The notes under the pieces are model-generated. The model searched no databases and was not told the origin of the DNA. It saw only the letters and a program-made list of their open reading frames with translations. The position numbers were made by a program, and so were the translations under genes. Source: Negaprion brevirostris (taxonomy: Eukaryota). Taken from it: 64,000 nt of DNA. Below, in pieces: positions 1 through 64,000 of the stretch (its first letter is position 1; each line of letters starts with the position of its first letter). Where the stretch lies: assembly GCA_030324005.1 (NCBI GenBank), contig JARDVH010000073.1, positions 105,321,686-105,385,685 on the forward strand, written 5' to 3'.

Positions 1-204
1 TGCTCTCCATGAGCAAATATCTCCTCCAAAATCTGCGATGCAATCTTACTTCATCTTTTATTAATCCCTTGCTGTTTCGATTTATTTATTGCTATCTACT
101 GGTGCTTAGAGTGAAAATATAACTGAAGCAGTCAATTAAAGGGAAAGAGCATAATTACTGTTTATCTTTTTACCTGATGTTTGTTGTTTTGAGTGCTGCC
201 AGTC

Positions 205-519
205 GAATCATAGAATTCCTACTGTGCAGAAGGAGGCCTTTCGGCTCATCGAGCCTGCGTTGACAACAATCCCGCTCAGGCATTATCCCTGTTACTCCAC
301 ATATTTACCTTAATCCCCCTGACACTTAAGGGGCTTTCAACCTGGCCAATCAACCTAACCCGCACATCTTTGGAGTATGGGAGGAAACCAGAGGAAACCC
401 ACGCAGACACGGAGAGAACATGTAGACTCCGCACAGACAGTCACCCAAGGCTCGAATTGATCCCAGATCCCCAGTACAATGAGATAGCAGTGCTCAGCAC
501 TGTGTCACTGTGCTGCCAC
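205..519 (-). mobile_element. HE1-type V-SINE (tRNA head, V domain, CR1/HER1-like tail)
   Basis: reverse complement shows a tRNA-like head, the V-domain core GTCTGCGTGGGTTTCCTC and an ATTCTATGATTC tail. Confidence 0.8.
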
Positions 520-3500
520 CATTTAGCAGAGATTACATCAGATGGAAGCTGACGTTGTTTCTGCAGTCATCAAAAGCACAGGTGTTTGAGCCACTGCTGC
601 CTTTATTGTGGACTGCTAACTGTCCTTCGAGGCATATCAAGTGCTCATTGTGCTGACTGTGACAGTCCAACCTGCCAGTTGACCCACAAATTTGTAACCA
701 CGTATGATCTGTCAGTTCTGAATTATGGTGGCGACAACAGACAAATGAGTCCAAGATTTTTGCTTGTGCAAAAATTCCAGTCGAGTTGAAAGATATGAAA
801 GTCACATCTGCAGTTCTTGAAATGGCTGATTAGTCTTGTCTGAATAGACATGAGTAAAGAATTTGTCAGTCATTCAAAAGTCTGCCCAACGCAGTAATTT
901 ATGCAAGTGATTTTGTGGTGCTTATTGGCTAGCCAAACAGCTATCTGTTTCCCAAGTGTGTCATTTGAAGAAAGTTACAGAAGCAGTATATAATTTGAAT
1001 CTTGAAATATTTTAATCATAAAAATTCTGGGTAGTGGTTAAAATTAAAATACAGATTACCTATTGAAAAATCTAATAGTAGATTTTGTCCAGATTGAAAT
1101 TGCACCAAAAGAAGTAATAACCAAAAGTGGCTTCCAAACCCCACATTTTATAGATGTTCTTGATGGTTTTGCAATTTTGAGATTGGCGCTTCTATTGAAA
1201 TCAGGCAGGGAATTGTTACTGTCAGGAAGCAAGACTAAGCTTTCTTTAATTTGTAATCTTAATTGTTTAAAAAAAAAATCAGACACGAGGAGGAAATTCT
1301 CTCCATTTGGCTGATGGCAGAAATGCATTACTTAGAAAAATTTCTCATGAAGAAACAAGGTTTAGCAAATTCATTGTGCCACAAATTAGGGGTGAGGAAT
1401 TTTACACTTTAGTGAGCTGAAAACTAAAGCAGCTCAGTGGCTGTGTGTAAAATCACCTGTTTTTTTCTCTTTTTCCTCCTCTTATTCCATACTCAGATTT
1501 TTCCTATGGCTGTTAAATTCACTGAGATACTTTTCCTCCCAGCAAGCCTCCTTGGGGCCCCATTGCTATTCAGTTCCTCTCTGCCTCACTGAGATCCCCT
1601 TATATGCTTTCCTCAGAAATCCCCTCTTTCACTGAAAGCCTCCCTCCCTCCCTNNNNNNNNNNNNNNNNNNNNNNNNNNNNNNNNNNNNNNNNNNNNNNN
1701 NNNNNNNNNNNNNNNNNNNNNNNNNNNNNNNNNNNNNNNNNNNNNNNNNNNNNNNNNNNNNNNNNNNNNNNNNNNNNNNNNNNNNNNNNNNNNNNNNNNN
1801 NNNNNNNNNNNNNNNNNNNNNNNNNNNNNNNNNNNNNNNNNNNNNNNNNNNNNNNNNNNNNNNNNNNNNNNNNNNNNNNNNNNNNNNNNNNNNNNNNNNN
1901 NNNNNNNNNNNNNNNNNNNNNNNNNNNNNNNNNNNNNNNNNNNNNNNNNNNNNNNNNNNNNNNNNNNNNNNNNNNNNNNNNNNNNNNNNNNNNNNNNNNN
2001 NNNNNNNNNNNNNNNNNNNNNNNNNNNNNNNNNNNNNNNNNNNNNNNNNNNNNNNNNNNNNNNNNNNNNNNNNNNNNNNNNNNNNNNNNNNNNNNNNNNN
2101 NNNNNNNNNNNNNNNNNNNNNNNNNNNNNNNNNNTTCTGTGATTATTGCACAATTGCCTGTTAATTTTGATCTGTATTATGCAGTCTGGAATAATAAATC
2201 ACCTAATCTACTCTATACTGACTTGCGCTTGCTTCTCCTTATTTCTGATTCTAAGGCCACTAATGAATTTCCATTGACTTAATACAGAACGGCCTTAATT
2301 CCGATGTTACAGACGCAAACCTGATTTACGCTAGTAACACAGTAGGGAAGGAAATCTCCATACTTCTTTGTTGACAAGAGTAGAAATTGAAGAATTGTAG
2401 TTCGACCGCCATGCTGTTCTTACGTCCTAGCTCATTTTATTATGCTTCCGTATTGTGAAATAATGTCAACCACACTCCGGTTTATGTTTGTTCTGCACTT
2501 AGCTTTTCCTGTGGTTTATGAATTAGTATTTACTTTGGGTTAAGAATTAGTTTTTGCTCTGGCTTATGAATTAGTTGGTCTGTTATAATTTTTCCAAGGT
2601 AATTTTGTGGTTCCAGCTATTATTAGGGCCAATTTCATTGGGTATCTGTCCTTGTTAAAGTGTCTCCTATTAGATGACAAAGCCCTCTCGTTAGGTAGAA
2701 GCCGATGTGCATGTAACCTTGCCCTCCTTTTCGACCAAAAAACTCTGAATTTTGTTTGCTGATCAGCTTATTTCTGCTCATAATGATTTTGAGTATACTT
2801 GGCACCAATAAACTTAAACTTGCTTATTCATCCAGATTGTACTAAATGATTGAATCCATCCACAGAGGCTGTAAATTTGTATGTCAGCTCCAACAAATGC
2901 AGTGTTGTTTTTGTTAATTTTCCTTGAATTAAGGATAACAAAAGCAGTTGGTATGTCTCAACAGACAGGAAATCGCACGTGATGGATTCATTTTTCTTCT
3001 TGCGTGCAATGGGCAAAATCCCCAAATTGCTATTTCCAAAAATACTGCATGTAGCAATGCATTATCATATTGCTGAGATTTATTATAAACAATATTTTGT
3101 GCATTATTTACCAAACTGTTGCTGGATTGTGAAACCACGTAGCTATTATCGAAGGGGATGTATCTCAATTGGGGAAATATTTTTAGATGCTGTACTGTGC
3201 TGTTTCAAGGTGGCATGCCCACGTCTAATGTGGGTACAGGTGTTTAATATATTGTTATATTTACACCAGCATACATAGTATGCTTCTTTATCCCTTTTTC
3301 TTCTTCCCCTTCTATCTACCCACTCCCTATCACCCCATGCCAGCATTATCAAATCTGTTTGGCACTGTTACAGCTTCTTCTCTTCAATTTGTGATCATTT
3401 TCTCTGTTTTGGAGCCATCATACATGTTTGGCTGCCAACCCTCTCTTACAGAACACTCTAGAGATTCCTTTATTTCTTATAAGGCTATCCTTCAGTATGT

Positions 3501-3871
3501 TTTGAGGAGTAGATTTTGAAACTTGCCTGGGGTAATTAACACATTTTGATTAGTAAACCATTAAGTATCTTTAGGCTACAAATTACAGTTGGTGATGCTA
3601 GTAAATATATACTTGGTCCATTAATTTGACATTCCTAATGATGCAATCTGACAAAGGTATTAGATGATTTAAAATAAGTGTGTTAATGTAAACAAAGGAA
3701 TGTCTTAAGGGTGTGCAGAGCTTTCATCCCCTAGTATAATTAATAGCAATTTCTAACATCATAAAAATAAAGCCAGATGGGAACCTACTGATTGGGATGT
3801 TCTCATTGCAAATGTTGGTATTTGAGTTGAAAGTTTTTAATTGTTATTGTTCACTCTATTGATTCCTGCAG

Positions 3872-3985
3872 TTGTTGAAAGCCCTCAAACAAAAGCTTCA
3901 TGAGAAGGTGGAGGTACTATTGGGAAGGACACAAGTTGTGGATGTGCTGCAGAAAGAGCTTGATGGGAGAGATCAACAGATACAG
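3872..3985 (+). CDS. GOLGB1: giantin-like exon A ([38 protein letters not shown]), phase 0-0
   Basis: ctgcag|TTG acceptor and CAG|gtgagg donor; 114 nt open; resembles human LVGRAQVVDLLQQEL. Confidence 0.88.
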
Positions 3986-6900
3986 GTGAGGAAAGAATTG
4001 CTTGATGCTTTGTAAATTGATGGTAAAAGAAAGATCTCTGCGATTGACTAGCTGACGGATTTTCTTTCAGCCTGTGGTAATATAATTTAAAGTGACAGAT
4101 AACATTTGTGGATCTTCCAATGTAATACTATAAAGTCTTGTTTGTGCAACACTCCCTGTTACCACACTTTATTTCCTGTTTTCACTTTTGTTTGTTAAAC
4201 TTTAACATCAAAGTGCCAATGTAATCAGTTATAATGAGAATTTCTAATGTAAACGGGTCCTGGTGGCGCTGTAATTCCAGATTATAGTCACTTATAGGCA
4301 CTGTAGATCAATGTTCTGTACTACCATGTTTTTGTAACACCTCAGCAACAACTCCACATAGCATTTACTAGTACATACCAAAAATATACTTAGGAGGTAA
4401 CAGATTCGCAATCCTTTGTATTTAAAAAAAAATCACTTACGGGATGTGGACTTGGCTGGCTAGACCTGCATTTATTGCACATCCCTAGTTGCCCTTGAGA
4501 AGGTGGAGGTGAGCTGCCTTCTTGTACCACTGCAGTCCCTGAGGTGTAGATACACCCACAGTGCTGTTCGGGAATGAGTTACAGGATTTTAACCCAGTGA
4601 CGGTGAAGTATAATGATATATTTCCAAGTCGGCATGGTGAGTGACTTGGAGGGGAACCTCCAGTTTTGTGATATTCCCAGGTATCTGTTACTCTTGTTCT
4701 TTTAGTAGCGGATGTTGCTCTGCACTTTCCTATCAACTGTTGTAGGTTCTCATTTGTTCTTTTAGTTCTTGTTTAATTTCATACGCTTTATATTGTTACA
4801 AAGGAGGACAGTTTTTCTACATTTATACTTAAGGTTTATAAAGGTCATTTTGGTTTGCTCTTTTCATTGAAGGGAAGTATGTGATTTTGAAATTTTCAGG
4901 AGATGATGGAAAAATTGAGGATTCTTCAGTTAGAAAAAGACAATCTTGAGGCTAAGCTTGATGCTGAAAAGCATGTGATGAGAGCCCAGGTAAGAGATCT
5001 GATGGAAAGACATGANNNNNNNNNNAGGCGGACTTGAAAAATATGAAAGAGAAACACAACATTCAGTTGCGGGCTATTGAAGAGAAACACGAAGCTGAAC
5101 TGACTGAGAAGGAACAGCACCAATTAAAACTTCAGAAACAATTGCAAGATTTACAAGCCCGTGATGGTTCTGTAGCACTAGAGACAACTGCTACTGTAGA
5201 TAATTCTACTGAACAGAGGATTAAAGAATTGGAAGGTAATTGCTCAAGCTTTATTGCTTTATTGATGTGCAAGTGTTGGTCCACTCTATACAGGATTTCT
5301 TCATGACACCCAAATAGATGGTAATTTGAGATGATCAGTATTAGCTTACTTTTATTACACATTTCAGTTCTATCACCTAATAACCAAACAAAAAGGCAGA
5401 TTACCTAGTCATTGCTCTTTATTGGACCTTTGTACAAATTAAATATTTAAGGTAATTAACCACAGTCCACAAGGGATTAAGGGAGATCTCTCTTGTGAGA
5501 AAGAAACAAGTGGTTATATTGCTAGTGAGGCACCACACTCCATCAAGGATGGGGAAAAGCAAGAAGCAGGCTTCCATGAACTTTCACAGTTGATTCGGGG
5601 GTTGTATCTATGCCATTGGCTTCATTCTGGATCACACTCTAGCCATCTAGTCAACTGAGTTAGTTAATCTCCACCTGATGCAAATTGACTGCCATATTTC
5701 CTGCATTCTATCACTGCATCATGTATTTTACAAAAATACTTGAGCTATATAAATTCTAGTCTTTCTTTCAGAAAGTTATTCAGGACTGACATTATTTTTT
5801 CCCCACTCAGAGGGCTGTGAATTATTGGAATTCTCAAGCCGAGAAGGTTATGGATAATCAGCCATTGAAGGATAAGATTGATCATTTTTTGAAATCAAGG
5901 GTTATGAATTTCGGACAGGAAAGTGAAATTGAACTTGAAGTTCAGCAATAGCTGAACAGACTGATGGGACTCTTGCTCCTGTTTCTAATGTTCTTGTGTC
6001 CTGGTCAGATCCTTTGATCAATAGACAGTGAAGTTTAGAGAACCCATGGAAAAAATAAACCCAGTAGAATTTAGTTCCTGTTACAATTATTGCTTTCACC
6101 TGTAGATATCATTGAAATGATCCAATAGTGAAGGTAGTCACCTGGGAGGTTGGGTGATTAATTTCTTTGTTGAACTTGGTGAATTATCAATTGACTTTTT
6201 TTTGGTAAAACTCCCTGACTGACATCATGAAGGAATTTAGGGGGCCCCTTCCATTCGTGGTGTCCTAACGGGGAGAGTGGTACTCAGTTGTTTCTTTATA
6301 AATTGCCACTAACCAGGAAGTGTTAATTCATCCAGACCACACCACAACTGAGACACTTCAATAATTCTGCAGACATCTTATTTTATATTACTTGAGTTTG
6401 AACAATAGTAAGGGGAAAATAATACAAGGGGTGAGAAACTGTAACGACGAAAGGAGATTGTGGGACAATACTGGGACTATGTTCTCTGTAACAGACAAGG
6501 CTTAAGAGGATATTTAATAGGGGTATTTAAAATAATAAAAGGCTTTGATAGAACAAATAGGGAATGACCATTTTCTCTCGAAATTAAGGAACAAAGGATC
6601 TTTAATTAAAAATATAATAGATGTTAAGAGACATTTTTTGCAGAAAGTTGTTGAAGTTGGAAAGCTTTGCCACTGGAGAAGTTGAAGCAGAGAGAGTTCC
6701 ATCTTTTACAGTAAAATTGGTAAATATTTGAATTAGACGAAGATATTGACTTGGGAAGAGAGTATGTTAGCCATAGTTTCGAATTATTCTAGCTGTGAGC
6801 CAGCTATGATGGATCAAATTCCTGCCTTTGGCTCTGTAAACTCTTATAGCTGTGAAGCACAATTTCTGTTTTGGATACAGGCATGAAATTAGAGATGTGG

Positions 6901-9900
6901 CAGTATCATGACTTCATTTTCCAATGTATGCATTTAATATGATAAATGTAAAGTTACCATTGTCATAAGATTGTTGATTACACCTATCAGTGTTTGCTTT
7001 TTAATTTTCACTTAGAGCTTGTCTATTTTGTATTGTCACTTGATTAGTATTTTTCAGTCATTTTTATCAATCATTTTATAGCCTGATTGCCCTTTAAAAT
7101 ATCATAATCTCTTGTGGGCCCTGCAGTTGATTGGTAACATAATGAATGATTAGATCTGGGTTTATTCACCCTGGCAAATAAAGCAGAATGTTTTCATGCA
7201 AGTAGCATCTCTGATGCTAGTAACTAATGCATTACTCCTTGTGAATTAACATTGCAAATGACAATGAAACTAAAGATGGGTAAAAACTCTAAGGATAACC
7301 ACATTAAATAAATAAAATAAGGTAACAAAGCTAGAACCAATTCATTCCTTTATGGATTCTGAGTTATATGAGGTTAAATTAATAACAGTGCACACCACTG
7401 TAATGTAGTCATGTCCTGACAAGATTGTACCCATTTAAACTTGTGTTACAATTCATTGTAGCATGACAGAATGATAATGTTGAACATATAAGAGGCAAGA
7501 AGGGAAAAATAACACATCATATAAACACATTACTCATGGCACAGTATTGTATTTTCAACAATTATAGTAAAGTCTTGATGGAAAAAACATAAAAACTGCA
7601 ATGACGCTACTAGCTTTCTATTATTTACAACAAAACATGGTAAAAATCTGCTTATGTTTATATTAGAAGAATCGTAATTCTTTGCTGCTGAGTTAAATGG
7701 TAATTTGAATTGTTCCGATGATTGTTAAAGATGTGTAATTAATATGTGTATTTTCATCCTTTTTATAGGACAACTGAAACTTAAAACGGAAGAGGCTGCT
7801 AAATCAGAGGCTAAATTCCTAAAAATGAAAGCTTGGTCCAAATCCAGAATCAGGCAGGCCGAAGAAGATCTCAGGAATGCAGTGGTATGTGTAAATCTTG
7901 ACTTCTGATATCTGGTGACTGCCTGTAAAAAGGCCTGTCTTTCTTTTATTGAAATGGGATTAAAATGCTAGGACCAAAGCCTCGAAATAGAAATGGGGTT
8001 GTTGTGATGGTACCTTTTTGTTTCATGAATGATTAAAACCTTCTTTCTTGCATTGGGTGTCTTGAGAGCTTTTTCACTGTGATGACTGTGCATAGCGAGT
8101 CTTGTGTCTTAGATCAACTATGTGAAGGGGTATTGAGTGATGGACGGCAGACCTGAATTTCAGTGTACAGTTTTTGCATCAAATGAAGAATGTGTGCACA
8201 ATACCAACAAGCCACTCAAGCCAACAAAATGATGCCACCTATTCACATGAGCAAAGTACCACTTAATCTCTGTCTAACCCCATTGGCATAACCTTTCAAT
8301 CCTGTCTCTTTGTGTTCATCTGCTATCTCTCTAACTGTGTCAAATTCACCATTTTACTGCAGAATTGCAGGTACTGACAGATGCAGTGCTAATCTTTCCT
8401 AACCAGGAATTGACATGAACATGCAGCAGGAACTGAATTACAGAATGAAAATGTGAAGTAGAAAGCACGTGTCACAATAACTGCAGAATATTCTGATTCC
8501 ATTTTAATATGCATTGACATTTATATTATCCATATTAGTAAATCCTTTGCTTCAATTTAAATTTTCTCTTTCACTTAGAGTGGAACTTCTCACCAAGAGC
8601 AACTTGCCCTCAAAAGCCGAGTTGCTGAACTGGAGGAGGAAAAAGGGGAATTGGAACAAAGAACAAATGATCTTGAAAAGCTCAGGGCACAAAATGGTAT
8701 GTGCAGCAATTGGTTTTGATTATTTTCTGTCCTTCTGTCGTTGTTATTGAGTGATGCTGCATTTTTCTTTCAGAGGCGCTTCTGGCAAAATTAGAACTGT
8801 ATGAAGAACAACAACAGAAAATGCAAGCAGATCTGGAACAAGTGACCAAACGGGCAACTTCCCAGGTTGGCAGACTTCTTTGTGTCGTATATAATTTATC
8901 CATGTGCAGTTTTACAATCTTATGATACAGATTTTGTACAATCTGAGCAGCCTCAAACTGTCAATGGATTTTTTGAATTGATGAGTTTTGTTTTCTTGTT
9001 GCTTATTTTAGATGTTTTAAAAATGGGGCATATGGCTAAGTTTGTTCTTTGGATTTTTTTTTGTTCCTTGTGCCTACCTGACTTGGTATCTGCAGTTAAG
9101 GTGGGCACTGTGCTTCCATGAAAGACTGCTTTGGTGTACATTATCAAACACATTTGTCTGCTTAATATTGGGTTGAGTAGTATTGGAAACAACAGAGCNN
9201 NNNNNNNNNNNNNNNNNNNNNNNNNNNNNNNNNNNNNNNNNNNNNNNNNNNNNNNNNNNNNNNNNNNNNNNNNNNNNNNNNNNNNNNNNNNNNNNNNNNN
9301 NNNNNNNNNNNNNNNNNNNNNNNNNNNNNNNNNNNNNNNNNNNNNNNNNNNNNNNNNNNNNNNNNNNNNNNNNNNNNNNNNNNNNNNNNNNNNNNNNNNN
9401 NNNNNNNNNNNNNNNNNNNNNNNNNNNNNNNNNNNNNNNNNNNNNNNNNNNNNNNNNNNNNNNNNNNNNNNNNNNNNNNNNNNNNNNNNNNNNNNNNNNN
9501 NNNNNNNNNNNNNNNNNNNNNNNNNNNNNNNNNNNNNNNNNNNNNNNNNNNNNNNNNNNNNNNNNNNNNNNNNNNNNNNNNNNNNNNNNNNNNNNNNNNN
9601 NNNNNNNNNNNNNNNNNNNNNNNNNNNNNNNNNNNNNNNNNNNNNNNNNNNNNNNNNNNNNNNNNNNNNATGGTGGGGGTTCATACAATTCCACAGTTGG
9701 ACTTACTGCTGCCCTACTGCCTGCCCCAATCTGTTAATTATATTGTTAGTATTCATAGGTGAATGGCATTGTTTACTTAAGTACTTTGTGTGTAGACAAA
9801 GGACATAATTGGTTTAACCAGAATATTATTAATAGTGGAGAGCTCAGTGTGGGAAGAGCTATGAAACCAAACAAAATCTACAAACCCTCAGTAAGGAAAA

Positions 9901-12900
9901 ATTTTCCGTCTTGGTTCTGACTTCATGAACTGGTTTGGTTCTTTGGTAGCAGAAGATGGCTGGGCTAAAGGTGAAGGGTGGAAACTAAGCCTTATTTTCA
10001 GGCAGAAGATTGTAATTGGAGTTACTCTGGAGAAGAATAGCTCAAAGAGTAAAGTATCAGCGTATGATTTTCCAGCATTGTTCTGTGAAGCTGAACTGTG
10101 TGACCAGTGGAAGAATGAAGTGGATACACAGACACGGGTTATCTTGTAACCAAATAAAAAGCAAGATATGGTCCTGGCACTTTCCATTTTGGAGCCAGAG
10201 GCTCATCAATTCAGCATTGGGAAGGATTTGGATAAACATAAAATTTATGGACAAAATTTATAAGACATACATATGAGTCATGGTCAGACGTTGACAAATT
10301 TAGGAAGTTGGTTGGCTATTTCATAGAAGAATATAGTGTGAAATTTAGCAGGTTATACACAGGATTGTCGAAAATCTATTCATTGCTTACTTTCAAAATG
10401 TTATGCTAAAGTGTTGAATGTGAATAGGCTTCTGATGTTGATTAGAGTTATTCTCAGAATGAGATACACCCGTCCCAAAAGCATCTGCAACTTTAAAAAC
10501 ATTTTTGGGGAAATGTTAATTTTCAGTCACTTTCATGGCACCATGAATTACCCTTCAGCATAAATCAAAAGATGGAGGATTCAATGTTGGCAGCATTTTC
10601 AGAGCGTTTATAGATGAAACACAAGTGTCAGTGTGAAAGAAGAATGAACAAAATGAAGATAGAGCCCCTTCTGCTAGCTCTAACAAACAACAGGAATTGG
10701 ATAACCAAAGCAGGAGAGCGAACCCCAGAAATATTGGAGAAATGGTCGCAGGTTTCAGATGTGACTCAAAGTTATTGTGCAGTGGATTGCCTGAAATAAA
10801 ATAACCGAATTTTTGAAATGGAGGGTTTGGGCATAGAAGTTGATGATCAGTCAGAAGTAATTGGTCACCAGTTACGTGGTACTGGATGTTCTCATTGCCG
10901 ACTCCTTCTGTTATGCTGTATTAGACAGTGGGTGCATGTCCAAAGTGTGTGGAGTGGATTGATTAAAATGTCTGGATTGTCTAAAACCGTATTAAAGTTA
11001 TAGTAAAGTTTATTTACTTGACATCTACAGATGATTTGTATTAAACTCACTAAAGAGAGTGGTGAGTGCATGTAAAATAGCCAGGGTAAACCATTTTATC
11101 AACATAGATGTACTATCCAGTGAAATACCCTGCCTGTGAGCTATCTATGAAAAAAGTTCAGATGAAATTTGATACGGAAAATGATAAGGCTATTTTGTTT
11201 TTGAAAAATCTGTAGATTTAGAGTTTGCACAAACAGAACATCATTGTATCCCCCTAACATTCCTAATCAACATATTAAAGAAGTGCTGATGACATCAGGG
11301 TTTTGACTTCACCAGCTGGCTTGGATCCTGTGAACACTGATCTGGAATTTTGCAAGTTGATCTGGCCTGGCCATGCCCCAATTCTGGCCCATTAAATAAC
11401 CAATTATTAGTGACTTAAGTTTCCTACCCAGTTGCAATTTTGAGAATGGCATGAAGACTTCAGCAACAGGGGTGAAATTCGGCTGGTCACCCTGCTTGGC
11501 CTTGTATGGGAAGGGTGGGATACCTCCCTCAAGGTTCCCAGTTTTACATCAGGTCCTTGGCACCACCTTACTCCCAAGGTTCTCTCTCCAGGCTATTCAA
11601 GACAAAGGAACACTGAAAGGAGCGTTGGAAAACCTGAGGGCCAATCCTTGCTGCGAACAGCTGAGGGAGAACATTGTTTGAAAAAAAATTCTAAGGTGTG
11701 TCTGTTTGAGAGAGGAGTTTGGAAACACTTGGGTGGATGCTGGAATCCAGTGAGATCAGTTTGCTCACAGTGTAATAGTCATCTGGGGGGAGCAGGGCAG
11801 AATTTGAGGAGAAATCCCAAGGAAGACCAATTCAGTGGCATTCGCCACTTGGTTTCAGAGTGGATTGTTGTCTCACCATAGGTAGCCTGTTGGGTTACAG
11901 GGACTGTGTGTTTATTGAAAATTTTCTAGTTTAAGATACATTTTGTTATCTATATTCTTAAAATTGTTTACATTTGTGACGATAAGTAGGAGTGAAGGCG
12001 TATCATACTGTAATCAAACTTTTAATGTTGAATAATTTTGTTTTTGGCGTTAAAAGCTAATTGGCAGTCCTGTGACTCTATTCATCCACTTTCTCTAAAC
12101 AAATTGTAAGTTACAGTCTTTTGAACCAGGGTTTGATTCTGGGAGTAGTAATGCCAACTGGGAACATAACACCACTATTAAAACTCCCACACTGACATGG
12201 TCCTGGACTCTACAGCATTGAATCTGGGGACTGCTTGTAGTCCTGTTCTTGGTCATTGCTGCGACTGAGGCTGCTGGGGCTACAGAGCTACTTGCCAATC
12301 AGATTGACTGCCACCTGTGTGAGGAGTGGAAGTACTGTCTCCAGCTAATAAATATTCTGTAGGATGAACTGGTGATGGGGCTGCTCTCTGATCAGTGGGG
12401 ATCAGTTCACTGCTGACTTTTTGGTGGTGGGGTGAGAAATTCCGCCATCTGAAAATCCTGTCTATCCGGCATTACGCTATCCAAAAATTACTGAATATTC
12501 ACTCGTTGCATAATTTTCAACAGCGAATAATTGAGGACCGGATACTTTATGAATGAACTCACTTTGGAAAAGAAAGTAATTTTACAGTTATATGTGACAG
12601 CACTTGAAGGAAGAGGCCATTCGCTTCATCAAAGCAGTGCCAGTTTTGCTGTATCACTTTGAGTCTTTGATCTATTTGACGCACCGTTGACCAAATATAG
12701 TTGAGATGCAAATGGGCACAATTACCGCTGCTTTACCTAATGGCCACATGTTCTCAATATAATGACATTCACAAGAAGAATGTGTAATTATCCAATTAGA
12801 CTTCTGGCTGACTGCACATTTATGTAACGTCCCTGTAGACAAGTGAATCTGGCAGTGCTGAAGAGCTGCAGAGTCGTTTGCTTGAGTGGCAAGAAATGGT

Positions 12901-15900
12901 TTCTGAATCGGCACGGGGCCAGGCCAAAGAGGAGAGAGCTGTCATGGAATTAAGGATGACACAAATTGAGGAAGAAAGAGAAGGTAAATTACACAATTCT
13001 ATTGTTGAACCATTTATATATTTTACTATGAGCAGTTTAATAGATTTGAGTGAGTGTTGCAATTCGGTTGCATTTAAGGGTCTAGCATCTTCTATTAATT
13101 CCGATTGAGGTGTAGAATGTTTGTGGTTATTTGAACCAGACCTTGTATTTTGACAACTACAGGACAAAGCATTTAATACATCAGCTGTTCCTATGCAAAG
13201 TTTTCGGATCTCTTCAACCTCAGTATAGGATTTGCTAACTGTGTTTGGACATATTTCTGAAGGTTTCGTTGCATAACATCTAGCCTCCAACTACTCCACC
13301 CCAAAGCTCCTCCATTGGTTGTCCTCCAACACATCAACCCTCTCAGTATTCGCTATTTCCCAACAATTAGAGAAGGAATAGGCTCTTCTCTGCCTGATTG
13401 TATGCTTCCTGACACAGTTCAATGGCCTGTTTTTCCCCATCCCCACAACATTTTTATAACTCAAATGCAAATGTTCAAGGGAAAAAACACTTTATTTAAT
13501 GCTACTTTGACTTTTCTTTTATGTTGCTTGTAGCCATGTCTTGGCAATTTATCTTTAATTCTAGGAGATACCAGGACAGGGTTGGAAAGTTGGTAGCTCT
13601 ATTCTAGAGGTGCATTGCAGTACCTGCTATAATAAGATACAGCCGATAAAACAAACCTGAGAGGCGCATTGCAGTACCAGCTAATCAGATACTGCTTATA
13701 AGATGCCAAAAAGAAACACGTTAAACGTTAGTGAGAAAATTCTTCAATCAGACTTTAGAATGCAATAAGGGTGACCTTAAAGGATCTGAATAAGACCCAT
13801 TATTATTCTCGTTTGATGTGTGATTGAGCTCACTCATCGTTGCTTCCGTTTGATGCTGCACCGCCTGCCAATAGCCATCTATTTGTCTGTCCCCATAATA
13901 TGCCCTACATTTAGTAGAACCCATTTGCTTTTAATAATCCTTGACTGAGGGATATTTATACCTATAGAGTATTAATAAAGGAATAAAGCTTAATGGCTGA
14001 AAAAGTGGCATGATTAATGGCTCTGCCATTAAGAGACTGCATTTACACTGTAACTATTGCTTGGGTCCGATCCAACTTGAGAGCACAGAGGGATAAAACT
14101 CCCTGCATGGGAGAGGCTGGCTTTGCTTAGCTCTGGTGCCTGGACAGGCTCTGTTTTCTCTTTTAATTAAAGCTTTTAAATGTTGATGCAAGTTGTACTT
14201 TAAGTGCTGTTGAATTGGGTGGTGAGAACACTTGGGAGTATGCTACAAGTGGAACTACTCAAATTACTTCGATCCTTGGAATCATAGTCATTTGAACCTG
14301 AAGAATGCATTGGTCTGAACACACGTTTTTTTCCCACTATTTGCTGCTTTATAGATATTATTATGTCTTGCCCACCAATTCTGTGCCTATGAAGATTGCT
14401 GCCATTGTGACTGCAAATGCTCCATTAATGTGCAACATTGTGATATGAAGCCACTGCTGTCATGGATTAACTTACTGTAAAATATCGTTTTACTGAGAAT
14501 TAATTTCACCAATCTGTTTTAGATTTTGTCACTTAGGGATATATTTTATCATGAAACACAGCTATTATCAGTTACTTATCTTGTATAAAATGATATCAGC
14601 TCCAGCTATACATTGCTGGGTGCAGCAGCCTCCATTTATATATTGCAGGAACCATCTGTGCTAATTAAACCTTATTTATATAGTTTAGATGGACTCACTA
14701 CAGCTTAACTAGTGAAAAAATATATATTTTACAACTTCCGTTCCATTTGCAAGTTCCACAATCAGATTTCAGCGCAAGGCTCCAAACTTTAAACTGAAGG
14801 AACGTAATACAATACAAACGTTAATTGTTGACCATCTCATTTCAAACTGAGATACTTTTGCTATTTCTTCAAATGCCATTATTGCCCAGCAAACCATTCC
14901 CAACTTAATGACGTTGAATTAGAGTCATAGAGGTTGACAGCATGGAAACAGGCCCTTTGGCTCAACTTGTCCATGCTGCCATTCTGGTAAGTAAGGTTCT
15001 ATTGTGTTAAATACAAAATTCTGACAAAAATACACTTAAATGATGAATTTGCATGAATATTTAAATAAACTCTGATCATAGTTATTGATCATATTAGTAT
15101 TGACTGTGCTTTCTGGTGAGAGGTTTCCAATCATTTGCACTTTTGGAATAGTGATTTTTTTTTTACATTGAGCCATTGAGGATTTAGCACCTTTCATACT
15201 GCGAATGCCATTTTTGTCCATTGAAAATGCACAATTAGCATTGTCCATAAATCTGTATTGCTAAACGTTAGCAGTTGATGATGGTGCAATATTAAAGTAA
15301 AAGTTTATTTATTGGTCACGAGTAAGGCTTACTAGGGAAAAAATATATATATTTTACAACCTCGGTTCCATTTGCAAGTTCCACAGTCAGATTTCAGTGC
15401 AAGGCTGCCAAACTTTAAACTGCAATGAAGTTACTGTGAAATTCCCCTAGTTGCACAGTCCAGTGCTTGCTCGGGTCAATGCACATAACCAGCACGTCTT
15501 ACAGAATGTGGGAGAAAACTGGAGCACCCGGCGGAAACCCACGCAGATACGGGGAGAACGTGCAAACTCCACACAGACAGTGATCCAAGCCAGGAATTGC
15601 GCCCGTGTCCCTGGCGCTGTGAAGCAGCAGTGCTAACCACTGTGCCGCCCACAATTAATGGGATAGAGAATATATTTGAGTTTTCACAAGTTTTGGAAAC
15701 CAAATAAGAGATGTGCAATCAAAGGATTAGCTTAAATTTTCCCACAACTGTTTTAGACTGAAAAGTGGCATTATTGGATAGAAACTTGCCCATAACATTA
15801 ACTTGTCTGATGCTTCTTTGCATACTTTTTAAGTTGGATTTTTTTTTGCCTCCGTTTCAAATATATCCATGGCGATGTGATATAAAAACTCTTGACTTCT

Positions 15901-18900
15901 GTGGATGTGTTTCTGAAATAGATATGAAAAGATCTGTGTTTTAATTTGAGGAAAATTGCTGAGTAGTTCCCTTTCAGTTAAGCATGACTTTGTTATTTCT
16001 TTTTCTCTACTGTTTCCCTGATGAGCACTGAGCGATTCCACCCACTTCCCCCTCCACTGCTCATGCAATTGTGATTTGGCCAGCCATAAAGAGCTTAGTT
16101 TCCCATCAGTTTTGTGCATGCAGGTTCATGTCACCATGTCCTGTGCAGTGCACTGCAGATTATTTCTAGCCTTCAGAACTCTTACCTGGAAATCATCAGC
16201 AGTGCACTCGAGAAGCTGTTGTGCTGTGACGTAATTATTTTTTTTAAATTGAACGCTTGCTGCTCAGAAATGCTGAAGAGATGGTTTCCGACTGATCCTT
16301 TCTACTTTCATATGGAGGCCTTTGCCATTTCATGACAAATGAATGTTTGGCCTAAATTTGTATGAGATCATCTTGAGTTTTGTTGCTGTATTTAATTGTT
16401 CCCTTTGTTGCTTTGCATGCTGAAGACAAGTTTGTTTCAATTAAGTAGGATATGTTTACAGTGCTCATTCTAAAAATCGCAAAATAGATGGGACTGTTCC
16501 TTTTGCCAGAAAAAGTTTGCATTAATATTTGTAAGTGAATTAGATAACAGGTGTACTTGTGTCCATTTTATATCCCGCTCTCCCAATAACTATGGTATTC
16601 AGCTAATTACTACTCTTTGAAGTAGTCTTTCAGAACTAATCTTTCAGAAAGTCAAAAATCCCTTTGTTACTGACAATGATTACTCTTCAGGCTGATCTGT
16701 CTGTGTTCATATGCCAGTGACAATTATCCTGAGTGGTTTCCCCAAGGTAGAATTAATATTTCTTTGAATTGGAGATAGATAATTCTCACCAAATTTTGAA
16801 AGGTTGTGATATGATATTAATAACAGATGGGAATATTGAACCTAAAACTTCATTTATGTACTGTGAATGCTGGAACTCTGAAATAAAAAAGAAAATGCTG
16901 GAAAAAACTGCAGATTAGGCAACATCTGTGGAGGAAAGAGAAAATAGTTGACGTTTCAGGTTGATAACTTCTCATAAGAACTGGAAATGGTTATAGGTAT
17001 AACAGGTTTTAACATGTTCAGAGGCAGGAACAGATGTGGAAAAACAAAAGATAAGATCTTTGATAGGAAAGAAGGCAGGAGAGATTAGGTGGAAATTGAA
17101 GAATGAAGGGGCAGTCGCAAGGGGACAGTAGTAGACAAGTAAGGAAACAAAAGCAGAGAATGCTGGTAAAACGCAGCAAGTCTGGCAGCATCTGTAAGGA
17201 AGAAATGCTGTTCATATTTTGTGTCTATTTGGCTCTTTGTCAGAACTGAAGGGAGGGAGAATGTATTNNNNNNNNNNNNNNNNNNNNNNNNNNNNNNNNN
17301 NNNNNNNNNNNNNNNNNNNNNNNNNNNNNNNNNNNNNNNNNNNNNNNNNNNNNNNNNNNNNNNNNNNNNNNNNNNNNNNNNNNNNNNNNNNNNNNNNNNN
17401 NNNNNNNNNNNNNNNNNNNNNNNNNNNNNNNNNNNNNNNNNNNNNNNNNNNNNNNNNNNNNNNNNNNNNNNNNNNNNNNNNNNNNNNNNNNNNNNNNNNN
17501 NNNNNNNNNNNNNNNNNNNNNNNNNNNNNNNNNNNNNNNNNNNNNNNNNNNNNNNNNNNNNNNNNNNNNNNNNNNNNNNNNNNNNNNNNNNNNNNNNNNN
17601 NNNNNNNNNNNNNNNNNNNNNNNNNNNNNNNNNNNNNNNNNNNNNNNNNNNNNNNNNNNNNNNNNNNNNNNNNNNNNNNNNNNNNNNNNNNNNNNNNNNN
17701 NNNNNNNNNNNNNNNNNNNNNNNNNNNNNNNNNNNNNNNNNNNNTGATCTGGATAAAAGCAAATTACTGAGGATGCTGGAATTTGAAACCGAAAGAGAAA
17801 ACGCTGAAAAATTTCAGCAGGTCTGGCAGCATCCGTAAAGAGAGAAAGGAGTCCAGACCACCCTTTGTCAAAGCTCACGGTCTGGTGAAGGGGCAGAGAA
17901 GGGCGGGTTGTGCTGAGGCATTGCATGTAAGGAAAATTTTAAACAAGGTTGAACTAATAATAGCAGAATCAACTGCCTCTTGAAAGAAAATGGGAGCAAT
18001 GAAGTTGTTGAGTCCAGAAGACTGTAAAGTGCCTAATTGTAGATAAGATGCTGTTCCTCACGCTTATGCTGAGCTTCGCTGGAATGGTGTAGAAGGCTAA
18101 GGGCAGCGAGGGCAGAGTCTCAGTGGGGCAGAGAGTTAAAATGACAGGCCACCAGAAGCTTGGGGACCGGTTTTTGCAAAGTGACCACCCAATCCACTTT
18201 GGTATAACCAGTGATTGCACTGGGAGCAGCAATCAGAGTCCTCTAAATTAACATGAATTGCAAGTATATTGCTTGTTTCATCTGAAAATAATGTTTGGGG
18301 CCTGGATGTTATGAAGAGATGATGTGGAACGAGAGCTGTTGTATTTCCTGGATTTGAATGAAAGGTGTTGTTGGAAAGAGACAGCAGTTGGGGATGATGG
18401 TTGAGGTTCATGGAGTTCCTTCAGAATGTTGAAAGAAGTTGGAGCGAAAGCTGTGTTTGGTGATGGTGTCAAGCTAGAGGTGAGAGCAATGGTAGAGGAT
18501 GATCTGTTGAATGTGGTGGGTGGAAGATGAGTCCATTGTGGGAGAGAGGAGCATGTGTGAGATCAGAAGTGTGGGAAATGGAATGGACTTGGTCAAGGCC
18601 ACTGGTCATCATGGAGGAATTGAATTCTCTGTTGAATGGGAAGGAAAACATTTCAGAAGCATGAGTTTTGATGGTGCATCAGGACAGATGCAATAGAGCT
18701 GGAAAAACTGGGAAAATGAGGTAGAATCCTTTCAGGAAGCAGGATGTGAGGAAGTGTACTTGGTGTAGTCATCTGAGTCAGTCGTCTTCGTGATTTTATG
18801 CTTGATAAATGAAAAGCAACAAGTTTTTATTTAGTAATTGCATTGTATTTTCTACTTTAGGCAATAAGGTAGATGTGAACTGGCAGTTAAAGGCAAATTT

Positions 18901-21900
18901 GATTAGGAAGTTGCCTTTTTAGACTATGAAGTCTGAGAAATGATAAGATGTTCAACCAAAAACATTTCCCCTATATTATTTTGAGGGAATTTGTTTTTGT
19001 TTTACTTGAAAGTAGAAGATTTCCCAATGCCAGACATCAGTGGACAAATTGATGTGGTGTGTAACTTGCTGCCAGCTTCTTTCAGTACCATGGTGTGGCT
19101 CACTCAGCAATGCTTCACTTCTGCCTCCCACTTGATAAACTCCCTTGGTTTGAGATAATCATGAACAGTTCAGTGTGTTCCACATTATTCAACAGCGCAG
19201 TTATTGAGATTTTAAACTTAAGCTAAAGCTACTGAGGATGCAGCAAAATTACATGCAGATATACAAACTAAGGTATACTTATTCGGAATCAAATACAAAC
19301 CATACAACTAAAATAAGTACGAACATTGGATAGTGCTGCTATAGTTTTGAAACCTACAGCAGTGCATAAATCAGTTTTAGTACTACTTGTTCCTAGAATA
19401 CCCAGTGTGAGTTCAAAACAAAAATTAATTTTACAAAGTGTGAATTCAGCCTTGTTATTTGAAAACTTTAGGAATTAATGTATCAGCAGTCTATGCAGTA
19501 TGCTAACACAACTGAAACTGAAGCCATCATTTTACTTTGGGGAAGTCACAAGGTAATGATAAAGTCACTTCGATCTAATCAGTGTGTGGTGTGTGTATGG
19601 ATGTCTGTGTTCATGCTGTCTGTCTGAATGACTTGTCTTCCTGTGGCACAAAACTGATTGAGGATGACTGGTTCTTTCCTGGCTGCTCTGATCCAGCTTT
19701 GGTCTCAGGACAGCAGGAGCTGGAGGAGGAACTGGTGCAACTTCGAAGACTAGGACAGCGCCAAGAAAGGAAGAAACACACCACAGATGGCCAAAAGCTT
19801 GGGGTATGTAATGAGGCTGATTTCTATCTCTTATGTGAAGTTTTATCCACAACATTGCACTATGTGGTTGTATTTTACTTTTAAGCTTTGTAAATATTGA
19901 GTACGGTTGTCGTCATTTTGAAAAGGTAGATGTTAACTGACATCTGCTAAAGTGAAATGTCTGTAATTAATTTTTAGTGCTTTATTCTAAGTAAGAATCA
20001 GTTGTGTTGTCTGATACAATAGCAAGGAGTTTTCAATTCTGTTTCTAACATACCTTAAGAATAATTTTGGAAGTGCTCTGCAGAATCTACATTGTAAGGA
20101 TTTAATAATAGAGGTCACTGCCAGCGAGAATGGTGAAATTGATGCTCAGCCAAATCTCCGTTCACTGCAGAGGGNNNNNNNNNNNNNNNNNNNNNNNNNN
20201 NNNNNNNNNNNNNNNNNNNNNNNNNNNNNNNNNNNNNNNNNNNNNNNNNNNNNNNNNNNNNNNNNNNNNNNNNNNNNNNNNNNNNNNNNNNNNNNNNNNN
20301 NNNNNNNNNNNNNNNNNNNNNNNNNNNNNNNNNNNNNNNNNNNNNNNNNNNNNNNNNNNNNNNNNNNNNNNNNNNNNNNNNNNNNNNNNNNNNNNNNNNN
20401 NNNNNNNNNNNNNNNNNNNNNNNNNNNNNNNNNNNNNNNNNNNNNNNNNNNNNNNNNNNNNNNNNNNNNNNNNNNNNNNNNNNNNNNNNNNNNNNNNNNN
20501 NNNNNNNNNNNNNNNNNNNNNNNNNNNNNNNNNNNNNNNNNNNNNNNNNNNNNNNNNNNNNNNNNNNNNNNNNNNTGGTTGGAATGTGAGTCTTTACATG
20601 TAATCAGATCTTTACAGGTATAGACAATGCGAGTAGAGAGAGGGATAATCAAAGGTTAATGGCTCTGTCCATTCGCATTGTCTGTAATTATAAAGACTTG
20701 ATTACCTGTAAAGACTCGCATTCCAACCATTATCTTGCAATTGTGTCTCTGTCTATATCTGCCCTGTTTGTGAATCCAACTCTCCACTCACCTGATCAAG
20801 GAGCAGTGCTCCAAAAGCTTGTGTTAATAAATAAACCTGTTTGGTAAATAAATATGTATTACAGTTCTGAAGCTGGAGATCTGTTTTATTTTATGTTGAT
20901 TTATTTTTAACTGAGGAACTACAATTAGATGGTTGAAAATGTTTACAATCCAGTGTCTGACAACCGAATAAAGTGACATTGACAATTGTTTTGTAATTTG
21001 TATCTACAAACAAGTAAATGCAATGTTGTTCTATTTTCAGGGTGACTATGAATATGATGAGAAACAGCATTTTGAAGAATCAAGCATTAGTGTGGATAGC
21101 ACTGATAACACCGAAGGGGAGAATTTGGGAGGTTTGTGGCCAGAGTACAGTTCCCATCATACAGGTGTGATACCCACTGGACAGGTTATTGAAAGCATGC
21201 ACAACCTACCAATTTTGTGGTGCTTTTGAACTTCACAGCTTTTGTATACATAACTCGTTTTGTTTATTGGCACATTCTAACCTCAGTCAGCATTGTTTGG
21301 ATTTTTGTTTTCTTCCCCCTGTAAAATTATACCATTGAAATAAATTGACGTCCATAATATAAAAAGCATGAGCATGCTCGATGAAATGGCTAGCTTTCCT
21401 TCCAAGGTATCATCTGACCCAGTATTTAAATCTTCAGGGACCCCACTGGTTTCTTAACTGCAAAGTTACATGACAAGGGAGTTGAGAGTTAATCCAAAAA
21501 GCTGACTATTCCCGACTTCCTTTGTGATCTGGTGCAAAATTAGTTGTCTAAAATATATTGTGAAACTAATGGTATAGTTGGCTATGTTGCAAACCAGAGC
21601 AGCTAAAGTAAAGGTTAAGGATTGTAGCTAACAAGTTAAGTTGCAGCACAATTAACATTACAAATATGCTGCTCATGGTGCATCATCACTGTAGCTGTAA
21701 GTTATTAATCTGCAAATAGTTTAAAGCTTTTTTTAGAAGTTAATTTGTTAGTGTCACAAGTAGGCTTACATTAACACTGCAATGAAGTTACTGTGAAAAT
21801 CCCTTGTTTGTTTAATGTACTGCACATTCTAACCCAGGTGATATGCAAGCCTGCTCACGATATAGTAAAAGCAAAATACTGCGGATGCTGGAATCTGAAA

Positions 21901-24900
21901 CAAAAACTGAAAATGCTGGAAAATCCCAGCAGGCCTGACAGCATCTGTGGAGGGAGAATGGAATTTTGACTCTAGATGAAGGGTCATCCAGATGCAAAAC
22001 ATTGGCTCTATTTTCTCCCCACAGATGCTGTCAGACCTGCAGAGATTTTCCAGCATTTTCTGTTTTTTGCTCACAATATGACCCAAGTGTAATCGTGCAA
22101 GCCTGCGCACATTCTGACCCAGGTGTCATTACAAACCTGTAAATGTCAGGTGACAGTATCCCTCTTTGGCAAGGGTGTAAAATGGACTGGAGTGGACATC
22201 AATGATTGTTTAGATTGCAATTATTGACATAGAATTGGTAGGGTGTTTAACAAATTTTCAAGTATAATGGAATTCCCATTATTGTGGTTAGCTGTTTCCC
22301 TCTAGCATTGCTTGAAGACAAAAAAAAGATGTCTTTAATTTGCTGTTTTCTCTGTTTCACGCTTGTGTTTTTGACTTTGCTGTTTCCCTCTCACTCACAC
22401 ACACAGACACACACATATACATACATATATACACGCACGCACGCACAATGCCTGTAACCATTAAAGTTTAATATATTTTCTTTCCTGTTTTTGATATTTT
22501 TGGTGAAAATGGTGTACTAGGGAAGGAGGTGGCAAGGGATGGATTTCTCTGATCTTTTTCCTTTCCATTCCCTCCCTATCTACCATACTCACTAACACAA
22601 CTCCATTAAAATTCATGTTTGCTCACTTAATGCATGATTGGTCTAGTTATTCAACTGCCCTGGTCATCCAAAGCAATGTTGCTAGTTCATTCCCTTTCCT
22701 AAGTCATTCTGTTAGAACCTGAGGGTAAGCACAGTTGAAAGTCCTCTGTACTGTCCTCTATTTTCATGCTAAATGTGAGAAGGTCACACATTTGCTCAGT
22801 TACCTCTGTCTTTTTCTTTTCCTTCTTAAACAGGTTCAACCCTCATCCTTGCCTTGGTCTTTATCACTTTATATCTTCTTCATCGCACATATCAGCTAGT
22901 CAATATCTTTTTCCAAAGGTAGGGGAGCCTAAAACTAGAGGATAATGGTTTAAGGTGAGAGGGGAGAGATACAAAAGGGCCAAGAGGGGCAAATTTTTCA
23001 CACTTAGGGTGGTGAGTGTCTGGAACAAGCTGCCAGCGGTAGTAGTAAAGGTGGATATAGTTTTGTCTTTTAAAAGTTACATGGGTAAGACGGGTATAGA
23101 GGGATATGGGCCAAACGCGGGCAATTGGGACTAGCGGTTAAAAACAAAGGGGTGGCATGGATAAGTTGGGCTGAAAGGTCTGTTTCCATGTTGTCAACGT
23201 CTGTGACATCTAGAATTCTTTCCAAGCCCATCCCCTCATCAGGAAACTATTCCTGCTTGGCCTAATGCCAGCAGTGGCTCTACCTTCTGACTGCCCTCCC
23301 CCTTCCTTCATCATCAATAATGCCAAAATCATTCCTCTCCGCAAAAAAAAAACCTGAATCTTGTCCTTCCATCATTCATCGTCACTTCCTCCTACGGTCT
23401 GATATGGATTGTTGTTCCCCAACTCCGTATCCTTTTTTCCCTCATTACTCCTGCCACTACTCTTGATTCATTTTCCTTTATTTCTGAATTCTGCTTATTG
23501 CCTGCTCTGCTGTTGACTCTGTCTGATTTCCTCTCCAATGGCACTTTTTTCTCTTGATCTTTTTTGTTTCTGTCTAATCATTCACTCCCATCATCTCTCT
23601 CTGCTTTCCCTCTTTAAGAGGAGATGATGGTGTTTCTGAAATCCAGGATTTTGAGAGCTTTTTGCATGTAGTGTGCAGCATGAGACAGTTACATTGGAGT
23701 GTCATGTCAAAATTTGCACTTATATCTGGCTTGCATATTTCTGTGTTCATAGAATGTGTGAAGCAAAGTTGAGATTGTAGAATATCTAACTTAAAATCAT
23801 TTAGCTCATGAGCATAATATAGAATATTCAAAAACAAATAGACCGATTTTGCTCTCATTGGCAAACCAACAGCACCAGCTGTCCGTTACACTTGGGCTTG
23901 CTCACAGGTTTTCTTGAGAATTTTTTATGATGGTTTTTAAGATTTTGACCTGCGTGAGCAGGACAAACAACCTGTCAGAATAAAGACCATTAATGAGCAG
24001 CGCAGAGTTTGAAACACACAGTCTCAGAATATTTACTTCAATGTCAAATCAGGAACAGAGTGAAATAGAGAGAGAGATTGAAGACAAAAAGAAAATAAAA
24101 ACATTTTAAAATCTCCAACAATATTTAAAATCTGAAGGGATGAGATTCAGTGGCAGAGAAATTGTTTGGCAGTAATTAAAAGTGATCATGTTGCTAAAAA
24201 ATTTATCTGCACTGGAATGAAAAAGCCTTTTTTTGACGTGTTTAGTGGGTATCCATCATGTTAAGTTTTGCAATTTCATGCTCTTCCCTGTGCATTAATG
24301 CCGTGTCTGGGTGCGTTACTGGTATAGCATAGCTTCTGGAGCATCAGGGCAAATCGGACAGCAACTTCCTGATTTTCACATTTAATTGCACATGTACAAT
24401 TGTCAGAAGTTGTGGTCCAATTAATGCTTTAACAATGGTGAGTGCTGATAGCCTTGCCGTTAGTTCTGCAGCAAAATCTGGCCCAAAGTTTTTAATTAAA
24501 AATAGCTTGAGAAAGAGAATATATTCATATTTATTAGTCTTTTTAATAAATTCTATTCAGTTTAGTTTTTATTACCACACGTTTTGAAATAACAGAGTTA
24601 TAATTATACAGGATTGAGGGCAGTTGTTGAGGAACTAGAACTGGAGCGGAACAGACTACAGGAGCAAATCCTGGTGTTGGAGGAGCGTTGTCAGGACTTG
24701 GAAGACAAAGCACAGCTCCGTACCAGAGTAGAGTTCCACCAGGTAAGGATGTGAAGGGTGTGCACTTTCCAGTTTCATGAGTAGCTTCATGTCAGACAAT
24801 TATTGTAATGATACGGCCAAGTATGCAACATAAAAGTTGTTTGATAAATATAAACTAGAAAAAAAAAGCTTTTGAGCTCATTAGCAAATAATATTCTACA

Positions 24901-27900
24901 ACGTTTGGTAATAATGGTTTGTTACGTGTTTGGTCACATTGGTAGTATTTTATATCAATCTTTATAATAAATCGTGTGTGGTGTGTTTTTTTTTGAAGAA
25001 ATTTATTACTGCATCGCTCGATTATAAAATTGTTGTCCTAAACAGGCTGATTAAATGAATTTTTCTTTCAATTCTGTTTGGAGAATTAACCTATTTGGAA
25101 GCCGTGACCAGCAGAACAGTTGAATAATCCCTGTCTCCTGTTTACCTACAGAGATGGAGTTGTAACTTTTCTGCATGCCGATGCCATTTCATATTGTCTT
25201 ATGAGTATCTCATCGGGATGTAAAGTCCAACTCAAAACTTTTGGATTAATCCCCAAGGTTGACCTTTTGAATCTTGTTAAACCTTTGATCATGAAACTGT
25301 GAAAATACTTAAATTCAAGGATCTTGTAACAAGGCCTTCTAATACAGGTGACCTTTGGTGTCTGTGAAGAGGGGCAGCTACTGAGGGTTCCCCAGGTGTG
25401 TTTGCCCATGATTCAATTTTGAGTTGATGAATAACAGTTGCAGTGTACACTTGGTCATGTCCTGTCGGGTCTGGTTTCTATATATGTGTAGGTATTTTGC
25501 CTAAGTTTGGCTTTTAATTTGTGTCATTGTGCTATAGTTATATGTGACTACGTCAAAGTCAATTATGACAAGACTTGCTGGTGGAAAATACCCTAAATAA
25601 TGAAGAGGCTCAGATCCCACCCCTGTTGCACTTTCCCCGTAACAGTTATGCCCTTTGGGCAGTGCCAGGGTGCCTGGTCAGCACTGCCAGGCCATGCCTT
25701 CAATGTCATGTCTAAAACTTCAAATACATTTATAAAAAAACTCCTATTTAAAATGTTCAGAATAGATAAGCATACTGTGTTTCACAAATAGAAAATATGA
25801 CAATTGATATATATTTTTCAGCTCCTGCCCTATTTATAAGTTACAGTCACCAAGGTCTAGTGTATTTTATGTAGGTCAACCTTGATCTGACTGAATGATG
25901 GAATAGGCTCATGAGCTTGAATGGCTTACTCCTGTTCCCATATTCTTAGATTTTACCTCGGCAGTTGTAAACACCAGTATAATTAAATTTTAAAAACAGT
26001 CTTGTGGAAGTAAACAATTTATTAGATATTATACTTTTCATCTCAAGATTCCTTTAAAGAACCTTATAAAGAAAAAAAAGCGGTGAAGTTGTATTTCAGA
26101 ATATTTTTGCCCTAAAGAATGTCAAGCATAAAACAGACACCATCTTTATTTTATCTATAGTATAAGTTTGAAGTCTCAATCAGTGAATTTTCAATTTATG
26201 TTCGAATTTTGTTTTTGAAGAAGGAATATAGTTTGGGATTCTCTGATCTTGTTCGCCCTGCCACTTCTACCAGCAAGAACAGAGAATTTGGTGTTCAGTC
26301 AAAATTCCATTCACTGCAGCAGGACCAGAGAATCCTGACTGCAGGGGAGATTAGAATATTCCAGCCATAGAAAGTAAAGTTTGAAGTTTATTTATTAGTC
26401 ACAAGTAAGGCTTACATTAACACTGCAATGAAGTTACTGTGAAATTCCCCTAATTGCCACAGTCCGGCGCCTGTTCGAGGCAATGCACCTAACCAGCACA
26501 TCTTTCAGACTGTGGAAGGTAACCGGAGCACCTGGGGAAAACACGTGCAGACACAGGGAGAACATGCACACTCCACACAGACAGTTACCCAAGCCAGGAA
26601 TCGAATCCGGGTCCCTGGTGCTGTGAGGCGCAGTGCTAATCACTGTGCTATCGTGCTGCCCCTTTAGACTTTAAGTCATGTCTTTACAGTGTCTTTTTGA
26701 CTAAAATTTATTTTTTGTATTTTTGGGTAAATAAGTATTTTCTTTATATTGTGTTAAATAGTAGTATTGATTCAATTTTGCACCATTATTGTACAGGACT
26801 GCATATCCCGTATATTTTCTTTCTCGTGTTGCCAAGGAATTGGGTTCCATACAGAAGTCTGCAGTGACTATTGGGCACAGCAGGTGGCACAAATGCAATG
26901 AGGATAAATGTGTAAAGCAGTGGATATTTCCAATGCCAGGACTTCACGTCACTGGGATATCAAATTATGATTTTCCATTTGTTTAGAAAATGCGAAAAGG
27001 CTCCAGTTAATTGCAGAAAGAATCAAAGTGCACAGTGAGAGTAGATGTTGTTTTGAAAAAAAAGACATTGTTTTGTAAAACAAACCTTGTAATCACCCAG
27101 TTGCTAACATTGTTTGAGGCCATGATTATTTGTAGGTTATAGTCTAATGGTACAGCACAGAAGGAGGCCATTCTGCCGAACATATCTGTATCAGCTTTTT
27201 GTGAGAGCTATCTAATTAGTCTCTCACCCTGCTCTTTCCCCAAACACATACATGTTTACCCTTTGTTCATTGTATTAAGCTGAGTTTGTATTTCATTTAA
27301 TGAGGTGGTGTTCATGCTTTCGCCTTCCTACATCAGACTGGATTCACAAAGCTTGTCCTCTGATAAAACTTGTTGAATAATTTCCCTTCTTCTGACTGGG
27401 ATTAGAGATGAAAGTGGGAGGCCTTTGTTTTGAGAGAAGGAAGCACTAACAGTCCACTATATTTAAAGGTAGCTTTGGAAAACACTAACGAGTGATCCGT
27501 GTTACTGTTCAATCCTGTGCCTGTTGTGGGATTAGGCGAATGTATGCAGACTGTCGGCATGTGTGCGGGGAGTAGCTAGGCTGTGCAAGGAAAGAAGAAT
27601 AATAAGGCAATAAGAGGCTGAAATTGTCTAATGTTTCATAGCCAGGCCATTTGCTTTAAATGTTTCTGTTACATCTTGTGGGATACATCGAGTAGGTGAT
27701 TAACCTCTGTAGTTAGTGACTCAGCCACTTAATAGTAGCATAAGAACATAAGAAATAGAAGCAGGAGTATGCCATTCGACCCTTCAAGCCTGTTCTGCCA
27801 TGTAATAAGATCATAGCTGATCTGATTGTGGCCTTAACTCTACTTCCTTAATTGCCCCATGTTGCCTTGATTGCCTTGTAAATCAAAAATTAGTCTGAAT

Positions 27901-30900
27901 TTGCCTCGAATATGTTCAGTGATCCAGACTCCATTGCTCCCTGAGTTAGAGAATTCCAGAGATTAATGACCTGGTCAGAGAAGAAATTCTCCATCTCTGA
28001 CTTAAGTGGGAGACCCTTACTTTGAAGCTGTGTCCTCTAATTCTTGTTTTCCTGGTGAAAGAAAATATTCAGCATCTCCCTGTCAAGACCCCTCAGGATC
28101 CTTTATGTCTCAATAAGATCACCTCTCATTCCTCTAAAATCCAATAATTACAGATGCAGAGTCTAAATATTCCCACTGCCCGTGCTTGGAAGCAAATTAC
28201 CCATACCTGAATGGCTATCAGATAGATCCTAGGTCTAAGAGATATGGCAAAATGAATAGTTATGATACTATGTTCGTGACCTTCATGAGTGCCAAAGAAA
28301 TTGAGAAAAAAGAGATAAAAAGTGGTTAAGCAACTGACCTAAGTAGTGGTCTGGCCTTGCTATTCTATCAATGAAACTTTGATTTTTGTTTGCAGCTAAA
28401 AGCGAAATAGCTAGCTGTGAACTAGCCAACTTTTTGTAGTAACAAATTTCTGGTCTGGTGAAATGACCATCTTGGACAGACAGTGTTGCTTAGAAGGCAT
28501 TCATCCTTCCACAAGAACAAACACGCAGTCGTGCAATTGTGCTGGAATTCTTCATCCTTACAGGGAAGGAAGTTATGTTGACCTTCCTTATCAGAAGATG
28601 AATCCCTGTGCTTTGCCAGACTTTGTCAATACCGTCCTAATATTTCATGCATCATAAATACAATTAGCTTCCATTAAATTCCAGTCTCTTTTCATGCTTT
28701 CACCTTTTACAAGGTGAAGATGACCTGTGTCCCTGTATGTGAACTCCTCAGACAGTCAAGGAAGCATCTGTTTGTGGTGGTTCGAACACAGCAACAGAAC
28801 GGATGGTTTTGCAATTGGGAGCTTCCAACAGGAAGCAATACTTGCTCCCGGTGCATTTTAGAAAATTAGTCAATGAATGAACAATCAGCAAGGTGCCTGA
28901 GAGGTGCACTGCTGATGAATGCTAGAATCCCAGGTTCAGCCCTCAAATGCATTGTTTAGTGGAGCAAAGGATTGTTACTCCTCCCTCCAGAAAACCTATT
29001 ACACTCGAGAAATGTCGAGGAACACAGAAGAACAAGAGTGCCTCTAAATATCCACCATGACACAAACCATATATGAGAAGTCATAGATGCTGAGGAGGGG
29101 ACTTTATAAAAATTGAAGATGTGACTGTCTATATGTTGTTATTGTGTCTGTGTTTTATCTTTTAAAATGTGCAATTATATATTTTGCAGTGTTGAAAAAT
29201 GATGCAGTAAATTACACTAAGCTTTAATAATGAGATTGAGTAATTTCAAATGAGCTGATGCTATACAAATTAATGAACTTGGAGAATATTTGAATGATTC
29301 TGTTTTGTAATCTCACATTTTACCTTGGAGAAACAAAAAGTAAAGTGGAACACTAAATTCTGAAACTATTACTGTACATTGAAGAAGGCATGAATGTTGC
29401 CTGCAAGTCCACCAAAAACTTTTTTCCTGTTGCAGAATGAATGCGAACGCTTACAAAATCAACTGTCCCTTGTGCGAAGCCAGCAAAACCGAGATTCTGA
29501 ACAACACCAGCATCTGATTTCCAGTCTGAATGAGCAGTTGANNNNNNNNNNAAAGGGTAAGAACATCAGCCTCTGTATTTTAGGTTGATATGGACTGCAG
29601 GAGTTGTTAAGAGTTAAATTTCCAGAGGTTGAAATTTTTTTGACTTAGTTGTGTGTGTTAGCCATAGGCGTCCAGCTCACCCTGTTAGGCGTCAATTCCA
29701 GTAGTTGGTTCAGGCATCAAGTTGCTGCAAGTAGGTCTCCTGTTTGAATGAAGACCATAGGAAAGGTCATTTTATTTTGCCCAATGATTGGTTTTTCACT
29801 CCTCATTGATTGGCCAAGTTTGGAACAAAGGCCTTTTAAAATGGGTGTGCTCATACAAAGGTGTTGCATATGCCAAACCAGTGGGTATTTGTTTTATTTG
29901 TTTCCTTTTTATTGCTAATTATCATAAAACCATGTCCTCCGGTTACCAACCTACTTGTTAGTAGAAGGAGTTTCTCTTTCTCAACTAAAGTCCCATGTAA
30001 TTTTGAACAATATCTCCTTTATCTTTTCTGCTGGCAGGGGAACAATCACAGCTTTTCATTGTCTTGGATATCTGTGTGGAATTTGCACATTCTCCCCGTG
30101 TCTGTTTGGATTTCCTCCAGGCACTCTGGTTTTCTCTCACGGTCCAAAGATGTGTATGTTAAGTGGACTAGCCATGTTAAATGTGTGGGGTTATGATGAT
30201 AGAGCAGGATGGTGGGGGAGGATAAGAAGCTGTTTTGAAGAGTCGATGCAGTCTTGACGGACTGAATGGTCTCTTATTATTATTTTATATTGACAACATA
30301 GAATCAGTGACAAGAGAGACTTCCTGGAAAATTCACTCATGGAAAAGGAGAAAATGTTGGTAGAAGCCTCAGAAAAACTTCCAGAGATGGATAAATTAAA
30401 GGAGTCACTGAAGGTCCAGGGAATAATCAACCAAGATCTTACAGAAAAGCTCTTGCATACTGAGGAAAATGTAAGTATCCGAACATGGCCATATTCTGCT
30501 GTATGATTACAGAGCAAAGCCTGGTTTGAGGCATGGAAGCCTTTAGAAGCATAAATATGTGTTTGACTTTCAATTGGTGAACTGCTTATATTGTAAAAAG
30601 ATAAGATCTTCTGTTTGATCCTGGAGTGGGCTTGGATTGTGCCTTCAATCCATTCTTCTTTTCTGTAATCAGTATCCTCTCTCTCAAACTTAAATGCTGT
30701 GGAGCATTCTTGAATGGGGGATGTGCTACATAACTGAAAGTTGCACTCCAGAATTACCACCTCTAGTGTGATTTCTTCGGAATGACAAAGAACAAAATCA
30801 GCCTGGGAAACAGGCCCTTCGGCCCAACGAGCCCACGCTGCCATCCCAACACCACTCTTTGATTGCCCTTATCCCTCTGTACTTTCATAGCCTCATGATA

Positions 30901-33900
30901 GAATTGTATGTTTAATCAGTTAAGACTGTCTGTGCAAAAAATAATTTGAATGGTTTGCTTATTTGAACAAATTCCATATTCATTTTCCATTAAGTACTTT
31001 AATTGTACCCAGAATTTGCCTCACTCCTGAATCTGATACCCAGTTCAATTCGTTGATAAGTAAATTACTATAGGTTTCACTCCCCATACCGTTTGTTTTA
31101 TTTTCAAGTCTGATTCTCCTTTAGTCCCTTCTGTAGCAAGCTTTTTCTCACAAAGCTTGGGGGCTTCCTTTTACTTTGTCTACAGCAAGAGAAATCCCAA
31201 AATCATTTTTTTTGCACTTGAAGGTGAACAAAATTTCTTTTTAATAGTACTTATTGTTTTTACTTGTATACTATGCTAAAGGTGAAAGTATTTAGGAATG
31301 AATTGTTCTCTCTCTATTAGCTCGAAAAAGCTACCGTGAAATGCACTGCTTATGAAGTAGAATGTGCTGACCTGAAAAACACAGTACTGGACCTCACCGA
31401 GAAACTTTCTTCAAACAAGGAAAAGGCATGTCTTTTTCTAAAATATATAACCATCCAAATTGCTAATATTTAAAAGGTGGGGAAAACGCAGCAGGGTCAG
31501 GTGGAATGTGACACTAATTACATAGCTCTTCCAAAATTGTCAGCACAGTTCAGTTGGGCCAAATGACCACCTTCTGTTTTGTAAGATTCAGCATGTATTG
31601 ATGTGTCATGGTGGATGGCTATATAGTTTCCATTTAACTATGCAGTGTTTTTCTTCATCGTATTTAGATAGCAATTGGTGACTATCAATATCTTTAACAT
31701 GATCCAATTTGCACAACACATTACTACTGTTATGGTTTTAGCCACTTTAATTTGTTTTAATAAAATCAAAAGAATTGGACAAGCTCAAAATATATTTGTA
31801 GAAATTGTAGTTTTTCTTAAACCTTTAAAGAAAGATGAGGCTCCATCTTTAAAATTAATGAACATTCACGAAAGATTAGGTGAAAATCAGGACTCATGAA
31901 TGCGGTATGTTATATTAAAACTCACTTAAAAAAATGTTTAATTGTGAAGTTACTTTAAATGACAATGGCAAACCCAGTTCTGCCAACCCTGTACTATCTG
32001 AGGGCTTGTGTCAAAATCAGGAGAGTTGTCCCACAGACAAGATGAGCAACAACCTGAAAAAGTCATACTCACAGAATTATATCTTTAGATAATGTTCCAG
32101 ACACCATCACCATCATCCATAGGTATTTCCTGCCCCATCTCCCACCAACAGGATGGACCTGCCTGAGGTGGTGGAGTCCTAAAGGGTATAACTGCTAGAT
32201 TGGGTCTGCAGCAGGTGGTGAGTGAACTATCAAGAAAGCTGTAAGGGGATTTTCCTGGGGACTTCTCTCTGGTGCCATGTATTGAGCAGAACTCAGCTAA
32301 TACAAAGACTCACAAAAGACAGTATACAGTTAAAGATGTTCTTTATTGACCAACTGGGAGAGAGAGAGAGCTGGAAATTTCCAACTTCTCTCTGACATTA
32401 CAGTACACATGTAAAACAGATCTACTTTTTCAAAGGTTTGTTTCTGCTGCCCAAATGGTCATCCAAACGGGATGATCCACTTACATTAATACACATTATT
32501 TACCTAGGCCAATAGCATTTTACCTTCTAGCAGAGTTGGGAATTCATTGGTCATACGGACCCGGGAGTTCTTTCGCCCCGTCCTCATTGTGTAGCAACCT
32601 TACTTGTTCAAGGATCGTTTTCGTCACCTGCAAAGCATTGGAACGGAGAGGGGGTCGTTTTCCTTTGTCTGTTAGCTACCCTTTATCAGTAGAAGCTGAA
32701 TACTTCTGTTCTCTACAACCACAAGCTAAACGTCTGTATTCATTTTAAAACCTTGATAGCTTGCAGCTACGGAGTCTTCTACTGATAACAGAGAATGTAT
32801 TCTGTACCTTATTGTTTCCAAAGAATGCGGCCTGTCTAGTTCTGCTCATTTCCCATTATGCTTTGCTGCATCTTGGCCAAAGCTTACAAGATATTTGAAA
32901 CTACATTTTCAATTTACGATATTTATTCAGAATTCTGTACCTATATATGTTTATGCAGACAATACCTTTGCATGATATTTGAGACACTTTGTGATTCCTT
33001 ATGGAATATATAAGGCACAATATGATTCCTATTTTAAATTAGTCTACTTTTTTTAATAGTCTTCAAAATCCCAGGAGTTTCTGTGAGCCCTAGATGAGGG
33101 TAAGGGCACAATCTATGTGTCCTCACCTATCTGCCTGTTGCAGATGCATCTATCCATGAGAGTATTGGTGGGAGTGACCACTGCACAGTCCTGGAGTGAT
33201 GAAGTCCAGTCGTCAAGTTGAAGATACCCTCTGTCGTGTTTTGTGACACCACCACCATGCTAAATGCGATAAATTTTGGATTATGTAACTCAAAATTGGA
33301 TGTTTATGAAGTGCTGTGGGTTTCCAATGGGGGTACCATAAGCATAGACATGGGTCAAGGGTGGAGGAGGAAAAACATATTGTTAAGATGGCGGCGCAGG
33401 CTCGTTGGATCGAAGGGCCTGTTTCCTGTGTTGTGTTGTTCTTTGTTCTTTGTTCTAACAGCAGCAACAGAATTGTATTCAACCACAATCTAAAACCTCA
33501 TAGCCTGGCATATCCCTCAATCTACCATTACCACCAAACCAGGCAACAACCATTGTTTAAACAGACCAAAAAATGTAATGCCAACCTTGTGATGTTAAAA
33601 CCTGATCACTTGCACACCAAAGAACTAAGCAGTGTGTGATGAGCAGAGTTAAGTGATCCCACAACAATTAAATCAGATCTAAGTTCTGCAGTCCTGCCGC
33701 ATCCAGTTTTGAATGGTGGCGGACAATTAAATAGCTAACTAAAGGAGGGAACTCCACAGATATCCCCTTCCTCAATGATGGGGGAGCCCAGCACATCAGT
33801 GCAAAAGACAAGATTGAAGTATTTGCAACCATCTTCAGCCATAGAAGACTAGTGGTTGATGTATCTCAGCCTTCTCCTGGTCCCCAGCATCACAGATGTC

Positions 33901-36900
33901 GGTCTTCCCACAATTTGATTCACTCCATGTGATATCAAGAAATAATTAAAGACATAGATGCCATAGAGGCTATGGACTATGACAGCATTCCAACAATAGT
34001 ACTTGTGCTCCAGAACTGGTGACATCCTAACCAAGCTGTTCCAGTACAACTACAACATTGCCATCTCCCCAACAATGCAGAAAATTACCCAGGTGTGTCT
34101 TGTCCACAAAGAGCCAGATAAATCCACCCCACCCCATTCCACACTGCTTGATCATCAGCAACATGATGTAAGGTGTTGTTGACAGCGCTATCAAGTGGCA
34201 TTTAATCAGCAGTAACTTGCACACGAACGCTCAGTTTAGCTTCTGCCAGGGCCATCCTGCTCCTGACCTCATTATAGCCTTAGTTCAAACAGGGATAAAA
34301 GCTGAACTCGAGATTCAAGTGATGCTCTTAACATCAAGGCAGCGTTTGACTGAGTATGGCATCACAAATCCCTAGCAAAAATGAGGAGGGGAAAGCTCTC
34401 TACTGGTTGTGGTTGTTGGCGGTTACTCATCTCAGTCCTGGGACATTGCTGCAGGAGTTCCTCAATGTGGTGTTCTAGGCCCAGCTATCTTCAGCTGTTT
34501 CATCAATGACCTTCTTTCCATCAGAAGTTCAGATGTCCACTGATGATAGCATAATGTTCTGCATCATCTGTGTTTCCCCAAATACTGAAGCAGTCCAAAC
34601 CCATATGCAACAAAACATTCAGACCTGGGCTGATAAGTGGCAAGTAACATTCATGCCAGGCAATGATCAGCTCCAACAAGACAGAATCTAAGCATCTCCC
34701 CATGATATTTAATGGCCTAACTGTCACTTAATCTCCCTCTATCAACATCTTGGATGATACCATTGACCAAAAACTGAGCTGGATCAGCCATATAAATACA
34801 GGAGCAGGTCAGAGGTTGTGAACTCTGCGACATATAACTCATCTCCTAACTCCACAAAACCTCTCCAGCATTTATAAGACTCAAGTTAGGAGTGTGACAC
34901 CCTTCACTTGCCTGGATAGGAGCAGTAAGAAGCTCATTACCATCCGTAGCAAAGCATCCTGCTTGATTGACACCCCATCCACCACCACTGATGCACAGTG
35001 GCAGCAGTGTGCATCATTTACAAGATGCACTGCAGCAACTTGCCAAGACTCCTTTTACCTTGCAAGCACCTAGAAAGATAAGGGCAGCAGATACGTAGGA
35101 ACACCACCACCTGCAAGCTCCCCTCTAAGCTGTACACCATCCTAACTTGGAAGTATTTCGCTGTTGTTTTGCTGTCACTGGGCCAAAATCCTGTACTCCC
35201 CTCCTAACAGCAGCGTGGGTATACCTACACCATGTGAACTGTGGCAATCAAGGAGGCAGCTCACCACCACCTTCTCGAGGGTAATTAGGAATGGGCAGTA
35301 AATTGGCTTTACTAGGAGAAATCCTGCAAAAGAATAAAAAATGAACACCAAGTGTGATGAATGTTTGGAACAAACTATTAAATGAGATATTAGTGTAGAA
35401 CTATTTGAGATGTGTAAGAAGATATTAAATGTAGCACACATGAGAATAGAGGTTAGAGCTATGAGGTTTGACAGGATAAATTAGTTTACCTCATTTTTGA
35501 TATTCCTAGTTTTAATTTTTGATTAGAGGGAGACCTTCCACTGATTTAGTTTGGCTTTCTTTTTTTTGTGTTTTGAGAATGTGTGATTTGTGCAAAATCA
35601 AATCTGATTTTTCCAATTCAGATTGTTGTGATAAGTACACACTACCAAACTGATTTGTGTTTGTACTGTCACATAAACATCTTCTTTTGTAATATTCAGG
35701 TGCAGAAACAGGACATCGCAATGGAAGCTCTATGCCAGGAACTCGAGCAGACAAATGATGAACTCGAACGGCTTAATTTGAGCCACTTGGAAGAACGAGC
35801 CCGATTGATCGATGATTTGCAAAGTTGTGAAAGAGAGATTGACACACTTAAGGAGGCAATTGTGGAGAAGGAGTACAGGCTGACTGTCCTCTCTAAGAGC
35901 GTGGAGGAATATTCAGAGCAGAATGAAGCATTGAAAATGCAGAATAGATCCAAGGAGCAGGAGACTGGAGAACTGCAAGAAGCCTTAGCAAAGGTTGAAA
36001 TGGAGGTCACATTACTAAAGAAGACTCAATCTGTTGATGAGCAGACCATGCACAACAGCATCTCTACACTTGTTGATCAACTTTCTAAAGTGGAGTCTGA
36101 GCTCAGTCATGCTCAGGGTGAAATTGAAGCTAAGGGGGAAGAAATTGCAGCTCTATTGAAGCAGATTGGAGAAAATAACAACATCATTCAAAGCCTACGT
36201 TCAGAATTGCAGGAGAATACATCGAACAGAATTCATCTTGTGGAATGCCAAACTCAGATATTCTCGCTTGAAAATAAGGTTGCCGTAACCACCCAACAGC
36301 TTCAAGAAACTCATGCTGCCAGCCAGCAAGAAATTGAAAAGCTCAAGGCTCAGTTGACTGAAATCAGCTCGGCAAAAGGAAGGCTTGATAGCTCACTCCG
36401 GGAGAAGGAAGAGAAAGAGCAATATTTGGAGAATGAGTTGAAAACCTTGAAAAATCAGTGCAATAACCTGATAGCTGAGACCGTTGTTAAAGAGGGGCAG
36501 CTGTCGAAGTTAACCAAGCAATTTGCTGAACACAAAGAAGAAGCTGACAGGAGACTGCAGGAGAAGCTGGACATCGTTGCCTCTTTGGAGCAAAGACTTC
36601 AGAGTATCGAACAAACTAATTCTCAACTGGTGCAAGAAGTACAGTTGAAAGAAACTGAAAGGCAAGATTTAAAAAGGCAGGTGGATGAGGGGACCAGACT
36701 AGTTGCTGACTTACAAATGCAAACGAAAATGGTCGACGAAGCAAATGCGCAACTGCAGGCATTGGTGAAAGATCAAGTTCAGAGCCTTTCAGAGCAATCC
36801 AAGCTTCTGTCTGAGTCAAGTGAAAAAATTGCTAATACAATGGAAATCAAGTCCAATTTGGAGCGTCAGGTGAAAGAACTGAGCATTGAAAGTGAAAATC

Positions 36901-39900
36901 TCAACAAGATCCTAAAGGATAAAGGAGATGAGCTTTCAAAGAAAAATGATGTTGTGCAACAGTTAGAAAATGAAATGGTTTCCAAAGAAGAACAGATTTT
37001 ACAGTACACCAGCACAATCTCACAGCTTCAGAAAGAAAAAGAAACATTCATCCCAAAGCTAGAGCTTCTAAAAGCTTTGGAGCAGAAGGAAGTAACAGTG
37101 GGAAAGCAGTTACATGAAAAGATGAATGAGTGTAACTTTCTGAAAGATCAAATCCTGGAGCATCAAAGAATGACTGAGCAGATTCAAGGGCAACTGCAGT
37201 CTTTGACAATGCAGCTTGAAGAACTTAGGCTTATAAACACTAAAAAGGAGGAAGCTTTGAGCAGTAAAAGTGCTGAATGCAGCTTACTCCAAAACCAGGT
37301 TTGTGAGGGGCAAGAGAGATTGTTGCTGCTACAAGATCAGGTTCAAGCATTCAATATTGAACTTGGGGCCAAGGATGCGGCTTTGAAAGAAAAGTTGGCT
37401 GAATGCGATGACCTGCAGCAAGCACTAAGTCAGCACCAGCTTGCAGCTAAAAGCTTAGAGAGTCAAGTACAAGCATTGACAGAAGAGAAGAAAAAACTCA
37501 GGCAATGGTTGGATGATAAAGAATCTCTCATAAACACTCAGTCCAGTGAAAGCCGTGACCTGCGGGGCCAGCTTGATCAGAAAGCTGATATGATTGTGTC
37601 ATTGCAGAAACAAATGGAAGCACTGAATATTGACAAAGAAAGGCTTCAGAGTGAAAATAAGGAGCTGCAACTATCTGTAAGTAAGTGGACTGCTGAGCAC
37701 CATCAGCTGCAGGAAAAAGTCAGTGACTGTGAGTCTGTGGCTGCCCTTGCACGGGATCAAGCACAAATTCTCAGCACTGAAAATCGCAAATTTAAAGAGG
37801 AACTTGAGGAGCTGAACACTGCGCTACACAGTAAAACAGATGAGATTACAGCCCTTCAGTGCTTGCTGTCACAAAAGGTGGGGATGATAACCTCCTCTGA
37901 TGAAGGCGCCAGCACCTTAAATGTCGCTACTGAGACTTTTATGTCGGAGCTTGAAGGGAAACGACTCTCACCCAATCAGCAGTCAATGTTGCTGCCTCAG
38001 CAGCAAGCCAAAATGTTGCAAGGGGAAGGGCAGTTGAGTCAATACGTGCAGATAATCTCACAGTTGCAAGCTCAGGTCCAAGTTATGATGTGCGAAGCCA
38101 CTCAGCTTAAGCAGATGCTGCAGGAGAAAGAGGTAACCCTTCAACAGCAGACTGGTGAACTCGCAGAGCTTCAGAAAAAGGCTGCAGATCTCGGGGCACT
38201 GGAATTGCAATGTAAAGAACATTTGGGAACCATTTCGAAACTTGAAAACCAAATCCAGGACATGACTTTGAAAACTCATGAACTAAAGCGCACCATTGAG
38301 GAAAGAGACATGTTGTTGGCCTGTAAAGTTGAAGAGTGTGTCAAAGTCAAGACAGCATTTTCTGAAACCGAGGATTCTGTTTTACAGCTTAGAACGCAAC
38401 TGTCTGCTGCCATCTCTGAAGCTAATCAGCTGAAGGGTATTATTCAAGAAAAGGAACTGGCCCTGTTACAGATCAAGGAGAGTACCACAACTTGCAATGA
38501 AGAGTTGATGCTAAAGATACAAGCAAAGGAAGCTGAATATGCTGCACTTAATGAAAAGTTTATTAATCTTGAACATGTATTTTCACAACTTAATAGTCAA
38601 ATAAGCCAACAGAATTCAGAGTTAAGCCAACTGAAAGAGGTCCTTGTTCAAAAGGAGGCTTCAATTATAGAGCAAAGGAAACTTGTCAGGAAATGGCAAG
38701 ACAAAGCGAGCGAGAGCGATTTGCTGAAATTACAATTCAGTGAGAGCACTGAACAGATTTCTCAGCTCCAGAGTAAAATGCAGAACGTGCTTTCAGACTC
38801 ACAGCGACTTGAGGAGTCACTGCAGGATAAAGAAACTGCTTTTAGTCACCTACAGGAAAGGTACGCTGCGCAGTCTGAACAGTTCAGAGAACTTAATAGA
38901 GAACTTCATGCAAAGGAGGAAGAAATAGCAGGACTTCAGAAAGTACTTGGTGAAAAGGATGCCCGTGTTCAAGTTACAGAGAGTAATGCAAATGCTTTGG
39001 TGGTCGAAGTTAAGTCACTGAAAGAGGAACTGCAGAAGAGTCAGATATCATTAACTGACTATGGGAATGCTTTGCAGCAAAAAGACGAAATATTTGCTAT
39101 TAATCAGAGGAATATGGAAAGCCAGATTGCAGCTCTAGAAGCACAAAAATTCCAATATAAGGAAGCGGTAGAACGACTTGAGATGGTTAATCAGGACTCA
39201 AAGCAAGCTGAACTAATCCTTCAGAAGAAATACTTGGATCAGACACAGCACATTGAAAAACTTGAGTTAGAACTGAAGACTTTGAGCGAAGAATCAGCTC
39301 AAGACTGTCAAGAAAAGGCTGCACTGATTGAAAATCTTCATCAGCAATGTGATCAACTTAAAAATGGAAATTCACAGTTGGACCAGCAGGTTAACATACT
39401 GATGGTGGAAAAGGAACAAGTGAGCGCTTCATACCAGAGGCAGTTACAACAGAAATCCGATGAATTACAGGTGCTTGAAGAGAAGCTTGCAACAATGTGT
39501 GACATTAAGGAGAAGCTTGAAGTTGCACAGCAAATGAAGGATGAAAATGAATGTCTTCAAAAGCAGGTCAGTCTTAAATCAGAGGAAATGGCAAAACTGA
39601 AATTAGAAGTTCAAAAATTAGAACAAAATCTGTTGGAATCAGAAAGGAAATGGTTGGTGGAGTTTGGTAGGGAAACTGATAAAAATAGTCTGCTAACAGA
39701 GAAACTCAACAAGTTAGAGACTCAAACAGAGTTGAAAGATGTTAAGATAGACAGTTTGCAAAAGACACTAGATAACTTGCAAAAGAAATTTTGTGAACAG
39801 TCATCTGCATTACAAACCAGTGCAAGTTGCCTGAAAGAACAAGAAGTGCTGGCATCAAACTTCAGACAGCAAGTTGTTGAAAAACAATCCAGACTGGATG

Positions 39901-42900
39901 AAATGTTAGCTTTGGTTTTAAGCAGTGACTCTGCAGTGGATGAGTTAAAGCAAATTCTGTCTGAGAAAGAAAAAGAGATTGAAAATTTGCAGAATAGCTT
40001 TTCAGCAAGTGAAAAGGGTAGATCAGAAATCACAGACAGCATGGCTGATAGATTAATGTCTTCTGAAGAAGAGAAGTTTTCACTCTGTAATGAGCTCAAA
40101 CAAATGAAATTAAGCCATCATTTGGAAGTAGAAGCTTTACAGAGACAAGTGACTGATCTTCAGGTGTCGCTGCAGCGATCACAAGCTGAACTAAAAGAAA
40201 AGCAACATGATTTAGATGAAAGTTTCCAACAAAGTACTTCAGCACAGGAGCAGATCCGTACTCTGGAGGAGGAACTGAACAAGAAGTCCCAGCAGTTGGA
40301 GGTTGCAATCAAGGAAGGTGCTCAGCATTTTGATTCCCTGCAAAAGAAAGAGCAAGCAGCGCACATACTGAACATGCAAGTAAACCAACAACAAGAGCTG
40401 GTGTTCTCTCTCAGTCAGCAGCTGAGAGAAAAAGATGCTTCCGCCATGCAGCTTACGGAATCCATATCAAAGGAAATGGTTAAAGCAGCAGAGGAAGAAA
40501 AACACTTGACTGATCAAATAGAAAAGCTTAAAGCGCAGTACTGTGTTTCCGATGAAAAAGTAGACAGGCTTACACGTGAACTGGAGGAGCATAAGAAACA
40601 CCTGGAACAGCAAGAAATTCTTCTGAGTACCAAAGAAATCCAGTGCCAAGACATGACTACCGAAAATGAACAGTTGCGTTCGCAAACACAAACGCTTACG
40701 AAGGAGAGGGACTTGCTCAAAAAGAAGTTTCAAGCTGCACTACTAACAAGAAGGGATTTGATGAAGAAAGTTGAAGAGCTGCAGAAAGGAGCCATTGCTG
40801 ACACAACAAAAGATCAGCAAATCGCAGAACTGCAGCACAGTTGCAGAATGCTCGAAAGTCGGACACGAGAGCTGAGCTCTGAAGTGACAGTTCGACAGAA
40901 TCAGATGAAACAGCTTGAGACACACTTGGAAGTCCTGAAGCAACAACTGGTAGAAAAGGACACCGATATAAATGTTCTGAGCGAGACCCTTTCTCACAAA
41001 GAAACTGTTGTGGAACAGTGGCAGAAAAATGTCAGTAAATGTGAAATGGAACTTGAAGCCCTGTCTGTGGAGTTGCTTCAAACTGTTCAAGGGAAAGATT
41101 CCTCAATTGCGCAACTCCAGTCTGCTTTAAAAGAAAAAGAAGAGGAATGTTGTCGACTTAATTCAGATCTTGAGAAAATTAAAATTACATTATCTAAAAA
41201 AACAGACCATCCAAACACGGAATCACCTGAAGCTTTGGAAAGTGGTGGCGTTGGTATCACTGAGGTCACCGACCAGTTAAATGCACTCAAACAGGAAAAG
41301 GAACATTTACAAAAGAAACTTCAGGCTGCTCTTTTAGCTCGGAAGGAAACTATCAAAAAGGGTCAAGAGAAGGATAAACATCACAAAGAGCAGCTGTCCC
41401 TTCAGAGGGAAGAGTACAGCCATCTTTCAGAAATGTATCTTGTGCAAACCAACGAGTTAGAAAATGTGAAACAAGAACTAGCTAGCCTTCACCAAACATA
41501 TCAAACAAAGCTAACGGAGTTTGAGTGTAACAGAGAGTTAATAGGGACTTTGCAAAAGCAGTTGCATTCTCTCGATGTCTTGCTTGGTGACAAAGAAAAG
41601 ATGTTAGAACAGCTTAAAGTTCAGCTCGAGGAGCAGGAGAGCAAAATGTTTGCTGCCTTAGGTCAGCAAGATGAAGTTCAGACCCTCGAGAAGAGATTAG
41701 CAAGCATGGTTTCCACATTAGCAGTTAAGGATGCTGATGTGAAAAGCCTTCAAGGTGATAACGAACAACTGCAGCAAGATAAAACAAAACTAATATCAGA
41801 GCTAAGAAGTGCGCAAGTTCGGATTGCTGAAACATTGGAAGAGGCCCAAATGCTAAAGCATTCTCTGTCCAGCCTGGAATGTTGGCACCAAGAGGAAAGG
41901 GAGAAGCAGGCTGCAGAGATCAGTTTGCTCCAAAATCAGAGGCAATCAGTCCAAGCTGAAGCTGCAAACCTCAAAATTGCTTTGGAAGAGGCACTTGAGG
42001 ATAAAGAAAGTTATTCTCGCAAGCTGGAAAACTCAGCCGAAGAAATGGGGACTCTGAAAACCCAACTGTTGGAATTACACAGGGAGAAAGATCAAATCCA
42101 AGCACAGCTGGTCACCTTTCAGCAGGAGAATTCTGAAGCCAAATCAAAATTGAAGCAGGCTCACCGATCTCGAAGTGAAGGTGCAGATAATCTGCGCACA
42201 CAAGTATCGTCTGCACAGTCAGAGCTAGAGAAGGCGCGTGAGTGTTTACAGGAACGTGATAACACCATAAAGTCTTTGGAATGTACGTTGTCTGAGAAAG
42301 AGAAGCTCTTGGAGGAACTGGAATTACAATTGCAAAAGCGGGCAATAACTTACGAAGTGGAAAAGGAAAGAACAAGATTGCCTGTCATCGAAGTTCAGCA
42401 GAGGGCAGCAGATAATCCTGAGGAGAGCAAGTCTAAAGAATTGATTCAGAGAAAACTGCAAGCAGCGCTAATATCCCGGAAAGAGGCCCTGAAAGAAAAT
42501 AAAACTCTGAAGCAGGATGTTAATACTTTAACATCTGAGAAAGACAAACTTACTTCCAAGATTTCTACCCTTGAAAGAAGCGTAGCCGAAATGAAGAAAC
42601 AGCTTGAGCTTTTACAGCGAGCAGCTTCAGCGCACCATGAAGAGAAGAGGAGGCTTCTTTCTGAAGTGGATAAAATATTTGCAGAGAAACAGGACTTAAA
42701 TGTTGCATGCGAAAGTCTAAAGCATACATTAGACACGGTAACTCAAGAGAAACAGGACTTTTCTCATGAGCTGGATTCATTAAGGAATTCCCAGGCAGCA
42801 GAACTGTCAGAGTGGAAGGCCAAACATGATGAGCTGAAGAATGAGTACGAGTCTCTTTTGCAGTCCTATGAAAACATTGGGAATGAAATGGATAAGATGA

Positions 42901-45900
42901 GGCAGATAGTTGAAATGACCAGAAAGGAAAAGCAAGAGGTGGTCTTCAGACTCCGTGAAGTTGATGCTGAGCGACAAAATATTGAGAAACAGCTCGAGGA
43001 GGCCAGTGATCAAAATGAAAAAATGAAGGACAAAATGAGAAAGCTTGCAAAATCCAAGCAGCAGCGAGTTCAGGAGCTTGAAGGGGAGATTGAAAGAGTC
43101 AGTGTCGAGTTGCAAACCATTTCTGCTGCAAATCAGAGTCACACAAGTGAATTGTCTGTTCAGTATGCTCAGCTCCTGGAGGAANNNNNNNNNNAAGCAA
43201 ACCTATGAGGAGCTTAAGTCAGAATTTGATAAAGCTAAGAGTGAGAGAGAGCATTTACTGAAGGAACTGAGCATGTCTGCATCCATCCTAGAAGAGCTAC
43301 AAACCAATGAGGCATTCCATCAGTCTGAAATTGATAAATTCCAAGTCAATGAGTCATTGTCTTCAGGCATGCAATCTCTGGATGCCAAGGCTGGAGAGGT
43401 TCAAGTTGTGGAGCAAGCAAGACCATTGCTGTCCAAGAAGCTTCAACAATTGAAGTTGCATCACAAGGTGGAGTGCCATGAAAAGGATTCTACAATTGTA
43501 GAGCTTCAACATGAAGTAAAAGCTTACCAGCAGGAGACTGTAAACTTAAATGAAAAAGTCAAGATTTTAGAGGATGACAAATCCCTCCTCCAGGAAGAAC
43601 TTGAGAATGCTCAGGAAATGTCAGAGAAAGTCAAAAATGAGAAAGAGTATCTGGAGGCAGAATTACTTAAAAATGCGGACAAGATTGATCAACTAACAGA
43701 AGCATTGAGGACACTTCACGTGCAAAATAATTCACTCGTCAGTGAACTAGATGGCTTCAGAGAAGAGAAATGTCAGTTGGTCAAAGAAAAGGAAACACAG
43801 GAAATAAAGCTAGTCAAAGAGTTTGAGGAGAAGCTGCGGTCTGCTCAGAGAGGGAAAACCAGATCCAAGGGTGAAACCAAAGAATTGCAAGAGTTGTTAA
43901 AAGAAAAGCAACAGGAAATAAATCAATTACAGAAGGACTGCATCAAGTACCAGGAGCTCATTTTGGACTTGGAGCGAGCAAACAAGAAATCAGGATCTGC
44001 CTGTGAAGAAATGCAAAAGAAACTTGAGTCTGCAACTAAGAAAGCCTTCAGTTCCGAAGAGCAGGTCAGGCTAGCTCAAGAAGAACTTGCTTCTTACAAA
44101 GTCTTGCTCCGTGACGCCAGAAATGAAGCTGATGGTGTTCGTGCGCAGTGTTTAGGGCTAACGGAAGAACTGCAAAAGAAAGAGGAGAAAACAAAAGCCC
44201 AAATAACTGACAAAGAGAGGGAACTCCTTATGATCTTGGACCAACAGAAAACAATTCATCAAAAAGAAATAGTCAATTATCAGGACAAATTCGACTTGTT
44301 GGAGCACGACAAAGACAGAGTGGTCGCAGAACTCTTAGAAGTGCAGGCTGAACTAAATGGTCGGGATCTGCTGATTAAGAAGCTTCAGGGCGAGTTGAAT
44401 AACAATTTGGCGAATTTGGCAGCATTCACAAAATGTATGTCCTCTCTTCAAGATGACAGGGACAGGATCATTGAAGAGAGCAAGAAATGGGAAACGCGAT
44501 TTCAAGATGCTATCCAAAATAAGGAAAATCAGGTGCAAGCAAAGGAAGAACTGTTGCAAAAACTTCATGAGGAAATCAAGCTAAAGTCTTTTGATCTCCG
44601 GGCACTCCAATACAGAACTTCAAAGATGGAGCAGACAATAACTGAACTTACAGTGAGCGGTAAAGATGCAGAGAGTAAACATCAGAATGAAATGGCTAAC
44701 ATGAGAGAGACTATTTGCAAACACAATGAAAAAATAGAAGAGATGGAGGAATTGTTGAAAGAAAAAGAGGCAGCTTTCAGCAAATTGTCACAGGAAAATA
44801 CTAATTTATGCACACAGCTTTCTGACTTGAGCCACTCTGAGAGCAAGTTGAAGGTAACAGAGCAAATGCTGGAAAAGGACCTGACAGAAAAACAATCGGA
44901 AAACCGTCAGCTTCAGTCTGAAAATGAGAAATTAAATGCTGAACTACAGAAGCAGAATGCGATTTCCCAGCAACTGAAAGTCATGCTCAGCAATAAAGAC
45001 ATGGAGATCTCGAAACTCGTATCATCAAAAGATGGTGAAATTTCAGAGTATGTAGCAGAATTACAGGAACAATACAGAAAGCAAGTGGAGGATTATGAGA
45101 AGCAGTTGAATATTTTTCAGCACGATAGCCAAAAAGCAGCCAATGAAGCCAAAGAATTGTGGGTGCAGATGGACAAAAGTAGAGAAGAGAAAGACAAAGT
45201 TGTTGCTAAAATGGATACGTTTACAAAATCCATGGCCTCCCTTCAAGACGACCGAGATCGAATTTTGTCAGAATATACACAACTGGAGCAGCGCCATCTT
45301 GATATGCTAAGTCAGAAAGATGGCATTATTCAGGAAAGTGCAGCTGAGAACAATGAGCTTAAGCAAGAGATCAGAAATCTGCTCAACCAGATGGATGATC
45401 TTAATTCCGAAAACGCAATGCTGAAAGCACAATTGATTAAGCACAGGGAGGAGCTTAACCAGATCTTGTCCTTGAAAGATAACCAATTGAAGGAGCTGCT
45501 GCAAAAGCAACTGCAGCAAATTAAGAATCTTGAGAATGAAAAAAGCAGTCTTGAGGAACAATGGAAAGAAGCACAGAGCTCTTTTGAAAAAAGCGACGAA
45601 AGCATGAAAACTTTGCAAGCAGAGAACAAGCGAATTTTGGAGCAAGTTACCGAGCTCAGGGCTGCTACTTCAAACACAATAAAGGATAAACCTGAAGCAA
45701 ATGAGACCAAGTTAATTCTCGAGCTTCAACAGAAACTTGAATTTAAAACTCTGGAATGTGATGAGCTCAAAAAGGAAATCAATCTGAAGAGAACCGATCT
45801 GGAGGAACTTGAACACAAACTTATTGAAGTTGAGGGTCTGGCGGAGTCAGAAACCAGGGCTAAGATCTCGGAAAAAGCTGTTGAAATGGTTCAGAGAAGA

Positions 45901-48900
45901 ACTGAAGAAAAACTGGTTGGGTTGCCAAAAGATTTGGTGAGTGAGCAAAGACTTTTGGATATCATAAATGAGAATAAGGAGCTTGCTTCTCAGACAGAAT
46001 CTTTTCAGAAGGCAGTGGTGGCTGTACAGAGTGACAAAGACAGACAATTACAAAGCATCCAGCAACCCCAAATCAAGCAGTCAGATGAACTCGAGGTAGA
46101 ATGCTAATGAAGGTTCATTGTATTGTGCTACTTCAGAGCCCCATCTTAGAATTGACTTCTGCATTTTAGTTAATGGAAATGCATTTCTAATAGGAGCCAT
46201 CCAATTATGTACAAAATAATGGGGCTGCCTAGCAACAATTGGGTTAAGTAGAGAACCATTGCAAGGTACTAAATGTAAAATTTTAACTCAGTCATGAGAT
46301 TACTTGTTTGGTGTCAGGATTTGTATCTCAGGCTGTGTAAAATTACCAAATTTCTATGTTTAATTTGCTTTTTAAAGGGAAAGAAAGGGCTAAGAAGATG
46401 CACTGTAACCATATTTTGCACTCATGCTTGCAGAAAATTGAAAAACACTGTTTTTACTTCCCTTACAGTCAAAAGAGGTTGTTTGCCTCAAAGATCGGAA
46501 TTTATGGAATGATCCCTCTGAGATAACATGGCTCAGAAATAAAGTGGAAGAACTAGAAAAGCTACTTCAGCAAGCCAAGTTGCAAGAGCGCACTGAGCAG
46601 GATCTTTCTTCCTGCCGGAGTGAATTGGCCGAACTGAGGTTTGTTACGGTTTACGTTAGAATTTCAGTTTGAAAAGGAATTTACATTTGCGTGGTACCCT
46701 ATTGACCTACTCCAAACTCCCAAAGTGCCTTGGTTTCAATGAATTGTCTTTGATGTGTAGTTTATGTAAGCAAATGTGGCAGTCAGTTAGTCCACAAGTA
46801 CTTAGAACATAGAACATTATAGCGCAGTGTAGGCGCTTCGGCCCTTGACGTTGCGCCAATCTGTGAAACAAATCTCAAGCCCATTTAACCTACACTGTTG
46901 CAAAATCATCCATACGTTTACCCAAAGGTCATTTAAATGCCCTTAATGTTGGCTTGAAGTAGCAAATGAATCAACTGATTTTGTTTTTGGTGCTAATTGA
47001 GGGAGGAATGTTGACCACAGCATGAGGAATGTCACCTGCTCTTCTTTAGATAGTGCCATTGGATCATTTCCATTCACTTGAGCAAGTAGAAACATATGTC
47101 ATTCAGACAACAGGACCTCCAATGAAGTAGCTCTCCCTTTACATGCAAAAGGATACTGGCTTGGAATATAACTTCCTGTAAGTCAGTTTCTGACTCCGAA
47201 ATGAACATGCTTCCAGCAAGTACTTAATATCTGCTGTTATAAATTTTGTGTGATCCCGGAGGAATTCACTGTGCAGGACTAGTCAATTTAGGAACATCCT
47301 TGAATTATAAAACAGTTGATTACCATAAGTCAATTTTATAGGGAGGAGATTTTAGTCTAGTTTTGGGACCAGGCCTACTGATCCGTGTTTATGTGGTACA
47401 GCTTTCCAAGGTCGGTGCTGATTGATTTAGTGCACTGTCCCTTGCAGAACTGCTACCCTGAAACAGTGCAGTTGAAATGAGAATAAGTAGCAGTGTCCCT
47501 GATAGAAATTCATGGGTGATAGATCAGCACATTACCTGCAATGGTGGACAGACAAATGATTTTTCAACCTGTGAGCTATAAACCAGAATTAGAATCATAG
47601 AATTTTACAGCACAGAAGTAGGCCAGTTGGCCCGTCGTTTCTGTACTGGCTCCCGAAAAAGCTACCCAGCTAACCCCATTCCTCAGACCGATCTCTGTAG
47701 CCCTCTGAATTAATCACTTTCAAAGCTCTCAGGTGACACTTCCACCACTCTTCCAGGTAGTGCGTTCCAAATCCCAACAACTCTCAGCAAAGAAGTTACT
47801 CCTCATCTCACTCCAAGCTCTTTTGGAATTGTGAATCCCTTATCACTGACTTACCAAATACGGACAGTAAGAAGTCTCACAACATCAGGTTAAAAGTCCT
47901 GGCTCCAAGGTGGACTTTAACCTGGTGTTGTGAGACTTCTTACTGTGCTTACCCCAATCCAATGCCGGCATCTCCACATCATGGATACCAATTAGGGGCC
48001 ATAAATATAAGGTGGTCACCAATAGATCCAGTCGAGAATTCAGGAGAATTTGTTTTTGCACAATCTGCTTTTAAACAGCTTGCACTTTTGGCTCTGTGTT
48101 TTTCATGTTCCTTTTTTTTTAAAGGATATTCATCCCAAAGATAGGATAGTTAAAGATGTATGAGGAATGATGACAAGAACACGAGAAAGAAAGGAAATGA
48201 AGGGTGTGCTGATAGGATTCAGTGTAATAGGGTGGGAGAAGGCTTGAATGAAATGTAAACACCAGCATTGATCTGTTGGGCTGAATGGCCTGTTTCTGTG
48301 CTGTAAGATGCCAGATAATAAGCAAAAAACTCTGCAACACCATCAATTGTAGGTGCATAAGCTATTTGGGCAATTTTTTGGAAGCAAATCCTGCACCAAC
48401 CTTCCCCAAGGTGCTCCATTTTACAAGTGCATCTCATATAACTCCTGTTTTGTTAATGACAGTACATATTTAATATTATTTTTCCTTCCATCCGTTGCAA
48501 GAAATCAATGCTTAATGTGCAACATTTATTTTATTTTCAGAATTAAAGACAAAATTAGTGCATTGTCGTTTCTTCTTTTAGATCGGAGAAAAACTTCCTG
48601 CTTTCAGAGTCTCGTGCTATGAAAGAGCCAAGCCTCTTAAAANNNNNNNNNNNNNNNNNNNNNNNNNNNNNNNNNNNNNNNNNNNNNNNNNNNNNNNNNN
48701 NNNNNNNNNNNNNNNNNNNNNNNNNNNNNNNNNNNNNNNNNNNNNNNNNNNNNNNNNNNNNNNNNNNNNNNNNNNNNNNNNNNNNNNNNNNNNNNNNNNN
48801 NNNNNNNNNNNNNNNNNNNNNNNNNNNNNNNNNNNNNNNNNNNNNNNNNNNNNNNNNNACAGCAAACATTAGATCTATCTACATTTTAAACTGGTGCATC

Positions 48901-51900
48901 TTAAATGCCAGCCATCATCTTTGGGTAGGAGGGTAACAATCTGGGTTTGGGAAGTCCCATGTCTGATTTCTTTTGGGACAGTCATTCAAAACCATGTACT
49001 TGAAGGTGGCATTACTGGAATTCAGCAATGTATGGTGTATGTTCCTTTCCTTTCCTATTGACCTACCATGAGTCCCACTGTTGTGTATCGTAATATTGAG
49101 AGAATTACTAATGATTGATCATTGCCCTCAATTTCCACCCAGTGTTCTGGGAACTTGTGCCAGGGTATTTGCTTCAATCCTGAACAGGCTTGTTTTTCCT
49201 CCTCCTCCTTGTCACATGGGTCTTGTAGTACAGGCTATTATTGCTTTCATCAATTGCCTGAAGACACATGCTGTGGGAAGCAACACACAGTATAAGCATC
49301 AAAAGAGTTGCCCAGGACCCATGCCTGAAACAGTTGTTAGGCCCTTTGTGTATATAAAAATGACAGCTCTGCCTGTCTTGCAAAACTGGGGTTACAGTGG
49401 CCCTGTGCTATCACCGAAAAGATGAGGTTTAAAAAAATCTGCTTCTAAGCATGGAGTGGGAGGTGCAGCAGTGCTTCTCCTGGTGCCAATTAAAACCAAT
49501 TAATAATTTTAAATATGTACTATCATTAACAAAACAGGAGTTATATGAGATGCACTTGTAAAATGGAACACCTTGGGGAAGGTTGGTGCAGGATTTGCTT
49601 CCAAAAGATTGCCCAAATAGCTTATGCACCTACAATTAAGACTGCTACTCACTGCCCCTCCTTGTTCATCCCCTTCAGGTCCCAAGTTACCCCACCCTAC
49701 TTATTCTACTCAGTAGAAACATTTGCAAATTATTTTTTCTTTGCAATTCATGGGAATACCAGTCCTCGTATGGAAAAAAAAATGTTGCAAACTGGTTTTA
49801 TGTTTTTGAGACATCAGTTGCACTTTATAAGATAAAAGAAATTGGAACAGGAGTTGGACTTTTGCCCCTTGAGCCTGCTCCACCAATGAGCTAAGATCAT
49901 GGCTGTTCTGATTGCGGCCTTAACTCCAATTTCCTGCCTTCCCTGGTAATCCTCAAGTGCCTTGTGGATCAAAAATCTGTTTAATTCATTCTATAACCCA
50001 GCCCAGTTTAACTATTCAATAACCCAGTCTCCACTGCTGTCTCAGGAAGAGAATTCCAAAGATTAATAACCTCTGAGAAAAGGAAATCCTCCTCATCTCC
50101 TTCTTAAATGGAGGACCCCTTACTTTTAAACAGTGTCCCCAAGTTCTAGATTGCACCCTCCCATCCCAGAAAGGGCACATCCTCTCAGCATCTATCCTGT
50201 TGAGCCCTTTTGAAATCTTTTATGCTTAAATAAGATCATGTCTTATTGTTCTAAACTCCAGTAAGTATAGGTCCAACTTGCTCAAAAGTTTCCTCATAAG
50301 ACAAATCCCTTCATCCCATGATTCAGCCTAGTGAACCTTCTCTGAGTTGCCCCCAGTGCAGGTATATCCCTCCTTAAATAAGGAGACTAGAAATGTACAC
50401 TTACTTGTATAATCTATCCACCTTGCAATAAAGGCCAGTTTTAGAGTCATACAGTACAGAAGAGGCCCTTTGGCCCATCAAGTCTGCACTGACAAAATAA
50501 TACTAACTCTACACTGATTCCATTTTCCTGTACTTGGCCCACAGCTTTGAATGTTACACTATTTCAAGTGCTCATCCACGTACTTTTTTTGAAGGTTGTT
50601 GGGTTTCCTGCCTCTACTACTCTCCCAGATGTTGCATTCCAGACTCCTACCGTCCTCTAAGTTTAAAAAAAAGTTGCTCAAATCCCCTCTAATTCTCCTG
50701 CCCCTCATTATTGGTCCTTCAACTGAGGGGGAACAGCTGTTACCTATCGACCATGTCCATACCGCTCAGAATCTTACAGGCCTCAGTCAGGATCCTCCCT
50801 CAGCCTTCTCTGCTCTAAAGAAAACAATCAGAGCCTATCCAGTCTCTTCTTATAGCTCAAATGCTCCATCCCAGCAATATACTGGCATATCTACTCCAGT
50901 GCAATCACATCCTTTCTATAATGAGGCAGCCAGAACTTCCAACAGTACTCCAGCTGTGGCTTAACTAAAGTTTCGTACAGCTCCAACATAACTCCCTACT
51001 CTTATAATCTATGCTACGACTGATAAAGGCAGTGTCCCATATGCCTTCTTAACTACCCTATATTAACCTGTCGTGTCACCTTCAGGGATGTGTGGACAAG
51101 CACCCCAAGATCCCTCTGTTCCTCTGAGCTCCCTAGTGCCCTGCCATTCATTGAGTACTTCTTTAACTTGTTACTCCTTCCAAAGTGCATCATCTCTCAC
51201 TTTTCAGGGTTAAACTTCATCTGCCATGGGGATCTGCCCATCTGACCAACCTGTCTATATCTTCCTGCAGTCTACCACCTTCGTCCTTAGTATTAGCCAC
51301 CCTGTCAATCTTTGTGTCATCTGCAAACTTACTTATTATTCCCTCCTCACATTCTCATTGCGTTTATATATGTATATATATATATATCACAAATAATAGG
51401 GGACTTAGCACTGATCACTGTGGTACACCACTGGACACTGGACACTGACCTCCAGTTACACAAAGAGCCTTCTATCACCACCCTCTGTCTACCACTAAGC
51501 CAGTTTTGGATCCACCTTGCCAAGTTATCTTGGACCCCATGTGCTTTACCTTCTTTATCAGTCTCCCGTGTGGGACCTTGTCAGGAGTTTTACTGAAATC
51601 CATAAACTACATCAACTTAACGACCCTCATCTACACAACTCATCACCATCTTGAAAAATTCAAATTTGTTCAGCATGATTTCCCTCTGACATAGTCATAC
51701 TGACTAACTCTGATCAAACCTTGCCTGCCCAAGTGGGGATTAATTCTCTGCTTCAGAATTTTCTCCGATGATGTCCTGATTTCCTGAGATTCACTGGTCT
51801 GTACTTCCCTGGTTTATCTCTACCACCCTTTTTGAAAAGTGGAGTCATATTAACTGTCCTCTAATTCTCTGGCACCTCCCCTGTGTCCAGAAAAATATGT

Positions 51901-54900
51901 AAGTTTATGCCTGTATATTTATGCATTGTCTATTGGATCCAGTGTACTACAAACACATTCAATTTAAATAGTTTTAAGATATATGTTTTTGTTTTAGCCA
52001 TTAGAACTTGTATCCTTGCTGGGCAGCGAGAATGTTGCTGAACAAGTGAAATCCTTGTTAATGGAAAAGAAACAGCTGCAGAGTGAAACTCAGGGTTACT
52101 TACAGGAGATTCACCAAAAAGAACAACGGTTCCAACAGCTGAATAGCAAGGTAATTTAGGTTCATTTATGTACAATGCTTCAGATAACTATGAATTTAAA
52201 TCTAGTGCTAAATAGTTGTTTGTAGTGTTTATGGTTTGATTAGATCTTACAGGGCAGCATGGTGGCACAGTGGTTAGCACTGTTGCTTCACAGACCCAGA
52301 TTCGATATCTGCTTGGGTCACTGTCTGTATGGAGCTTGCACGTTCTCCCCGTATCTGCGTAGGTTTCCTCCGGTTGCTCCGATTTCCTCCCACATTCTGA
52401 AAGATGTGCTGGTTAGGTGCATTGACCCAAGCAGCCGCCGAACCGTGGTGACTAGGGGAATTTCACAGTAACTTCATTGCGGTGTGAGTGGAAGCCTTAC
52501 ACATGACTAATAAATAAACTTTTAACTTTACAATCATTCACTGTCTCACCAACACAGGTTATGCAGTGCATTGAAGAGAAAGCCACATTATCTAGCCAAC
52601 TAAAAGCAGTCTCTCAGACTCTGCGTGATACCCAGACACGTTATGGGGATCTCCAGGATCGTTACTACAGATTGGAAAGACAATACCAAGCTATACGCTC
52701 ATCATTGCAGAATGAGGATCAAGTAGGTGGAGTATAAAAAGTAGCTGGATAGATTCAGCAGGTCTGGCAGCATCTGTGGAGAGACGTAAAGAGTTAATGT
52801 TTCAAATCCATATGACTCTTGGGAGCTGAAGAGGGAGAATTGTATGGATTTTAAGTNNNNNNNNNNNNNNNNNNNNNNNNNNNNNNNNNNNNNNNNNNNN
52901 NNNNNNNNNNNNNNNNNNNNNNNNNNNNNNNNNNNNNNNNNNNNNNNNNNNNNNNNNNNNNNNNNNNNNNNNNNNNNNNNNNNNNNNNNNNNNNNNNNNN
53001 NNNNNNNNNNNNNNNNNNNNNNNNNNNNNNNNNNNNNNNNNNNNNNNNNNNNNNNNNNNNNNNNNNNNNGACGAAGGATTATCTAAACATTGGCTTTATT
53101 CTCTCTCCACAGATGTTGTCAGACCTGCTGAGATTTTCCAGCATTTCTATTTTCATTGCGGTCTCCTCTGCTGGGAGACTAAACGCAGACTGGGTGACCA
53201 CTTTGCAGAACACCTTTGCTCAGCCTGCAAGCATAACCCCAACTATTCTGTCGCTTGTGATTTTAACTCAGCATCTTGCTCTCCTGTCCACATGTCTATC
53301 CTTGGCCCATTGCGGTGTTCAAGTGAAGCTCAACGCAAACTGGAAGAACAACACCTCATCTTTCTGGTTAGGCATCTTACGTCCTTCTGGACTTAATATT
53401 GAGTTTACAGTCTGCTTTAGACGGTAAACTTGCTTTCCACGTTGACCCTTTTGTTTTACAATCCAAAATCATTTTTGTCCTAATGCTACTACCTTCCTCC
53501 CCTACAGGACCATCTGTGACTTGTTCTTTATTCTGCTTTCAGGTTCTGCTATCTTACCTTAATGTCACTATCAGCAACTCCTATAGTCCTTAACACTTTG
53601 TTTGTCTTGTGCCCAAAACATCTTCACAAAATCACTCCTACTCACATCTATTACCAACATTTTGTTTTTATTTTTCTCTATCCATTTTCTAACAGCATAA
53701 CATCAATCACCTTTCCTCTTCTCTTTAGCTCTGGACAAGAGTCTTATGGATATGAAATGCTAACTCCTTTCTGCACAGATGCACCTAGACCTGGTTTTCT
53801 CTTTCTATTTTAGACTTCCAGTATCTGCAGTATTTTGCCTTTATGAAAAGTAGCAGGTTGTCCTGTAGAATGTTCTCATTTGCAACCCTATTTAAAATAC
53901 AAAATACTGAAGGGAAGAAGGGATAAAGTAGATGCAGAAAGTAGAAAGATTAAAACTTAAGGATAGAAAGAATGAGAAAGAACAGAGATGATGAGGATAA
54001 TGTTGGACAACAATGTAAACTTTAAACAATTCTTATAGATATATTAAAACACCATAACTACATGTTCTTAAATATGTAAAATTGTGCACCGTTCAGTAAT
54101 GATGTGGAGATGCCGTTGTTAGATTGGGGTGAGCACAGTAATAAGTCTCACAACACCAGGCTAAAGTCCAACAGGTTTATTTGGAATCAGCAGCTTTCGG
54201 AGTGCTGCACCTTCATCAGGCGATGAAATTCTTTGTTCTTGTCTGTGAGTAGAGAGTTGGGTTCACAAACAGGGCATATATCGACAAGACTCAATTGCAA
54301 GATAATGGTTGGAATGCGAGTCTTTACAGATTATCAAGTCTTTACAGATATGAACAATGCGAGTGGAGAGAGGGATAGTCATAGGATAAAGAGGTGTGAA
54401 TTGTGTGTGTGGAACTTGGCTATCAAAGCCAAATTCCGCACACATAAGGACAGCCTCAACCGAGATCTTGGATTCATGTCGCACTACGCTCCTTTACCTG
54501 ATGAAGGAACAATGCTACAAAAGCTCATGATTCTAAATAAAGCCGTTGGACTTAAACCTGGTGTTGTGAGACTTCTTACTGAAATAGTGTTGAACCTGAA
54601 ACTGGTGAACGGCACAGTAGTTGATTAGTTAAATACATTAGGATTCAGTTGATGTTAAATGACAAACACTGTACTAACCTTTAATTCCTTCTCAATCCTA
54701 AATGTAAACTTAGATTTGCTGTGTACCGTCTACAATTCCTACCTAATTGATGGCCATAGAGGGTTTGACATTAAGGATGAGAATTTTAAAATTGAGGTGT
54801 TGCTGGATCTCGGAGCCACTGTGTTTCAGAAGTGATGGATGAACACAACTCGGTGTGAATAAGGATGTTTTAATAATTTTAATCTTCTTCTGTAGCCAGG

Positions 54901-57900
54901 TCACGGAACAGCAGCGATTAAGCTTTGGCAATCGCAATCATGTTTCCAGCCAATGGAGGATTTTTCTTTTGCCAATTGACCAGTTTTTCTTAGCCTGAAC
55001 TTTATAGGCAATCCAAGTGTTAATTAAAATTGGATTCTTATCTTTTTGCGGCTGTGCTATAGAATGAAGCTAATGAAGAAGTTCCTCCAGGAGCTCCCCA
55101 GGAGCGTGCCAGCGTGATAGTGGAAATTGACAACTTGGAGCTGATTGAACTACGGAGGAGGTGAGTGTTATTTGTTCTGCATTTTTACAGCACAGTTATT
55201 TCACCTACTCAGAGCCCAAGGAGGAATTTCATCAATGTATAAAAAATGTTTGTGTATATTTTAAATGAGTCTGGATTTGGTGAACTTTATGAAGTTCAGC
55301 AAAGAGAGTTTTCTGGAGATATCAATTACTTTTCAACAAATAATTAATCACATCAAAAGAAAAAAGTCTCTAGTGGTTAAAGAGAAGGGATGGACTATCA
55401 ATTATTAAATGAAAGAAGCTCGGTACTAGGACGAAGCTAGGGCAGCATGGTGGCACATTCGTCAGCACTGCTGCCTCACAGCGCCAGCGACCCGGTTTAA
55501 TTCCCGGCTTTGGTCACTGGCTGTGTAGAGTTTGCATATTCTCCTTGTGTCTGCGTGGGTTTCCTCCGGGTGCACCGGTTTTCTCCCACAGTCTGAAAGA
55601 CATGCTGGTTAGGTGCACTGGCCATGCTAAATTCTCCCTCAGTGTACCCGAACAGGCGCCAGAGGTGTGGCAGCTAAGGAATTTTCACAGTAACTTCATT
55701 GCAGTGTTAATGTAAGCCTACTTGGGGAGGACATGTAGATTCCGCACAGACAGTGACCCAAATCAGGAATCGAATCCAGGTCCTGGCACAGTGAGACAGC
55801 AGTGCTAATCACTATGCCACCTTTGTGCAGTGGATACCAATTCACTAATTTTCTTGTAGCTGGAACTTGATCTGATTCTGACTGGGGAGGATATGTTCCC
55901 ACAAAAGATAGGTACAACATAAAATTAGCAGGGCCAGAATGATCCTTCGACCTTGTTTTGACTATTTAAGGGAGTTGGGGAGGAATTTCCTGCAGTTTAC
56001 TTCCTCATGTTGACCCAGGCTGCTAACTTTTTTTTGCCTCTCCAAGGGGATCGCAAGGATGGGAAGAGGGAGAGTATGTATGTTAATACAGAGGCTGCCA
56101 TAATTGTATGGGATAGGTTGGATCTCTTCCTGTCTGGCAGTGTTTATATGGTAGTAAAGTCTTCAGTGAGGGAGGTTGTAAGTACAGGGACAATATGAGC
56201 TATTTAAAAGAGAGACCCGAATCAGAAATAATTGATGTGAGTACTGATACTGCGATTTCCCACTTCCAAAGAACTCTATTTGGGAAATTATGAACCAGCT
56301 CCATCTGAAGTTGGCAATTTTAATAATTGAAAATTTGGGCCAAAAATCCATGATTCTTCACACTGAGGGTGCTCATTCATGGAATCAATCCTCTGAAGAA
56401 ACAATGGAAATAGTGGAAACCATAGCTCAGAAAAGGGCAGACAAGCTTGTTGGACTGAATGGCCAACTCCTGTTTCACTGATCACTTGCCTCTGTCTTAG
56501 AAACCTTTAGTGTTATCTATTGTGAAGCATCCACAATGTTTGAAAGTTAGAAATTGGTAGCTCTTAATGAAATCTGCTGAATAACTTCAAATTTGCACAT
56601 ACCTAGAGAATGCAGAAATTCCCAAGTACTTCAGTGACTCTGATAAGGCGTCATGTAGTTGCAGAGATATGTTTCTCAGTGATTGATACATTTTATGCCA
56701 TTTAATATTCAGCACTTGAAAGCAAATTTCAAGAAATGTTTTCAGTATCAGTCTGGCTCTGTGGTATCTCAGTTAGTAGTACTTTGATTCCAACCCAGTT
56801 CCAAGACTTGAGCACACAATTTGATGTACATTTCTGTACGGTGTAATGCTCGAAGTGCTGGCCTTTGGATGAGACACGAAACTGAGGCACCATCTGCCTG
56901 TTCACATCAACATAAAAGACCCCATGTCACACTTCATAGAAAAGGATTACCCAGCCAAACTTTAACCAACAATGCCTGAAGAATGTGTATGTTAATTGAT
57001 CATTTCTCTTATGGCTGTTTGTGGAACCTCACTATTTGCAAATGGGCTGTCAAGTTTGCTGACAAAATAACAATGCTTGAACTGCAAAAATACACAGTTG
57101 GCTGTGAGGTACTTTGAGACACCATAAAAGGGTTAAAGTTGCTGTCCAAATGCAGGTATTTATCTGTTGCTTGTCAGTCACAGACTTTGTTGTTGCTCAT
57201 GACCTAGGCTTGCGGAATCGGATCAACGTAATGATTCTGCTCACCAGGAGCTGTCTCAGTTAGCGGAAATGCTCGCACATGAAGAGCTAAGAAGAAGTGC
57301 TGCTGAGGAAGCATTGATGGCAGCTGAAGAAATGCTTAAGCGGTCAGTGTTAAAACTCACCCTCTTTCATTTTGAATTGTCCTGGAGCATCGTGTAAGGA
57401 TATCGCTGCCCTGCCTGTCCCGGTTCAAATTACATTGTTTAAAGTAGTTGTTCTGATGCATTTGAAAATGAATGTGCATGTATGTATGGTCATCAATCAG
57501 CACGGTGTCATTACTGCATGGAAATGCTGAGCGATATCTTGGAATACACACTCTCTGTTTCAACTGAGCAGAGTTATCTTTCAGTATTTGAGTTTTTGCC
57601 CTGTGGTCAAAGACCTCTGAGTTTGTGTGCAGAAAAATAGAATAATCAAACTGCCTAGAAAGAAGCCCATCGTGTCCTCATGCCTGTCGCAGCGCTTTGA
57701 AAGAGCTATCCAATTAGTTTCACTCTCCTGCTGTTTCCTCGTAGTCCAGTGAACTTTTCCTTTATAAGTAGTGATCCAACTCCCCATTGAATGTTACTAT
57801 TGAATCTGCTTCCACTACCCTTTCGGCCAATGTATTCAAAGTCATTATGTGCTAAGTAAAATAAATTTCTCTTTCTCTCTTCCTTTTTTTTCACCAATTA

Positions 57901-59243
57901 GCATATTTCTGTACCTTCTGGTTGGCAAACTGTTTATTGAAAACAGTTTCTCCTTTTCTACACCAGCTATACCCCTCACAGAAAACTCCATAGTCTGCAG
58001 AAGGCTACACTCAAGCAACTGATCTTAACTTAGAGGAGAGAATCCCCTGGAAGCTTTACTTTCTCCTTTGGTATTTTTGGATATTTTGAAGATATTTTAC
58101 TGAGGATAGGAGTTGATTTTGGCTCATGTTGCTCTTTTGTTTCTAGTCTTGATACGCCTGCTGCCAGACAACCTCCCAGAGAGTACACCATACAACTGGA
58201 ATCAGATGAAGAGCGTGAAGCCTTGATCATAGACCCCAGTGAGCACGTTGTGGTTCGGAAGGTATGTAATGCTTTCCATATATTTTTGTGTGGATTTAGT
58301 TTGCTGAAAAATATTGCTTCCCCTCAGTACTTTACCCTTGTTTCCATGGTATTCTACTTCATGGGCATATATGTCCACCAGACCAGCTCATGTATTTCTG
58401 CACCTGTTATTCAGAGACCGCAAACATCCCACTTGTGCTGTGACACCCCATTCTAGATGGGGGAATATTTTCAGTTCTTTTGGAGTGGATACCCTTCTGC
58501 TCAACAACTGACAAATTGGTGTCATGCATTCAGTGATATGGGAACCTTAGGTAAAAGTCTCTGCTAGTAGTCAAAGGATGATCACTACACAAGAAAGCTA
58601 TTTGGTCTGTTGTGCTTGTCTTACCTCTTTGAAAGAGCTATCCAATTAGTCCCACTCCTCCTCTCTTCTCCCATGGCCCAGCAATGTTTTGTTGTTTAAC
58701 TTTTTTTTTAGTAAGTTGTGGGGCATGGGTGTCGCTGGCTGGCCAGCATTTATTGCCATCCATACTTCCCTTGAGAAGGTGGTGTTGAGCTGCCTTCTTG
58801 AGCAAGTGATGCAACTGAGTGGCTTGCTAGACCATTTCAGAGGGCAGTTGAGAGGGAACCACATTGGTTTGGCTCTGGATGTATGTCCAATTCCCTCTTA
58901 AGTGTTACTATGTAATCCTGTTCCATCTTCCTTTCAGGTAATGCATTCCCGATCAAAACAATTTGTTATTTAATAAAGTCTCTTCTCCACCCTGACTTTT
59001 TTGCCAATTGCTTTAATTCTGAATTCGTTCAGATTTATTGAGGTGGATGCAAATTAACTCCAACTCTTTATTCCTCCTTCCTAGGTAAAGCGAGGAGCGC
59101 TTTCCTTCAAGAGGTGGCTGCGTGGCCGAAGTTTGTACTGCTCAAAACTAATGAGTTCAAGGGCCAGGTCACGCTACTTAGNNNNNGCTTATTTCCTGAC
59201 ACTACATATTCTTGTGTTCATGTGCCTAACGGGACTTTTATAG
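3872..59243 (+). CDS. GOLGB1: Giantin/GOLGB1-family golgin (possibly a GOLGB1-like paralogue); multi-exon gene with its 5' end outside the window; 21 exons traced
   Basis: Motifs match human giantin as I recall it: [129 protein letters not shown], and a C-terminal TM with the Y...H signature. All exon phases join in frame. Confidence 0.93.
4437..4715 (-). mobile_element. 3' end fragment of an L2/CR1-superfamily LINE
   Basis: reverse complement of the tail at 35100-35315; the same tail recurs at 58720-58800. Confidence 0.7.
4900..5235 (+). CDS. GOLGB1: giantin-like exon B ([51 protein letters not shown]...EQRIKELE), phase 0-1, with a 10-N gap at 5016-5025
   Basis: ttttcag|GAG acceptor and GAAG|gtaatt donor; coiled-coil reading on both sides of the gap. 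Confidence 0.85.
7769..7884 (+). CDS. GOLGB1: giantin-like exon C ([39 protein letters not shown]), phase 1-0
   Basis: tttatag|GA acceptor and GTG|gtatgt donor; phases fit neighbouring exons. Confidence 0.87.
8579..8696 (+). CDS. GOLGB1: giantin-like exon D ([39 protein letters not shown]), phase 0-1
   Basis: polypyrimidine tract then ttag|AGT; AATG|gtatgt donor; resembles human LQKRVVELENEKG...LEELKAEN. Confidence 0.87.
8774..8865 (+). CDS. GOLGB1: giantin-like exon E ([31 protein letters not shown]), phase 1-0
   Basis: tttcag|AG acceptor and CAG|gttggc donor; follows a 77-nt intron. Confidence 0.85.
12839..12983 (+). CDS. GOLGB1: giantin-like exon F ([48 protein letters not shown]), phase 0-1
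   Basis: cctgtag|ACA acceptor and GAAG|gtaaat donor; 145 nt. Confidence 0.85.
15293..15650 (-). mobile_element. V-SINE with non-HE1 tail, carrying a ~90-bp templated insertion
   Basis: aligns to the copies at 26371-26661, 52252-52530 and 55440-55723 except across 15331-15422. Confidence 0.85.
16855..18780 (-). mobile_element. Penelope-like element remnants (terminal repeats plus decayed GIY-YIG/RT coding on the minus strand), interrupted by a gap
   Basis: repeated GATGCTGGAA..AAATGCTGG..CAGCAGGTCTGGCAGCATCTGTGG termini; 17990-18290 is the reverse complement of the endonuclease-like region at 53170-53405. Confidence 0.65.
19697..19803 (+). CDS. GOLGB1: giantin-like exon G ([36 protein letters not shown]), phase 1-0
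   Basis: atccag|CT acceptor and GGG|gtatgt donor; bridges the phase-1 end of exon F to phase-0 exon H. Confidence 0.8.
20576..20845. mobile_element. Penelope-like foldback remnant (inverted pseudo-LTR halves)
   Basis: 20576-20640 is the inverted copy of 20663-20729; same family as 54100-54580 and 61173-61692; decayed hammerhead at 20788-20823. Confidence 0.7.
21041..21164 (+). CDS. GOLGB1: giantin-like exon H ([41 protein letters not shown]), phase 0-1; alternative in-frame donor after 21131
   Basis: ttttcag|GGT acceptor; donors GGAG|gtttgt (21131) and ACAG|gtgtga (21164), both phase 1. Confidence 0.8.
21866..22069. mobile_element. short Penelope-derived foldback element with ~60-bp inverted arms and a ~12-bp target-site duplication
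   Basis: arms ~21900-21960 and ~22008-22069; flanked by tgctcacgatat (21852-21863) and tgctcacaatat (22068-22079). Confidence 0.72.
22390..22446 (+). repeat. compound (CA)n/(CATA)n/(CACG)n microsatellite
   Basis: directly visible. Confidence 0.85.
22905..23212 (+). mobile_element. CR1-family LINE 3' end
   Basis: RT C-terminal FFT.RVV..WNKLP-type coding followed by the GGGCTGAAAGGTCTGTTTCCATGTTGT tail. Confidence 0.8.
23840..24484. mobile_element. possible old non-autonomous DNA transposon (MITE)
   Basis: imperfect ~15-bp terminal inverted repeats agaccgattttgct ... agcaaaatctggccc; no clear TSD. Confidence 0.35.
24612..24742 (+). CDS. GOLGB1: giantin-like exon I ([44 protein letters not shown]), phase 1-0
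   Basis: atacag|GA acceptor and CAG|gtaagg donor; heptad pattern. Confidence 0.88.
26371..26661 (-). mobile_element. V-SINE with non-HE1 tail, full length
   Basis: tRNA-derived head, V domain and the tail ...CAGTAACTTCATTGCAGTGTTAATGTAAGCCTTACTTGTGACTAATAAATAAAC. Confidence 0.85.
27739..28145 (-). mobile_element. CR1 LINE 3' fragment
   Basis: begins with the CATAAGAACATAAGAA tail microsatellite; same family as 49828-50438. Confidence 0.8.
29436..29556 (+). CDS. GOLGB1: giantin-like exon J ([37 protein letters not shown]), phase 0-2, with a 10-N gap at 29542-29551
   Basis: ttgcag|AAT acceptor and AGG|gtaaga donor. Confidence 0.85.
30060..30275 (+). mobile_element. 5'-truncated V-SINE ending ~25 nt upstream of exon K
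   Basis: V-domain TCTGTGTGGAATTTGCACATTCTCCCCGTGTCTG and a CR1-type tail. Confidence 0.7.
30302..30470 (+). CDS. GOLGB1: giantin-like exon K ([56 protein letters not shown]), phase 2-0
   Basis: acatag|A acceptor and AAT|gtaagt donor. Confidence 0.87.
31321..31425 (+). CDS. GOLGB1: giantin-like exon L ([35 protein letters not shown]), phase 0-0, GC donor
   Basis: tctctattag|CTC acceptor; AAG|gcatgt is the only in-phase donor before the in-frame stop. Confidence 0.78.
31960..35315 (+). mobile_element. decayed L2/CR1-superfamily LINE (endonuclease-RT remnants and 3' end) with nested insertions
   Basis: SDH-type endonuclease end near 33170; [18 protein letters not shown] motif near 34455-34512; family tail at 35200-35315; many stops and frameshifts. 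Confidence 0.75.
32240..33065 (-). mobile_element. putative solo LTR nested in the LINE
   Basis: TGTAAG...CTTCA ends, near-TSD aaagc/aaatc, AATAAA on the minus strand at 32342-32347; LINE sequence resumes near 33115. Confidence 0.5.
35700..46095 (+). CDS. GOLGB1: giantin-like giant exon M (about 10.4 kb, about 3,460 aa coiled coil; [11 protein letters not shown]...IKQSDELE), phase 0-0; the 10-N gap at 43185-43194 splits it into the two long ORFs of the track
   Basis: ORFs 35583..43208 and 43045..46107; aatattcag|GTG acceptor and GAG|gtagaa donor; many giantin motifs. Confidence 0.92.
46469..46638 (+). CDS. GOLGB1: giantin-like exon N ([57 protein letters not shown]), phase 0-2
   Basis: ccttacag|TCA acceptor and GAG|gtttgt donor. 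Confidence 0.85.
46672..47225 (-). mobile_element. decayed Deu-domain SINE (SacSINE1-like) with a nested CR1 tail at ~46803-46955
   Basis: reverse-complement similarity to 56755-57165; AGAACATAGAACAT insertion. Confidence 0.55.
47864..47985. repeat. collapsed Penelope-terminus hairpin (~35-bp stem, 12-nt loop) inserted in a CR1 remnant
   Basis: acagtaagaagtctcacaacatcaggttaaaagtcc / ggactttaacctggtgttgtgagacttcttactgt. Confidence 0.8.
48345..49637. repeat. 136-bp inverted repeat pair (48345-48480 / 49502-49637) flanking exon O
   Basis: hand alignment gives 4 mismatches in 136 nt; the same spurious ORF peptides appear on opposite strands in the track. Confidence 0.92.
48582..48642 (+). CDS. 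GOLGB1: giantin-like exon O, 5' part only ([21 protein letters not shown]...); the rest is in gap 48643-48858
   Basis: tcttcttttag|A acceptor in phase 2; positional match to human LRMEKSSWEIHERRMKEQYL; donor not visible. Confidence 0.72.
49828..51890 (-). mobile_element. two adjacent CR1 LINE fragments (49828-50438 and 50441-51890)
   Basis: two tail starts (ATAAGA.. and TTAGAGTCATACAG..) each followed by antisense RT-like sequence. Confidence 0.78.
51998..52150 (+). CDS. GOLGB1: giantin-like exon P ([51 protein letters not shown]), phase 0-0
   Basis: gttttag|CCA acceptor and AAG|gtaatt donor; matches human LKEIHQKELRIQQLNS. Confidence 0.88.
52252..52530 (+). mobile_element. V-SINE with non-HE1 tail inside the short P-Q intron
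   Basis: GGGCAGCATGGTGGCACAGTGGTTAGCACTG head, V domain, and CTAATAAATAAACTT end. Confidence 0.85.
52558..52722 (+). CDS. GOLGB1: giantin-like exon Q ([55 protein letters not shown]), phase 0-0
   Basis: acacag|GTT acceptor and CAA|gtaggt donor; matches human LEEKNTLSIQL..SQSLRENQQHYGDL. Confidence 0.88.
52735..53845 (+). mobile_element. Penelope-like element remnant with a GIY-YIG endonuclease C-terminal fragment and inverted termini
   Basis: 53173-53405 translates [15 protein letters not shown]...VACDFNS...[24 protein letters not shown], with a frameshift; termini inverted relative to each other. Confidence 0.78.
54100..54580. mobile_element. internally deleted Penelope-like element with inverted pseudo-LTRs and hammerhead-like motifs
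   Basis: 54135-54222 is inverted against 54495-54580; encodes [20 protein letters not shown], typical of a GIY-YIG C-terminus. Confidence 0.8.
55063..55160 (+). CDS. GOLGB1: giantin-like exon R ([33 protein letters not shown]), phase 0-2
   Basis: ctatag|AAT acceptor and GAG|gtgagt donor; conserved PGAPQE. Confidence 0.9.
55440..55821. mobile_element. fused tail-to-tail V-SINE pair (+ 55440-55723, - 55724-55821)
   Basis: near-full + copy joined directly to the reverse-complemented head of a second copy. Confidence 0.8.
56755..57165 (+). mobile_element. decayed Deu-domain SINE (SacSINE1/AmnSINE-related)
   Basis: CTTGAGCACA..GGATGAGAC..AAAAGACCCCATG..GCTGTTTGTGG..GCAAATGGGCTG..TTGGCTGTGA..CTTTGAGAC..AAATGCA order matches the Deu-SINE layout as I recall it. 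Confidence 0.6.
57208..57342 (+). CDS. GOLGB1: giantin-like exon S ([45 protein letters not shown]), phase 2-2
   Basis: cctag|G acceptor and GCG|gtcagt donor; matches human RVAAENALSVAEEQIRR. Confidence 0.88.
58147..58261 (+). CDS. GOLGB1: giantin-like exon T ([38 protein letters not shown]), phase 2-0
   Basis: tttctag|T acceptor and AAG|gtatgt donor; EALIID corresponds to human EQALLID. Confidence 0.87.
59085..59243 (+). CDS. GOLGB1: giantin-like last coding exon with the C-terminal transmembrane anchor ([52 protein letters not shown])
   Basis: ttcctag|GTA acceptor; basic juxtamembrane stretch then a hydrophobic TM with the Tyr and His conserved in giantin/CASP/golgin-84; TAG at 59241-59243; the 5-N gap keeps the frame. 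Confidence 0.92.
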   Translation, partial: VKRGALSFKRWLRGRSLYCSKLMSSRARSRYLXXAYFLTLHILVFMCLTGLL

Positions 59244-59963
59244 GTGCACCAAAAAAGACTTTGCTGAACGGTATATACGTAGTTATGGTGGGGCATTGAG
59301 GTAGGTGTGGTTTAACCTATCCACTGTTGGTACAGGACAGGGTAGGGTGAAATCTTGGTTTTGTGCTCTCACTCTCTATCGAAGTCAGTGGATGGGCAAG
59401 AGGCAAAACAATCAATCAACCTGCACCATTTTCCCAAACTGTGGATTAGATAAAAATTACCCTGTTGTATTGGTGAAAGCTGCTAATAAGTTGAGCAATG
59501 ATTACAGTTATGTAAATTTTTTTAATGTTAAAAGTATTGTATGAAGTGTATTGTCAAGATATGTTTATAACTGCTGGTGAGATTGTGAACTGGGTTTAAA
59601 ACTGTAACTGTTTGCCTGCAATTGAACTCCAAAGTTACTCTGCTACAGATGATTATATAATAGTTGCATTATGTAAAATTGTGTATATTTTCTGATGTGG
59701 AAAGCAATATTATTTAACTCTACCACCCAAGAGGTGGAACATCTGGGAAAGGCTGAAAGATTATTTTTGTGCTTGGAAATGTATTTGTAAATTGAAATGG
59801 TACAGGTAGTTGAAGAGAAACACTGATATTGTTTGATAATTTAAAATGCAGTGTTGCTTTCATCTTGATTATGACAAGATGTTTGTAACCAGGGTGCAAT
59901 GTAGAAAAACACAGGTTTTGAAAATATTATATCAGCTAATTTCTTGTTTAAGGAAAAGTTCTT

Positions 59964-59969
59964 ATTAAA
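59964..59969 (+). promoter_or_regulatory. candidate polyadenylation signal (ATTAAA); alternative AATAAA at 60462-60467
   Basis: at the end of an AU-rich, repeat-free ~720-nt stretch after the stop and followed by GU-rich sequence; not verifiable without RNA data. Confidence 0.4.
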
Positions 59970-60732
59970 AGTTGAAATGCATCACGTACTTGTTGACTGT
60001 TTCATAGCACAAACTTTAGTTTGAGACAGAGAGCAAAGAAAATTACAGCACAGGAACAGACCCTTCGGCCTCTAAGCCTGCACCGACCATGCTGCCGGTC
60101 TGAACTAAAGCCCCTATCCCTCCAGGGACCATATCCCTCCATTCCAATCCTGTTCATCCAGATGCCCCTTAAAAGTTGCTCCTCGTTCCAACAAGTTGTG
60201 TACAAAAGCACCGTGGACTGGATTTTAATTGCAGTTATACCAATGGCACCTCTGAAGCTTAATTGCGAGAAAAATTATAGGCCTATATTGCCTTCATTTT
60301 TATATTTTTTACTGTCTTGAAATATGTTTTCTCCAAAGTGGTATCCATTTTAATTTGAGAATATTTGGTTGAATGCCTTGAGTTTTGGCATCAGACTTTG
60401 CCCATATTTTTTCTGGAGTCTGGAGACCAATTATGTTTAGCTGGTACAATGTAGAATTCAGAATAAAAGTTCCGTCAGTCCTTCAAATCTTTTTGATCAT
60501 TGATTTAGATCAGGGCTGATGTGTACCTCAACCTCATTTACCTGCCTTTAACCCATATACGTTGCCCCACCCACGCCCGACAAGAATTTATCTTCGCTTT
60601 GAAAATGAAACTTTTGAGCGGAAGGTTTCCATTAGCTTTAATGTAGAAAAAGGTATTTTTTCAGTCCTTAATGGTGTGGTTCAAATTTTAAGGTACCCTT
60701 CTTGTTTTGAATTCTTCCAGCAGTGCCAATGG

Positions 60733-61078
60733 TTTAGAATCATAGGTTCGCTACAGTGCAGGAGGCTATTTGGCTCATCGTGTCTGCACTGACTCGCCAG
60801 CAGAGCATCCTACCCAGGCCCTATCCCCATGACCCCATATATTTCCCACTAATCCCCCTTTTCCACACATCTTGGTGCACTAAGAGGCAACTTATCATGG
60901 CCACTCCACCTAAACTTACACATCTTTGGACTGTGGGAGGAAACAGGAACACCGGGAGGAAACCTACACAGACACAGGAAGAATGTGCAAACTCCACTCA
61001 GTCACCCAAGGCTGGAGTTGAACCCAGGTCCCTGACACTTTGAGGCAGCGATGCTAACCACTGTCCCATCATGCTGCC
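60733..61078 (-). mobile_element. HE1-type V-SINE
   Basis: same organisation as 205-519. Confidence 0.8.
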
Positions 61079-61172
61079 TGTTGCTGTATATCTATCCTAT
61101 AGAGGCACTTTACTCGTTTTCTAAACACAAGGTTTTTAACCATGTTTAGAAAATCTGTGTTCATAATTGAAG

Positions 61173-61692
61173 TACAGTAAGAAGTCTCACAACACCAGGT
61201 TAGAGTCCAACCAGTTTATTTGATAGTAATCCCACAGCTTTCGGAGATGGTGTCCCTTCGTCAGGTGTATGGAAGGTTCTGATCAGAGAAGGGCATATAA
61301 AGTCACACATAGTTTACGGAATATTGATTAGAATGCAAGTCTTTACAGCTAACCTGCTATTCAAGTCTTAAAGATGCAGACAATCTGAGTGGAAATAGCA
61401 TTAGCATTGGTTAAAGAGATGTGTATTGTCTCCAGACAGGACAGTAAGTGAGATTTTACAAGCCCAGGCAAGNNNNNNNNNNNNNNNNNNNNNNNNNNNN
61501 NNNNNNNNNNNNNNNNNNNNNNNNNNNNNNNNNNNNNNNNNNNNNNNNNNNNNNNNNNNNNNNNNNNNNNNNNNNNNNNNNNNAAGATCAGAGACTGATT
61601 ACCCGTGACTGCTGAAGTGTTCGCCAACAGGAAGGGAACAGTCTTGCCTGGTGATTGTTGAGTGATTTCAATGCCGGCATCTCTACTTCATA
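61173..61692 (-). mobile_element. Penelope-like terminal remnant spanning a gap
   Basis: ACAGTAAGAAGTCTCACAACACCAGG start; hammerhead-like motif at 61231-61268; AATGCCGGCATCTC end. Confidence 0.7.
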
Positions 61693-62983
61693 ATTGAAGC
61701 CTTTAAGCCCTGGTATAATTCCAGTGGACCAACCTTGTACCACCTTCAGTTCTAATATCACCTTCTGGCATATCAGTGTATGTCGTATCCAGGTAAAGCT
61801 GACTGTGCAAGCTGAAACATCACTTTGTCACTGTTGAATTCTAACATTTAATTTGTCTTTTGATTATGTTTTGAATCAATGCTTTTTTTTTAGATATCTG
61901 TGTCTAAGCTGTCAGTTGGCTGTACAGAATGTTTTGTCCCGATGAGTCCAAAGTGAAAAGCTTTGACACGAAGCCTCTCACTTCAGCAAAATATTCATAT
62001 ATGTGGACACCTCTTCTTGTGTCTACCCATTTTTTAAAAAATTGCCATTTGTTTAAAAATTGTCTGTTTAAAGTACATTATAGTAGCTAAATAGTTAAGT
62101 ATCACTATCCTGTCTTGTCTTATTTTGGTNNNNNNNNNNNNNNNNNNNNNNNNNNNNNNNNNNNNNNNNNNNNNNNNNNNNNNNNNNNNNNNNNNNNNNN
62201 NNNNNNNNNNNNNNNNNNNNNNNNNNNNNNNNNCATCAAAATGGGGTCACATTGGGGAAAAGGTTTGGGAAACATGGTTTTCAAATACAACTGAACATGC
62301 AGAAAATGCAGTGCTCCCTTGGTAGTGCACTAAAGTCCTGGAAAAGCATTGGAACCCACACCCTTCTAACCCAATGACAAGAGAGTCACCACTGAGCCAA
62401 GCTGAAGCTTAATAAAGATTGTTTGAGAAAACTGGATGTTTGGAGGGAAATTGAATATATGAAATCTAATATTGATCTTAAAAAGCTGTAATGATTGCAA
62501 AGTAAAAGTTGCAGTATTAAAAATAGTCATGTTGCACCTTTAGAGAAAGTAACCTTTTCGAGTTGGATAGGATAATTGTTTAATTGGAACCAGACCAGCA
62601 GAGTTTTTTTGTGGACTAATGATTTTATTGGCAGTTGTCTATGGAGGCACACAGTTGGATGTAGACTTTGTTATATTCCGTAAGATATGTTTATTTGCTT
62701 TCAATAGCATTGCACACGATTTATTATCTCAGGTTAAGTTTCAGGATTTATGTCAAAATTCTATAATGAACTATCATATTAGCGACTTTGACCTAAATCT
62801 AATGTTCTAAAAATTGTGACTGCCTTCTACTGGGAACTACTTTCAAAGGAAGGCAATTTTTCTACACTAATGCTAAATTCTCTTGAAAAACTGAAACATG
62901 ACATAGCCCATTGCAGAGATTGTTACACATTCTCTGTATGAGGGATTTTCCCTTCCTTTTGTCCTGGTGTTATTACTTCAGAA

Positions 62984-63660
62984 AAGATGTGCGGGTTAGG
63001 TAGATTGGCCATGATAAATTGTCCCTTGATAGCAGGGGGATTAGCAGGGTAGATATTTGCGATTGCAGGGCTAGGGTCTGGATGGGATTGCTGTTGGTGC
63101 AGGCTCGATGGGCCTAATGGCCTCCTCCTGCACTGTAGGGATTCTATGATTCTAAAACAAAATGTTCAAGTTACTCTAGGTAAGTGAGTAGGTAAGCAAT
63201 AAATCAGACCTTGGAAAGCTGCCAATGCAATTCCCAAAGATGCGGTAAGAAAATTGATTCAATGTGCATTGACAGATTATATGTGTTGGCAAAACTGTGG
63301 TAGATAGAGTTCATTATAGGGAAGTGCGAGGTCCTCCCAAGATAGATCAGAATACTTTTGAAATGGCAAAAAGCCTTGTGCTGTGAAGGAACAGCAAGGT
63401 TTTGGGATCCAATTACATAAACCTCTGAAGAGTAATTTCAGTACAGAGAACAGTGAAGACGATGTACATTTAAGGGTTCAATTTCTAAAGGGCATGCAGG
63501 AGCAGAGGGACTTAACATGCTTAAGTCGTTGAAGGTGGCAAGACAGGTTGAGAGAATGATCAATAAAGCACACAGTATTCTGGGCTTTGTTAACAGGAGC
63601 ATGGAGAGTACGAGAGCACAGAGATTATGTTAAACTTGTATAAAACTTGTAGATAACGGC
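62984..63660 (+). mobile_element. 3' half of an HE1 SINE (62984-63152) followed by a decayed CR1 RT fragment
   Basis: AAAGATGTGCGGGTTAGG...GGGATTCTATGATTCTA, then RT-like remnants. Confidence 0.65.
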
Positions 63661-64000
63661 AACTGTTTATTTTTTCCATTAAAAATGATAATGTGGGTAC
63701 GTTTAAAGGACTTGGAGTATATGTTGTATAAATGTAGAATAAACGTACACAAAGAGGATGACGTTTCCTAATAGTGATTGTATTGCAAAAAGTGCTTCAA
63801 TGGCTGTAATGTGCTTTGGGATATCCTAATGTTGTGAACGGCTCTATATAAATGTGGGCTTTTCATTTATTTTCCTCCCAGACACTAACTTAATCAATAA
63901 ATGGGAATGGGGGAGCTGACTGCAAGCTTAATTTCAGAATTCGATTTTTAAACCTCTGTTTTTATAAACCGATTATTTTATTTTCGTTCATCTTCACAAT

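What the first reader, a model, noticed from the sequence alone, without database searches (positions are those of the whole stretch)
3872..59243. An oversized giantin (>4,300 aa) that may be a distinct GOLGB1 paralogue absent from mammals
Seen: the traced exons total about 13.1 kb (about 4,360 aa) without the N-terminus or the rest of exon O, roughly a third longer than human giantin (about 3,260 aa). Core giantin motifs and the Y/H tail anchor are kept. The juxtamembrane segment ([24 protein letters not shown]) differs from human (WKRVLRSLCHSRTRVPLL), and several exons (C, F, G, H, I) have no counterpart I recognise in human giantin. There are 3 [15 protein letters not shown] repeats here versus about 5 in human. 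Inference, partly from unverified recollection that bony fish have a second giantin-like gene with this tail: this is an ancient duplicate lost in mammals. Fully extended at ~0.15 nm per residue it could reach ~600 nm, which would be an extreme Golgi tether.
Basis: partly seen in the sequence, partly recalled or inferred. Interest (0 to 1): 0.7.

Follow-up and report, generated by a model that had tools for sequence, protein, structure and literature searches.

The report
Second giantin gene, two spliced lengths
This shark gene is an ancient second copy of the Golgi protein giantin, kept from sharks to birds and platypus but likely lost in other mammals; sharks splice it into a very long (about 4,670 amino acids) and a half-length form, which likely act as Golgi tethers of different reach.

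Summary
Confirmed and extended. The window holds 22 of 29 coding exons of a 4,671-aa giantin paralogue ("giantin-2"). The ordinary giantin lies on another contig, next to HCLS1; this copy lies about 1 Mb from cortactin, HCLS1's paralogue. Two trees split jawed-vertebrate giantins into two clades, each running from sharks to amniotes, with lamprey and hagfish outside; a shark-only duplication is rejected. "Absent from mammals" is wrong: echidna and platypus keep a shortened copy; loss is likely confined to marsupials and placentals (not proven). New here: a splice donor inside the 10.2-kb exon removes 2,124 aa, the whole classical giantin rod, giving a 2,547-aa form. Transcript contigs of three related species show it, and bird, turtle and fish database isoforms break at the same residue. 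The gene also has a conserved N-terminal tryptophan motif, a 1,560-aa rod absent from GOLGB1, and a tail closer to lamprey and spider proteins than GOLGB1's. Golgi location and tethering are inferred.

The parts
3872..3985 (+). coding exon 8 (exons 1-7, with the MWKW start, lie 2.4-12.5 kb upstream of the window)
4900..5235 (+). exon 9 (10-N gap at 5,016 reads as a 1-base overlap)
7769..7884 (+). exon 10
8579..8696 (+). exon 11
8774..8865 (+). exon 12
12839..12983 (+). exon 13 (about where similarity to ordinary giantin stops)
19697..19803 (+). exon 14
21041..21131 (+). exon 15
24612..24742 (+). exon 16
25348..25395 (+). exon 17
29436..29556 (+). exon 18 (10-N gap reads as a 1-base overlap)
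30302..30470 (+). exon 19
31321..31425 (+). exon 20, followed by a GC donor
35700..45936 (+). exon 21, giant exon of 10,239 nt (3,413 codons), no intron at the 10-N gap
   Evidence: one transcript contig spans 35,698-45,935 and joins the next exons
35700..39566 (+). part of exon 21 kept in both isoforms; paralogue-specific coiled coil with no match in ordinary or hagfish giantin
39564..39572 (+). internal alternative splice donor CAG|GTCAGT; best of 157 in-frame GT sites in the exon
39567..45936 (+). classical giantin rod (2,124 aa), present only in the long isoform
44425..44466 (+). first [13 protein letters not shown] repeat
45220..45261 (+). second [13 protein letters not shown] repeat
45937..46095 (+). 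optional in-frame extension with the degenerate third repeat; used in a catshark database isoform, not covered in the four runs laid
46469..46638 (+). exon 22, common acceptor of the long and short forms
48582..48741 (+). exon 23 (160 nt by transcript contigs; most of it lies in the N gap from 48,643, end coordinate nominal)
51998..52150 (+). exon 24
52558..52722 (+). exon 25
55063..55160 (+). exon 26
57208..57342 (+). exon 27
58147..58261 (+). exon 28
59085..59243 (+). exon 29: basic juxtamembrane segment, tail anchor with Y-x4-H (from 59,175), stop codon

Best explanation
The window gene is a second giantin gene that is spliced into a 4,671-aa and a 2,547-aa coiled-coil protein with the same head and tail anchor; it likely arose by duplication at the base of jawed vertebrates, and both forms likely work as Golgi-anchored tethers of different length. 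Shown: the gene model, the second ordinary giantin locus, the two clades, the synteny and both splice joints in related species. Inferred mechanism: the tail anchor and its juxtamembrane segment place the protein in Golgi rim membranes as for giantin; a parallel coiled-coil dimer projects the N-terminus outward (upper bounds at 0.15 nm per residue: about 700 nm long form, 380 nm short form, 490 nm ordinary giantin); the conserved M-W/L-K-W start likely captures intra-Golgi vesicles, as the tryptophan motifs of golgin-84, TMF and GMAP-210 do; choice of the donor at 39,566 or 45,936 sets the reach and removes or keeps the classical giantin rod with its partner sites. Monotremes are annotated with only a short, fast-evolving, rod-less form; marsupials and placentals likely lost the gene.
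For: Two giantin loci only, C73 and C130, with a core query and an N-terminal query; C130 matches ray GOLGB1 exon by exon. Tail tree (43 rows): canonical clade 100, paralogue clade 97, both apart from cyclostomes 88; core tree (23 rows): 97, 100, 96 (SH-aLRT, quick search). One clade of all cartilaginous-fish copies rejected, p-AU about 1e-108. The only two HS1-repeat genes found lie 25 kb after C130 giantin and 1.05 Mb after the window gene; the C73 one scores 57-63 bits against cortactin where the C130 one scores 36-48. Order on C73: this gene, SHANK, cortactin, anoctamin. Splicing: joint 39,566 to 46,469 with GT..AG ends in 1 of 4 runs, and contigs ending at 39,566 with the first 29 bases of exon 22 in 2 more; long joint in 4 of 4. 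The same break point occurs in short database isoforms of 3 birds, a turtle, paddlefish, a herring and a clingfish; a Q/K-V-S-x-K-x-E-E motif at that site in 134 of 146 long records and 0 of 72 canonical ones. Tryptophan at position 4 in 146 of 152 records with a full N-terminus, the other 6 being N-terminally extended predictions (5 show the motif within the 30 residues printed); no Trp in the first 10 residues of 75 canonical records (records include isoforms and are rich in birds). Heptad periodicity in insert and rod. Y-x4-H in 16 of 16 paralogue and 12 of 12 canonical tails. Capture motif: passages of PMC5267433.
Against: No localisation, binding or tethering data exist for this protein here. 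MWKW is not the M-S-W-L/F motif, and the monotreme predictions lack it. The short joint was not seen in the run most like the window (X16), only in relatives about 98% identical; the runs are contigs whose RNA status is a guess, though they join exons at GT..AG sites. Anole and frog short isoforms break further upstream, and several teleost ones could not be aligned to the site. Whole-genome duplication rests on timing plus one neighbour pair; EAF genes are not on C130. Loss in therians rests on incomplete lists: 120 of 722 and 120 of 323 hits shown, 33 of 75 representatives named, and the echidna-tail search was too narrow to find even known sauropsid short forms (2 hits among 62 candidates).
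Confidence: 0.8

Rival explanations
1. The gene is simply the shark orthologue of GOLGB1, longer than in mammals.
For: Shared head, rod, repeats and tail anchor; some databases name members 'golgin subfamily B member 1'.
Against: An ordinary giantin with the MLSRL-type start and HCLS1 neighbour exists on C130 and groups with mammals; the window does not.
Confidence: 0.01
2. The paralogue is real, but the short form is splicing noise and the protein is a structural Golgi-matrix or cisternal-linking rod with no vesicle capture, like GOLGB1 in the mitochondrial assay.
For: GOLGB1 has not been shown to capture vesicles in cells (passages of PMC6611411 and PMC5576078); very long exons invite cryptic donors; no short joint in X16.
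Against: The donor is in frame, the strongest in the exon, conserved in position from sharks to birds, sits exactly at the border between paralogue-specific and classical rod, and monotreme records show only a rod-less form.
Confidence: 0.25
3. The duplicate arose by a local or segmental duplication, or at the first genome doubling, rather than at the jawed-vertebrate genome doubling.
For: Only one flanking paralogue pair was shown; the cyclostome rows are few (one lamprey, one hagfish), and the lamprey tail resembles this paralogue.
Against: Cyclostome copies fall outside both clades in two trees; the two loci are on different large contigs and each sits by one member of the HCLS1/cortactin pair.
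Confidence: 0.3
4. The protein is tail-anchored in another compartment (ER exit sites, ERGIC, endosomes), because its juxtamembrane segment differs from GOLGB1.
For: Residues upstream of the anchor contribute to Golgi targeting (passage of PMC5840792) and differ between the paralogues.
Against: Anchor length and Y-x4-H are the same as in giantin, and this tail type looks ancestral.
Confidence: 0.1

Closest known systems
Giantin / GOLGB1 (macrogolgin)
   Same: N-terminal head (35-47% identity over three 200-aa windows), classical rod, [13 protein letters not shown] repeats, last exons and Y-x4-H tail anchor.
   Different: About 1,400 aa longer (median 4,843 against 3,261 aa in the records fetched); MWKW instead of MLSRL start; 1,560-aa extra rod; one 10.2-kb exon where C130 giantin has two large exons; a conserved half-length isoform; different, better conserved tail (72% shark-amniote identity against 43%); next to SHANK/cortactin instead of HCLS1.
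Database entries 'golgin subfamily B member 1-like' / si:ch211-220f16.2
   Same: Same gene: automated models exist for sharks, rays, chimaera, coelacanth, lungfish, amphibians, ray-finned fish, sauropsids and monotremes.
   Different: Names are inconsistent (CEP250-like, COP1-interactive protein 1-like, uncharacterized); no paper found under these names.
Golgin-84, TMF, GMAP-210 (N-terminal M-S-W-L/F vesicle-capture motif)
   Same: Conserved tryptophan in the first four residues of a long Golgi-type coiled coil; golgin-84 also shares the anchor type.
   Different: Motif is M-W/L-K-W-(G/Y/F); no other similarity was tested; capture untested.
CASP and golgin-84 (tail-anchored rim golgins)
   Same: Anchor with conserved tyrosine (passage of PMC5840792).
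   Different: No Pfam match to their families for the paralogue proteins scanned.

Membership tests
giantin family (tail-anchored rim golgin) | very long heptad coiled coil | tested here: met
   autocorrelation peaks at multiples of 7 in insert and rod
giantin family (tail-anchored rim golgin) | single C-terminal membrane anchor with conserved Tyr and His and almost no lumenal tail | tested here: met
   (the His is part of the pattern seen in all rows; its standing as a family mark is recalled, the Tyr is from PMC5840792)
giantin family (tail-anchored rim golgin) | homology to GOLGB1 in head, rod and last exons | tested here: met
   windowed BLAST against ray GOLGB1; the short isoform lacks the rod
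giantin family (tail-anchored rim golgin) | Golgi rim localisation, dimerisation, p115 and ACBD3 binding | not testable with these tools
   needs cells or biochemistry
GOLGB1 orthologue | groups with mammalian GOLGB1 | tested here: not met
GOLGB1 orthologue | adjacent to HCLS1, MLSRL-type start | tested here: not met
   both belong to the C130 gene
ohnologue of the jawed-vertebrate genome duplication | duplication after the cyclostome split and before the shark/bony-fish split | tested here: met
   two trees, support 88 and 96 for the split from cyclostomes
ohnologue of the jawed-vertebrate genome duplication | several flanking paralogue pairs on two chromosomes | tested here: inconclusive
   one pair, cortactin/HCLS1; EAF, SoxB1 and sterol-reductase searches gave no second pair; an anoctamin lies on C130 but 19 Mb away
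vesicle-capturing golgins with M-S-W-L/F motif | exact M-S-W-L/F start | tested here: not met
   start is M-W/L-K-W-G/Y/F
vesicle-capturing golgins with M-S-W-L/F motif | capture of vesicles on mitochondrial relocation, lost on Trp mutation | not testable with these tools
   assay described in PMC5267433

The most novel reading that the evidence does not exclude
Giantin-2 is a length-switchable Golgi tether: one conserved splice choice changes its reach about two-fold and swaps the whole classical giantin rod in or out, while a tryptophan motif gives it the vesicle-capture activity that GOLGB1 has not shown. It keeps the ancestral giantin tail (traceable to spider and oyster proteins), buffers golgb1 loss in fish, and its decay in monotremes and loss in therians is why GOLGB1 loss is lethal in rodents but mild in zebrafish.
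Probability: 0.25. Interest if true: 0.82.

Novelty: new variant of a known kind. Interest (0 to 1): 0.64.

Why it matters
The papers I read treat giantin as one gene and the largest golgin. The zebrafish knockout paper states that golgb1 was not duplicated in teleosts, finds viable, mild mutants against lethal rodent ones, suspects compensation and tests 13 other golgins and p115 without finding it (passages of PMC5576078). A second giantin, present in a cypriniform fish and in pipefish records that carry the symbol si:ch211-220f16.2, is an untested candidate and makes that question testable with a double mutant. The conserved two-length splicing offers a natural experiment on whether tether length matters, and the tryptophan start offers a way to ask whether any giantin captures vesicles. 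It also matters for fish, frog and chicken work, where the gene is often misnamed GOLGB1.

Tried and rejected
Pfam scans gave no informative family for the paralogue; the 'DH domain' in the coelacanth record name was not confirmed. The ESM Atlas returned only generic coiled-coil clusters. My first guess from memory, a pairing with SOX2/SOX3 chromosomes, failed: SoxB1 genes are on other contigs. The NAD synthetase search gave one weak hit elsewhere; EAF genes are not on C130. The SH3 exon of the C73 cortactin was not found in 106.33-106.47 Mb, so identity rests on the repeat exons. No listed sequencing run is on record as RNA; contig depth was not used to rank isoforms. The echidna-tail search lacked reach. 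Zebrafish itself did not appear among the named hits. The FastTree placement of short unnamed fragments is unreliable (intron read-through). Two papers were not held. Earlier scan notes: none near this place, none by sequence, one unrelated by words. No structure or complex prediction was run, as a plain coiled coil would not decide anything.

Full report
Gene model. Six-frame scans showed one long + strand coiled-coil gene broken by short N gaps. A protein search with 296 residues of its core returned 722 hits, of which 120 were listed; the best were 4,660-4,730-aa proteins of sharks and rays, led by Mustelus asterias at 93%. Mapping that protein on the window and 40 kb of upstream DNA gave 29 coding exons, 22 in the window, with GT-AG ends except one GC donor; one exon end lies in a gap. 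The total is 4,671 aa, 4,354 in the window. A 12,585-base contig from a related species runs through 35,698-45,935 without a break and then joins exons 22-25, so the 10.2-kb exon is real and the gene is spliced.

A second giantin. Searches of the own genome with a core piece and with exon 2 both found exactly one other locus, C130:31.74-31.78 Mb (only the best candidates are scored). It matches ray GOLGB1 exon by exon, from the MLSRL-type start to the tail. The C-terminal part of the window protein is 37% identical to it, against 45-48% to turtle and coelacanth long proteins.

Trees. A tail tree (last 300 aa, 43 rows) and a core tree on other columns (23 rows) both give two clades, each with cartilaginous fish, ray-finned fish, lungfish and tetrapods, and put lamprey and hagfish outside (quick IQ-TREE searches, SH-aLRT only; rows were picked by me for spread from the proteins fetched). 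Forcing all cartilaginous-fish copies together costs 102 log-likelihood units. The duplication therefore predates the shark/bony-fish split and likely follows the cyclostome split.

Synteny. The HS1-repeat family has two loci here: 25 kb after the C130 giantin and 1.05 Mb after the window gene. Corresponding repeat exons score higher against cortactin on C73 (57 and 63 bits) than on C130 (36 and 48), and a snake model fuses GOLGB1 with such a gene. On C73 a SHANK N-terminal exon lies 256 kb after the window, an anoctamin just beyond cortactin and a sterol reductase at 108.6 Mb. That this order matches the human ANO1-CTTN-SHANK2-DHCR7 block, and that human GOLGB1 is next to HCLS1, is recalled knowledge. 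One neighbour pair supports, but does not prove, whole-genome duplication; EAF genes are not on C130.

Range. Proteins with the paralogue tail were named in sharks, rays, chimaera, coelacanth, sturgeon, tuatara, turtles, birds and lizards, and in lungfish, newt, frogs, paddlefish, gar and teleosts including a cypriniform. Pipefish isoforms carry the symbol si:ch211-220f16.2. Echidna (nine isoform records, 2,395-2,539 aa) and platypus (2,557 aa) have it too: they nest among amniote paralogues on a long branch, share the paralogue-specific rod (E 1e-107) and lack the classical rod. No marsupial or placental copy appeared, but the lists were partial: 120 of 722, 120 of 323, and 33 of 75 representatives named; no unnamed full-length representative grouped with echidna. 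Loss in therians is likely, not shown.

Anatomy. Against ray GOLGB1, residues 1-600 and 2,200-end align and residues 600-2,200 do not. This 1,563-aa block is a heptad coiled coil, 30-40% identical across paralogues and without a hit in four ordinary giantins or hagfish giantin. The start is M-W/L-K-W in almost all complete records (146 of 152 have Trp4). Wong et al. show that golgin-84, TMF and GMAP-210 share an M-S-W-L/F start and that the Trp matters for capture (PMC5267433, passages); the likeness is a lead, not a test. The juxtamembrane segments of lamprey and a spider protein score 22.5 and 16.5 bits on a paralogue profile and -12.4 and -0.8 on a GOLGB1 profile; hagfish and oyster score near background on both. 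The paralogue thus likely keeps the older tail, while its core has the longer stem branch, a pattern that suggests division of functions (inference).

Two lengths. Many database isoforms are about 2,300-2,800 aa and skip the rod. In three birds, a turtle, paddlefish, a herring and a clingfish the break falls at the same residue; anole and frog break earlier, and several teleost and monotreme records could not be placed there. The matching window site is CAG|GTCAGT after 39,566, in frame, the only one of 157 in-frame GT sites in the exon with 8 of 9 consensus matches. Of four runs laid, one has a contig joining 39,566 to 46,469 with GT..AG ends, and two have contigs that end at 39,566 with the first 29 bases of exon 22; all four show the long joint. 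The three are different organisms and studies by their codes. The run most like the window shows only the long joint. The short protein is 2,547 aa: head, paralogue-specific rod and tail, without the classical rod.

Mechanism. Most likely both forms are inserted by the tail into Golgi rim membranes and project as dimers, with upper-bound lengths near 700 and 380 nm, catching intra-Golgi vesicles at the tip; the long form adds GOLGB1-like partner sites. Gene, paralogy and splicing are shown; location, dimer, capture and length are inferred.

Literature. Searches: giantin+golgb1+zebrafish+paralog (2 papers), six-term evolution search (7), giantin+golgb1+zebrafish (34), capture-motif search (9), 'golgin subfamily B member'+'1-like' (16), 'ch211-220f16.2' (0), 'giantin-like' (0), isoform/splicing search (4), golgb1/ohnolog/'lost in mammals' (12, none with golgb1). 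I read passages of PMC5840792 (giantin called chordate-specific), PMC5576078 (golgb1 not duplicated in teleosts; mutants mild and viable, rodents die late in development; no other golgin upregulated), PMC5267433 and PMC6611411 (tethering by giantin not shown); all others were seen as listings only. No supplements were read; the homologue tables of PMC5840792 could list this gene. Subscription journals are mostly not covered.

Verdict. A real, annotated but apparently undescribed giantin paralogue with a distinct head, extra rod, old-type tail and a conserved two-length splice switch. New variant of a known kind; interest 0.64.

Noticed in passing
proteins P0311 (spider Stegodyphus) and P0309 (oyster Magallana): Invertebrate coiled-coil proteins end in a giantin-type tail (52-54 bits on the 150-aa paralogue profile, shuffles at most 10) with no golgin-84 or CASP Pfam match, at odds with statements that giantin is chordate- or vertebrate-specific. 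Only partial proteins; no core repeats seen.
   Followed up: partly
window 19,652-19,696: An almost invariant optional 15-residue segment containing DDWFFPGC (46 of 191 paralogue records, shark to bird) is encoded just before exon 14, but the acceptor it would need reads AA instead of AG in this assembly. Possible short binding motif.
   Followed up: partly
window 31,426: GC-AG intron after exon 20.
   Followed up: no
echidna P0276, residues about 850-2,150: Strong 110-residue tandem repeat in the paralogue-specific rod, absent in shark and turtle.
   Followed up: no
window 48,622-48,642: The last codons before the 216-N gap differ from all orthologues, probably a gap-edge error in exon 23.
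   Followed up: no
window 47,600-48,300 and 52,250-52,800: Intronic high-copy repeats heavily covered by contigs of the runs laid; probably short interspersed elements.
   Followed up: no
L017-L018 (C130 HCLS1-type gene): The shark HCLS1-type gene has at least five HS1-repeat exon hits, two of them nearly identical.
   Followed up: no
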